NCBI RefSeq assembly: GCF_006345805.1
Contig: NC_042998.1
Coordinates: 61,256,001-61,320,000 of the forward strand
Origin: Octopus sinensis
Taxonomy: Eukaryota
Reading direction: 5' to 3'
DNA: 64,000 bases
The notes under the pieces: model-generated
Databases searched by the model: none
Seen by the model: only the letters and a program-made list of their open reading frames with translations
Told to the model about the DNA's origin: nothing
Made by a program: the position numbers and the translations under genes
In this document: piece after piece, positions 1 to 64,000 of the stretch
Numbering within the stretch: position 1 is the stretch's first letter
How the letters are laid out: each line of letters starts with the position of its first letter

Positions 1-1736
1 TACGATCTGTTGGCTAGGAGGAGATGTGCCAGGAAGTTAAACCCACAGACACACACACAGACAAACAAGTTGAGTTTCATATATATATAGATAATACATA
101 TTCTAATCTGAGACATTCTGGGAAGATACTCCGGCAAGAGATCATATCTCATATCAAACATCAGACTACCTTAAAAATGTGACATCTTCATAAGATGATA
201 AATCAACAAGAACTTCTGGATAACGATTCTGGAACCAAATGAAATTGTCTCTAACAAATTTTACCAATTGAAAACGTTTTTATTTGCAATTTGTTATTGA
301 ATCTCCTACATTAGAAAGCTGAAAATGAGGTTCTTATAAGTAATTTTGACTTTAATTATCAGATTCACAACATGATAATACATCATGAAACATCTCTGTT
401 GGTTCACAACTGATGGTCATTCAGTCTTATCATTCTCCACCTCTCCTTCAAATCACCATTTGTATCCTCATTTTCTCACAACTTTCACTCTCTGCATCCT
501 CAGTATTCTTCTGTCAACACTTCTCAACGTGTCCCCTTGAATGATAAAACACATCATAAGAGCAGTAAGAACTGTCAAATTTTATGGGATGCAAGAAAAA
601 CTGACCAATGCTAGTGCTCAAATTTACACAAAATGCTATAATTAATAATCTAAATATTTACCAATTAAGGACTTTCACAGCAACACTGACCAAATGATTT
701 CACAATTATATTTTCTAATGTTTGTTGAGATATTGTGATTGGGCCTCATACTTTACCAAGACCAACATTGATGTTCTAGTAAGTAACACTGATTGGTTTT
801 TGGATTCTCAAGATATTTGTAAATCATTAACCATCTCACAAATAAATTTGTCTTAGCTTCAAACATTTAGTCTTGGCATTCTCCACCTCTCTTTCAAGTC
901 ATTGTTCTTATCCTCATTTTCTTATAATTTCAGTCCCTGCATCCTCATCATTCTTCCGTTATCACAAAAAATTCTCACTTTCTCTATATGTCATCATGAT
1001 TGTAAAAACACATCAAAGAGCAATGAGAATTGTATAATATTATGAGATGCAAGACAACCTGACCAGTGCTAGCACTACGAGAAAATGACCCCAGTACACA
1101 CATGAATTTACACCTGTGTAGCAGGGTCTGACAGACAGAAACTGTCTTCGATGTTATTGTTAATATAAGAACAACATCAAAAGGAATATCTAATTCCATT
1201 CATGTCACCAAAGTTACACTACAAATTTTCACTGATGTTAATTAAGACCAACTAATTACAAACGCTCACAGAAATGATTATATATATATCTAAATAGTAT
1301 CATAAATATACAGAAATGTTTCACATGTGTTTCAGGAGACAATAACATCTAGACCTCATTGGACTGTAGAAGTCAATAATCCCAGTTTTTAGTAAAGTGG
1401 TTGTGTGCCCACGAAAAACAGTAGAATTACTTACACAGAAGGTAATAAAGTTTAAATCTGTTGGGTGAGAGTACAAGATGATGCTATGAGATAATAGGGT
1501 TCAATTTCAGACATACAAATGTAAATCAGTTAATAAATAATATCTGATTCATTATCATGTTAAAAGGTTTCATATGTAATACAAAAAAACACTGTCTGTC
1601 ATTGCAATAAAAGATATCTATACAAATTGTATATAATCTGACTAGAAAATAAGTGACTTTCATTACAGAGAATATGATTATGTCCCAGCATAGATCTCTT
1701 TTGCAGAATTTCCTTCTCCTCCTCATCCTTTCACAC

Positions 1737-1850
1737 CGCAACCGGCATCACCAGCACCACCGCCGCCGCCACCACCGCCACCGCCAGCACCACCACAAGG
1801 TCAAGCACCACCACCATCACCACAACCTCAACCACAACCACCAACACCAC

Positions 1851-1915
<65 letters not shown>

Positions 1916-2060
1916 ACATCATCATCATCATCATCATCATCATCAGCATCACCACCATCATCACCATCACCACCACAACGACGACGACGACCACCACGAC
2001 CACCACGACCACCACAACCACCACCATCATCATCATCATCATTATCATCAACATCATTGT
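1737..2060. repeat. Compound (CAC/CAT/GAC)n trinucleotide microsatellite at a unit boundary
   Basis: Directly visible. Shorter homologous tracts at ~9595, 12285-12447, 15405, 16120-16230 and 19225-19293. Confidence 0.95.
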
Positions 2061-2482
2061 TGCTTAATATCCGCATTCGATGCTGAGGTCTCACTGAAGG
2101 CTGGCAATCCTAAAGGCTGCAACAGGCTCCAATTTGATCTGATATGTACGCATATATATGTAAACATATATATATTTGTATACATATATATGCATATATA
2201 TACATATACATACATAGATATATCACAGTGAAAGTATTAACTCACATTACAATAGTGATTTTATTGTTTCACTTTTGACAAGTAATACTGAAATAGTGTT
2301 AGAAATAAGAGATTGCTCCAGGATCACATTAGGCAAGAAGTTGAAAATTGTTTGGCCCATGATACTGCATGGACATTAAGTAAGGCATGTGTGAAATTTG
2401 AATGAAATCATTTGGATAGTTCTAGAATTTTAGTGATGCAGAGAGACAAACATTTACACGCACAGATACATGCATTCTCAGT

Positions 2483-2525
<43 letters not shown>

Positions 2526-3123
2526 AGAGAGAGAGAGAGAGAGACTATCATACTCATTCTAGCCTGAGACATTCTGGGAAGATACTCCTGTAAGTGATGA
2601 TATCTCATATCACACATCAGACTACCGTAAATATCTGACATCTTCATAAGATGATAAATCAAGAAGACCTTGTGGAGGACGATTTTGTAAACAAATGAAA
2701 TTATCTTTAACAATTTTTACTAGTTAAAATCATTTTCAGTTTAGATTTGTTATTGAATCTCCTACATTAGATAGCTGAAAATGATGTTCTTATAAGTACT
2801 TTTGACTTTAATTGTCAGTTTCCAAAGATGTTAATACATCATTAATCATTTCTGTTGGTTCACAACTAACAGTCACTCAGTCTTGTCATTCTCCACCTCT
2901 CTTTCAAATCACCATTCTTATCCTCATTTTCTCACAACTTTCACTCCCTGCATCCTCAGTATTCTTCTGTCATCACTTCTCAACATGTCACCTTGAATGA
3001 ATAAACACATCATAAGAGCAGTAAGAACTGTCTAATTTCCTGGGATGCAAGAAAAACTGACAAATGCTAGTCCTCAAGGGAAAACTGATCGAAATCAATT
3101 TGGTACTTCAGTTTTATACTCAC

Positions 3124-3180
3124 CATGTGGATGTGATGTACTTTGACCTGTTGTACTTGGCTGTCCAAATCTATATATGT
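3124..3180 (-). CDS. Cassette exon E copy, 57 nt, xIYRFGQPSTTGQSTSHPH
   Basis: tatgaatttcag|...|gtgagtataaaa, no stop in phase 1. Confidence 0.55.
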
Positions 3181-3923
3181 CTGAAATTCATAATTTTAAG
3201 AGTTTTAATTTATAGTAAAATTTTCCAGCATTCACATTCACAAAAAAAGCTACAATTATTAATCTAAATTTTTACTTTTCATGAATATTCACAGCAACAC
3301 TGACCAAATGATATCGCAGTTAGACTTTCAAATATTTGTTGAGATTTTCTTATTGAGCCTCATACTTTACCAAAACCAACATTGATGTTCTATTAAGTAA
3401 CCCTGTCTTTGATGATGATGATGATGATGATGATCGTCATCATTATCATCGTCATCCTCATCATCATCATTGTTTTTTAATATCCAATTTCGATGCTGAG
3501 GTCTCACAGAATGCTGGCAAATCTAAAGGCTGCACCAGGCTCCAATCTGATCTGATATGCATGCATATATATGTAAACATTCTGTATTTGTATAAATATA
3601 TGCATATATATACATATACACACATAGATATATCACGGTGAAAGTATTAACTCACATTACAATAGTGATTTATTGTTTCACTTTTGACAGTAATACTGAA
3701 ATAGTGTAAGAGATAAGAGATTGATCCATGATCACATTAAGCAAGAAGTTGAAAATTTGTTTGGCTCATGATACTGTATGGACCTGAAGTAAGGCATGTG
3801 TGAAATTTGAATGAAATCATTTGGATAGTTCTAGAATTTTAGTGATGCAGACAGACAAACATTTACACGCACAGATACACTCATTCTCAGTTACATAAAT
3901 ATATATATATATATATATATATA

Positions 3924-3958
<35 letters not shown>

Positions 3959-6127
3959 GAGAGAGAAAGAGAGAGGGAGAGAGAGGAGAGCGACTATCAC
4001 TATCATAATTCTAGCCTGAGACATTCTGGGAAGATACTCCTGTAAGTGATGATATCTCATCATCATCAACATCATCATCATCATCATCATCATCATTATC
4101 ATCATTGTTGCTTAATATCCGCATTCGATCCTGAGGTCTCACTGAAGGCTGGCAAGCCTAAAGGCTGCACCAGGCTCCAATTTGATCTGATATGTATGCA
4201 TATATATGTAAACATATATATTTGTATACATATATATGCATATATATGCATATACATACATAGATATATCACAGTGAAAGTATTAACTCACATTACAATA
4301 GTGATTTATTGTTTCACTTTTCACAAATAATTGTACCTTAGCTTCAACCAGTCTGTCTTGGCATTCTCTACCTCTCTCTGAAGTCATTATTCTTATCCTC
4401 ATTTTCTTGTAACTTTCAGTCCCTGCATCCTCATTATTCTTCCGTCATCACTTAAACGTCTCACTTTCTCAACATGTCTTCATGATTGTAAAATCACATC
4501 AGAGAGCAACGAGATATGTATAATATTATGAGAGATGCAGACAACCTAACCAGTGCAAGCACTATGAGAAAATGGCCCCAGTACACACTTGAAAGTGATT
4601 GGTGAATGAGAGGAGACAGCTTAATTTTGAGTGGAACCTACAATGGAATTGTGGACATTGGAGTCTGGTACTGCACTCAGCTTGCCAGCTCTGGTCAAAC
4701 TCTCCAACTCATGCCAGCTTGGACACTGGATGTTATATGGTGATGATGATTGTTAATCTTATTATTGCCTGTGTTACATAGAACAGAAACAAAATCCTTT
4801 ATATAATGTTTGCTGTTAAGAAGAGTATCTTGTCATGTAAAATCCAGAGTATTTAAGTGAGATGTGTGTGTACCTGAAGCATTCAAAGTTGATGTTAACT
4901 CTGAATGAGAACAGATTTGGACATTGATGACCCATCTAATGGTTGGGAGCATGGATGCAGATGATGAATGATAATGACACTATCATTTATTATTTTGTAT
5001 TTATTATTTTGCCTCTTGCAGCCTGTATCTAATCTTTATGACTTGGAACTTACACCTGTGTAGAAGGGTCTGACTGACAGAAACTGTCGTGTAATGTTTT
5101 TGTTAATAATGAGAGCAACATCACAAGTAAAATCTAATACCATTGATGTTACCAACTTTATACTACATTTGTCACTGATATTAATTAAAACAAACTAATT
5201 ACAAAAGGTCACAGTAATGCTTTATAAAATATACCTAAATAGTATCATAACTATACAGAAATGTTTCACATATTGTTTCAGGACACAATAAATCTGGACA
5301 TTATTGGACTATTGAAGTCAATAATCCCAGTTTGTAGAGAAGTGGTTCTGTGCACAAGACAAACAGTAGAATTACTTACACAGATGGTAATAAGGTTTAA
5401 ATCTGTTGGGTGAGGGTAGAAGATGATGCCATGATAAAATCAGTTAAATTTCAGACATACAAATGTAAATCAGTTAATGAATAATATCTGATTCATTATC
5501 ATGTTAACAGGTGTATATGTAATACAAAAAAAACACTGTCTGACATTGCAATACTAGATATATATAAATTGTATATAATCTGACAAAAAAATAAGTGACT
5601 TTCATTAGAGTGAATATGATTATTTCTCAGCACAGATCTATATTGTAGACGTTCCATCAAAATCATCATCATCATCATTGTCATCGTCGTTTAATATCTG
5701 CTTTCTATGCTTAGGTCTGACTGATTTCTGGCAAGCGAGAAGACTGAACCAGGCTCCAATCTGATATGATATGTATGCATATACATGTAAACATACATAT
5801 ACATGCATACATATATATGCATATATATACAGACATATGCATACATAAATATATCACAGTGAAACTATTAACTCACATTACAATAGTGATTTTATTGTAT
5901 CACTTTTGACAAGTAATACTGAAATTGTGTTAGAGAGAAGAGATTGCTCCAGGAACACATTAGGCAAGAAGTTGAAAATTTGTTTGGCCCATGACACTGC
6001 ATGGACCTTAAGTAAGGCCTGTGTGAAAATTGAATGAAATCATGTGGGTAGTTCTCTAGTTTTAGTGATACACACATACAAACAGACAGACAGACACACA
6101 TTTACACTCACACTTACATGCATTCTT

Positions 6128-6545
6128 AGGCGCAGGAGTGGCTGTGTGGTAAGTAGCTTATCTACCAAACACATGGTTGTGGGTTCAGTCCCACTGCGTG
6201 GCAACTTGGGCAAGTGTCTTCTACTATAGCCTTGGGCCGACCAAAACCTTGTGAGTGGATTTGGTAGACGGAAACTGAAAGAAGACCATCGTATATATGT
6301 ATATATATGTATGCGAGTGTGTATTTGTTGTGTGTCTGTGTTTGTCCCCTAGCATTGCTTGACAACCGATGCTGGTGTGTTTATGTCCCCGTTACTTAGC
6401 GGTTCGGCAAAAGAGACCGATAGATAGAATAAGTACTGGGCTTACAAAAGAATAAGTCTCGGGGTCGAGTTGCTCGACTAAAGGCGGGTGCTCCAGCATG
6501 GCCGCAGTCAAATGACTGAAACAGGTAGAAGAATAAAAGAATAAA
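6128..6545 (+). mobile_element. tRNA-derived octopus-type SINE inserted in one array unit
   Basis: Head ggcgcaggagtggctgtgtggtaag...gggttcagtcccactgcgtggc, internal AT/GT tract, (gaataaaa)n tail. Absent at this site in sister units. Confidence 0.85.
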
Positions 6546-9500
6546 AAGAAAGAATAAAAAGAATATATATATATAGACTATAATACATATTCTAACCTGA
6601 AACATTCTGGGAAGATACTCCGGTGAGAGATGATATCTCATATCAAACATCAGAGTATGTAAATCTCTGACATCTTCATATGATTAAAAATCAAGAAGAA
6701 CTTCTGGAGAACAATTTTGTAAACAAAGGAAATTATCTTTAACAATTTTTACCACTTAAAAACCTTTCCAGTTGAGATTTGTTATTGAATCTCCTACATT
6801 AGAAAGCTGAGAATGATGTTCTTATAAGTACTTTTGACTTTAATTGTCAGTTTCCCAAGATGTTAATAACATCATTAATCATCTCTGTTGGTTCACAAAT
6901 GACAGTCACTCAGTCTTCTCATTCTCCACCTCTCTTTCAAATCACCATTCTTATCCTCGTTTCACTCCCTGCATCTTCATTATTTTTCTGTCATCACTTC
7001 TCAACGTGTCACCTTGAATGAAAGAACACATCATAAGAGCAGTAAGAACTGTCTAATTTCTGGCTGCAAGAAAAACTGACCAATGCTAGTCCCCAAGAGA
7101 AAACTTATAGAAATAGATTTGGTACTTCAGTTTTATACTCACCATCTCGCATTCATATCCATCCTCCATGTGTGAGTCTGAAATTCATAATTTCAAGTGT
7201 TATAATTTATAGTAAAATTTACCAGCATTCACATTCACACAAAAAGCTATAATTATTAATCTAAACTTTTACCAATTAAGGACATTCACAGCAACACTGA
7301 CCAAATGATTTCACAGTTATATTTTCTAATGATTGTTGAGATTTTGTGATTGAGCCTCAAACTTTACCAAGCCAACATTGATGTTCTAGTAAGTAACACT
7401 CCCTCTGATTATTGGATTCTCAAGATGTTAGTAAATCATTAACCATCTCACAAATAATTGTATCTTAGCTTCAACCATTCGGTCATGTCATTCTCCACCT
7501 CTCTTTCAAGTCATTGTTCTTATCCTCATTTTCTTGTAACATTCAGTCCCTGCATCCTCATTATTCTTCCGTTATCACTTAAACTTCTCACTTTCTCAAC
7601 ATGTCTTCATGATTGTAAAAACACATCAAAGAGCAATGAGAATTGTATAATATTATGAGATGCAAACAACCTGACCAGTGCTAGCACTATGAGGAAATGG
7701 CCCCAGTACACACTTGAAAGTGATTGGTAAATGAGAGGAGACAGCATAATTTTCTGTGGAACGTTCAATCTAATTGTGGACATTGGAGTCTGGTGCTGCC
7801 CCTGCTTGCCAGCTGTGGTCAAACTGTCCAACGCAGGCCAGCATGGACAATGGACGTAAAATGTTGATGATGATGACAATCTTATTAGTGCCTGTGTTAC
7901 AATAAAACATACCCAAGAAACTTTATAAAATGGTTGCTGTTAAGATGGTAACTTGTCAAAGAAAATCCAGAGTATTTACGAGAGATGTGTGGCTACCTCA
8001 AGCAGTCAAAGTGGATGTTAACTCTGAACAAGAACTGGCTTGGACATTGATGACCCATCTAATCGACGGGAGCATGGAAGCAGATGATGAATGATAATGA
8101 CATTATCATTATTTTTTTTGTATTTATTATTTTGCCTCTTTCAGCCTGTATCTAATCTTTATGACTTGGAACTAACACATGTGTAGCAGGGTCTGACTGA
8201 CAGAAACTGTCGTGTAATGTTTTTGTTAATAATGAGAGCAACATCACAATTAAAATCTAATCCCATTGATGTTACCAACTTTATACTACATTTGTCACTG
8301 ATATTAATTAAAACCAACTAATTACAAAAGGTCACAGTAATGCTTTATAAAATATACCTAAATAGTATCATAACTATACAGAAATGTTTCACATATTGTT
8401 TCAGGAAACAATAACATCTGGACATTATTGGACTATTGAAGTCAATAATAAGTTTCTAGAGAAGTGGTTCTGTGCACAAGACAAACAGTAGAATTACTTA
8501 CACAGAGGGTAATAAGGTTTAAATCTGTTGGGTGAGGGTACAAGATGATGCTGTTATACAATCAGGTTAAATTTCAGACATACAAATGTAAATCAATTAA
8601 TGAATAATATCCGATTCATTATCATGTTAACAGGTTGTATATGTAATACAAAAAAAAAAACACTGTCTTACATTGCAATACTAGATATTTATATAAATTG
8701 TATATAATCTGACTAAAAAATAAGTGACTTTCATTACAGTGAATATGATTATTTCTCAGCACAGATCTATATTCTCCACCTCTCATTGTTCTTATCCTCA
8801 TTTTCTTATAATTTCAGTCCCTGCATCCTCATCATTCTTCCGTTATCACATAAACTTCTCACTTTCTCAACAGGTCATCATGATTGTAAAACACATGAAA
8901 GAGCAATGAGAATTGTATAATATTGAGATGCAAAACAACCTGACCAGTGCTAGCGCTATGAGAAAATGGCCCCAGTACACACATGAACTTACACCTGTGT
9001 AGCAGGGTCTGACAGACAGAAACTGTCTTCGATGTTATTGTTAATATAAGAACAACATCAAAGGAATATCTAATTCCATTCATGTCACCAAAGTTACACT
9101 ACAAATTTCACTGATGTTATTAAGACCAACTAATTACAAATGGTCACAGAAATGATTTATATAATATATCTAAATAGAATCATAAATATACAGAAATGTT
9201 TCACATGTTGTTTCAGGAGACAATAACATCTAGACCTCATTGGACTATAGAAGTTAATAATCCCAGTTTGTAGAGAAGTGGTTGTGTGCCCACGAAAAAC
9301 AGTAGAATTACTTACACAGAAGGTAATAAGGTTTTAAATCGTTGGGTGAGAGTACAAGATGATGCTATGAGAAAATAGGGTTCAATTTCAGACATACAAA
9401 TGTAAATCAGTTAATAAATAATATCTGATTCATTACCATGTTAACAGGTTTCATATGTAATACAAAAAAACACTGTCTGTCATTGCAATAAAAGATATCT

Positions 9501-9657
9501 ATACAAATTGTATATAATCTGACTAGAAAAGAAGTGACTTTCATTACGGAGAATATGATTATGTCCCAGCACAGATCTCTATTGCAGAATATCCTCCTCC
9601 TCCTCCTCCTCCTCCTCATCCTTTAACACCACAACCATATGTATATATATGTATATA

Positions 9658-10473
9658 GGCTAATAGCAGTATTGCCCGGCTCGTGTGCTCTTGTGTTCTA
9701 TGCACGCGTGAATTAAGCTAAACTTGGATGAAGTTCAATCAAAATTCAATTATTTTGGTTTTAAAATCAAGCATTTTATACCCTTATGTGTTCTAATTCC
9801 TCAATAGGAAGTACGTAGAAGCGTTTTATAAATTTTTGTTGATCAAATAATTGCATTGTTGAATTATTCTTTTATATCAGTATTTCTCAACGGGGATTTC
9901 AAGGTAGAGATCCAGGAGCTGCTGGCGATGTATCGTGATAATCAAAAATCCAGCCTGCTAAAATTTGGTTAAAGGGATTCAAACTGCAGACTCAATGCAA
10001 AATGGTTACATTTAATTCAAAGCATTAAAAATGTTACGTAAACAATTGGTATGTGTTCACATAGTCCAAATGATTTATACGAAAATACCTACCAGGCTAT
10101 ATCCCGAAAAGCCATTTCTTTGCTGAATTCCTCTAATGTTTATGGCGATTCGTTTTTATATCTTGATTTTGGATTTTTCATGTATTTTACGCATGCTTGT
10201 ACGCGTGGTGAACACAGATTACGTCAAAAAGCTGACTGATTAAATTTCACTATTCAACGCATGGGATAAGGCGTAAACAAACGCATTATCGATTTTTGCA
10301 ATTGCGAGATGAATTTGGAACAAAAATAGCGCAGTTCAATTTTCATTCGCCTAAACCTTAAGTGACCCATTTTTGGTGGTTCTACGATCTGTTGGCTAGG
10401 AGGAGATGTGCCAGGAAGTTAAACCCACAGACAAACACACAGACAAACAAGTTGAGTTTCATATATATATAGA
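9658..10473. mobile_element. ~810-bp non-autonomous insertion, Helitron/Helentron-like, carried by type II units
   Basis: Block taatagcagtattgcccggc...gacaaacaagttgagtttcatatatatatagat is present at 9658-10473, 12803-13617, 16586-17402, truncated at 15470-15643, and as a 3' end at 1-90. It is absent from type I units. The class assignment rests on recalled terminal motifs only. Confidence 0.6.
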
Positions 10474-13400
10474 TAATACATATTCTAATCTGAGACATTC
10501 TGGGAAGATACTCCGGCAAGAGATCATATCTCATATCAAACATCAGACTACCTTAAAAATGTGACATCTTCATATCTTCATACGATGATAAATCAACAAG
10601 AACTTCTGGATAACGATTCTGGAACCAAATGAAATTGTCTCTAATAAATTTTACCAGTTGAAAACGTTTTTATTTGCAATTTGTTATTGAATCTCCTACA
10701 TTAGAAAGCTGAAAATGAGGTTCTTATAAGTAATTTTGACTTTAATTATCAGATTCACAAGATGTAATACATCATTAATCATCACTGTTGGTTCACAACT
10801 GATGGTCATTCTGTCTTATCATCTCCACCTCTCCTTCAAATCACCATTTGTATCCTCATTTTCTCACAACTTTCACTCCCTGCATCCTCAGTATTCTTCT
10901 GTCAACACTTCTCAAACGTGTCCCCTTGAATGATAAAACACATCATAAGAGCAGTAAGAACTGTCAAATTTTATGGGATGCAAGAAAAACTGACCAATGC
11001 TAGTGCTCAAAGGAAAAACTTATATAAATGAATTTGGTACTTCAGTTTTATATCACCATTTGACGGTGATGTTCTTTGACGGGGGTGCCCGGCTGTTCTT
11101 TTCTAGGCGGCAATTCTATGACTGAAATCATAATATGTAGTGTTATAATCTATAGTAAAATTTACCAGCATTCAAATTTACACAAAAATTCTATAATTAA
11201 TAATCTAAATATTTACCAATTAAGGACTTTCACAGCAAACACTGACAAAATGATTTCACAGTTATATTTTCTAATGTTTGTTGAGATTTTGTGATTGAGC
11301 CTCATACTTTACCAAGACCAACATTGATATTCTAGTAAGTAAAACTGTCTATGATCATTGGATTCTCAAGATATTTGTAAATCATTAACCATCTCACAAA
11401 TAAATTTGTCTTAGCTTCAACCATTTAGTCTTGGCATTCTCCACCTCTCTTTCAAGTCATTGTTCTTATCCTCATTTTCTTATAATTTCAGTCCCTGCAT
11501 CCTCATCATTCTTCCGTTATCACATAAAATTCTCACTTTCTCAATATGTCATCATGATTGTAAAAACACATGAAAGAGCAATGAGAATTGTATAATATTA
11601 TGTGATGCAAGACAACCTGACCAGTGCTAGCGCTATGAGAAAATGGCCCCAGTACACACATGAACTTACACCTGTGTAGCAGGGTCTGACAGACAGAAAC
11701 TGCCTTCGATGTTATTGTTAATATAAGAACAACATCAAAAGGAATATCTAATTCCATTCATGTCACCAAAGTTACACTACAAATTTTCACTGATGTTAAT
11801 TAAGACCAACTAATTACAAATGGTCAAGAAATGATTTATATAATATATCTAAATAGTATCATAAATATACAGAAATGTTTCACATGTTGTTTCAGGAGAC
11901 AATAACATCTAGAACTCATTGGACTATAGAAGTCAATAATCTCAGTTTGTAGAGAAGTGGTTGTGTGCCCACGAAAAACAGTAGAATTACTTACACAGAA
12001 GGTAATAAGGTTTAAATCTGTTGGGTGAGAGTACAAGATGATGCTATGAGAAAATAGGGTTCAATTTCAGACGTATAAATGTAAATCAGTTAATAAATAA
12101 TATCTGATTCATTACCATGTTAAAAGGTCTCAAATGTAATACAAAAAAACACTGTCTGTCATTGCAATAAAACATATATATACAAATTTTATATTATCTG
12201 ACGAGAAAATAAGTGACTTTCATTACAGAGAATATGATTATGTCCCAGCACAGATCTCTATTGCAGAATTTCCTTCTCCTCCTCATTCTTTAACACCACA
12301 ACCGCCATCACCACCACCACCGCCGCGGCCGCCGCCACCACCGCACCCGCCAGCACCACCACCGCACCCGCCAGCACCACCACCAGGACCAGCACCACCT
12401 CCACCGCCACCAGCACAACCACCACCACCATCACCATCATCATCATCGTTGTTTAATATCTGCTTTCCACGCTGAGGTGTGACTGAGGGCTGGGAAGCCT
12501 AAAGGCTGCACCAGGTTCCAATCTGATCTTATATGTATGCATATATATGCAAACATACATATACATGCACACGTATATGTGCATATATATTTACATACAT
12601 ATACATTCATAGATATATCACAGTGAAATTATTAACTCACATTAAAAAATGTATGGACCTTATGTAAGACATGCATTAAATTTGAATGAAATCAGTTGGG
12701 TAGTTCTGGAGTTTTAGTGTCGCACACATACAGACAGACTGACAAGCATTTACATGCACACATACATGCATTCTCAGTTATACACATACATATATGTATA
12801 TAGACTAATAGCAGTATTGCCCAGCTCGTGTGCTCTTGTGTTCTATGCACGCGCGAATTAAGCTAAACTTGGATGAAGTTCAATCAAAATTCAATTATTT
12901 TGGTTTTAAAATCAAGCATTTTATACCCTTATGTGTTCTATTTCCTCAATAGGAAGCACGTAGAAGCGTTTCATAAATTTTTGTTGATCAAATAATTGCA
13001 TTGTTGAATTATTCTTTTATATCAGTATTTCTCAACGGGGATTTCAGGGTAGAGATCCAGGAGCTGCTGGCAATGTATCATGATGATCAAAGATCCAGCC
13101 TGCTAAAATTTGGTTAAAGTGATTCAAACTGCAGACTCAATGCAAAATGGTTACATTTAATTCAAAGCATTAAAAATGTTATGTAAACAATTGGTATGTG
13201 TTCACATAGTCCAAATGATTTATACGAAAATACCCTCCAGGCTATTTCCCGAAAAGCCATTTCTTTGCTGAATTTCTCCAATGTTTATGGCGATTCGTTT
13301 TTATATCTTGATTTTTGATTTTTCATGCAATTTACGCATGCTTGCATGCGTGGTGAACACAGATCACGTCAAAATGCTGACTGATTAAAGTTCACTATTC

Positions 13401-14187
13401 AACGCATGGGATAAGGCCTAAACAAACACATTATCGATTTTTGCAATTGCGAGATGAATTTGGAACAGAAATAGCGCAGTTCAATTTACATTCGCCTAAA
13501 CTTTAAGTGACCCATTTTTGGTGGTTCTACGATCTGTTGGCTAGGAGATGTGCCAGGAAGTTAAACCCACAGACACACACACAGACAAACAAGTTGGAGT
13601 TTCATATATATATAGATAATACATATTCTAATCTGAGACTTCTGGGAAGATACTCCGGCAGAGATCATATCTCATATCAAACATCAGACTACCTTAAAAA
13701 TGTGACATCTTCATAAGATGATAAATCAACAAGAACTTGGGATAACGATTCTGGAACCAAATGAAATGTCTCTAACAAATTTTACCGTTGAATGAAAACG
13801 TTTTATTTGCAATTTGTTATTGAATCTCCTACATTAGAAAGCTGAAAATGAGGTTCTTATAAGGAATTTTGACTTTAATTATCAGATTCACAATATGATA
13901 ATACATCATAACATCTCTGTTGGTTCACAACTGATGGTCATTCAGTCTTATCATTCTCCCACTCTCCTTCAAATCACCATTTGTATCCTCATTTTCCACA
14001 AACTTTCACTCCTGCATCCTCAGTATTCTTCTGTCAACACTTCTCAACGTGTCCCCTTGAATGATAAAACACATCATAAGAGCAGTAAGAACTGTCAACT
14101 TTTATGGGATGCAAGAAAAACTGACCAATGCTAGTGCTCAAAGGAAAACTTATATAAATGAATTTGGTACTTCAGTTTAATACTCAC

Positions 14188-14253
14188 CATTTGACGGTGA
14201 TGTTCTTTGACGGGTTGTGGCCGGCCGTTCATTTCTAGGCGGCAATTCTCTGC
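14188..14253 (-). CDS. Cassette exon E copy, 66 nt, (G)RELPPRNERPATTRQRTSPSN
   Basis: Canonical AG and GTGAGT, 9 nt longer in frame. Sister copies at 11057-11121 (65 nt) and 17979-18044 (66 nt, donor reads TT). Confidence 0.5.
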
Positions 14254-17200
14254 CTGAAATTCATAATATGAAGTGTTGTAATTTATAGTAAAATTTACCA
14301 GCATTCAAATTCACACAAATGCTATAATTATTAATCTAAACATTTACCAATTAAGGACTTTCACAGCAATACTGACCAAATGATTTCACGATTATATTTT
14401 CTAATGTTTGTTGAGATATTGTGATTGGGCCTCATACTTTACCAAGACCAACATTGATGTTTCTAGTAAGTAACACTGTCTTTGATTATTGGATTCTCAA
14501 GATATTTGTAAATCATTAACCATCTCACAAATAATTGTCTTAGCTTCAACCATTCAGTCTTGGCATTCTCCACCTCTCTTTCAAGTCATTGTTCTTATCC
14601 TCATTTTCTTATAATTTCAGTCCCTGCATCCTCATCATTCTTCGTTATCATCACTAAAATTCTCACTTTCTCAATATGTCATCATGATTGTAAAAAACAC
14701 ATGAAAGAGCAATGAGAATTGTATAATATTATGAGATGCAAGACAACCTGACCAGTGCTAGTGCTATGAGAAAATGGCCCCAGTACACACATGAACTTGC
14801 ACCTGGGTAGCAGGGTCTTACAGACAGAAACTGTCTTCGATGTTATTGTTAATATAAGAACAACATCAAAAGGAATATCTAATACCATTCATGTCACCAA
14901 AGTTACACTACAAATTTTCACTGATGTTAATTAAGACCAACTAATTACAAATGATCAAAGAAATTATTTATATAATATATCTAAATAGTATCATAAATAT
15001 ACAGAAATGTGTCACATGTTGTTTCAGGAGACAATAACATCTAGACCTCATTGGACTATAGAAGTCAATAATCCCAGTATGTAGAGAAGTGGTTGTGTAC
15101 ACATGAAAAACAGTAGAATTACTTACACAGAAGGTAATAAGGTTTAAATCTGTTGGGTGAGAGTACAAGATGATGCTATGAGAAAATAGGGTTCAATTTC
15201 AGACATACAAATGTAAATCAGTTAATAAATAATATCTGATTCATTACCATGTTAAAAGGTTTCATATGTATTACAAAGAAAACACTGTCTGTCATTGCAA
15301 TAAAAGATATTTATGCAAATTGTATCTGATATGACTAGAAAATAAGTGACTTTCATTACAGAGAATATGATTATGTCCCAGCACAGATCTCTATTGCAGA
15401 ATTTCCTCCCCCTCCTCCTCCCTCTCCTCATCCTTTAACACCACAACCATATGTATATATATGTATATAGACTAATAGCAGTATTGCCCGGCTCGTGTGC
15501 TCTTGTGTTCTATGCACACGTGAATTAAGCTAAACTTGGATGAAGTTCAATCAAAATTAAATTATTTTGGTTTTTAAATCAAGCATTTTATACCCTTATG
15601 TGTTCTATTTCCTGAAAAGGAAGCACGTAGAAGCGTTTCATAAACTCTACCAAGACCAACATTGATATTCTAGTAAGTAACACTGTCTTTGATTATTGCA
15701 TTCTCAAGATATTTGTAAATCATTAACCATCTCACAAATAAATTTGTCTTAGCTTCAACCATTTAGTCTTGGCATTCTCCACCTCTCTTTCAAGTCATTG
15801 TTCTTATCCTCATTTTCTTATAATTTCTGTCCCTGCATCCTCATCATTCTTCCGCTATCACATAAAATTCTCACTTTCTCAATATGTCATCATGATTGTA
15901 AAAACACATGAAAGACATACAAATGTAAATCAGTTAATAAATAATATCTGATTCATTACCATGTTAAAAGGTCTCATACGTAATACAAAAAAACTCTGTC
16001 TGTCATTGCAATAAAAGATATCTGTACAAATTGTATATAATCTGACTAGAAAATAAGTGACTTTCATTATAGAGAATATGATTATGTCCCAGCACAGATC
16101 TCTATTGCAGAATTTCCTTCTCCTCCTCATCCTTTAAAACCACAACCGCCACCGCCGCAAGCACCACCACCAGGAGCAGCACCACCTCCATCACCACCAC
16201 CACAACCCCCACCACCACCATCATCATCATCGTTGTTTAATATCTGCTTTCCACGCTGAGGTGTGACTGAGGGCTTGGAAGCCTAAAAGCTGTACCAGGT
16301 TCCAATCTGATCTCATATGTGTGCATATATATGCAAACATACATATACATGCACACGTATATATGCATATATATTTACATACATATACATTCATAGATAT
16401 ATCACAGTGAAATTATTAACTCACAGTACAAAATGTATGGACCTTATGTAAGACATGTATGAAATTTGAATGAAATCAGTCGGGTAGTTCTGGAGTTTTA
16501 GTGTCGCACACATACAGACAGACTGACAAGCATTTACATGTACACATACATGCATTCTCAGTTATACACATACAATATGTAAATAGACTAATAGCAGTAT
16601 TGCCCGGATCGTGTGCTCTTGTGTTCTATGCACGCGCGTTAAGCTAAACTTGGATGAAAGTTCAATCAAAATTCAATTATTTTGGTTTTAATATCACAGC
16701 ATTTATACCCTTATGTGTTCTACTTCCTCAATAGGAAGTACGTAGAAGCGTTTCATAAATTTTTGTTGATCAAATAATTGCCATTGTTGAATTATTCTTT
16801 TATATCAGTATTTCTCAACGGGGATTCCAAGGTAGAGATCCAGGAACTGCTGGCGATGTATCGTGATAATCAAAAATCCAGCCTGCTAAAATTTGGTTAA
16901 AGTGATTCAAACTGCAGACTCAATGCAAAATGGTTACATTTAATTCAAAGCATTAAAAATGTTATGTAAACAATTGGTATGTGTTCACATAGTCCAAATG
17001 ATTTATACGAAAATACCTTCCAGGCTATATCCCTAAGAGTCATTTCTTTGCTGAATTTCTCTAATGTTTATTGCGATTTGCTTTTATATCTTGATTTTTT
17101 ATTTTTCATGCAATTTACGCATGCTTGCACGTGTGGTGAACACAGATCACGTCAAAAAGCTGACTGATTAAAGTTCACTATTCAACGCATAGGATAAGGC

Positions 17201-19293
17201 CTAAACAAACACATTATCGATTTTTGCAATTGCGAGATGAATTTGGAAGAGAAATAGTGCAGTTCAATTTTCATTCGCCTAAACTTTAAGTGACCCATTT
17301 TTGGTGGTTCTATGATCTGTTGGCTAGGAGGAGATGTGCCAGAAAGTTAAACCCACAGACACACACACAGACAAACAAGTTGAGTTTCATATATATATAG
17401 ATAATACATATTCTAATCTGAGACATTCTGGGAAGATACTCCGGCAAGAGATCATATCTCATATCAAACATCAGACTACCTTAAAAATGTGACGTCTTCA
17501 TAAGATGATAAATCAACAAGAACTTCTGGATAACGATTTTGGAACCAAATGAAATTGTCTCTAACAAATTTTACCAGTTGAAAACCTTTTTATTTGCGCG
17601 ATTGTTATTGAATCTCCTACATTAGAAAGCTGAAAAAATGAGGTTCTTATAAGTAATTTTGACTTTAATTATCAGATTCACAAGATGTTAAATACATCAT
17701 TAATCATCACTGTTGGTTCACAACTGATGGTTATTTTCAGTCTTATCATTCTCCCACCTCTCTTTCAATCACCATTTGTATCCTCATTTTCTCACAACTT
17801 TCACTCCCTGCATCCTCAGTATTCTCTGTCAACACTCTCAACGTGTCCCCTTGAATGATAACACACATCAAAGAGCAGTAAGAACTGTCAACTTTATGGG
17901 ATGCAAGAAAAACTGACCAATGCTAGTGCTCAAAGGAAAACTATATAAATGAATTTGGTACTTCAGTTTTATACTCAACATTTGACGGAGATTTTCTTTG
18001 CTGGGTTGTGGCCGGCCGTTCATTTCTAGGCGGCAATTCTCTGCCTGAAATTCATAATATGAAGTGTTGTAATTTATAGTAAAATTTACCAGATTCAAAA
18101 TTCACACAAAAAGCTATAATTATTAATCTAAACATTTACAATTAAGGACTTTCACAGCAACACTGACCAAATGATTTCACAATTATCTTTTCTAATGTTT
18201 GTTGAGATATTGTGATTGGGCCTCATACTTTACCAAGACCACATTGATGTTCTAGTAAGTAACACTGATTGGTTTTTGGATTCTCAAGATATTTGTAATC
18301 ATTACCATCTCACACAAATAAATTTGTCTTAGCTCACACCATTTAGTCTGGCATTCTCCACCTCTCTTCAAGTCATTGTTCTTATCCTCATTTCTTATAA
18401 TTTCAGTCCCTGCATCCTCATCATTCTTCGTATCACTTAAACTTCTCACATTCTCAACATGCCTTCATGATTGTAAAAACACATGAAAGATCAACGAGAT
18501 ATGTATAATATTATGAGATGCAAGACAACCTGACCAGTGCTAGCGCTACGAGAAAATGACCCCAGTTACACACATGAATTTACACCTGTTGTAGCAGGGT
18601 CTGACAGACAAAAACTGTCTTCGATGTTATTGTATAATATAAGAACAACATCAAAAGGAATATCTAATTCCATTCATGTCACCAAAGTTACACTACAAAT
18701 TTTCACTCATGTTAATTAAGACCAACTAATTACAAAATGGTCACCGAAATGATTTATATAATATATCTAAATAGTATCATAAATATACAGAAATGTTCAC
18801 ATGTTGTTTCAGGAGACAATAAATTCTAGACCTCATTGGACTATAGAAAGTCAATACATTTTTAGAAAGTTTTTAGAAAAGTAGATTACTCACGATTTGT
18901 GTTTTTTTTTGACCCACGAAAAACAGTAGAATTACTTAACACAGAACGGTAATAAGTTTTAATCTGTTGGGTTAGAGTACAAGATGCAGATATGAGAAAA
19001 TAGGGTCAATTTTCAGACCTATACAAATTGTTAAATCAGTTAATAAATAATATCGGATTCATTATCATGTTAAAAGGTTTCATAGTAATACCAAAAAAAC
19101 ACTGTCTGTCATTGCAACCAAAAGATATCTATACAAATTGTATATAATCTGACATCATCTAGAAAATAAGTGACTTTCATTACAGAGAATATATTATGTC
19201 ACCCAGCATAGATCTCTTTTGCAGAAATTTCCTTCTCCTCCCTCATCCTTTCACACCACCACCCACCGACCATCACCAACCACCACCCACCAC

Positions 19294-20260
19294 ATTTCAG
19301 CATGTAAAAGCCCCATTCGAGGAAAATTTAAGTAATACTAAGTAATTAAGGGTTTAGCAACGAATTGCCTCACCAACACACCGAATTTAGAAATAGCAGT
19401 CAAAGAGATATAGCTATTCCTTCTACTAAAAGGGGGATCTCAGTAAAAACACAGCACTTGAAAGGCAAACACAGACAGGTAAGAAAGAAAGAATGAAATG
19501 ACGGCAATCCATCATGCAATTATAAGTTACCTACGGACGTACGTTTCGAGATCAAGTTTTAGGATAGCATAAGAATTAGAAAATTCTACTTTACCCATAC
19601 TTCTTCTCTCATCGGCGCAGGATACTACAATTATGAATAATTGTATATTAAATTTTGAGATACTAGAATGCATCATCTCACCTCAGAGCGAGCTAAAGCA
19701 TGACCAGTACCACGAAATTCAAAGTTTGAATGAAAGTTTAACCATATTTTATCCCAGTAAATGACCACAGCATTTTATCTTGGCTACACGCGGGTGGAAG
19801 GGGGCTGGTGACACAAACTTTCATTCAAACTTTGAATTTCGTGGTACTGGTCATGCTTTAGCTCGCTCTGAGTTGAGATGATGCATTCTAGTATCTCAAA
19901 ATTTAATATACAATTATTCATAATTGTAGTATCCTGCGCCGATGAGAGAAGAAGTATGGGTAAAGTAGAATTTTCTAATTCTTATGCTATCCTAAAACTT
20001 GATCTCGAAACGTACGTCCGTAGGTAACTTATAATTGCATGATGGATTGCCATCATTTCATTCTTTCTTTCTTACCTGTCTGTGTTTGCCTTTCAAGTGC
20101 TGTGTTTTTACTGAGATCCCCCTTTTAGTAGAAGGAATAGCTATATCTCTTTGACTGCTATTTCTAAATTCGGTGTGTTGGTGAGGCAATTCGTTGCTAA
20201 ACCCTTAATTACTTAGTATTACTTAAATTTTCCTCGAATGGGGCTTTTACATGCTGAAAT
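19294..20260. repeat. Near-perfect palindrome with 446-bp arms (19294-19739 and 19815-20260) and a 75-bp spacer
   Basis: The arms are reverse complements. I saw only two mismatches. Confidence 0.95.
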
Positions 20261-20797
20261 CTACTTGGTGTAATTGATAATTATCCCTAATTAATTAATT
20301 TCACCTTTTATTATTACTGATAACCATATTTTATCCCAGTAAATGACCACAGCATTTTGTCTTGGCTACACGCGGGTGGAAGGGGGCTGGTGACACAAAC
20401 TTTCATTCAAACTTTGAATTTCGTGGTACTGGTCATGCTTTAGCTCGCTCTGAGTTGAGATGATGCATTCTAGTATCTCAAAATTTAATATACAATTATT
20501 CATAATTGTAGTATCCTGCGCCGATGAGAGAAGAAGTATGGGTAAAGTAGAATTTTCTAATTCTTATGCTATCCTAAAACTTGATCTCGAAACGTACGTC
20601 CGTAGGTAACTTATAATTGCATGATGGATTGCCGTCATTTCATTCTTTCTTTCTTACCTGTCTGTGTTTGCCTTTCAAGTGCTGTGTTTTTACTGAGATC
20701 CCCCTTTTAGTAGAAGGAATAGCTATATCTCTTTGACTGCTATTTCTAAATTCGGTGTGTTGGTGAGGCAATTCGTTGCTAAACCCTTAATTACTTA
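19739..20797 (+). repeat. Direct repeat with a 582-bp period (spacer plus right arm repeated at 20321-20797)
   Basis: taaccatattttatcccagtaaatgacc occurs at 19739 and 20321 and the following ~475 bp match. Confidence 0.95.
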
Positions 20798-20825
<28 letters not shown>

Positions 20826-20828
<3 letters not shown>

Positions 20829-21177
20829 CATCACCATCATCATCATCATTTAACATCCGCTTTCCATGCTAGCATGGGTTGGACGGTTCAACTGGGGTCT
20901 GGGGAGCCCGAAAGCTGCACCAGTCCAGTCAGATCTGGCAGTGTTTCTACAGCTGGATGCCCTTCCTAACGCCAACCACTCCGAGAGTGTAGTGGGTGAT
21001 TTTATGTGCCACCGACACAGGTGCCAGACGAGGCTGGCAAACGGCCACGCTCGGATGGTGTTTTTTATGTGCCACCGACACAGGTGCCAGACGAGGCTGG
21101 CAGACGGCCACGCTCGGATGGTGTTTTTTATGTGCCACCGACACAGGTGCCAGACGAGGCTGGCAGACGGCCACGCT

Positions 21178-21182
<5 letters not shown>
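20826..21182 (-). mobile_element. RTE-tail-type SINE or LINE 3' end with three ~63-bp tandem repeats
   Basis: (cat)n tttaacatccgctttccatgctagcatgggttggac. It is the reverse complement of the tail that follows the RTE LINE at 54480-54880. The repeat ttttatgtgccaccgacacaggtgccagacgaggctggc occurs three times. Confidence 0.8.
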
Positions 21183-21214
<32 letters not shown>

Positions 21215-22501
21215 TTGTGTCTATGTTTTTGTCCCCCCACCATTGCTTGACAACCAATGTTGGTGTGTTTACGTCCCTGTAACTTAGCAGTTCAGCAAAA
21301 AGAGACCAAAGAATAAGTGCTAGGCTTAGAAACAATAAGTCCTGGGGTTGATTTGTTAGACTAAAGGCAGTGATTCAGCATGGCCACAGTCAAATGACTG
21401 AAACAAATAAAAGAATGCATACATGCACACACACACATACACACACATCCATCTATAAACATAGAGGAAAATGTATTTTTTATCAGGAGTCATTTACTTA
21501 ACTGGTTTCAAAATGTCATGACTTTCAAGCGAAGTATGAGACAGAAGGATCTGGAGTTTAACTGGGGTTCAAAAATCTGTTTCTTTTCCTAGAGAGATTT
21601 GAGCTCAAAGAATAATGATAATAATAATCCTTTCTACTATAGACATAAAGCTTGAAATTTTGGGGAAGGGAACTAGTTAATGACATCAACCCCCAGTTCT
21701 TGACTGGTACTTGATTTATTGATCACAAAAGAATGAAAGAAAAAGTTATCCTCAGTGGAATTTGAACTTAGAATGGAAAGACAGTTAAAGTGCCACTAAA
21801 TAGTTATGCCCAGTGTGATAATGATTTTGCTAGCTCGTTGCCGTTAACTCTTTCATTACCAACCCATCTGAATGAACCCATTGATATTTAAATGTGAATT
21901 TCAGCACAAAGGATGAAGACATTTGATTTTACTTTGTAAATAGTTGAGTTACAATATCTGACATTGTTTGATATCTGAGCTGTGCGAATTTTGGGAGATT
22001 TTTTTTTCCCACATTTTTTCTTCAGTGATTTTTTTTCAACTTTTAAAATGGATTACGGATTCTGAATTTGAAGGCTTTTCAACAGAAGATATGGAGAAGT
22101 CAAGCAAATGTAGGCTTGTAAGCAGCAATCACTACGGAAACAAATCATTTCACAGAAAGTAAACAAACCAAGATAAAAAAAGCTAGCTTGTGATTAGAGT
22201 CACTTAGAGACAAAAGTTATGCAATAGAATTGATTGAAAACTTTTCTTCAATTCATCATCATCATCATCGTTTAACATCTGCTTTCCATGTTGGCATGAG
22301 TTGGATTGTTTGACTGAGGGTTGATCTGGCAATGTTTCTACAGCTGGATGCCCTTCCTAATGCCAACCACTCTGATAAATTACAGTTGTTTAATGAAACC
22401 AGTCTAAATTTGTGATGATTTTAGAATTTAATTGAAACTCATAAGGGATGTGTTCTACTTAGGAATAATGTAATGAAAGGGTTAATAATAACAACAACAA
22501 C

Positions 22502-22533
<32 letters not shown>

Positions 22534-23646
22534 TAATAATCCTTTCTACTATAGGCACAAGACCTGAAATTTTGTGATAGGGGACTTGTCGATTACATCG
22601 ACTTTAGTGTTCAACTGGTACTTATTTTAATGACCCCTAAAGAAGGAAAGGCAAAGTTGACTTTGGCAGAATTTGAACTCAGAACAGGATGAAATACCAC
22701 CAGGCATTTTGCTCAGTATGTTAACAATTCTGCCAGGTCGCAACCTTTAATAATGATGATAATAATAATAAATAATAATAATAATAATAATGGTTTCAAA
22801 TTTTGTCACAAGGGCAGCAGTTTTATAGGCAGGGATGAGTTGATTGCATTAAACTCAGTGGTCAACTGGTACTTATTTTCTCGATCCCAAAAGGATAAAG
22901 GCAAAGTTGACCTTGGCGGAATTTGAAATCAGAACTTAAAGACAAGCAAAATGTCACCAGGCATTTTGCTCAGTGTGCTAATGATCTTGCCAATAATAAT
23001 AATAAATGCCTTTATGTAGTACCTGGCAGTGGCTTTCATGGCTTCTGATCCTAAATGATTGGAAGTGTTATCATGTACATTGTTTTGTCTTGGTATAAAA
23101 GATGGGCTACAGCAAATATTCTGTTCATTACCACAGATTTACTTGTCAATTGTTTGACCATAACCAGTTGAGCATCTCCCTTAGTGGCTGATGATATGTG
23201 CATCTCTGATCATGAGTAGTAGTGGGGGAACATCATAGCCATGTGTTGAGAGGTATTCTTTGGAGTTTAAATAATTTACCTCTGAAAACATGGGTGTTTT
23301 GTTCATCATCCTTAAACAACCTTTATTCAGGGACCTTTTGAGTGGGATGAGCTACTCAACCTGATGAAAATTCTAACTGGGCCCCACCTGCAGGGCCATG
23401 CTCCATTTATCTTGGTATCAGATCTCTATGTCGCACACATGGTTGTGATGCTTGTGCCTGGTGTACCCTTATCAGATGAGTTGTCATGATGGGTATTCTG
23501 GGCTTCGTATATTTTACCCCGGTGTCACTTTGATGGCATGCATTTCTCTCTCACTCAATAATAATAATAATAATAATAATAATAATTAATAATGATAATA
23601 ATAATAAATGTCTAAAAATATAATAATTTCTTTCCATTTCTTGTAG

Positions 23647-23791
23647 ATTGTTGATCTTGGATACATAACAGAATTCTCTAAAGAAGCACTAAAGTCATCC
23701 AAAAATGATTTAGAGAAAGCTTTGAATCTTCTCAATAAATATGATGGAATTTTGCCCCCTAATCCAGCTTCACCCCTTCAGTCACCCCAAG
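23647..23791 (+). CDS. NUB1: Internal exon (phase 0-1) encoding a UBA domain and Pro/Ser linker, IVDLGYITEFSKEALKSSKNDLEKALNLLNKYDGILPPNPASPLQSPQ, NUB1-like
   Basis: Acceptor ttccatttcttgtag, donor g|gtaatt. UBA pattern LGY...EAL...ND.E.A..LL followed by G.LPP, as in the last UBA of NUB1 (recalled alignment). Confidence 0.75.
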
Positions 23792-23959
23792 GTAATTGTT
23801 TGATATTTCCACCCAACTCCCAACGCTAGTTGTCAAACCACCCCAAGGTAGCATGAGTTGCTTGACCTGCCAACAGTAGTAGTCAAATCTTCCTTAAATC
23901 ATTGTCTACCATCTAAAAATAAAAAAAAAAAAACACAAAGGAATATATTAGATAATGTA

Positions 23960-24270
23960 GTCCTTGATATGTGGAGGGACATGGCCTAGTGGTTAGAGCA
24001 GCAGGTTCATGGTTGAGGGTTCACGGGTTCGAATCTCAGACAAGGTGATATGTGGGTTTATGAGTGAAACACCTAAGCTCCACGTGGCTTTAGCAGAAGG
24101 TAACGGCGAGCTTCTGCCTACTCTTTCACCACAACTTTCTCTCACTCTTTCCTCCAGCATCTAGCAGCTCACCTGCAATAGACCATCCAGGTGGAGAACC
24201 TAGACGCCAATGAAAGTGGGGAAATTGGCCCTTATGAGCCTGGCATAGCTTGAGAAGGAATATACAACAA
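23960..24270 (+). mobile_element. tRNA-derived SINE in the NUB1-like intron
   Basis: Head ggcctagtggttagagcagc...gggttcgaatctc carries A/B-box-like motifs. A related core lies inverted at ~49430-49470. Confidence 0.6.
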
Positions 24271-25352
24271 TCCTTGATGCAATATGTCAAAAAATAGATG
24301 GAGTGGCCATAACTGGAATACCTTTGATCAAAGTTAACTTTGGACTATACATACAAAATAGCTGGTTATTATGTTTTGTTTTTTTCCCCACCTGACCCAG
24401 CTTTTTCTTAATCACTCCATCACCAGGTATCCTGTGGTTATCTAATGAATGCCGTCTGCTCAAAATGCCTTGTTTTTTTTTCATATCCATCTTCTGATGT
24501 GGGTAATGGTTGGGATTATTGGTTTTCACCTGGTTGGCCTGGGTTTGATTCCTGGCGTCAGAAAGTTAATTGAGTTTTATGGGTGTTGGTGTGGTTGAGT
24601 GATTAAGAAGTTGGTTCCCCAAGTATATGGTTTCTGCTTCAACCCCACTGTGTAGCACCTTGCACAAGTGTCTTCTGCTATAACCCTGGGCCAAGCCATG
24701 CCTTGTAACTGAATATGGCAGATAGAAACTCTGTGGAAGCGCATCATATATATATGTGTATGTGCGTCCAATAGTGTAGCTAGAGTGTGTGCCACCTGGG
24801 GCAGCTCTTCTATTTGCTACTCCCGGACCCCACAAGAAACACATATTACCTACAGCAAGCCCAAAAGTGGTGCTCCTTTAAAAGTGCCACTCGGGGTAGG
24901 CTGTCCCCACCCCTCTCCCGATCGCTACGCTAATGTGTGTGTCTTTGTGTTTGTCCTCACTGCTGCTTGACAAGTGTTGGTTTACAGGCACAGTCCCAGG
25001 AATTTTTCAAAAGGAGGGCATAAGGTCAGAAAGGAATACAATTTCAGGAGAAAAGGGCGTAATATTATTTAGAAGGGTGCACTTCTTTTCTTGAGAGGGG
25101 CACGTGTCCCTAAGGCCCCTCCCCCCTTTGGGTCCGTCCCAGTTTTATTTACATCCCCTTAACTTAATGGTTCACCAAAAGTGACTGATAGAATATGTAT
25201 CAGATTAAAAAGAAAATATGTCCTGCGGTTAAATTATTTGATTAAATCTTTCTAGGTAGTGCTCTAGCATGGCTGCAATCCAATGACTGAAGCAAGTAAA
25301 AGATAAAATGATAACTGGCATTTTACATTTATAATCCTTTCTATTTTGACAG

Positions 25353-25504
25353 AAAATACTCAAGAACAAGACATGAAGGAGAAGGAGGTATTGGATAATT
25401 TCAGGAAAATTCTACCCAGGGATTCCGAAGATTACCTTGATTTCTTACTTATAGAAGAATCACAGATCCTTTCAGACTATCTGAGTTTACTGGAACACGT
25501 CTAG
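25353..25504 (+). CDS. NUB1: Terminal coding exon (phase 1), ENTQEQDMKEKEVLDNFRKILPRDSEDYLDFLLIEESQILSDYLSLLEHV*, NUB1-like C-terminus
   Basis: Acceptor ctattttgacag, in phase with the previous exon. EDYLD..L.EE..I...YLS resembles the human NUB1 C-terminal EDYLDSTLEDEEIIIAEYLSY as recalled. Confidence 0.75.
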
Positions 25505-25696
25505 CAGAACATCAGATGGAAAACTTGTTTGTTTGGAGATAAGACTTATTTGATACACAGGAAAAACAGAATAGGAAACTTAATTATTTGGTCATGTTTA
25601 TTGCTACAATCTTACGAGTTGTTGAAAGATCTTTTAATATTTCATCTTGAAAATTAAGCCAGCTGTCATGGCATGGACTGATTATACTTGTGTTAG

Positions 25697-25792
25697 ATTT
25701 TCTAAAATTAAAATTGAATTTTTTCTAAAATTAAAATTGAACTTTTTCTAAAATTAAAATTGAATTTTTCTAAAAATTAAATTTAAAAATTG
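25697..25792. repeat. ~23-24 bp AT-rich minisatellite (ttttctaaaattaaaattgaa), about four copies
   Basis: Directly visible, downstream of the NUB1-like stop. Confidence 0.85.
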
Positions 25793-26068
25793 TTTTGATT
25801 TAATGAATAGGTGTGGTGTAAAGGTTTCAATATTCCAACAGAAATATTATGATAGAATATTCTCCTGAGGAAAACACTTGGAAGGAATTAGTTTCATGAT
25901 TCTATAGGAAATATGTTAGTGAAAATATTGATAACTAATTTTCTTAATAAATAGTCTATGTTTTTTTACAGTCATATATGCATATCGTGTGTGTGTGTGT
26001 TTTGTATGCATTTATGTATGTATGTATGTATGTATGTATGTATGTATGTATGTATGTATGTATGTATG

Positions 26069-26337
26069 AGTAATTAGAAAATGGAGAAAACCATAGATTA
26101 ACCAGCACATTGATTGGACCACATTTATAGCTTACTTATTAATACACAGCATGAATTAATTCGAATACCCTATGGAGATGAAGAATTCTCACATTTATGT
26201 ATAGACTGCATTCTGGTAATCTGATTAGAAACAGCTGTAAGATTTGTTTTGTCATGCTTTGTATTAATAAATAAGTTATAAATGTGGTCCAATTGATATG
26301 TTGGTTAATTTATGGTTTTCTCCATTTTCTAATTACT
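26069..26337. mobile_element. Foldback/MITE-like element with ~86-bp imperfect terminal inverted repeats
   Basis: agtaattagaaaatggagaaaaccat... at the left end pairs with ...atggttttctccattttctaattact at the right end. No clear TSD. Confidence 0.75.
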
Positions 26338-27581
26338 TGCCTTGGTTCTTGATAAACTCTTGTTTATCCTGTTGTTATCTATACTCTATGTGTATGCTGT
26401 GCCTTCACACCATCGCCTGGGGATAATACAGATACTGATAGTATATACGGATATTTTATCCCTTAGTAGGTTACTATAACCACTAACTCTGTTTATATAT
26501 GTGTATATATATGTATGTGTGTGTGTATGTATACATATATATACACATGTACATAATTTAAAAGTTCTTGAAAGTATACAGTGAAATATCATAACAATGA
26601 TAGAAGAATAAGCCAGAAGTGATGGGAGTATATTTATATACCTTTATAAAATGTCTCGATTTTCCTAAGATGATGATAGCTTATCCTGTCATTTTCTTCT
26701 TTTTTGTGTTGCTTTCACTTCTGGTTTATTTTCTACTATTACCTATACATACATGTTTCTTTATTTTCACACACACATATCAGATAAAAAATAAGTCGTA
26801 AGAGTACCTGCAGAAATCGAATGTTGCATCTCTTGTAAACCCTTCCAGCTGTAGTAACCACTGCACCAAAACAACATCAGAAACCATTTGAAACAAATAT
26901 CCTTTTTTATCAAAAATTATCTCAGTAAAACAAAAGATTAACACAGACTTAATGAAAGAAATCCTTTTTCATGGAGAAATTGACCAGAGAGATATTCAAA
27001 AGACATGGCAGAGGATGTAAAGCTGTTGTCCCTTATTAATTTTTTTCTTGGCAACTTTTCTCTGGAGGAGTCTATTTGAAATGTTGGATCTTCCACTCTT
27101 CATGTCAGCTTCGCTATACCTTTTTTTCACTTTACTGTAATTTTACTAATATACACTAATATTTTAATTTTACTAATATACATGCACACAAACACATATA
27201 AATACATGCACACACATGCAGCATGTTATGCATATGAGGTACACATGTAGACCAATACTCAGAGTAACCAGTAGGCATTGATAAAAAAAAAACTGTCCAC
27301 AAGAGGCCTTATCATGCTAAAAGGAATATCTCGTTGAGGGAAAAGTATTAGTGTGTGTAAATGTATAGTTGAAAATTGTACAAAGACAGCCAAGAAAAGA
27401 ACAAACAAGGAGTGTCAGTTTGATGCTCAGGAAAAAATGGAAGAGTCTTTGACACTTCAAGCCTATGCTTTCCTACAGAAAGGAATGAAGAAAAAAACGG
27501 AGAGAGAGAAGAAAAATGTGTCTGGATTAATGATTGCACACACACATATGTATGTAAGTGTGTGTGTGTGTGTGTACATAT

Positions 27582-27935
27582 AGGTGCAGGAGTAGCTGTG
27601 TGGTAAGTAGCTTGCTTACCAACTACATGGTTCTGGGTTCAGTCCCACTGCGTGGCTCCTTGGTCAACTGTTTTCGACCAAAGCCTTGTGAGTGGATTTA
27701 GTAGACAGAAATTAAAAGAAGCCCATCGTATATATATATATGTGTGTGTGTTTGTCCCTAACATCACCTGACAACCGATGCTGATATGTTCACATCCTCG
27801 TAACTTAGCGGTTTGGCAAAAGAGACCGATAGAATAAGTTCTAGGCTTACAAAGAATAAGTCCTAGGGTCGATTTTCTCGAGTAAGGGTGGTGCTCCAGA
27901 ATGGCCACAGTCAAATGACTGAAATAAATAAAAGA
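27582..27935 (+). mobile_element. Octopus-type tRNA-derived SINE of the same family as 6128. Further copies or fragments at ~21205-21415, 24545-24780 (-), 38045-38462 (-), 41185-41330 (-), 41730-42045
   Basis: Shared head (gtggtaagtagcttgctta..gggttcagtcccactg) and tail (ccagcatggccacagtcaaatgactgaaac). Confidence 0.8.
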
Positions 27936-28459
27936 ATGTATACATAAGTGTGGGTCCTGTTTTATAAGTGGATGAGATTTGTAGGAAAAGTGGGTCATGA
28001 AATGTCAAGAAACAAGACCGAATTATAATGTAATTAACAAAAACTGATCCTGATATTACTAAAACTTTACCAAACATGTACTTATATATGGCTGTTTTTT
28101 TAAATAAATAAATATTTAAAATATTTGAAAACGTCTTATTTCTTCTTATACAATGATTTAATCTACTTTGGTCCTGTAGCACCATCTTTTGTCCATGTCT
28201 ATGCCAAAACAGACGTCTCCAATGTTGGTGCTCCATGAAAAGCATCCAGTACACCCTGTAATGTGTTTGGCATTAGGATGGGCATCCAGATGTAGAGACC
28301 ATTCCAAAACAGACTCAAACTTGACACAGTCCACTGGCTTACCTGCTCCTCTCAAACTGTCCAACCCATGCCAGCATGGGAGACAGATGTTAAATGATGA
28401 TAATGATGGTGATGTGACTCCTTTGCTGATATTTTGTGTAACCTTGACACAATGGGACA

Positions 28460-29020
28460 ACTGTAACTTAGGTTATTGGTTGGTAGACTGAGGTTTTGAG
28501 GGTTCCTTTTAACCTTTTTTGTTAAGGACTGCAGTATTGACCCTGGCATGATTTCCCTCTTATTTCTTCCTAAATACCAAAATAAAGATGTTGATATTTT
28601 TGGGGATGTCATGGCTATGTTCCTAGGCAGGAACCTTATCACAAAGTTTCTGAAATACTTTACAAATTTAAACAAAAATATTCAAGTCTTTTGAATTTCA
28701 GGAATTTGTGTTTTCATTCCAGAGGTTGAAACAGTCATCTAGAAATCTTTTCCAATTTTCTTTTATGTATTGGGAAAGAGGGTTTCCAAATGTAGATAAA
28801 GATTCCTGGTATATTATTATTTCCAGATAGCTCATTGTTAGGTTCGCAATGACTGGGACTGCCCTAGTACCCATGGCAGTCCCGGATTTTTGTTGATAAA
28901 ACATGTTGTCAAACATAAAGTGGTTGTTTCATAGGATGAATTCAACCGATTCAATTATGAATTCTTTGCTGATTCTTTACGGTATTTCTTCTGGATATTG
29001 ATTCAGCCAGAACTGAATTT
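28460..29020 (-). mobile_element. Penelope-like element reverse transcriptase fragment
   Basis: ORF 28698-28916 has YQQKSGTAMGTRAVPVIANLTM and RFLDDCF, the PLE RT motifs GTAMG and YxDD-like. Confidence 0.75.
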
Positions 29021-29029
29021 CAGCTATAA

Positions 29030-29690
29030 TGGATTGTAATTATAGGTCCCCTGGATGCTCGGGCTGCCACCAAAACTACATAGGGTCCACGGGATTATCA
29101 CTCAGATGCAGATGCACTCTGCATTTACAGCAGATTGCATTCCCAACATACAGAATGATACCCTTTTGTAAACACATTGAGAAATGAGCAAAGTAACTAC
29201 TGCCACAATTTCTAATCTTTCCATTTTATCAATGTGCTATTGGTACACCAACACAAGTTAGATTAAATAAGGAAACCTACTTATAATATAAGCCCAAAGT
29301 TAACTTTTTCTAGCATTTTTAAATGAGGAAACTTACCTCATTGGAAAATATATATATATATAAATCAAAACCTAACCACTTCTAACATTCTATTCTTTCT
29401 AACCCAAATCATTTTAAATTAATAAAACCTACTCATTCCCAATATTTATAATTATCTCTCTTATACCGAAAAAATCCCTGATTACCTTCCCCTGTCTGAA
29501 ACTCTCATACTTCAAATCATAGTGAAGAGATGACACAGTATCGGTAAAAAATTCGAGAAATTTGAGAAGCAAATACGAAACCGGTTATTTCTCCAAAAAC
29601 AATGTTACTATACACAAAAATTTATAGCATTTTTAAAAACAAGACGATTTAAATATATTCTTTAACCATATAAACAAGTCTTCTGAAGTT
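29030..29690 (+). mobile_element. Penelope-like GIY-YIG endonuclease fragment and 3' region
   Basis: The + strand reads CSGCHQNYIGSTGLSLRCRCTLHLQQI. A degenerate tgaagag...cgaaaccggtt lies at ~29525-29590. Confidence 0.6.
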
Positions 29691-29729
29691 TTTCACTTTA
29701 TTTTGTCTTTTATATGTATATATGTATAT

Positions 29730-30300
29730 CACCTTGATCACCTTGGCTGACCAGTCCGTCAGGCGTCCATTTGACACTGCTGGTCACAGCACGCTGTCCA
29801 CTCCTCTCTGGATCGCGCCTTTATCATCCACGTGATCCAAATCATCCTCCTGAAATCATAACTCCACCGTCGTGGAGGTCTTCTGGGTGGTCTTTTCCGC
29901 TCGCGCGGGTACCACTCGACAACTGCGTGGGTCCACCGATTATCGGTGAGCCAGGCGACGTGTCCAGCCCATCTATACTTGCTGCGTGTATACTCTGCGA
30001 TGACATCTCTCACACTGGACTTCTTTCTGATGATCTCGCTACTGATGTGCTCTCTCAACGAGATACCAAGCATTGACCTTTCCATGGCACTTTGAGCCGT
30101 TACCAGTCTTTGCTCTTCTCTCTTTGTGGTAGCCCATGTTTCACTACCATATAACATTGCAGGCAGAACTGCACTGTTAATGAGGTTGGCACGGGTGGTC
30201 CTGTCCAACCTTCCCTTGAGGATATCCCTTATGCCATTAAATGCCTTCCATCCGGCCCTTACTCTCCGTGAGATCTCCTTTTTGATATCTCGGCACATAT
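29730..30300 (-). mobile_element. 5'-truncated RTE-clade LINE (3' end of the ORF), second subfamily
   Basis: RRVRAGWKAF...LPAMLYGSETW...RWAGHV...RPPRRW is a typical RTE C-terminal region. The ORF N-terminus is (AT)n noise. Confidence 0.85.
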
Positions 30301-30769
30301 TTACTTCCTGTCCCATATACATACATATATGTATATACATACAAACACACGTATATACGTATATATATATATATATATCTTTATACATATATATATATAT
30401 TCATATTAATCTATCTATCTGCTAGACAAACGCTATTCAAATGGGCTCCACGTAAGTTGGCCAAAACCACAAAAAAAAAAACCTGACACATAAAAACAAG
30501 CAACCACCTATACACAACACCACCAGAACACATTAAAATATTGCACATCACACCAACCCTGCATCACACTAAAATCCAATTACCCCAATGCGGTTGGAAG
30601 ATGCCAGGAGTACTCTTCCAAGAAACTTTATAGTGATCTCCTCGAGTGGGGGATTGGAATGCTACCTTGGAAACAGATGGAGCAACTGCATCGGGTCGTC
30701 GAGATAGTATCTAGATAGGATACTGTGTAGGACAGTAGATAGAGATAGCGTAGGGTGTCCACAATTCTA

Positions 30770-31985
30770 CATAGTCAGCTACACGGATCACAAATTTGTG
30801 ACGTGTACGCTAGACATAGATAAGACAGATAGGCAGGGTCCCGGTTACTGGAAACTGAACGCATGTTTCCCGTTGAGACAGGTTTTCAGAGACCGGATTA
30901 GCACACTAGTAAAGAGGGCTTCGACGGGAGCCATCATCAACAACAAATGGTGGTTTACCCTTGAGAGCAGTAAAAGCGGAAGCGATTAATTATAGTAAAG
31001 CACTAGCAATAGATAGAAACAGTGTAGAGGGTGACCTAGTTTAGAAGCTAGAAGAAGCGATTAGAAGTGGCTTCGCATTCGACATTTTGACGGCGAGGTT
31101 GACCCTCGACCAACACTTCAATGCTAAACACGAATGGTGTGTTGTCAGAGCTAGGATGCGTGCTTTAAGGAACGAATGTGTTGGAGTCGCATAAGAGGCC
31201 CAGGTGGCAGAGGCACAAAAGGGCAACAAAGCCAACATTCGGTCTCTGGTAGATGAATAAGGGCACGAATTACTCAAACCAAGTAAAATGTGTGTGGCTT
31301 TTCAACAGCATTTTGCCCGACTGTTCAGGACGAGTAGTGAGCGAGAACGCAGGGTGGATTTCAGTGCCTACCAGCACAGCCTGTCACGACTTTCGACAAG
31401 AGAGGCAGAGTGCTGCGAAGGTGCCATCATGGTGGCGCAAGTGCGGGACATAATGGCGGAATGCTCGAGGGACAAATCACCGGGTTTAGATGGTCTACCC
31501 TATGAGCTTAACAGTTGTATGCCAGACTTGTTCGGAGATGTCTTGGCAGCAGTGTACTGCAACTGGCTGAGGAGCCATAACACTGCATAAGAAAGATCTA
31601 AACAAGGGGAACGTAATATATAACTTACGGCCCATCACTATTCTCAATGCAGACTTGAAAATTTTGGCCATGGTGTTAGCCAAGAGGTTGGTGCTTGTCA
31701 TTGAGAAACTGGTTGACAAGGTGTAAAACATGCGCCATGCCAGGCCGGAGCATCCATAACAACCTCCATCTGATGCGCTACATCATAGACAGGGTAGTTA
31801 AGGAACCTGGCATGAGTGGGGCCCTGATCAATTTGGATCAATCCAAAGCTTTCGATTGGGTAGACCATCGATACTTGGAGGCTGTCCTCATAGCGGTTGG
31901 TTTTGGTCCCGTCTTCCGCAGCTGGATAGATGCCTTGTACAGAGGCATCCGTTCGGTAATTCACATGAATGGACATCTATTTAAG
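30770..31985 (+). mobile_element. Decayed Tx1/L1-clade LINE (end of endonuclease to RT)
   Basis: GPGYWKLN, DKSPGLDGLPYE, D.KILA.VLA and LDQSKAFDWVDHRYL motifs, broken by frameshifts and stops. Confidence 0.8.
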
Positions 31986-32004
31986 AGATGAAGAATTTAC
32001 AATT

Positions 32005-32500
32005 GACAGATATTTATCCTCATCTTGTTTGTTGTTAACACAATGTTTCGGCTGATATACACTCCAGCCTTCATCAGGTGTCTTAGGAAAAGGTATTTTT
32101 CGATGTTGGTGTTGTTATTAACAAGGGCTTATAAATTTAATATTCTCCTATCCTTCCTTAATACCGGTTTCTATATGCTGTTCCTAACTGCACTCAGTCT
32201 GCTTAGGAGGTTGTTGTGTCCTACCATATGTACTGCTTCTTTTAGTTTTCATATTTTCCAGTGGTGTTCTCTGTCTATTTTAACTTCATCCCACAGGGAA
32301 AGGTTGTCTCCATTTTTCCATACATGATTAGCTATACCCAATTTATCAATATCTCCTCATGTCACAGCTTTGCAATGTTCCTCTACCCTTATTTTGAGAG
32401 GGCAGCATGTTTAATCTTAGTATAACCTACCACAGCTGCATGGGATGGAGTATTACACAGTCTTTGGTCATATTCTCTTCTATTGGTGGTTTTAATCGAA
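32005..32500 (-). mobile_element. Penelope-like GIY-YIG C-terminus and 3' terminus
   Basis: The minus strand reads ...LKIRVEEHCKAV...GIANHVWKNG...WDEVKIDREHHWKI*KLKEAVH, followed by ctgatgaag...cgaaac. Another PLE remnant lies on + at 32722-32976 (RQITEATHIIENKPSLN). Confidence 0.65.
32037..32082 (-). ncRNA. Minimal type I hammerhead-ribozyme-like motif, stem III degenerate
   Basis: Minus strand GACAC CUGAUGA A GGCUG (10-nt loop) CAGCC GAAAC AUU GUGUU. Stem I is GACAC/GUGUU, stem II is GGCUG/CAGCC. Confidence 0.45.
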
Positions 32501-34683
32501 GGAGATATTTGCGAAGTGTTGAAAAATTCCAAACACAACTTAATATGCAAACTCCTCGTTGATCAAACTTCCTTTCTCTACCTCACTCTTCATGGATGGA
32601 CTAACACAAATATATAAAGATACCATGCATTCATCACTTCAAGCTAAAACTTATATTCTTTAAATATCATTTTTACTATTGTTGTTATTACTATCATTTT
32701 TATTATAAATGATATGACAATTTGAAATGCAATTGTCTATGCAGATTTATATTATTAGAAAATAATATAAATCTCTATAAAAGCTCATCGATTCTGTACC
32801 AACACGCCGAACAAGAACACGGGGGATCAATCAATAACATAGAGATTAAGATATTGTCCACACATAGAACAGATGCAACAATTAGACAAATTACAGAAGC
32901 TACACATATAATAGAAAATAAACCTAGCCTGAATAGAAAACTAGAATGGAGCAATAGCACACACCACAACATATGACGATAGTGGATCCTGCAAACATAA
33001 TAAATACACAGATAGTTAAAGAAATAGAAATGAATAACTATATATATGTATGTGTGTATATATATATGTATATGTGTATACATGTGTGTATATATGTATA
33101 TATATATGTGTATATATATATATATTTTTTTTTTCGATTAGATTTATTATTATTATTACTAATATTGTTGTTATACATACATACAAGCATATGTAATGAT
33201 AATAATGGGTGGATGTAAACACATGAACAAAATTCGAACAAAAGCAACAACAACAAAAACAAAATACAAATTACAAGAATGTATATAAACAGAAGATAGA
33301 AATATTACAGGCATCCCCCCCACACATACACTAAATAAACATAGACGCACATGGAGATATAAGCATGCGCAAATGAAGACATACAATAGAAATACAAAAT
33401 GGCTGACGGTTAGTAAGGAGAGACACAAGTAAGTGAGAAGAAAACAAAGGACCACTGATGCGGTCACAGGAGTGTGACGAAAGAACTTTGGCCGAAATAA
33501 GATTAAGATTAATGTAAAAAATAAATATCACTGAAGCAAAAATAACACCAAATATATAGTGCGTGTGTTTTTATTGGCTAAACTGGCAATATGACTATTC
33601 CGAAATATAACAATATATATATATATATATACAGACACATATAAACATACATATTTTCATACACACACACATGCACATGCATATAAATATGTGTGTGTGT
33701 TTTTATGTTTGTTTTTGTTTCACACCACTACTTGACAACTGGTGTTGGCAGGTTTACAAACTATAACTTAGCAGTTTAGCAAAAGAGACTAATAGAATGA
33801 ATATCTGACTTAAAAAGCACTGGGACTGATTTGTTTGACTAAACCCTTCATAGCTGTAGTTCTAACAAGTAAAAGATAAAAAAGAAAATTTGTCTTGAAG
33901 ACATTCAGACCAGGAATTGAAATGTAGTGAACAAAACAGAAAGAACCAAATATATAGTGGAACTTTGAGTTCAGACATACAAGTATGGCAGATGGGGGAC
34001 ACTGCTGGACAGTACAAGGGGATGCTGAAAAGTTCCTGGCTTTCAGGGTATTGCTAAAAGCCTGATTTGAGGCCCAGTCTTCCGATTTCTTTCACAGGGC
34101 TTAGAAAAACTGAAGGACAGCTAAAATAAGTGTGTGAACCCAAGTGGGGGGATATGTTGAATAAAATCATAATTAACTGATCTTCCTGTGTTTTCTTTTG
34201 CCCAAAATGAAGAAATTTTTAGTACCTTCCTCATATATTATAGCTGCACCCCACAACTCCTACAAATAGTTGAGAACTCAAACAAGCAAGAAAGCAAAAC
34301 ACTTTTAGGTAGAGAGTATTTGTAAAAATTTAAAGAAGAAATAATTATAAAACAATATTAATCCTTGACTGATATTATTTCCATGAATGCAAAAGTGGAT
34401 GATTGTTACCTAGCTCAGATACCAAAAGACCCCAAAATGGCAGAAATTCAAAAGATAGTGCTCATGGTAACTGCTCATATCCTACATAAAAACTGTCTTT
34501 GTAATCTCAAATTTTAAAACAAACACATAATTTTCTTATGGTTTCTTGAATATTCTCTAGAACAACACTATGTACAAAACCAAATATATGGCACCCTAGG
34601 CATAACACCAGCATGAAATTCTAACTTGTTGTCTCTTGAGGTCTCTGGGTGAGACTTGGAGCCAACTTGTACAAATGCAAAAC

Positions 34684-34736
<53 letters not shown>

Positions 34737-35339
34737 CATAATAATAATAATAAATGGAAACAATTGAAAGAAGAGGCAAATGAAAATGATAATAATAATA
34801 ATAACGACGATAATAATAAATTATCAAGCAAAAGGTAAATATTTTAAATCTCCCTCAAAATAAAATAAGTTAGGAAACTTACATACCTACAGCTATCGAA
34901 CACACAAACGGTCAGCTTAAAATACAAAAAAAAAAATCTTTAATATCTACAACTAATGTACGACAAGGTATCCTTCTCTTTCCCCCTGAGTATTCGAAAA
35001 TGTAAATATCATCCTCATTTTTATTGTAAGAACACTATCATTTCTCTCTGTGCAATCATACAAAAGACCATATTTAGTAAATCTTAGAACTTTACTAGCC
35101 ACAACTTGTTTTCTTTTCTTTTTGACTCTCCCTGAGCATTCGAAAATGTAAACATTCTTCTTCCCATTGCAAAAGTCTTATTGTATTTTCCAAACGGACA
35201 GACAAATGAACATCTCAAAAATACTTAAAAACTTTAATATATTACCCAAATACGTAAACACAACTTTTATTGCAACAACACAATTGGCAAGAGTGTATCC
35301 AACAACAAATTAAACTACTTTGGTCTGACATAGAATGTT

Positions 35340-37340
35340 TGAAAAACCTTAAGGTTGACAAGACTACCAAACCTACGAAAACCCCAAAATTAAAGAAAAA
35401 AATATAATATGAAAACTATACTTGATATTGATGTCACCAAAGAAACCATCAAGCAAAAGGTATCTGCTAAAGCTGCCTGCATAGCGAGGTATGAAAAGTG
35501 TGATAGATTCTTCAAGGACAACATCTTCAAAAATAACCTCAAAACTTTTTACAGGAAGATAGGGAAAACACCAGTTACTGTAAAGTCTGTACCATCAAAA
35601 GAAGAAGTGCAGGGATTTTGGAATAAAATTTGGGCAGAAGAAAAAACACACAACGAAAAGGCCCCTTGGATTGATAGAATATCTGCAGACTTGGACTCCT
35701 TAGAGGAGCAAAAGTGGCAGGGTGTCAAGGTAGAAGATATAAGATCTGCTCTCAGGAGGTGAAGCAAATGGAAGTCTCCAAGAGAGGATAAAATTCCTAA
35801 CTTCTGGTTGAATGCCTTCCCAGAGAGTTATGATATGCTAACAAAATTTTACAACAATGTTTTGTAACAACCTAGTACGATTTGGCCTCGATAAATGTGC
35901 AAACACTACCTTTATCAAAGGAAAAATGACAGAAACATCTAACGTTGACCTTGACCAGCAGAATGTCATAAAAGAATTAGACCCAGCGGAGAGCTACAAG
36001 TACCTAGGGGTAATTGAAGGGGACGAAATAAGGCATTCAGTGATGAAGGAAAGGATCAGGAGAGAATGTTATTGCAGAGTAAGAGCAATACTCAAGACAG
36101 AGCTGAATGCGAGTAACAGGATCGAAGCGATCAATGCTTTAGCCATACCAGACGTGACTTACAGTTTAAATATCATTAACTGGTGAATTACTGAAATATG
36201 TAATATTGACAGAAGAATACGAAAACTGTTGACAATGCAAATACTTGTTTCAGTCATTTGACTATGACCATGCTGGAGCACCACCTTTAGTCAAGCAATT
36301 AACCCCAGGACTTATTCTTTGTAAGCCTGAAGACTAAAACAATACCTGTTGTTATAGGTGCCCTAGGAATGATAGCAAAAGGGGCTGATTGCTATGTAAC
36401 TCAGATACCAGGAAACCCCAAAATGGCAGAATTCAAAAGATAGTGCTCATGGGAACTGCTCATATCCTATGCAAAATACTTTCTATGTAATCTCAAGTTT
36501 TAAAACAAACATAATTTTCCTATGTTTTTTTTAGACATTTACTAGTACAACACTAAGTACAAAACCAAATATATGGCACGCTAGGCATAACACCAACATG
36601 AACTTCCAACTTGTTGTCTCTTGAGGTCTCTGGGTGAGACTTGGAGCCAACTTGTACAAATGTAAAGCAAAAGTCAAACATAGAATAATAATGATGATGA
36701 TGATGATAATAATGAGATTGAAAAACTATAGACCACCATGAGATTGAAACTACAGACCACATTGAGATTGAAACTATAGACCACCTAATCTCAGTGTGTA
36801 GTGAAATTGAAATTATAGATCACCTAATGTCAGGATGATGAGTCTTAGCACCTGTAGAATATAAAGCAAGACATGACAGAATCAACACTGGACAATATGT
36901 TGGCATTATAAAATCAAAACCGCTGACAAATGGTATAAACACCATCCTGAAGCTGTGACTGAGGGAGAAAATGTGTCAATTTTCTGGGACTTCCCTATAC
37001 ATACTGACAAAATTATAAAAGCTAATAAACCAGATATTATAAAAGATCAGACAAAAAGGTGTGTTTATTAATTGACATGAGTATTCCTTGCGATCACAAT
37101 ATAGCGCCGAAAGAATTTGACAAGATCAGTAAATATAAAGATTTGCTAATAGAAATTGAAAAAATGTGGCATCTCAAGGCGACTACAGTACCAGAGATTG
37201 TAGGATCTCTAGGAATGATAGAAAAAGGTACTGAAACCTATTTGAAAATGATACCAGGCTTACCATCCCTACAAGAAGTGCAAAAAATCGTGTTAACTGG
37301 AATGACCCATGTACTGAGAAGAGCATTCATGAATTTATTT
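35340..37340 (+). mobile_element. Fragmented R4/Dong-like non-LTR element (RT remnants and restriction-like endonuclease) interrupted at ~36240-36830
   Basis: KSPREDKIPNFWL, FGLDKCA, YKYLGV, then KPDI..IDMSIP..K..KYKDL...VGSLG (REL-type domain). Short copies of a related 3' end lie at 34410-34680 and 36330-36690. Confidence 0.75.
36712..36830. repeat. ~24-bp minisatellite gagattgaaacta(t/c)agaccac, about four copies
   Basis: Directly visible. Confidence 0.8.
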
Positions 37341-39422
37341 ATTTGTTAATTTTTCTAAATACATATTTTACCTGTGAATTTGCGTGTATAATCTAGGAAT
37401 GCATACAATGTGCTTCTCTGCCCTAGGTGTACGAAAAACACTCGGTGAGAAATGGAAGAAAATTTGAAGATAGATGGAAAAAAAAACTATAATAATAATA
37501 ATAATAATCATAATAAAAATAAAGAAAAAATTTAAACAAGAAATGAACAAAAAAAAAGAAGAAAAACCATGGAAAGAAAAGAAAATGTACGATCAGTTTG
37601 CAAGATAGATACAGAGGACTGGTAAAATAATAAAAGAATATTGATGATAATAATAATAATTCCTTGGCCTTTCACTAATGACTGTGTGATTTTGATACCT
37701 GTTTTTGCTGTCTTAAATGCACCTTACCTTTTAAGTTTGTTTATTTTGACAGTTACATACATAGACACATATTCGTTATATTAAAATTTATGAAATTTTG
37801 TTTTTCCATTTGCAGGAAATGTAAGAAAATGGTGGAGGAATCACAAATGAGAGCAAAGCATTTTCATTTTATTACATCTACAAAATCAATTCGAAAAATT
37901 TAAACAAATAAGAAAAGCCAACTCTCTTACTGTAAAAAAAAATACAGTTGAAATTAAATATTTGTAACAGAAAATATTATTTCGATAAAGAAATTTTTTT
38001 TATATCTCTTCTTCATTGTTTTTTTTAAATTTCTTTTTAAATGGTCTACCCAGACATCTCTTTTACTTGTTCCAGTCATTTGGCTGCAGCCATGCTGGAG
38101 CACTGCCTTTAGATGAGCAAATCGACCCAGAACTTATTCTTTGTAGGCCTAGTACTTCTTCTATCGGTCTCATTTGCCGAACCACTAAGTTACGTGGACG
38201 TAAACATACCAGCATCGGTTGTCAAGCAATGGTGGGGGGGGGCAAACAAAGACACAAACATATACACACACATACATATACACATATATATATACATATA
38301 TACAATGGGCTTCTTTCAGTTTCCTTCTACAAAATCCACTCACAAGGCTTTGGTTGCCCTGAGGCTATAGTAGAAGACACTTGCCCAAGGTGCCACGCAG
38401 TGGGACTGAACTCAGAACCATGTTGTTGGTAAGCAAGCAACTTACCACACACCCACTCCTGCACCTCACTATTTTTATCTCTTCCCAGATCATACCATGC
38501 AGGTTTTCTGCAGCAAGGAAGATTTTCTACCTTAGGCTCTTCTCTCATATTTTAACCCCTCAGATCCATGCATAAAGCTCTACCACTCATAGGTTTCTTA
38601 GTGGTGCAAACTGCCTGGCAACCTCACTAGTGCTGGTGACATGAAAAAACAAAGTACCCAATACAAGTTGTCTTGTGGTTTGTGTTAAGAAGGGTATCTG
38701 GCCATTGAAACTAGGCTAAAGTAGACGGTGGAGCATGATGTAGTCCTTGGAACCATCAGAGCCTGTCAAACCATTCAACCAGCATGGAACATGAATTTTA
38801 AACGATGGTGGTGATGATGATGATGATGACGATGATGACAAGGATTCCTGAGAAGGATGTTAAAGAGATTAGTCAGTACCAACTAATGCAACACTTCAAC
38901 ATTGGTGGGAAGGTTTTGAATTAGAATGAAGGATGAAGGATATTATTGTGAAGAACAGGTTTGTTGATACATCTATATAAAAAACTGGGGTTCTTGAAAT
39001 TTTAGGAAGCATTGAGCTTGTACTGAGGGTTTAGCAGTCCATTCAATGGTGTAAAAAGAACAAGGGATATGTTGATGTCATCTGGTTAGAGTTAGCTAAT
39101 ATCTAGGGGTCAATTTCCCATTGCAGAATTCCGCAAACCTTTTAGAAAGAAGTTTACATAATTTGTGAATTGTGCTTTCATTGTTTAACCTTTCAAACAC
39201 ACTATATAAACCTTCCCATCAACATTGAAGTATGATATTAGTCAGCACTGACTAATCTCTTTAACATTGTGGAGTGGTTGGCATTAAAAAGGACATCCAG
39301 CTGTAGAAACCATGCCGATTCAGATTGGAAGCTGGTGCAGCTCTTCATCTTACCACTTTCAGTCAAACCGCCTGACCCATTCCAGCATGGAAGGCAGACA
39401 CGAAATGATGTTGATGATAATG

Positions 39423-39455
<33 letters not shown>

Positions 39456-39665
39456 CACGTAAAAAACACCCACTACACTAATGGAGTGGTTGGCGTTAGG
39501 AAGGGCATCCAGCTGTAGAAACACTGCCAAATCAGACTAGAGCCTGGTGCAGCCTCCATGGCTTACCAGACCCCGGTCGAATCGTCCAACCCATGCTAGC
39601 ATGGAAAACGGACGTTAAATGATGATGGTGATGATATATATATCTATATATCTATATATATATAA

Positions 39666-39905
39666 TCATTTTTTAATTTTGCATATTTCTACTGTTCCAC
39701 TTACAGACTGAACTTGTAATGTATGAATCAGCCGACCGATTTCTCTTTCTGAAAATCCTAGTTTACCCAGATTATCCTTTAAGCATTTACTAACAAAACC
39801 TAGTGCTCCAATTGTTATTGGTATGAATATGAATTCTGGAGTTTTCGAAGTAGTTGTCCATAGATATCCTCTTTTTCTTTGATTTCCAAAGAGATATTTA
39901 TATCT
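39666..39905 (-). mobile_element. C-terminal REL-domain fragment of another non-LTR element
   Basis: FIPITIGALGFVSKCL...GTVEICK fits the P..IGALG motif at the end of R2/R4/CRE-type ORFs. Confidence 0.55.
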
Positions 39906-42735
39906 GCAGGATAGCTGACCTTTATGATGGTACATACATACATACATACATACATGCATACGTACGGACGTATGGTTTTTATGTGTATATATATATAAGT
40001 TTTACAGATTTATATGTACGTACGTATGTATGTATGTATGTATGTATGTATGTATGTATGTATGTATGTATGTATGCATGCATGCATGCATGCATGTATG
40101 CCATTGTTCAGTTTTATTTCAAGTGTAGCAAGTCATAAAAGGCAGCAATATGATGTAATGGTTGTTTACCCGAACAAGTATAATTGTTGGTAATCTCATT
40201 GGTTAAAATTACTGCCCATATACAAATTCTAAACTTACGTCAAAGAAACCTTTCACAAAATATGGTTCTTAGAATTTGGATATGAACAGTTATAAAAAAT
40301 CCTGAGTTTTGGGAAATTACTCAGTGTTTGTAGGATGTTACTAAACTCCACGACACTCACTCATTGAGATATTAGCTATTTTTTATGCCATGTCTATGAT
40401 AAAAATCCAACAAGACTTATTTGAATTGTTGTGAACTCTAGTAGTTAGTATGAAGGATTAGCTAATGTGAATTTTAAGTCGTAAAGCACTATGACAAAAT
40501 GACTTTACTTTTCAATTGTACTATAAATGCTAAATGTACATAAATAAAATAATGTAGTAATTATTTTCTCTTACTTCACGTTCTTCAAATTGTTAATGAA
40601 ATTTATTTCTGCAATTATGAAACTGTGGTTAAAAAAACACAAATTTATTTATCTTCAACATACATGCATGCATAAAATGTCCATTAGCATTTCAAAGTAT
40701 ATATTTCTTGCTATGATATTTATGTAACTGGAGTCAGGATTTATGTATAATGATAACACTTATAAGTAAGTTATAAGTGACATGTTTATCAATATATATT
40801 CCTACTTCAAAGGTAAAATATATTTACCTATTCCCAAATAGGAAACATAAAAATATAGTGTTATGCAAACAGTAACCAAATCAGCAATAAAACAAGATTT
40901 CTTGCCAATAGAGAAAGAGTCGGTTTCTAACCAAGATCCAAGGTTCCTTCATTGGAATTTCAACAGGGTATTTTTGTTTGTTTGCTTGTATGTATATATG
41001 TGCAGATTTTTATGTTTTATGTATATATTCTGATGCATATAGTTGCATATCTAGATATTCTCATATGTATTTCAATGATAAACTTCTGGGAAGTTTTACA
41101 GATTTATACAGTTTCCATGATTGTATCTATAGTCATTGAAATGTATGTATGTATGTATTTGCAGACCTTTTAGTTTTCATTCACCAAATCTACTCATAAG
41201 GTTTTGTTTAGTCTAGGACTATACTAGAAGACACTTGCCCAAGTTGTCATTCAGTGGGACTGAACACAAAACTTTATGGCTGGGAAGCAATGGTTTTAAC
41301 CACACGGCCACACCTATGCCTGTTGTCACTCTTATGCCTTCACTGTTTACAAAGAAAAAGAAAATTAAGCTGAAAATAGGACTAGAGACATGTGAAGACA
41401 ATGGCACTGCTTGGCAAGATTGAACAAAGGAGAAATTGATAAAGAAAAATCTCTGCCACAAATGTCTGAGTGGCACAAGACTATGATATGAGGATAGATC
41501 ATGTAGTATATAATGAACAAGAGTACATAATACAAAAAAAAAAGATACAGTATCACCATCTGTTTATCATTGTAAATATATACGCATTGTTCAGAGGCAA
41601 AAACAATATATATTGGAGAGGGAGACAAGCATCATTACTGCAGTGGCTTATGGGACTGACTGGTGCATTTTTAGCACAAATCTGTGAAGAATCTATCTAA
41701 GACACACATATATGTACATACATATATATATGCAAGAGTGGTTGTGTGGTAAGAAGCTTGCTTCCTAACCACAAGGTTCCGAGTTCAGTCCCACTGTGTA
41801 GCATCTTGGGAAAGAGTCTTCTACTATAGCCTTGGGCTGGCCAAAGCCTTGTGAGTGGATTTGGTAGAAAGAAACTGAAAGAACCCCATTGTGTGTGTGT
41901 GTATATACGTATGTATGTATGTATGTATGTATGCATGTATGTGTGTGTGTATGTATTTGTGTGTCTGTGTTTGTCTCCCCACCACCATTGCTTGGTAACC
42001 GATGTTGGTACTTTTACTTCCCTGTAGCTTAGTGGTTCGACATTGAATTTCATAGTCTAGCATGTCTGTACTTCTCTGAACAAATAGACCATGATATTCG
42101 ATGTGGACATATTTGTGATATTTGTATGTAATCGTAGCTTTCCTGTGGGTATATATAAGTATCTCACTTATTTCCCTTAGTATGCCTGGCTGATGAGGAA
42201 AAATTATTAGACTAATCCAGAAATTGATCAATCCAAGGCTAATTATTTTATGAAATTCTGTGAACCTAGTCCCATGATTTCAACACATGTATAATATAAA
42301 AGTGATAATTTTAAGCGGTTTCACGATTTAGCATCTATTTTCAGCATAGGCATGGTCTCTTCTCTGCTCTTAATTATAATTGTATTTTATACTATTATAA
42401 ATCTCTATCTCTATATATATCTTTTAAATTTGTTAATGGGAAACATTTTGAACATGCAAATAAAGCTCCCATCCTATTATGCCTGCCTTAGTCTAATGAT
42501 ACTGACTGGTGAACCAGTTTTTGGCGGTTGCCTGAAATTGTACCGATATAATGTAGGATAAATATAATACCAATAACAATAATCCTAGGATGGAATTTAT
42601 AAGCATTTAATCCATTAAATGTTTCTAAATTTCATCCAAGGACTATTGTTATTATTACTACTCTCTCAATATATATATATTTCAGTTTTGGATTTGGTTT
42701 GCAAGATTCTTTATATGGGTTTGTGTGTTGAAGCA

Positions 42736-42961
42736 TATTCTGTTGTGTCTGGGGAGAGTCATTTTCTTTTTGTGTCTTATAATGTAACACATTCACCGGT
42801 AAAATTTCCACTTATTTCTTATTTTTATTTTCCTAAAATTTTCATTGCATCTTGCAACCTTTTCAAGAGCAAAATAAAAATAAGAAAAAAGTGGAAATTT
42901 TACCGGTGAGTGTGTTACATTATAAGGCCCAAAAAGAAAATTACTCTCCCCAGACACAACA

Positions 42962-42966
<5 letters not shown>
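42736..42966. mobile_element. MITE with ~95-bp terminal inverted repeats and TA at both ends
   Basis: tattctgttgtgtctggggagagt...caccggtaaaatttccactt pairs with aagtggaaattttaccggtg...actctccccagacacaacagaata. Confidence 0.8.
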
Positions 42967-43001
<35 letters not shown>

Positions 43002-44324
43002 ATGTGCTTTAGAGGGATATATTTATCTGGGCAGATACTGTAATAGCTCTCAGTTATGCTCAAGGTTATGGCTATCTGCTTCAATTAGTATTTAATGTCT
43101 CTGACTTCTATGAGTAGTCATTCATGCAGTAAATTCCACCATTGGGTAATTCCATGTTTGCTTCTCTGGATGTTAATATTATCTGAAGTATATATTAGCA
43201 ATAATTATAATGATATGGAATTTAGAAACTGGTACATCTTCAACATTTATTCCTTTTTACAACCTACACGTGTTTCCACTGCATTTGGGCATGATTTTCT
43301 GTGCAGATTTGTTGAAGGTCTGTCCAGCAGCTAGCTTCAAAGTGAACTGAATACAGTTAGTTGCTTGTTGGTTAAGATTCAGGAGTAAATGAGGGGAGCT
43401 TGTTTTGAATCTGAAATCTGATCTTTTTGTAAGCTTGTAAAGTTGACCATGGTTTCACACCAGATGCTGCTCGAAGTCAGGATTCTATCTAAATAGGTTA
43501 AAATTTATGTTACTGTTTTGACAGGCCTCATTGTGTATTGTAGTAGTTGGTTACTTAATAACATTATTTTCTAGTGTAGTTCATGTAATGTAACGTTTTT
43601 AGTTATATATTTTTGTGGCTGTGAAAATTATGCTGGGGGTTTTGCAAACAACCTGCACATGCAAGTGCTACCAGCCGAGAACTCTGCATACCACAATCCA
43701 GCAAGTGTATGGGGTCATCAGGAGAGAATGCGCACCATTTCAGTGCCTACCTCTTGACAGCATCAATGTGCACTGGTCCCACTCACTGATATGAGGCCCC
43801 ACTTGCTAGATCAACTGGTTATTAAATAAAGCTCAATATTCTTATAGACATCGCTCATCGTCTCTTTTTAACCAAATCCAGTGGCTAGCCTTTTCCACTG
43901 TAGTTTGGTATTTTCTTTACAGTGAGTTAGGTCTAGCAATAACAACAGTTGTCTCACATTGTGTCCAACAAACCTGAACAGGTGGCACATAAAAAGCACC
44001 CAGTACACTCTTGGAAAATTAAAATGACCTTCCTGAAATATAACATTATCTGTTTCAACACACAATTTCACATCAGTTATCTTGAAACACAAATTCATAA
44101 ACATACACACATAGCAGTCATTTTCATAACACCTACACGTGTTTCAATGTCTACCTTCATTCATGTTTTACAATAAAATAAATTGCATTATGAATTTAGA
44201 AAGTAAAAATTTCTTCAAAAGAAAAATTCTTGCCAGAAAGAGATTTTTACCTTCTAAATTCATGATGCCATTTTTAACTGTAAAATATGAATGAAGGTAG
44301 ATATTCTTTTCTATTCTAGGAACA

Positions 44325-44525
44325 AGACCTGAAATTTTAGGGGAGGGGGACCAGTTGATTAGGTTGATCCCAGTATGCAACTGGTACTTAATTTATTGAC
44401 CCCGAAAGGATGAAAGGTAAAGTTGACCTCGGCAGAATTTGAACTCAGAACATAAAGACAGACGAAATACCATTAAGCATTTTGCCTGGCCTGCTAATGT
44501 TTCTGCCAGCTCACTGCCTTAAATG
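44325..44525 (+). mobile_element. Second SINE-like family, with copies at ~21610-21850, 22540-22750, 22790-22990, and 48620-49030 (-, tandem pair)
   Basis: Shared caactggtactta.ttt..tgacccc.aaag.atgaaagg.aaagttgacct.ggc.gaatttgaactcagaac core. Confidence 0.7.
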
Positions 44526-44769
44526 AAGGTAGATATTGAAACATGTGTAGGCATTATGAAATTGACAACTATGTAAATAAATTGATTTTGCTGTGTTCAA
44601 GCACTCCATTTTTTTAATATCATATTACTAAAATTCTCTTCTCATATATCTAAAAGATGAAAACACTAATCAATATAGAGATAAACCAGTGGACACTTGG
44701 ATGTAAGACATCCTTAGATAGAGCAATTTTTTCTATACAGAACTATATATATATATATATATACATATA

Positions 44770-46390
44770 TAGGAATTCGAGATGGATTGCCCCTGGGAGC
44801 TCCTCTATGCTGATGACCTAGCCCTCGTAGCAGAATCACTACAAATTTCGTTTGTGGAAGCTAGGTTTAGAATCAAAAGGCCTTAGAGTCAATGTAGCAA
44901 AGACCAAAGTTCTAGTGAGTAGGAAGGCAAACTCACCACACACACCCTTAGGTAGGTGGCCCTGCTCGATCTGTAGAAAAGGTGTAGGTAGAAACTCCAG
45001 AAGATGTACCCAGTGTAAGCTATGGACACAAAAGAGGCACAGCAACATCAAAGGAAAATTAACTGAGAAGATAGCTTTCATGTATGGCACTCAAAAAACA
45101 GATTCCATTACACTCCAGGGGAAGAAACTAGAAGTAGTTGATAGTTTCTGCTGCCTAGTTAGTAGTGGGGGGTGGATGGTCAGAGAGTGTTACCACTAGA
45201 ATAAGAATAGCTCGGGCAAAGTTTAGAAAGCTTCTTCCCCTACTGGCGACAAAGGGTCTCTCACTCAAAGTGAAAGGTAGATTGTACAACACATGTGTGA
45301 AAATTGCCATGCTTCAAGGCAGTGAAACATGGGCTGTGACTGCAGACGACATGTGTAGGCTCAAAAGAAATGAAGCTAGCATGATTCGCTGGATGTGTAA
45401 TGTCAGTGTCCATGCACGTCAGAGTGTAAACGTCTTGAGAGAAATGTTTGACGTAAGAAGCATCGGATGTGGCATGCAGGAGAGACATTTGCGTTGGTAT
45501 GGTCATGTACTACAGATGGATGAGGAGAGATGTGTGAAGAAGTGCCACTCCCAAACTGTTGAAGGAAACCGGGGTAGAGGTAGACCCAGGAAAACATGGG
45601 ATGAGGTGTTCAAGCATGACCTTTGTACGTTGGGCCTCACAGAGGCAATGATGAAAGATCAAGACCTCTGGAGATATGCTGTGATTTCAAAGACCCAACA
45701 AATGAAGTGAGTTCATGGTTTGCAGGATGGCCTTCTGTGCTAACCTTGGTTCGTAGGGTGACCTGCTATGCTTGAGTCAAGTACATCAACATCAAAATAA
45801 AAATCAAATGGATATTGTAGTTGTGATACCCATGCTGGTGGCACATTGGACCTCACAGAGGAAATGACGAAAGACTGAGACCTCTGAGATATGCTGTGAC
45901 TGCTAAGACCCGACAAATGAAGTGAGTTCATGGCACACAGGATGGCCTACTGTGCTAACTTTGGATCGTAAAGTGACCCGCTGCTCTTGAGGAGACCTAT
46001 TGAGTCAAGTACGTCAACACCAACATCAAAATAAAAATCAAATGGAAATTGTAGTTAAGATTCCTATGCTGCTGGCACGTAAAAAGCACCATCTGAACAT
46101 GGCTAATGCCAGTGCCGCCTGACTGGCATCTGTGTCGGTGATATGTAAAAAGCACCAGCCGATCGTGGCCGTTTGCCAGCCACCTTTGGCTCCTGTGCCA
46201 GTGGTACATAAAAAGCACCCACTACACTCAAGGAGTGGTTGGCTTTAGGAAGGGCATCCAGCTGTAGAAACATTGCCAAACCAGACTGGAGCCTGGTGCA
46301 GCCTCCTGGCTTCCCAGACCCCGGTCGAACTGTCCAACTCATGCTAGCATGGAAAATGGACGTTAAACAGTGATGATGATGATGATGATA
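44770..46390 (+). mobile_element. 5'-truncated RTE LINE of the same family as 51257-54880, with a ~215-bp tandem duplication in its 3' UTR
   Basis: PWELLYADDL, LRVNVAKTKVL, GSETWAVT and GRGRPRKTW. Block aagaccc(a/g)acaaatgaagtgagttcatgg...caacatcaaaataaaaatcaaatgg occurs twice (45690-45810 and 45905-46045). Ends in (gat)n. Confidence 0.9.
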
Positions 46391-49300
46391 TATGATGAGC
46401 TTCTGTCAATTTCCATTTACCAAATTTACTCACACATGAAAAACTTTTCTTTCATTGTGTTAAACAAACAGTACTGCCCACTCCAAAAAAAAAGAGAAGA
46501 AAAAAGTAAGTAATATATTGCCTCAGTGCCTTGTGTCATAATTTTTATGTGACAGAATTTTCCAAACGGTTATTAAATTTTAAATCTATGGATTTATTTT
46601 GAAATATACATTCATAGAGTTTTTTTTTTTGGTAGAAAAATGAGCAATGATCACTGAAAATCGATTCTGGCTGAGATGCATTAGATCATAGGTTTCTGTC
46701 TGGCCAAGATTGGCCTTGGGCTAAACAACATCTGCATTTACTCAGAAATTTACTTTTTGCCTAATGGTGGTTATTTAAGTGCAGGTTAACACTCGCAGCT
46801 TCTATGCCCTGATTCTAGCATCTGAAAGCTCTGTTTTACTCTGGTATTATCATTATCCTGGTCAATATTTGTTAGGGTGTCAGGAGCAATGCCCAGATAG
46901 ATACCTGCAAAAGACACAAAAACAAGAACTAATAGCACCAACATTAGCAGTAATATAAATATAATAAAGAAACTTTATCAGTAGAGAAATAAGCATTGTT
47001 AAGAAACATGAAAAGTATAAGACATTGTTCTCAGTTTTTAAAGATGTTGATAAAAATATCAGAGGTTGAAAGAAAGGATGAAGGTGGAGAAGAAATTAAA
47101 GATAAATTAAAAATTACTTTGGGGAAAATTTTTGGTAAACAAATGGAAGGAAAAGTGTTTGTGTAGGCAAAAGTGTATCAGAGCCAAAAGAATCAACATA
47201 GATCGTTAACAGTTACACCATTTGCTCCTAACATTGAAGATCACCTGATAACATCACATGATCAATTCCTGAAAAGGGCATATGTAATGCCTCTCATTCT
47301 CTGGCTATTTAATATTTATAACATATCAACATGTAGACAGCAGCAGGGATTGGACTACCAAACAATACTAGTAATATTGGCTGCAGCAGGACCAATGAAA
47401 TACGAATATGATACCAGAATAATCTCAGCTACACAAAATGCAAAATATAATATTGTCAGATAGACATCATATATTATAAAACACACTAGCTATAAACATG
47501 AACTAGGGTTCATGACTCATAGGAAATTTTGCTCTGGATCAAGGCCACAGTTTTATAGAGAAGTTGATAATGGAGAGGTCTGAAAGGAAACCAAGCAATG
47601 AAAAGAATTTTAGTTAACAGGAAAGAAGACAGGAGTCACCAACATCTGGACCTTACATCTACAACAGTTAGGTCCTGAAGGAATCACTGCATCAATCAGT
47701 ATCTTTATCATCTGGGGAGTTATCATATTTGACATGCAAGAAAGGTGGGTGGGGGTGGGGATAGGAATTCTATATGGTGTACCCATTATACATTAGAGGT
47801 ATAGTTGGATCAGAAGTAGATTGACAGAGAGAAAACACTTTGTATGTAACATTTTAGTTAGAGAAAAAAAAGTTAAGTGAAGAATGCACTGAAAGCTATT
47901 ATGTTCACTGGCAACTAAGGGATTCCATGCCTAGATGAAAAGTAGATTGTATGATGTGTATTTGTAAAGTGTAATGTTGCACTGAATCTGGAGGATGTAT
48001 AAAAACTGACAAGAAATAAGGTAAGCATACTTCACTAGAAGTATGTTAGTGTGAAGGAAAGCTGGAGCAAAGATGAGCAGGAAGAAAATGTGGATCTCAG
48101 AAGAATAAGAGATAGTGTACAAAAGAGATGGTACAGATATAGAAGGAATATGGAAGATAAAGGTTCCAAGTGGAAAGAACCTATAGAAAACGATGGCGGA
48201 AAAGCATAGCAAAAGTTAATCACAACAGTTATGCTGGAGTAGTTGTCTAAGACTGACAAACATAGAAAAATGAACATTAAGACGATGATGATAATCATGG
48301 ACTGTTGTTGGTGAATTGATTTTACCCTAGTATATGACTGGTACATTCTGTATCAATTTCAAAAGCATAACAAGTCGACAATGTCATAGATAATGCCCTC
48401 TCATAATTTCGATAAATCATTGATATAAGCTGATTGAGAAAATACTGTATTGATTCCCTGTGTCAAGGGTCAGCAGTTCAAATCTAACCCCAGCACTGCT
48501 CTCTGTCCCTGATAAACACAACTCTCTATAGTGCAGTCTACCTAGATGTAGATAGGTACAATAGGGAGGTACATGATATTGATGTAAATAATAAGAACAT
48601 TGTATAAATAATATTTTATGTTATAAAGGCAGTGAGCTGGCAGAATCATTAGCACGCCAGATGAAATGATTAGCAGTATTTCGTCTGCCGCTACATTCTG
48701 AATTCAAATTCCGCCGAGGTCGACTTTTCCTTTCATCCTTTCAGGGTTGATTAAATAAGTAACAGTTATGCACTGGGGTCGATATAATCAACTTAATCTG
48801 TTTGTCTGTCCTTGTTTGGTTTATCCTCTCTGTGTTTAGCCCCTTGTGGGTAGTAAAGAAATAGGTATTTCATCTGCCATTATGTTTTGAGTTAAAGTAG
48901 TGCCGAGGTCAACTTTGTCTTTCATCTTTTCAGGGTCAATTAAATAAATAACAGTTACGCACTGAGGTTGATGTAATTGACTTAATCCCTGTGTCTGTCC
49001 TTGTTTGTCCCTTCTATGTTTAGCACCCTGTGGGCAATAAGGAAATAAATACTGTATGCTATTATACTTTCAGACAAGGAGAAATGCTATATTGCGATCT
49101 TCATGCCTTTCTAGATTGCATTTTAATGTAGAGGGGAGTGAAAGAAAATCAAGCTGAGTTTACATCAGTTAGGATAATTATTTTATAACTGGTGTTTCAT
49201 TAAATGAAAGGAATCCATCCATGAACATACGTGGCACTCCATCGGTTATAATGACAAGGGTTCCAGTTGATGCCATCAATGGAACAGCCTGCTTGTGAAA

Positions 49301-50869
49301 TTAACATGCAAGTGGCTGAGCACTCCACAGACACACATACCCATGATGTAGTTCTCGGCAAGATTCAGCATGGCACAGAGTGTGACAAGGCTAGTCCTTT
49401 GAAATACAGGTACAAGAGAAACAGGAAGAAAGAATGAGAGAAAGTTGTGGTGAAAGAGTACAGCAGGAGTCACCAGCACCCCCTGCCAGAGGCTCGTGGA
49501 GCTTTAAGTGATTTCGCTCAATAAACACTCACAACACCTGGTCTGGGAATCAAACCTGTGATCCTACGACTGCTGACCTAACCACTGGGCCATTGCACCT
49601 CCACACCCATGAATATAATCAATACTAGAAACTACAAGTTGATCTGGGAGTAAAGAACAACAATAAATAGAGAGAACCAGACTGGACAGGGCAGATACAG
49701 CAACATTTCGCCACATACAATTAATCACCGCATGTCAGGGAAGTGTGGACTTCAACAAGATGAAGACATGCTGTGTCTGCTTCTATGGATCAGTGATTTA
49801 CATCTGTTCTCATTTGGTTAGCTACATGTGTACAATATATTACTTGATCGAGGTTGGGTGCTGTGGCTATACAACTACAACAAGCACAACAGTACTGAAA
49901 ATAAAAGAGCAGTTGAATATAAAGTGGATGTAGTTTGTTGTTTGTGTGAAGATCCAACACACATTACACCTACCACTTTCACACCCAGACACATCTATAA
50001 CTTCCCAGAATGTTCCTACAACAGAAAGTAACATTTACACACCAAACCAATAGCTTTATTGTCTATGTCCACCTTGACCACCACTTATTCCTGGGATATA
50101 CACTAACAGAAGAAAATACTAAAGACAGATATCTATGATCTTCTGGCTATGTCCACCATGACCAACTCCTCTTTAGTTACCAACAAAACAACAGACTGGA
50201 CAGTAGAAGATATGTTGTTCCATCACTGCCAACCAGCAGCCCATACAATAGGCTAATGCAGGATGAGGCAGTGAGGCAGCCTTCACGTGATCACTTTAGC
50301 TATGAGATATAGCAGCTAAATTTCACTCAAAATACACCCTAACGTGCTATAAACAATACATTTGATAAAATGCTCCCACAAACAAGTCAGGTGTTTCACA
50401 CTTAGAAGACTTTTTATCATATGTCTGCCAGATGACGATAGACACTGGCTAAATAACACTAACTTATCGACAAACTCAGAAAAAAGGTAAAACAAACAAA
50501 AACATTACCATTAACTCACCTGCTTACACCAACACAACAGTGTATTTCAGTTTCCAATTCCAAAAGAAAATATCAACTGTATTGTCCACTCGCTTCCTAA
50601 CCCCCAATGAAGAATAACAGACCACTCATGAATAGATAAAAGTTAAGAATCTTTCTTTCAACCTCGCTTCTTCTACCTACTATCTTTGCACATATCATTA
50701 TTATTCCTTCATTATTCTCTCATTATTCTTTCAGTATTCTCTCATTACTCTGTCTAGTTCAGTAACATGCCATTCATGTAAATATGCTTTTCATTTAGTC
50801 TTGTCTTCCTGTTGCTCCTGAAGATAACCTTATATTCATTGATTCACTTAACTACTAAAGTCTTAACAC

Positions 50870-53800
50870 TCAGCCACTTATCTTTCTCCTAAAATTTGTC
50901 TTTCTCAGATTTTTTAAACCTACTTTCTTGGTCTCATGATTAACAGAACCTCTTCCTAGTTCATGGTGCTCCCGCACTCCCACCCCCTCCACACATGTCT
51001 CCCACCCCTCCACACATGCCTCCCACCCCCTCCACACATGCCGGAAGTTCCTATTCTTTGCCATCCTTGGGTTGCTCCCCATGAAGACTGCAAAAGCCCT
51101 TTCGCCATCCCCACTCCTAGTCCCGGCCTATCTCCTATGTAAGGTAATGTTCATACAGTGCAAAATATGAAAGGGTTGTGTTATGCAGGTTGAACTGAAG
51201 GCTACTGTATTGCTTGCTCATGAATTCTGCCAAATGCGAGTTTTCTTTTCAGGTACATGAAGCTACTGTCCGCCATCCCAGGGTCTCTAGAGCCCATAAC
51301 CTCCCACACCCTCAGGGTTGGCACCCTCAACGTTGGCACACTGAAAGGCAGGTCTGGCGAGATAGTCAAGATGCTTGAACGGAGATGTGTTGATATATGT
51401 TGCATCCAAGAAGTAAGGTGGAGAGGAGGTTCTGCTAGGTTCCTCACAGGCAAAGAACACAGGTACAAGATTTTCTGGGCAGGGAACACTGACGGGGTTG
51501 GGGGCATGGGTATACTTCTTGCTGAAAAATGGGTAGATAAGGTAATTGAGGTAATCAGAGTATGTGACAGAATACTTAAGATTGGATTAGTGCTTCATCA
51601 TGGATTAGCAACCATTATATTGGCCTATGCTCCTCAGCCGGGGCTACCCAATAGACAGAAAGACCGATTATATGACACTCTACTGCAGACTACCTCGTTG
51701 ACGAATGACAGAGACTTTCTCTTTGTGGCTGGTGACTTCAATGGTCACATTGGACGACATGCTGGGGGCTTCCATGGTGTACATGGAGGCTATGGTTATG
51801 GTTCCCACACCAAGGAGGGAACCAGGCTGCTGGAGTTCTGCGATGCAAATGATCTTATGGTTTGCAACACTAACTTCAGGAAACCTACCAGCCACCTAGT
51901 CACCTACTGATCGGGCCGACATACCAGCCAAATTGACTACATCCTTGCCAGGAAAAGGGAAAGATAGCTGCTTATAAATGCCAAAACCTTCCCAGGCGAA
52001 GAATGTACCCCGAAACATAGACTGGTTGTTAGTAACTTTAGGATCAGGACTAAGAGGACGACCAGAAGACGACCAGCATGGAGAAGAAGGATCTGGAAGC
52101 TTAAAGATCCTGCGAATGGACAGAGACTTAGAGACATGTTACTTGAAGCCTTTGACAAAGTAGAATGGGATATAGCTTCACATGGGGTAGAAGACAACTG
52201 GAGGTCTCTAAGGGATAACCTGCTGAGAACCACGGACCAGATCTGTGGCTGGTGCAAAGTCCCCTCTCGACCCAAAATAACGTGGTGGTGGCACAATGTT
52301 TTAGACAGGGCTATTAGAGAAAAGAGACAGGCTTGGAAGGACTGGAAGAATGGTGGTAGCAGGGAATTGTATCAGACTGCCAAAAGAGAAGCTAGGAGAC
52401 AGGTCTATTTAGCCAGAGGGGAAGCAGATAAGAAAAAATTTGCCAATGTTCTGCGCCATGAGGACCAAAGACTTGAGGTGTCTCATGTTGCAAGACAGTG
52501 TGTGAGAGAGAATCGTGATGTGATAGGAGAAAAATGTGTTTGCATGGATGATGGATCACTTGCGCTAAATGAGGATGCAAAGAGAGAGGTTTGGAGACAC
52601 CACTATGAAAGGTTGCTGAATAAAGAAAATGAATGGGATAAAGAGAGTCTGCCGAATGTCGACCCAACAGAGGGAACAGCTATCCAAGATGACAGTTCCT
52701 TGGTAGTTAAGGCAATTAGAAGCATGAAGACAGGGAAAGCACCAGGCCCATCAGGAATCACTGCAGAGATGCTTAAAATATCTGGTAGTGTCAGCTATAG
52801 CCTAGTCACCCATATAGTTAATCAGGTGATACACGGAGTCATACCCAATGACTGGTATAGTACCATAATAGTCAACTGCTACAAAGGTAAAGGTGATGCC
52901 CTAGATACAAATAATTACAGAGGTATCAAGCTGTTGGATCAGGTAATGAAGGTTACGGAGAGGGTCATAGCCCAACTAATTAGAGAGAGAGTTAGTTTAG
53001 ATGAGATGCAGTTTGGGTTCGTGCCAGGAAAAAGGACCACTGATGCTATATTCCTGGTAAGGCAGCTGCAGGAGAAATACCTAGCCAAAGATAAGCCCCT
53101 GTACCTGGCTTTTGTTGACATGGAGAAAGCCTTTGACAGGGTACCCTGATCCCTTATCTGGTGGTCAATGGGGAAACTAGGGATAGATGAATGGTTAGTG
53201 AGCACTGTGCGAGCCATGTACAGGGACGCCACTAGTAAGGTGAGGGTTGGCAACGAGTACAGTGAAGAAAACCGGGTAGAGGTAGGGGTCTACCAAGGCT
53301 CAATCCTCAGCCCCCTCCTATTTATCATAGTTCTCCAGGCAATAATGGAGGAATTCAAGACAGGATGCCCCTGGGAGCTCCTCTATGCTAATGACCTTGC
53401 TCTAATTGCTGAGTCACTATCAGAACTGGAGGAGAAGTTTCAGGTGTGGAAGCAAGGATTAGAATCGAAGGGCCTTAGAGTCAATCTAGCTAAAACCAAA
53501 GTCCTAATAAGTAGGAAGGTGGACAAATCACAAACGCCTTCAGGTCGATGGCCCTGCTCAATCTGGAGAAAAAGTGTAGGTAGAAACTCTATAAGATGCA
53601 CCAAGTGTAAGCTATGGACACATAAGAGGTGCAGCAATGTCAAAGGAAGGCTAACTAGGAAGATAGATTTTGTATGAGGCAGATGCTCAGGAGCAATAAA
53701 CACTGAAAAATACACTGAGACCAACTTCTGTCGCATTCCAGGGAGAAAAACTATAAATAGTTGATAGCTTCCATTACCTAGGCAACCAAGTCAGTAGCGG

Positions 53801-54880
53801 GGGCGGGTGTGCTGAAAGTGTAACTGCTAGAGTAAGAATAGCTTGGGCAAAGTTCAGAGAGCTCTTACCTCTGCTGGTGACAAAAGGCCTCTCGCTCAGA
53901 GTAAAAGGCAGACTGTATGACGCATGTGTACGAACAGCCATGCTACATGGCAGTGAAACATAGGCCGTGACTGCTGAGGATATGCGTAAGCTTGCAAGAA
54001 ATGAAGCCAGTATGCTCCAATGGATGTGTAATGTCAGTGTTCATACTCGACAGAGTGTAAGTACCTTGAGAGAAAAGCTGGACCTAAGAAGCATCAGTTG
54101 TGGTGTGCAAGAGAGACGTTTGCGCTGGTATGGTCATATGGTGAGAATGGATGAAGATAGTTGTGTGAAAAAGTGCCACAACCTAGCGGTTGAGGGAACC
54201 TGTGGAAGAGGCAGACCCAGGAAAACCTGGGATGAGGTGGTGAAGCACGACCTTTGAACTTTAGGTCTCACCGAGGAAATGACTAGAGACCGAGACCTTT
54301 GGAAGTATGCTGTGCATGAGAAGTCTCGGCAGGACAAGTGAGGCCATAACCCGTGGCCTCTACATGGGGTGTAGCCAGTCCACTTATGCATACCTTTCCT
54401 TCATGGGACACAAAACTCTACTTGTGAAGACCTGTTGAGGCAAGTGAAAATCGAAATCGATCAAAATCAATGGAAATCGCAGCTGTGATACCAGTGCCGG
54501 TGGTACATAAGAGAACAATCCGAATGTGGCCATTGCCAGTGCCACCCCGACTGGCCTCGTGCCGGTGGCACGTAAAAAGCACTATCCGATCATGGCCGTT
54601 GCCAGCCTCGCCTGGCAACATGCCGGTGGCACGTAAATAGAAACATCCGATCGTGGCCTTTTGCCAGCCTCGTCTGGCACCTATGCCGGTGGCACGTAAA
54701 AAGCACCCACTACACTCATGGAGTGGTTGGCATTAGGAAGGACATCCAGCTGTAGAAACATTGCCAGATCAAACTGGGCCTGGTGCAGCCTTCTGGCTTC
54801 CCAGACTCTAGTTGAACTGTCCAACACATGCTGGCATGGAAAGCGGACGCTAACTGATGATGATGATGATGATGATGATT
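50870..54880 (+). mobile_element. Near full-length but inactivated RTE-clade LINE (APE endonuclease and RT) with a long 3' tail
   Basis: LRVGTLNVGTL, DICCIQEVRW, AGDFNGH, GKAPGPSG, NYRGIKLL, AFVDMEKAFD and LLYANDL across ORFs 51257-51910, 52136-53149, 53168-53677 and 53967-54257, separated by stops and frameshifts. 20-bp tandem repeats at ~50985-51040. Tail ends in (gat)n. The 5' boundary is approximate. Confidence 0.92.
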
Positions 54881-56857
54881 GTGCTGTTTCATTTATCAGT
54901 ATTACTGTAGATATTTTATGAAATTTTGGTAATATCAGTACCCTTTATAGAATTACATTACAGTTAATCTTTCAATTGGAAATAAGGAGGGGAACCAGTT
55001 CACAGTCCTTATAGAAACCAATTAAGCATTCTTATTTTATACCTACCAACATGATCTCACTCTCGTGCTAGACTTTTAGCCAAATTTAGGAGATCCTGCT
55101 TGTTCGGCTTAGATTATCTGAAATATCTAAGGTTTTACACTTTATAGTTAAATTTCTATATCTCTATTGGAATTTATATCTTATTGTTGTGAGATATTGC
55201 TATCATTAATGGTCAACTGGTGACCACTGTGATTTCAGTCAACATTTTTATACTTTCTACTGTGGTACCATGTAATAACTTGATATCTAAGTCCATATCA
55301 GAGCAAACTAGACTTCCTAAATCTCCTCTCTATATTAAGACATCCTACTTAATCTAACAATGTTGCATTTATCTCATTTATTTAACACTTGCTAAGGATT
55401 TTTATCACTTAGTTTTGTCTTCCATTAATTATATTTCTGCCATATCTATGATATGCCGTTGTCCTCTCAAGTCTAGTCTTTACTAACCAATATTCTTCTC
55501 ATTATCTGCTTAATTCCAATGTCAACCAGGGCTTAGCCATCTAAGATCTAGCCACAAACACATAACACACCACTTCAATTAGGATCATCATACACCTGCT
55601 CACTCTCTCTCTCTCTCTGTTAAAGGTTGCCACTGGTAATCTTGAATTTTAACTACCTACATTACAGTTCACCAGAATGTCATCTGATTCTTGAAATATT
55701 TGAAAACATATACTTGTCATTCATCCTTCTTAATAAAGCAGGTTCTCTTCAGGTTAGCAAAGATTAGATCTACACAGGTGAAATGGACAGTGGTAATGTG
55801 CCCTCAAACACTGTGCATTTGCACTCAACATCATGAACTATATATAACCAATCATCCATATATTGCAACGAAAGTATCTGGAATGGTACAAAAGAACTGA
55901 TTCTCAAGAATATAGGTTACCTTTATTTAAATCTCATCTATATATCAAACAAAGTTACCTTCCCCTTGGTAATATCTCCTTTATCCATGTGGTTGCCATT
56001 GATAGGGTAGAAACCAAGTAACCAGAAAATTTGAGGACTTGGAACTTACACCTGTGTAGCAGGGTCTGACTGACAGAAACTGTCTTGTGATGTTATTGTT
56101 AGTATAAGAACAACATCAAAAGGAATATGTAATCCCATTCACGTTACCACTGTTATACTATATTTGTCACTGATGTTAACTAAAACCAACTAATTACAAA
56201 AGGTCGAGTAATCCTTTATAAAATATACCTAAATAGTATCATAAATATACAGAAATATTTCACATTTTGTTTTAGGACACAATAACATCTGGACCTTATT
56301 GGACTATAGAAGTCAATAATGCCAGTGTGTAGAGAAGTGGTTAAGTGCACAAGAAAAACAGTAGAATTACTTACACAGATGGTAATAAGGTTTAAATCTG
56401 TTGGGTGAGGGTACAAGATAATGCTATAACAAAATAAGTTTAACTTCAGACATACAAATGTAAATCAGTTAATGAATAATATCTGATTCATTACCATGTT
56501 AACAGTTTGTATATGTAATACAAAAAAACACTGTCTGACATTGCAATACTAGATATCTATATAAATTGTATATAATCTGACTAAAATATAAGTAATTTTC
56601 ACTACAGTGAATATGATTATTTCTCAGCACAGATCTATATTGTATAAATTCCATCATCATCATGATCGTTGCTTAATATCCACTTTCTATGCTGAGGTCT
56701 GACTGGGGCTGGCAAGCGAGAAGGCTGCACCTGGCTCCAATCTGATATGATATATATGCATATATATGTAAACATACATATACATGCATACATATATGTG
56801 CATATATATACAGACATATATTTACACAAATATATCACAGTGAAAGTATTAACTCAC

Positions 56858-57104
56858 ATTACAATAGTGATTTTATTGTTTCACTTTTGACATGTAATGC
56901 TGAAATAGTGTAAGAGACAAGAGATTGCTCCAGGATCACATTAGACAAGAATTTGAAAATCTGTCTGGCCCATGACGCTGCATGGAGCCTAAGTAAGACG
57001 TGTGTGAAATTTGAATGAAATCATGCAGGTAGTTCTCGAGTTTTAGTGATGCACACATACAGGCAGACAGACAAACATTTACACTCACACATACATGTAT
57101 TCTC

Positions 57105-57141
<37 letters not shown>

Positions 57142-59128
57142 ATAATACATATTCTAACCTGAGCCATTCTGGGAAGATAGTCTGGCAAGAGATGATATCT
57201 CATATCAAACATCAGAGTACTGTAAAACACTGACATCTTCATAAGATGAAAAATCAAGAAGAAATTCTGGAGAACGATTTTGTAAACAAAAGAAATTATC
57301 TTTAACAATTTTAACCACTTAAAAACATTTTCAGTTGAGATTTGTTATTGAATCTCCTACATTAGAAAGCTGAGAATGATGTCCTTATAAGTACTTTTGA
57401 CTTTAATTATCACTCTCAGAAGATGTTAATAACATCATTAAGCATCTCTGTTGGCTCACAACTGACAGTCACTCAGTCTTGTCATTCTCCACCTATCCTT
57501 CAAATCACCATTCTTATCCTCATTTTCCCACAACTTTCACTCCCTGCATCCTCATTATTCTTCTTTCATCACCTCTCAACTTGTCACCTTGAATAAAAAA
57601 CACATCATCAGAGCAGTAAGAACTGTCTTCTTTCATGGGATGCAAGAAAAACTGACCAATGCTAGTCCTCAAGGAAAAACTTATAGAAATCAATTTGCTA
57701 TTTTCAGTTTTATACTCACCATGTGTGATTGATGTACATTGAACTGGTGTACTTAACAGTTCATTTGGATTTAAGCCTGAAATACATAATTTCAAGTGTT
57801 ATAATTTATAGTAAAATTTACCAGCATTCACATTCACACAAAAATCTATAATTATTAATCTAAACTTTTACGTTTAACAAACATTCACAGCAACACTGAC
57901 CAAATGATTTTGCAGGTAGACTTTCTAACGCCTGTTGAGATTTTGTGATTGAGCCTCATACATTACCAACGCCAACATTGATGTTCTAGTAAGTGACACG
58001 GTCTTTGATAATTGGATTCTCAAGGTGTTAGTAAATCATTAACCATCTCACAAATAACTGTATCTTAGCTTCATCCATTCGGTCATGTCATGCTCCACCT
58101 CTCTTTAATGTCAATGTTCTTATCCTCATTTTCTTGTAACTTTCAGTCCCTACATCCTCATTATTCTTCTGTTATCACTTAAACTTATCACTTTCTCAAC
58201 ATGTCTTCATGATTGTAAAAACACATCAAAGAGCAATGAGAATTGTATAATATTATAAGATGCAAGACAACCTGACCAGTGCTAGCACTATGAAGAAATG
58301 GTCCCAGTACACACTTGAAAGTGATTGATAAATGAGAGGAGACAGCATAATTTTCTGTGGAACGTTCAATCAAATTGTGGACATTGGAGTCTGGTGCTGC
58401 CCATCAGCTTGCCAGCTCTGGTCAAACTGTCCAACCCATGCCAGCATGGACAATGGACGTTAAATGGTGATGATGATGACAATCTTATTAGTGCCTGTGT
58501 TACAATAAAACATACCCAAGATCCTTTATAAAATGGTTGCTGTTAAGAAGGGTATCTTGTCATAGAAAATCCAGAGTATTTAAGTGAGATGTGTGTGTAC
58601 CTCAAGCAGTCAAAGTGGATGTTAACTCTGAATAAGAACTGACTTGGACATTGATGACCCATCTAATCGATGGGAGCATGGAAGCAGATGATGAATGATA
58701 ATGACATTATCATTAATTTTTTTGTATTTATTATTTTGCATCTTGCAGCCTGTATATAATCTTTAGGACTTGAAACTTACACCTGTGTAGCAGGGTCTGA
58801 CTGACAGAAACTGTCGTGTGATGTTATTGTTAATATACGAACAACATCAAAAGGAATACTAATCCCATTCATGTTACTACTGTTTTACTATATTTGTCAC
58901 TGATATTAATTAAAACCAACTAATTACAAAAGGTCACAGTAATGCTTTATATAATATACCTAAATAGTATCATAAATATACAGAAATATTTCACATTTTG
59001 TTTTAGGACACAATAACATCTGGACCTTATTGGACTACAGAAGTCAATAATGTCAGTTTGTAGAGAAGTGGTTGTGTGCACAAGACAAACAGTAGAATTA
59101 TTTACATAGATGGTAATAAGCTTTAAAT
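56858..59128 (-). CDS. Candidate micro-exon gene, the most intact unit. Candidate exons 59106-59128, 58781-58810, 58601-58627, 58516-58539, 58277-58287, 57901-57924, 57822-57845, 57720-57776, ~57657-57667 (weak), 57159-57168, 56858-56899
   Basis: Each segment is bounded by AG and GT on the minus strand and seven are multiples of 3. A phase-consistent chain can be built to a TAA in the last segment. The start codon and some boundaries are unresolved, and I recognise no homologue. Confidence 0.4.
57720..57776 (-). CDS. Hypervariable phase 1-1 cassette exon E of the array gene, 57 nt, (G)LNPNELLSTPVQCTSITH
   Basis: Minus strand reads ...tatgtatttcag|exon|gtgagtataaaa. Length is divisible by 3. 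Only the phase-1 frame is open across all 57/66-nt copies. Near-identical copy at 60470-60526. Confidence 0.6.
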
Positions 59129-61661
59129 CTGTTAAGTGAGGGTACAAGATGATGCTGTTATAAAATCAGGTTAAACTTCAGACATACAAATGTGGATCAG
59201 TTAATGAATAATATCTGATTCATTATCATGTTACCGGGTTGTATATGTAATACAAAAAAAAAACACCGTCTTACATTGCAATACTAGATATCTATATAAA
59301 TTGTATATAATCTGACTAAAAAATAAGTGACTTTCATTACAGTGAATATGATTATTTCTCAACACAGATCTATATTGTAGACGTTCCATCAGCATGATCA
59401 TCATCATCATTGTCATCGTCGTTTAATATCTGCTTTCTATGCTTAGGTCTGACTGATTTCTGGCAAGCGAGAAGCCTGCACCTGGCTCCAATCTGATATG
59501 ATATGTATGCATATACATGTAAACATACATATACATGCATACATATATATGCACATATATACAGACATATGCATACATAAATATATCACAGTGAACCTAT
59601 TAACTCACATTACAATAGTGATTTTATTGTTTCACGTTTGACAAGTAATACCGAAATAGTGTAAGAGATAAGAGATTGCTCCAGGATCACATTAGGCAAG
59701 AATTTGAAAATCTAATTGGCCCATGACGCTGCATGGACCCTAAGTAAGACGTGTGTGAAATTTGAATGAAATCATGCAGGTAGTTCTTGAGTTTTAGTGA
59801 TGCACACATACAGACAGACAGACAGACAAACATTTACACTCACACATACATGCATTCTCAGGTATATATATATATATATATATATGGACAATAATACATA
59901 TTCTAACCTGAGCCATTCCGGGAAGATAGTCTGGCAAGGGATGATATCTCAAATCAAACATCAGAGTACTGTAAAACTCTGACATCTTCATAAGATGAAA
60001 AAATCAAGAAGAAATTCTGGAGAACGATTTTGTAAACAAACGAAATTATCTTTAACAATTTTTATCACTTAAAAACATTTTCAGTTGAGATTTGTTATTG
60101 AATCTCCTACATTAGAAAGCTGAGAATGATGTCCTTATAAGTACTTTTGACTTTAATTATCACTCTCAGAAGATGTTAATAACATCATTAAGCATCTCTG
60201 TTGGCTCATAACTGACAGTCACTCAGTCTTGTCATTCTCCACCTATCCTTCAAATCACCATTTATATCCTCATTTTCCCACAACTTTCACTCCCTGCATC
60301 CTCATTATTCTTCTTTCATAACCTCTCAACTTGTCACCTTGAATAAAAAACACATCATCAGAGCAGTAAGAACTGTCTTCTTTCATGGGATGCAAGAAAA
60401 ACTGACCAATGCTAGTCCTCAAGGAAAAACTTATAGAAATCAATTTGCTATTTTCAGTTTTATACTCACCATGTGTGATTGATGTACATTGAACTGGTGT
60501 ACTTAACTGTTCATTTGGATTTAAGCCTGAAATACATAATTTCAAGTGTTATAATTTATAGTAAAATGTACCAGCATTCACATTCACACAAAAATCTATA
60601 ATTATTAATCAAAACTTTTACCTCTTACAAACATTCACAGCAACACTGACCAAATGATTTTGCAGGTAGACTTTCTAACGCTTGTTGAGATTTTGTGATT
60701 GAGCCTCATACTTTTCCAAAGCCAACATTGATGTTCTAGTAAGTGACACGGTCTTTGAAAATTAGATTCTCAAGGTGTTAATAAATCATTAACCATCTCA
60801 CAAATAATTGTATCTTAGCTTCATCCATTCGGTCATGTCATGCTCCGACCTCACTTTAATGTCATTGTTCTTATCCTCATTTTCTTGTAACTTTCAATCC
60901 CTACATCCTCATTATTCTTCCGTTATCACTTAAACTTATCACTTTCTCAACATGTCTTCATGATTGTAAAAACACATCAAGGAGAAATGAGAATTGTATA
61001 ATATTATGAGATGCAAATAACATGACCAGTGCTAGCACCATGAGGAAATGGCCCCAGTACACACTTGAAAGTGATTGATAAATGAGAGGAGACAGCATAA
61101 TTTTCTGTGGAACGTTCAATCTAATTGTGGACATTGGATTCTGACATCTCATATCAAACATCAGACTACTGTAAAACTCTGACATCTTCATAAGATTGAA
61201 AATCAAGAAGAACTTCTGGAGAATGATTTTGTAAACAAACAAAATTATCTTTAACAATTTTTACCAGTAGAAAAAGGTTTCAGTTGAGATTTGTTATTGA
61301 ATCTCCTACATTAGAAAGCTGAGAATGATCTTCTTATAAGTACTTTTGACTTGAATTATCACTCTCACAAGATGTTAATACATCATCTCTGTAGGCTCAC
61401 AACTGACAGTCACTCAGTCTTGTCATTCTCCAACTCTCTTTCAAATCACCATTCTTATCCTCGTTTCTCACAACTTTCACTCCCTGCATCCTCATTATTC
61501 TTCCGTCAATATTTCTCAAAGTGTCACCTTGAATGAAAAAACATCATAATAATAGCAGTAAGAACTGTCTAATTTTATGGGACACAAGAGAAACTGACCC
61601 ATGGTAGTTCCCAAGAGAAAACTTATAGAAATCGATTTGGTACTTTCAGTGTTATACTCAC

Positions 61662-61718
61662 CATGATAGATTGATGCATTTTCAACAGGTGGACCTGGCT
61701 GTTCATTTAGATATAAAA
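61662..61718 (-). CDS. Cassette exon E copy, 57 nt, (V)LYLNEQPGPPVENASIYH
   Basis: tatgaaattcag|...|gtgagtataac, open in phase 1. Confidence 0.55.
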
Positions 61719-64000
61719 CTGAATTTCATAATTTCAAGTGTTATAATTTATAGTAAAATTTACCTGCGTACACATTCACACAAAAAGCTATAATTATTAA
61801 TCTAAACTTTTACCATTTACGAACTTTGACAGCAACACTGACCAAATGATTTCACAGTGAGTCGTTCTAATGCTTGTTGAGATTTTGTGATTGAGCCTCA
61901 TACATTACCAAAGCCAACATTGATGTTCTAGTAGATAACACTGTCTTTGATTATTGGATTCTCAAGATGTTAGTAAATCATTAACCATCTCACAAATAAT
62001 TGTATCTTAGCTTCATCCATTCGGTCATGTCATTCTCCACCTCTCTTTCAAGTCATTGTTCTTATCCTCCTTTTCTTGTAACTTTCACTCCCTACATCCT
62101 CATTATTCTTCCGTTATCACTTAACCTTATCACTTTCTCAACATGTCTTCATGATTGTAAAAACACATCAAAGAGCAATGAGAATTGTATAATATTATAA
62201 GATGCAAGACCACCTGACCAGTGCTAGCACTATGAGGAAATGGCCCCAGTACACACTTGAAAGTGATTGATAAATGAGAGGAGACAGCATAATTTTGAGT
62301 GGAACGTTCAATCTAATTGTGGACATTGGATTCTGATGCTGCCCATCAGCTTGTCGGCTCTGGTCAAACTGTCTAACCCAGCCAGCATGGACAATGGTGA
62401 TGATGACAATCTTATTAGTGCCTGTGTTACTATAAAACATACCCAAGAGACTTTATAAAATGGTTGCTGTTAAGATGGTATCTTATCATAGAAAATCCAG
62501 AGTATTTAAGAGTGATGTGTGGCTACCTCAAGAAGTGAAAGTGGATGTTAAGTCTGAATAAGAACTGGCTTGGACATTGATGACCCATCTAATCGACGGG
62601 AGCATGGAAGCAGATGATGAATGATAATGACATTATCATTAACTTTTTTGTATTTATTATTTTGCATCTTGCAGCCTGTATATAATCTTTAGGACTTGAA
62701 ACTTACACCTGTGTAGCAGGGTCTGACTTACAGAAACTGTCGTGTGATGTTATTGTTAATATAAGATCAACATCAAAAAGAACATCTAATCTCATTCATG
62801 TTACTACTGTTTTACTACATTTGTCACTGATATTAATTAAGACCAACTATTTACAAAAGGTCACAGTAATGCTTCATATAATATATATAAATAGTATCAT
62901 AAATATACAGAAATATTTAACATTTTATTTTAGGACACAATAACATCTGAACCTTATTGGACTATAGGAGTCAATAATGTCAGTTTGTTGAGAAGTGGTT
63001 GTGTGCACAAGAAAAACAGTAGAATTACTTACACAGATGGTAATAAAGTTTAAATCTGTTGGATGAGAGTAGATGATGCTGTTATAAAATCAGGTTAAAT
63101 TTCAGACGTACAAATGTAAATCAATAAATGAATAATATCTGATTCATTACATGATTCATGTTAACAGTTTGTATATGTAATACAAAAAAAATACTGTCTG
63201 ACATTGCAATACTAGATATCTATATAAATTGTATATATTCTGAGTAAAAAATAAGTGACTTTCATTACAGTGAATATGATTATGTCTCAGCACAGATCTA
63301 TATTGTAGAAGTTCCATCATCATCGTTATCATCATCATGATTGTTGTCGTCAAGTAATATCTGCTTTCCATGCTGACATGTATTGGACGGTCTGACTGAG
63401 AGCTGGCAAGCCAGAAGTTTGCACCAGTCTCCAAACTGATCTGACATGTGTGCATATATATGTAAACATACATATACATGCATACATATATATGCATATA
63501 TATACAGACATATACATACACAAATATATCACAGTGAAAGTATTAACTCACATTACAATGGCGATTCTATTGTTTCACTTTTGACAAGTAATACTGAAAT
63601 AGTGTAAGAGATAAGAGATTGCTCTTAGAACACATTAGGCAAGAAGTTGAAAATTTGTTTGGCCCATGACACTGCATGGACCTGAAGTGAGGCATGTGTG
63701 AAATTTGTATGAAATCAGCTGGGTAGTTCTCGAGTTTTAGTGATGCACACATACATACAGACACACATTTACATGCACACATACATGCATTCTCAGTAAT
63801 ATATATATATATATATCTTTATATAGACTATAAAACATATTCTAACCTGAGATATTCTGGGAAGATAATCCAGCGAGAAATAATATAGCATATCACATAT
63901 TAGACTACCGTAAAAATCTGACAACCTCATAAGATGATCAATCAAGAAGAACTTCTAGAGAACGATTTTATAAACAAAGGAAATTATCTTTAACAATTTT

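What the first reader, a model, noticed from the sequence alone, without database searches (positions are those of the whole stretch)
1..64000. Tandemly amplified candidate micro-exon gene family hidden in what looks like a 3-kb satellite
Seen: about 10-11 tandem units in two blocks. On the minus strand each unit repeats AG...GT-bounded segments of 23, 30, 27, 24, 11, 24, 24, 57/66, 10 and 42 nt, seven of them multiples of 3. In exon E, and more weakly in exon I, divergence between copies is concentrated inside the segment while the splice flanks stay nearly constant. Established: genes built from symmetric micro-exons generate peptide diversity by exon skipping (schistosome MEGs), and octopus genomes hold lineage-specific tandem gene clusters. 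Inference: this is a fast-evolving micro-exon family, perhaps for recognition, secretion or reproduction, that ORF-based annotation misses. I recognise no homologue.
Basis: partly seen in the sequence, partly recalled or inferred. Interest (0 to 1): 0.9.

Follow-up and report, generated by a model that had tools for sequence, protein, structure and literature searches.

The report
One spliced exon per satellite-like unit
The "3-kb satellite" is the front end of one annotated but unstudied Octopus sinensis gene in which each repeat unit carries one short coding exon, not ten, and whole-exon skipping gives at least ten annotated protein variants.

Summary
The tandem array is real: units of about 2.4-3.9 kb lie in window 1-19225 and 56031-64000. 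One unit holds 540 such segments of 10-66 nt, against 594 +/- 21 in shuffles.

Exon E is real. It is the clear diversity outlier of the unit (pi 0.366 against 0.129), sits between an invariant acceptor and the unit's best donor, and stays open in one frame in every copy. A search with the joined E translations found one protein cluster, Octopus sinensis LOC115232413 (RefSeq, isoforms X1-X10).

Window 1-17152 is 100% identical to that locus, with the minus strand as sense. A unique canonical AG/GT exon chain reproduces isoform X1 exactly. It has 16 coding exons, one E-type exon (36, 57 or 66 nt) per unit. All 14 internal exons are phase 1-1 and multiples of 3. The isoforms differ mainly by skipping of whole exons.

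Only two coding exons lie in the window: 7152-7143 and 3180-3124. Six further E copies lie upstream of the annotated start, and two are damaged. The protein has a disordered repeat array, an acidic linker and a probable C-terminal death domain.

So this is one gene, not a family, and annotation did not miss it. The exon-skipping idea is supported at the level of annotation.

The parts
1..19225 (-). Array block A (units A0-A6 plus partial units). The sense strand of LOC115232413 is the window's minus strand. Positions 1-17152 are identical to locus L001 17152-1.
7143..7177 (-). E-type exon copy A3, 35 nt (the usual class is 36 nt; one A is deleted). It holds the annotated start codon at 7152-7150, preceded in frame by TGA. 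Coding exon 1 is 7152-7143 (ATGCGAGATG = M R D + G), with donor gtgagtat.
3124..3180 (-). Coding exon 2, 57 nt, phase 1-1, encoding (D)IYRFGQPSTTGQSTSHPH. Acceptor tatgaatttcag, donor gtgagtat.
11057..11121 (-). E copy A4 of the 66-nt class. It is 65 nt long (frameshift) and its donor is weakened to gtgata. It lies upstream of the annotated coding sequence.
14188..14253 (-). E copy A5, 66 nt, both splice motifs intact, open frame RELPPRNERPATTRQRTSPSN. It lies upstream of the annotated coding sequence.
17979..18044 (-). E copy A6, 66 nt, with the donor GT mutated to TT. It lies upstream of the annotated coding sequence.
19226..56030 (.). Spacer without array sequence between the two blocks. 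It is rich in mobile-element remnants: SINE-like copies and LINE fragments.
56031..64000 (-). Array block B (B0 partial, B1, B2 half, B3, B4 partial). The array runs off the right end of the window.
57720..57776 (-). It is not in any annotated protein.
60470..60526 (-). E copy B2, 57 nt, one nucleotide different from B1.
61662..61718 (-). E copy B3, 57 nt, open frame LYLNEQPGPPVENASIYH. It differs from B1 at 30% of sites, against 9% in the flanks.
58320..58773 (-). Segment of about 450 nt present only in the B-type and A2/A3 units. It holds a dispersed SINE-like piece (about 58385-58479).
58781..58810 (-). It is not part of the annotated coding sequence.

Best explanation
The window is Octopus sinensis CM016860.1:61256001-61320000. 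It holds the 5' end and the upstream region of LOC115232413, which is read on the minus strand.

A genomic unit of about 2.7-4 kb carries one short phase-1/phase-1 exon, E, in classes of 36, 57 and 66 nt. This unit has been tandemly amplified at least 19 times over more than 100 kb. I infer unequal crossing-over as the cause. Higher-order 57+36 doublets of about 8 kb and runs of 66-nt units at about 3.1 kb are visible.

The E exons of successive units are spliced to one another. Each adds a module of 12, 19 or 22 residues, rich in P, S, T, Q and R, to a disordered N-terminal array. An acidic exon follows, then two duplicated 72-nt exons, then a last exon. The last three exons form a helical C-terminus that is probably a death domain.

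Every internal exon is a multiple of 3 in phase 1, so any of them can be skipped without breaking the frame. The ten RefSeq isoforms differ by exactly such whole-exon skips.

E diverges about 3 times faster than its introns, while its splice signals stay fixed. I infer relaxed or diversifying selection on a disordered peptide. Homogenisation of the introns by unequal exchange or gene conversion may add to the contrast.

In this window only two units supply annotated coding exons. Six more E copies lie upstream of the start codon, and two of them (A4, A6) are damaged. I read these as untranslated or decaying units. The other nine 'micro-exons' are chance AG...GT pairs.

Shown here: the array, the exon chain, the phases, the isoform differences and the rate excess. 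Inferred: the amplification mechanism, the selection regime, the death-domain role and the status of the upstream copies.
For: - phmmer with the 119-aa joined E translation against 1.84 billion representatives gave a single hit, P0001 (E = 9e-39, five stretches). It is XP_029658130.1, LOC115232413 isoform X7.
- Isoforms X1-X3 and X5-X10 were retrieved.
- Locus L001 was fetched, and window 1-17152 equals L001 17152-1 at 100% identity.
- Exactly one chain of AG/GT-bounded exons reproduces X1 (363 aa plus stop). Exon lengths are 10, 57, 66, 36, 57, 36, 57, 36, 66, 66, 66, 60, 129, 72, 72 and 206 nt, and every internal exon starts in phase 1.
- 17 E copies found by a flank-motif search in the merged 135 kb, plus A4 (found), give 18 listed copies; I counted about 19 units. 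All listed copies share the acceptor AG. All but A6 share the donor GT.
- Sequence differences between isoforms equal whole exons.
- E rate excess is shown. All substitution classes are raised, AT<>TA about 4-fold and GC<>CG about 2.7-fold.
- pN/pS is 1.2-2.2 in the open frame between classes. Within the 66-nt class, nonsynonymous to synonymous changes are 12:0 in five core copies (p = 0.03) and 18:4 in seven.
- C-terminus: all 8 weak sequence hits to solved structures are death domains, the best being ankyrin-3 DD at E = 0.0013. Pfam Death scores E = 0.053.
- The model shows coil for residues 1-240 and six helices in 242-345.
Against: - I saw no RNA data. The exon chain rests on a RefSeq computational model. 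That Gnomon isoforms need transcript support comes from my own knowledge, not from a tool result here.
- No homologue exists outside this one gene among 5.8 billion clusters, so there is no cross-species conservation to back the reading frame.
- The death-domain match is below Pfam's cut-off (14.1 against 22.6 bits).
- Both structure models are of low confidence (pLDDT 41 and 50), and the fold search gave nothing.
- The selection tests rest on few changes and on copies that are not independent. Within five core 66-nt copies the exon is not significantly more variable than its flanks (18% against 12%, p = 0.18).
- The annotated start depends on a 1-nt deletion in a homopolymer, which could be an assembly error.
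Confidence: 0.85

Rival explanations
1. One reading: each ~3-kb unit is a complete micro-exon gene of about ten exons, so the array is a family of 10-11 genes for secreted, fast-evolving peptides.
For: E is a real short symmetric exon. On my simple scoring matrices the minus strand has more splice-like sites than the plus strand (9 against 3 donors of at least 6 bits; 12 against 4 acceptors).
Against: - The X1 coding sequence uses exactly one exon per unit.
- AG...GT segments are no more frequent than in shuffles.
- No exon in the unit starts with ATG and encodes a real hydrophobic signal peptide. The only hits lie in TA microsatellite.
- Several candidate sites are not conserved.
- My best guesses for three of the proposed exons fall in a SINE-bearing insert that most block A units lack.
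- No protein holding other unit segments turned up.
Confidence: 0.03
2. The array is a non-coding satellite and LOC115232413 is an annotation artefact that chains pseudo-exons. E would then be only a mutational hot spot that happens to sit between splice-like motifs.
For: - There is no homologue in any other annotated proteome and no paper on the gene.
- Five of the ten window units that span the E position carry a damaged or deleted E. A3 has a 1-nt deletion, A4 a frameshift and weak donor, A6 a TT donor, and A0 and A2 have lost E.
- The 66-nt class is rich in CpG, which raises the mutation rate.
Against: - One frame stays open through 14 consecutive internal exons, all in phase 1.
- The acceptor AG is kept in every listed copy and the donor GT in all but one, although the exon body changes about 3 times faster.
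- Transversion classes that do not depend on CpG are also raised 3-4 fold.
- The nonsynonymous bias is 12:0.
- The chain ends in a domain whose only matches in solved structures are death domains.
- There are ten distinct isoform models.
Confidence: 0.08
3. The upstream E copies in the window (A4-A6 and B1-B3) are not relics. They would be used as 5' untranslated or coding exons of the same gene, or of an unannotated neighbour. The frameshifts in A3 and A4 would be assembly errors, so the true reading frame would start further upstream.
For: - A5, B1, B2 and B3 keep both splice motifs and the open frame.
- The A3 lesion is a single-base loss in an AAA run next to the annotated ATG, with TGA just upstream.
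- The range on record is the coding range only, because it ends exactly at the stop codon. Untranslated exons are therefore unknown.
Against: - The A6 donor is TT, and A4 has both a frameshift and a weakened donor.
- None of the upstream copies holds an in-frame Met.
- No protein in the collections holds B-type peptides.
- The B copies have lost all CpG and sit at background GC.
- A 37-kb mobile-element spacer separates block B from the gene.
Confidence: 0.2

Closest known systems
Schistosome micro-exon genes (MEGs)
   Same: - Most of the coding sequence is built from very short symmetric exons separated by introns of several kb. MEG exons are given as 3-81 bp and introns as up to 5 kb in bioRxiv 10.1101/2023.06.21.545858. 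Here 13 of 14 internal exons are 36-72 nt and the E-to-E introns are 2.6-5.2 kb.
- Protein variants arise by skipping whole exons.
- The gene is restricted to one lineage.
   Different: - There is no signal peptide, so secretion is not expected.
- There is no sequence similarity to any MEG.
- The exons are copies of one another, each carried by an amplified 3-kb unit, rather than unrelated micro-exons.
- The C-terminus looks like a death domain.
- It is a single gene, not a family.
Genes grown by tandem amplification of an exon-bearing genomic unit, such as human LPA kringle IV-2 repeats, titin PEVK exons and NBPF Olduvai repeats (named from my own knowledge, not tested here)
   Same: - A kb-scale unit with in-frame exon(s) is repeated head to tail inside one gene, so the locus looks like a satellite.
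- Higher-order repeat structure is present.
- The number of repeats sets the protein's length.
- As with titin PEVK, the exons are short, symmetric, encode disordered sequence and are skipped extensively.
   Different: - There is one exon of only 36-66 nt per unit of about 3 kb.
- The exon classes differ far more than their introns.
- The protein is an orphan with no known function.
Classical non-coding satellite DNA
   Same: Head-to-tail units of about 3 kb extend over more than 100 kb. Unit subfamilies and indels are present, and a mobile-element-rich spacer without array sequence separates the two blocks.
   Different: Each unit holds a spliced coding exon with conserved splice signals.

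Membership tests
Schistosome-type micro-exon genes (MEG) | Most of the coding sequence consists of short symmetric exons (3-81 bp, multiples of 3) between long introns | tested here: met
   Internal exons are 57, 66, 36, 57, 36, 57, 36, 66, 66, 66, 60, 129, 72 and 72 nt, all phase 1-1. The definition is taken from bioRxiv 10.1101/2023.06.21.545858.
Schistosome-type micro-exon genes (MEG) | Protein variation by exon skipping | tested here: met
   Isoforms X1-X10 differ by whole E-type exons. This holds at the level of annotation only; I saw no reads.
Schistosome-type micro-exon genes (MEG) | Secreted product with an N-terminal signal peptide | tested here: not met
   The N-terminus is MRDDIYRFGQPSTT..., with no hydrophobic segment. 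No signal-peptide-like first exon exists in the unit.
Schistosome-type micro-exon genes (MEG) | Sequence relationship to known MEG proteins | tested here: not met
   The only hits in 1.84 billion representatives and 5.8 billion clusters are isoforms of the same octopus gene.
Death-domain superfamily (C-terminal domain of the product) | Match to Pfam Death (PF00531) at or above the gathering score | tested here: not met
   14.1 bits against a cut-off of 22.6; E = 0.053; profile positions 6-76 of 86.
Death-domain superfamily (C-terminal domain of the product) | Sequence similarity to solved death domains | tested here: inconclusive
   All 8 hits are death domains (ankyrin-3 at E = 0.0013; RIPK1 at 0.02-0.09; TNFR1 at 0.7-0.8). 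The result is consistent but weak.
Death-domain superfamily (C-terminal domain of the product) | Six-helix bundle fold | tested here: inconclusive
   Six helices are predicted, but pLDDT is 41 and 50. Foldseek gave no hit with E of 0.001 or better.
Tandem exon-amplified repeat genes | A repeated genomic unit carries in-frame exon(s) that are spliced in series within one transcript | tested here: met
   One exon per unit, chained in frame, reproduces X1 exactly.
Non-coding satellite DNA | Units carry no coding or spliced sequence | tested here: not met
   E exons form the annotated coding sequence. Rfam gave no hit.

The most novel reading that the evidence does not exclude
LOC115232413 would be an octopus-specific adaptor with a death-fold domain. 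Its disordered N-terminus would be diversified on purpose in three ways: ongoing amplification of a 3-kb exon-bearing unit, positive selection on the exon bodies while the introns are homogenised, and combinatorial skipping of at least 11 symmetric cassette exons. This would be a somatic isoform repertoire for recognition or signalling, comparable in logic to Dscam or MEGs but inside a cytosolic death-domain protein. The intact upstream copies in this window (A5, B1-B3) would be a reserve of further cassettes.
Probability: 0.15. Interest if true: 0.65.

Novelty: new member of a known kind. Interest (0 to 1): 0.4.

Why it matters
The case shows that a stretch that reads like a 3-kb satellite can be the body of a protein-coding gene, and that a local excess of divergence between fixed splice motifs is a usable signal for such exons.

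For cephalopod biology it flags an uncharacterised, apparently lineage-restricted gene. Its length and isoform set can change by unit gain or loss and by exon skipping, and it ends in a probable death domain, a module of immune and cell-death signalling.

It is not a new principle. Genes grown by exon-unit amplification and symmetric cassette exons are well known, and the gene is already in RefSeq.

Tried and rejected
- **RNA genes.** Rfam at gathering thresholds gave no hit over the whole window. ARAGORN found only one tRNA-Glu-like sequence, in the spacer.
- **Long reading frames.** None falls in the units except through low-complexity runs. The frames in the spacer are LINE endonuclease and reverse transcriptase.
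- **A first exon per unit.** The search for an ATG-plus-signal-peptide exon found only TA-microsatellite artefacts.
- **Islands under purifying selection.** The longest invariant run is 25 nt, so nothing looks exon-like by conservation.
- **Internal 600-nt sub-repeat.** 58297-57934 matches 57679-57334 at about 70%, but no second E-like exon follows it.
- **CpG or GC decay as the sole cause of E's divergence.** Rejected, because transversion classes that do not depend on CpG are also raised 3-4 fold. It may still contribute.
- **First protein search.** The joined E peptides found nothing, because the length filter (65-208 aa) excluded the 300-363-aa isoforms. The search without a length limit found them.
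- **Exact look-ups.** Those of a LINE frame and of isoform X7 were not on record. The longest isoform, X1, was.
- **Structure prediction.** Both models were of low confidence, and the fold search was uninformative.
- **Literature.** Nothing on LOC115232413, cephalopod micro-exon genes or an octopus 3-kb satellite.
- **'Exon I'.** It could not be located from the finding's text.

Full report
**1. The array**

The window is AT-rich, with GC of about 0.32-0.45. Taking 57052-59801 as a 2750-nt reference unit, BLAST finds collinear copies at 78-96% identity that fill 1-19225 (block A) and 56031-64000 (block B).

- Units differ by large indels. Most block A units lack reference segment 58320-58773. 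That segment holds a dispersed SINE-like piece which also occurs five times in the spacer.
- Most block A units also carry an extra segment of about 800 nt.
- The 37 kb between the blocks is a mosaic of mobile-element remnants, including a broken LINE with endonuclease and reverse-transcriptase frames at 51257-53677.
- Rfam finds nothing.
- "About 10-11 units in two blocks" is therefore a fair description. The array runs off both ends of the window.

**2. The micro-exon list**

On the minus strand one unit has 159 AG and 183 GT. There are 540 such segments of 10-66 nt, 168 of them multiples of 3. Dinucleotide shuffles give 594 +/- 21 and 198 +/- 13.

The segments recur in each unit only because the units are near-identical. 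Any AG or GT is kept in about 72% of unit cells, and several candidate sites are poorly kept. Exon X has an acceptor of 0.2 bits.

**3. Exon E is different**

In a MAFFT alignment of all units, the 57-nt window at 57778-57722 has the highest diversity outside the microsatellite-like end of the unit. Pi is 0.366, against a body mean of 0.129 and a next-best window of 0.217.

- Parsimony gives 52 changes over 57 sites in E against 0.33 per site in 1099 flank sites. Every substitution class is raised, including AT<>TA (about 4-fold) and GC<>CG (about 2.7-fold). CpG decay alone therefore does not explain the excess.
- Pairwise, E diverges 2-3.4 times faster than its flanks.
- The island starts right after an invariant tttcag. 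It ends at ATG|gtgagtataaaactg, the best donor in the unit at 10.5 bits.
- Copies are 57, 57, 57, 66, 66, 65, 35 and 57 nt long. One frame is free of stop codons in every copy, although the 65- and 35-nt copies break the phase into the next exon.

**4. What E belongs to**

I joined six E copies in that frame (119 aa). The word-indexed search found nothing, because of its length filter. The exhaustive phmmer search of 1.84 billion representatives gave exactly one hit, P0001 (330 aa, E = 9e-39, five stretches).

P0001 is XP_029658130.1, [quoted passage not shown]. Its sequence is a string of E-type peptides followed by an acidic stretch and a helical tail. Nine isoforms, X1-X3 and X5-X10, were recovered.

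The longest isoform, X1, is on record in GCA_006345805.1, CM016860.1:61184485-61273152 (locus L001), with a coding range of 68.7 kb. Window 1-17152 equals L001 17152-1 at 100% identity. The window is therefore CM016860.1:61256001-61320000, and its minus strand is the sense strand.

**5. Gene structure**

Exactly one chain of canonical AG/GT exons reproduces X1, 363 residues plus the stop codon. It has 16 coding exons.

- Exon 1 is window 7152-7143.
- Exon 2 is window 3180-3124.
- Exons 3-12 are E-type exons of 66, 36, 57, 36, 57, 36, 66, 66, 66 and 60 nt, spaced 2.6-5.2 kb apart, to the left of the window.
- Exon 13 is 129 nt and acidic.
- Exons 14 and 15 are duplicated 72-nt exons.
- Exon 16 is the last exon, 206 nt.
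- All 14 internal exons are multiples of 3 and start in phase 1.
- A flank-motif search over the window merged with L001 listed 17 E copies, and A4 adds one more; I counted about 19 units. Every listed copy keeps the acceptor AG, and all but A6 keep the donor GT.
- There is one coding exon per unit. Nothing else in the unit is in the coding sequence.

The isoforms differ as follows:

| Isoform | Difference from X1 |
|---|---|
| X2 | lacks one 36-nt exon |
| X5 | lacks one 66-nt exon |
| X6 | lacks a 57+36 pair |
| X8 | lacks two 66-nt exons |
| X3 | lacks one 66-nt exon and uses an acceptor 6 nt upstream |
| X7 | uses an alternative acidic exon |
| X10 | lacks the acidic exon |
| X9 | starts elsewhere |

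**6. The window's share of the gene**

The annotated ATG at 7152 lies inside the A3 copy of the 36-nt class. This copy has lost one A (GAAATGCAAGATG has become GAATGCGAGATG). That puts a TGA in frame just before the Met codon, which is internal in the other copies.

Upstream of it lie six more copies:

| Copy | State |
|---|---|
| A4 | 65 nt, donor gtgata |
| A5 | intact |
| A6 | donor TT |
| B1-B3 | intact splice motifs and open frame, but no CpG, background GC, and present in no protein in the collections |

Units A0 and A2 have lost E altogether. The range on record ends exactly at the stop codon, so it is the coding range, and untranslated exons are unknown. Whether the upstream copies are transcribed is open.

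**7. The product**

There is no signal peptide. Residues 1-240 are predicted as coil, followed by six helices.

The tail gives Pfam Death at E = 0.053, below the cut-off. Its only sequence hits among solved structures are eight death domains, the best being ankyrin-3 at E = 0.0013. The structure models were too poor for a fold comparison. "Probable death domain" is the most that can be said.

No relative exists outside this gene in the protein collections. No paper mentions the gene.

**8. Why E diverges faster**

Between exon classes, pN/pS in the open frame is 1.2-2.2, against mostly below 1 in the other two frames.

Within the 66-nt class, five core copies show 12 nonsynonymous and 0 synonymous changes (p = 0.03). 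Seven copies show 18:4, with 32% variable sites in the exon against 16% in the flanks (p = 0.0035). In the five core copies alone, the exon is not significantly more variable than its flanks.

This fits relaxed or diversifying selection on a disordered peptide, with the splice signals under constraint. Homogenisation of the introns among units may add to the contrast. The data are too few to separate these explanations.

**9. Verdict**

- It is one exon per unit, one gene, already annotated, and probably not secreted.
- In architecture it resembles schistosome MEGs and exon-unit-amplified genes such as titin PEVK or LPA. It is not a member of the MEG family.
- That RefSeq isoforms require transcript support is my own knowledge, not a tool result here.
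- Direct RNA evidence is the decisive missing piece.

Noticed in passing
window 19284-20797: Right at the end of block A lies a near-perfect foldback. Arms of 456 nt (19284-19739 and 19815-20270) are 99% complementary with a 75-nt loop. A 100% direct copy follows (19739-20215 = 20321-20797). This could be a foldback element or an assembly artefact.
   Followed up: partly
window 7143-7177 and 11057-11121: Two E copies each carry a one-base length defect relative to their class (35 against 36 nt; 65 against 66 nt). The first lies in an AAA run and sets the annotated start codon. Both could be long-read assembly errors rather than real lesions.
   Followed up: partly
window 20803-21188, 28228-28413, 39270-39664, 46067-46393, 54490-54876, and 58385-58479 inside B-type units: A dispersed SINE-like element with internal 61-63-nt tandem repeats (GTGCCGGTGGCACGTAAAAAGCACC...) occurs in both orientations. 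One copy sits inside the unit subfamily shared by block B and units A2/A3, so that subfamily was amplified after the insertion.
   Followed up: partly
window 51257-53677 (+), related fragment 44771-45683: A degenerate LINE is split into three frames, with endonuclease (Exo_endo_phos) and reverse-transcriptase (RVT_1) matches.
   Followed up: partly
window 24492-24564 (+): ARAGORN calls a tRNA-Glu (TTC), but Rfam at gathering threshold reports no tRNA there. It may be a tRNA-derived repeat or a pseudogene.
   Followed up: no
window 1749-2026: A (CAC)n microsatellite of about 93 copies lies in the intron downstream of coding exon 2. It produces a spurious 192-aa reading frame.
   Followed up: no
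L001 73206-73277 and 74291-74362; L001 54281-54409 and about 69814: Outside the window, the same gene has a second, smaller exon duplication: two 72-nt exons 1.1 kb apart with identical splice flanks (VRLT..QLVESLAQKW). It also has two paralogous acidic exons used alternatively (X1 against X7).
   Followed up: partly
L001 21163-37198: The three 36-nt exons are identical, and the 57-nt exons differ by one base. They alternate at about 4 kb, giving a period of about 8 kb. This points to a recent higher-order amplification of a two-unit block. The 66-nt units form a separate run at about 3.1 kb.
   Followed up: partly
window 57334-57679 and 57934-58297: Each unit holds an internal duplication of about 350 nt at about 70% identity, flanking the E exon on both sides.
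   Followed up: partly
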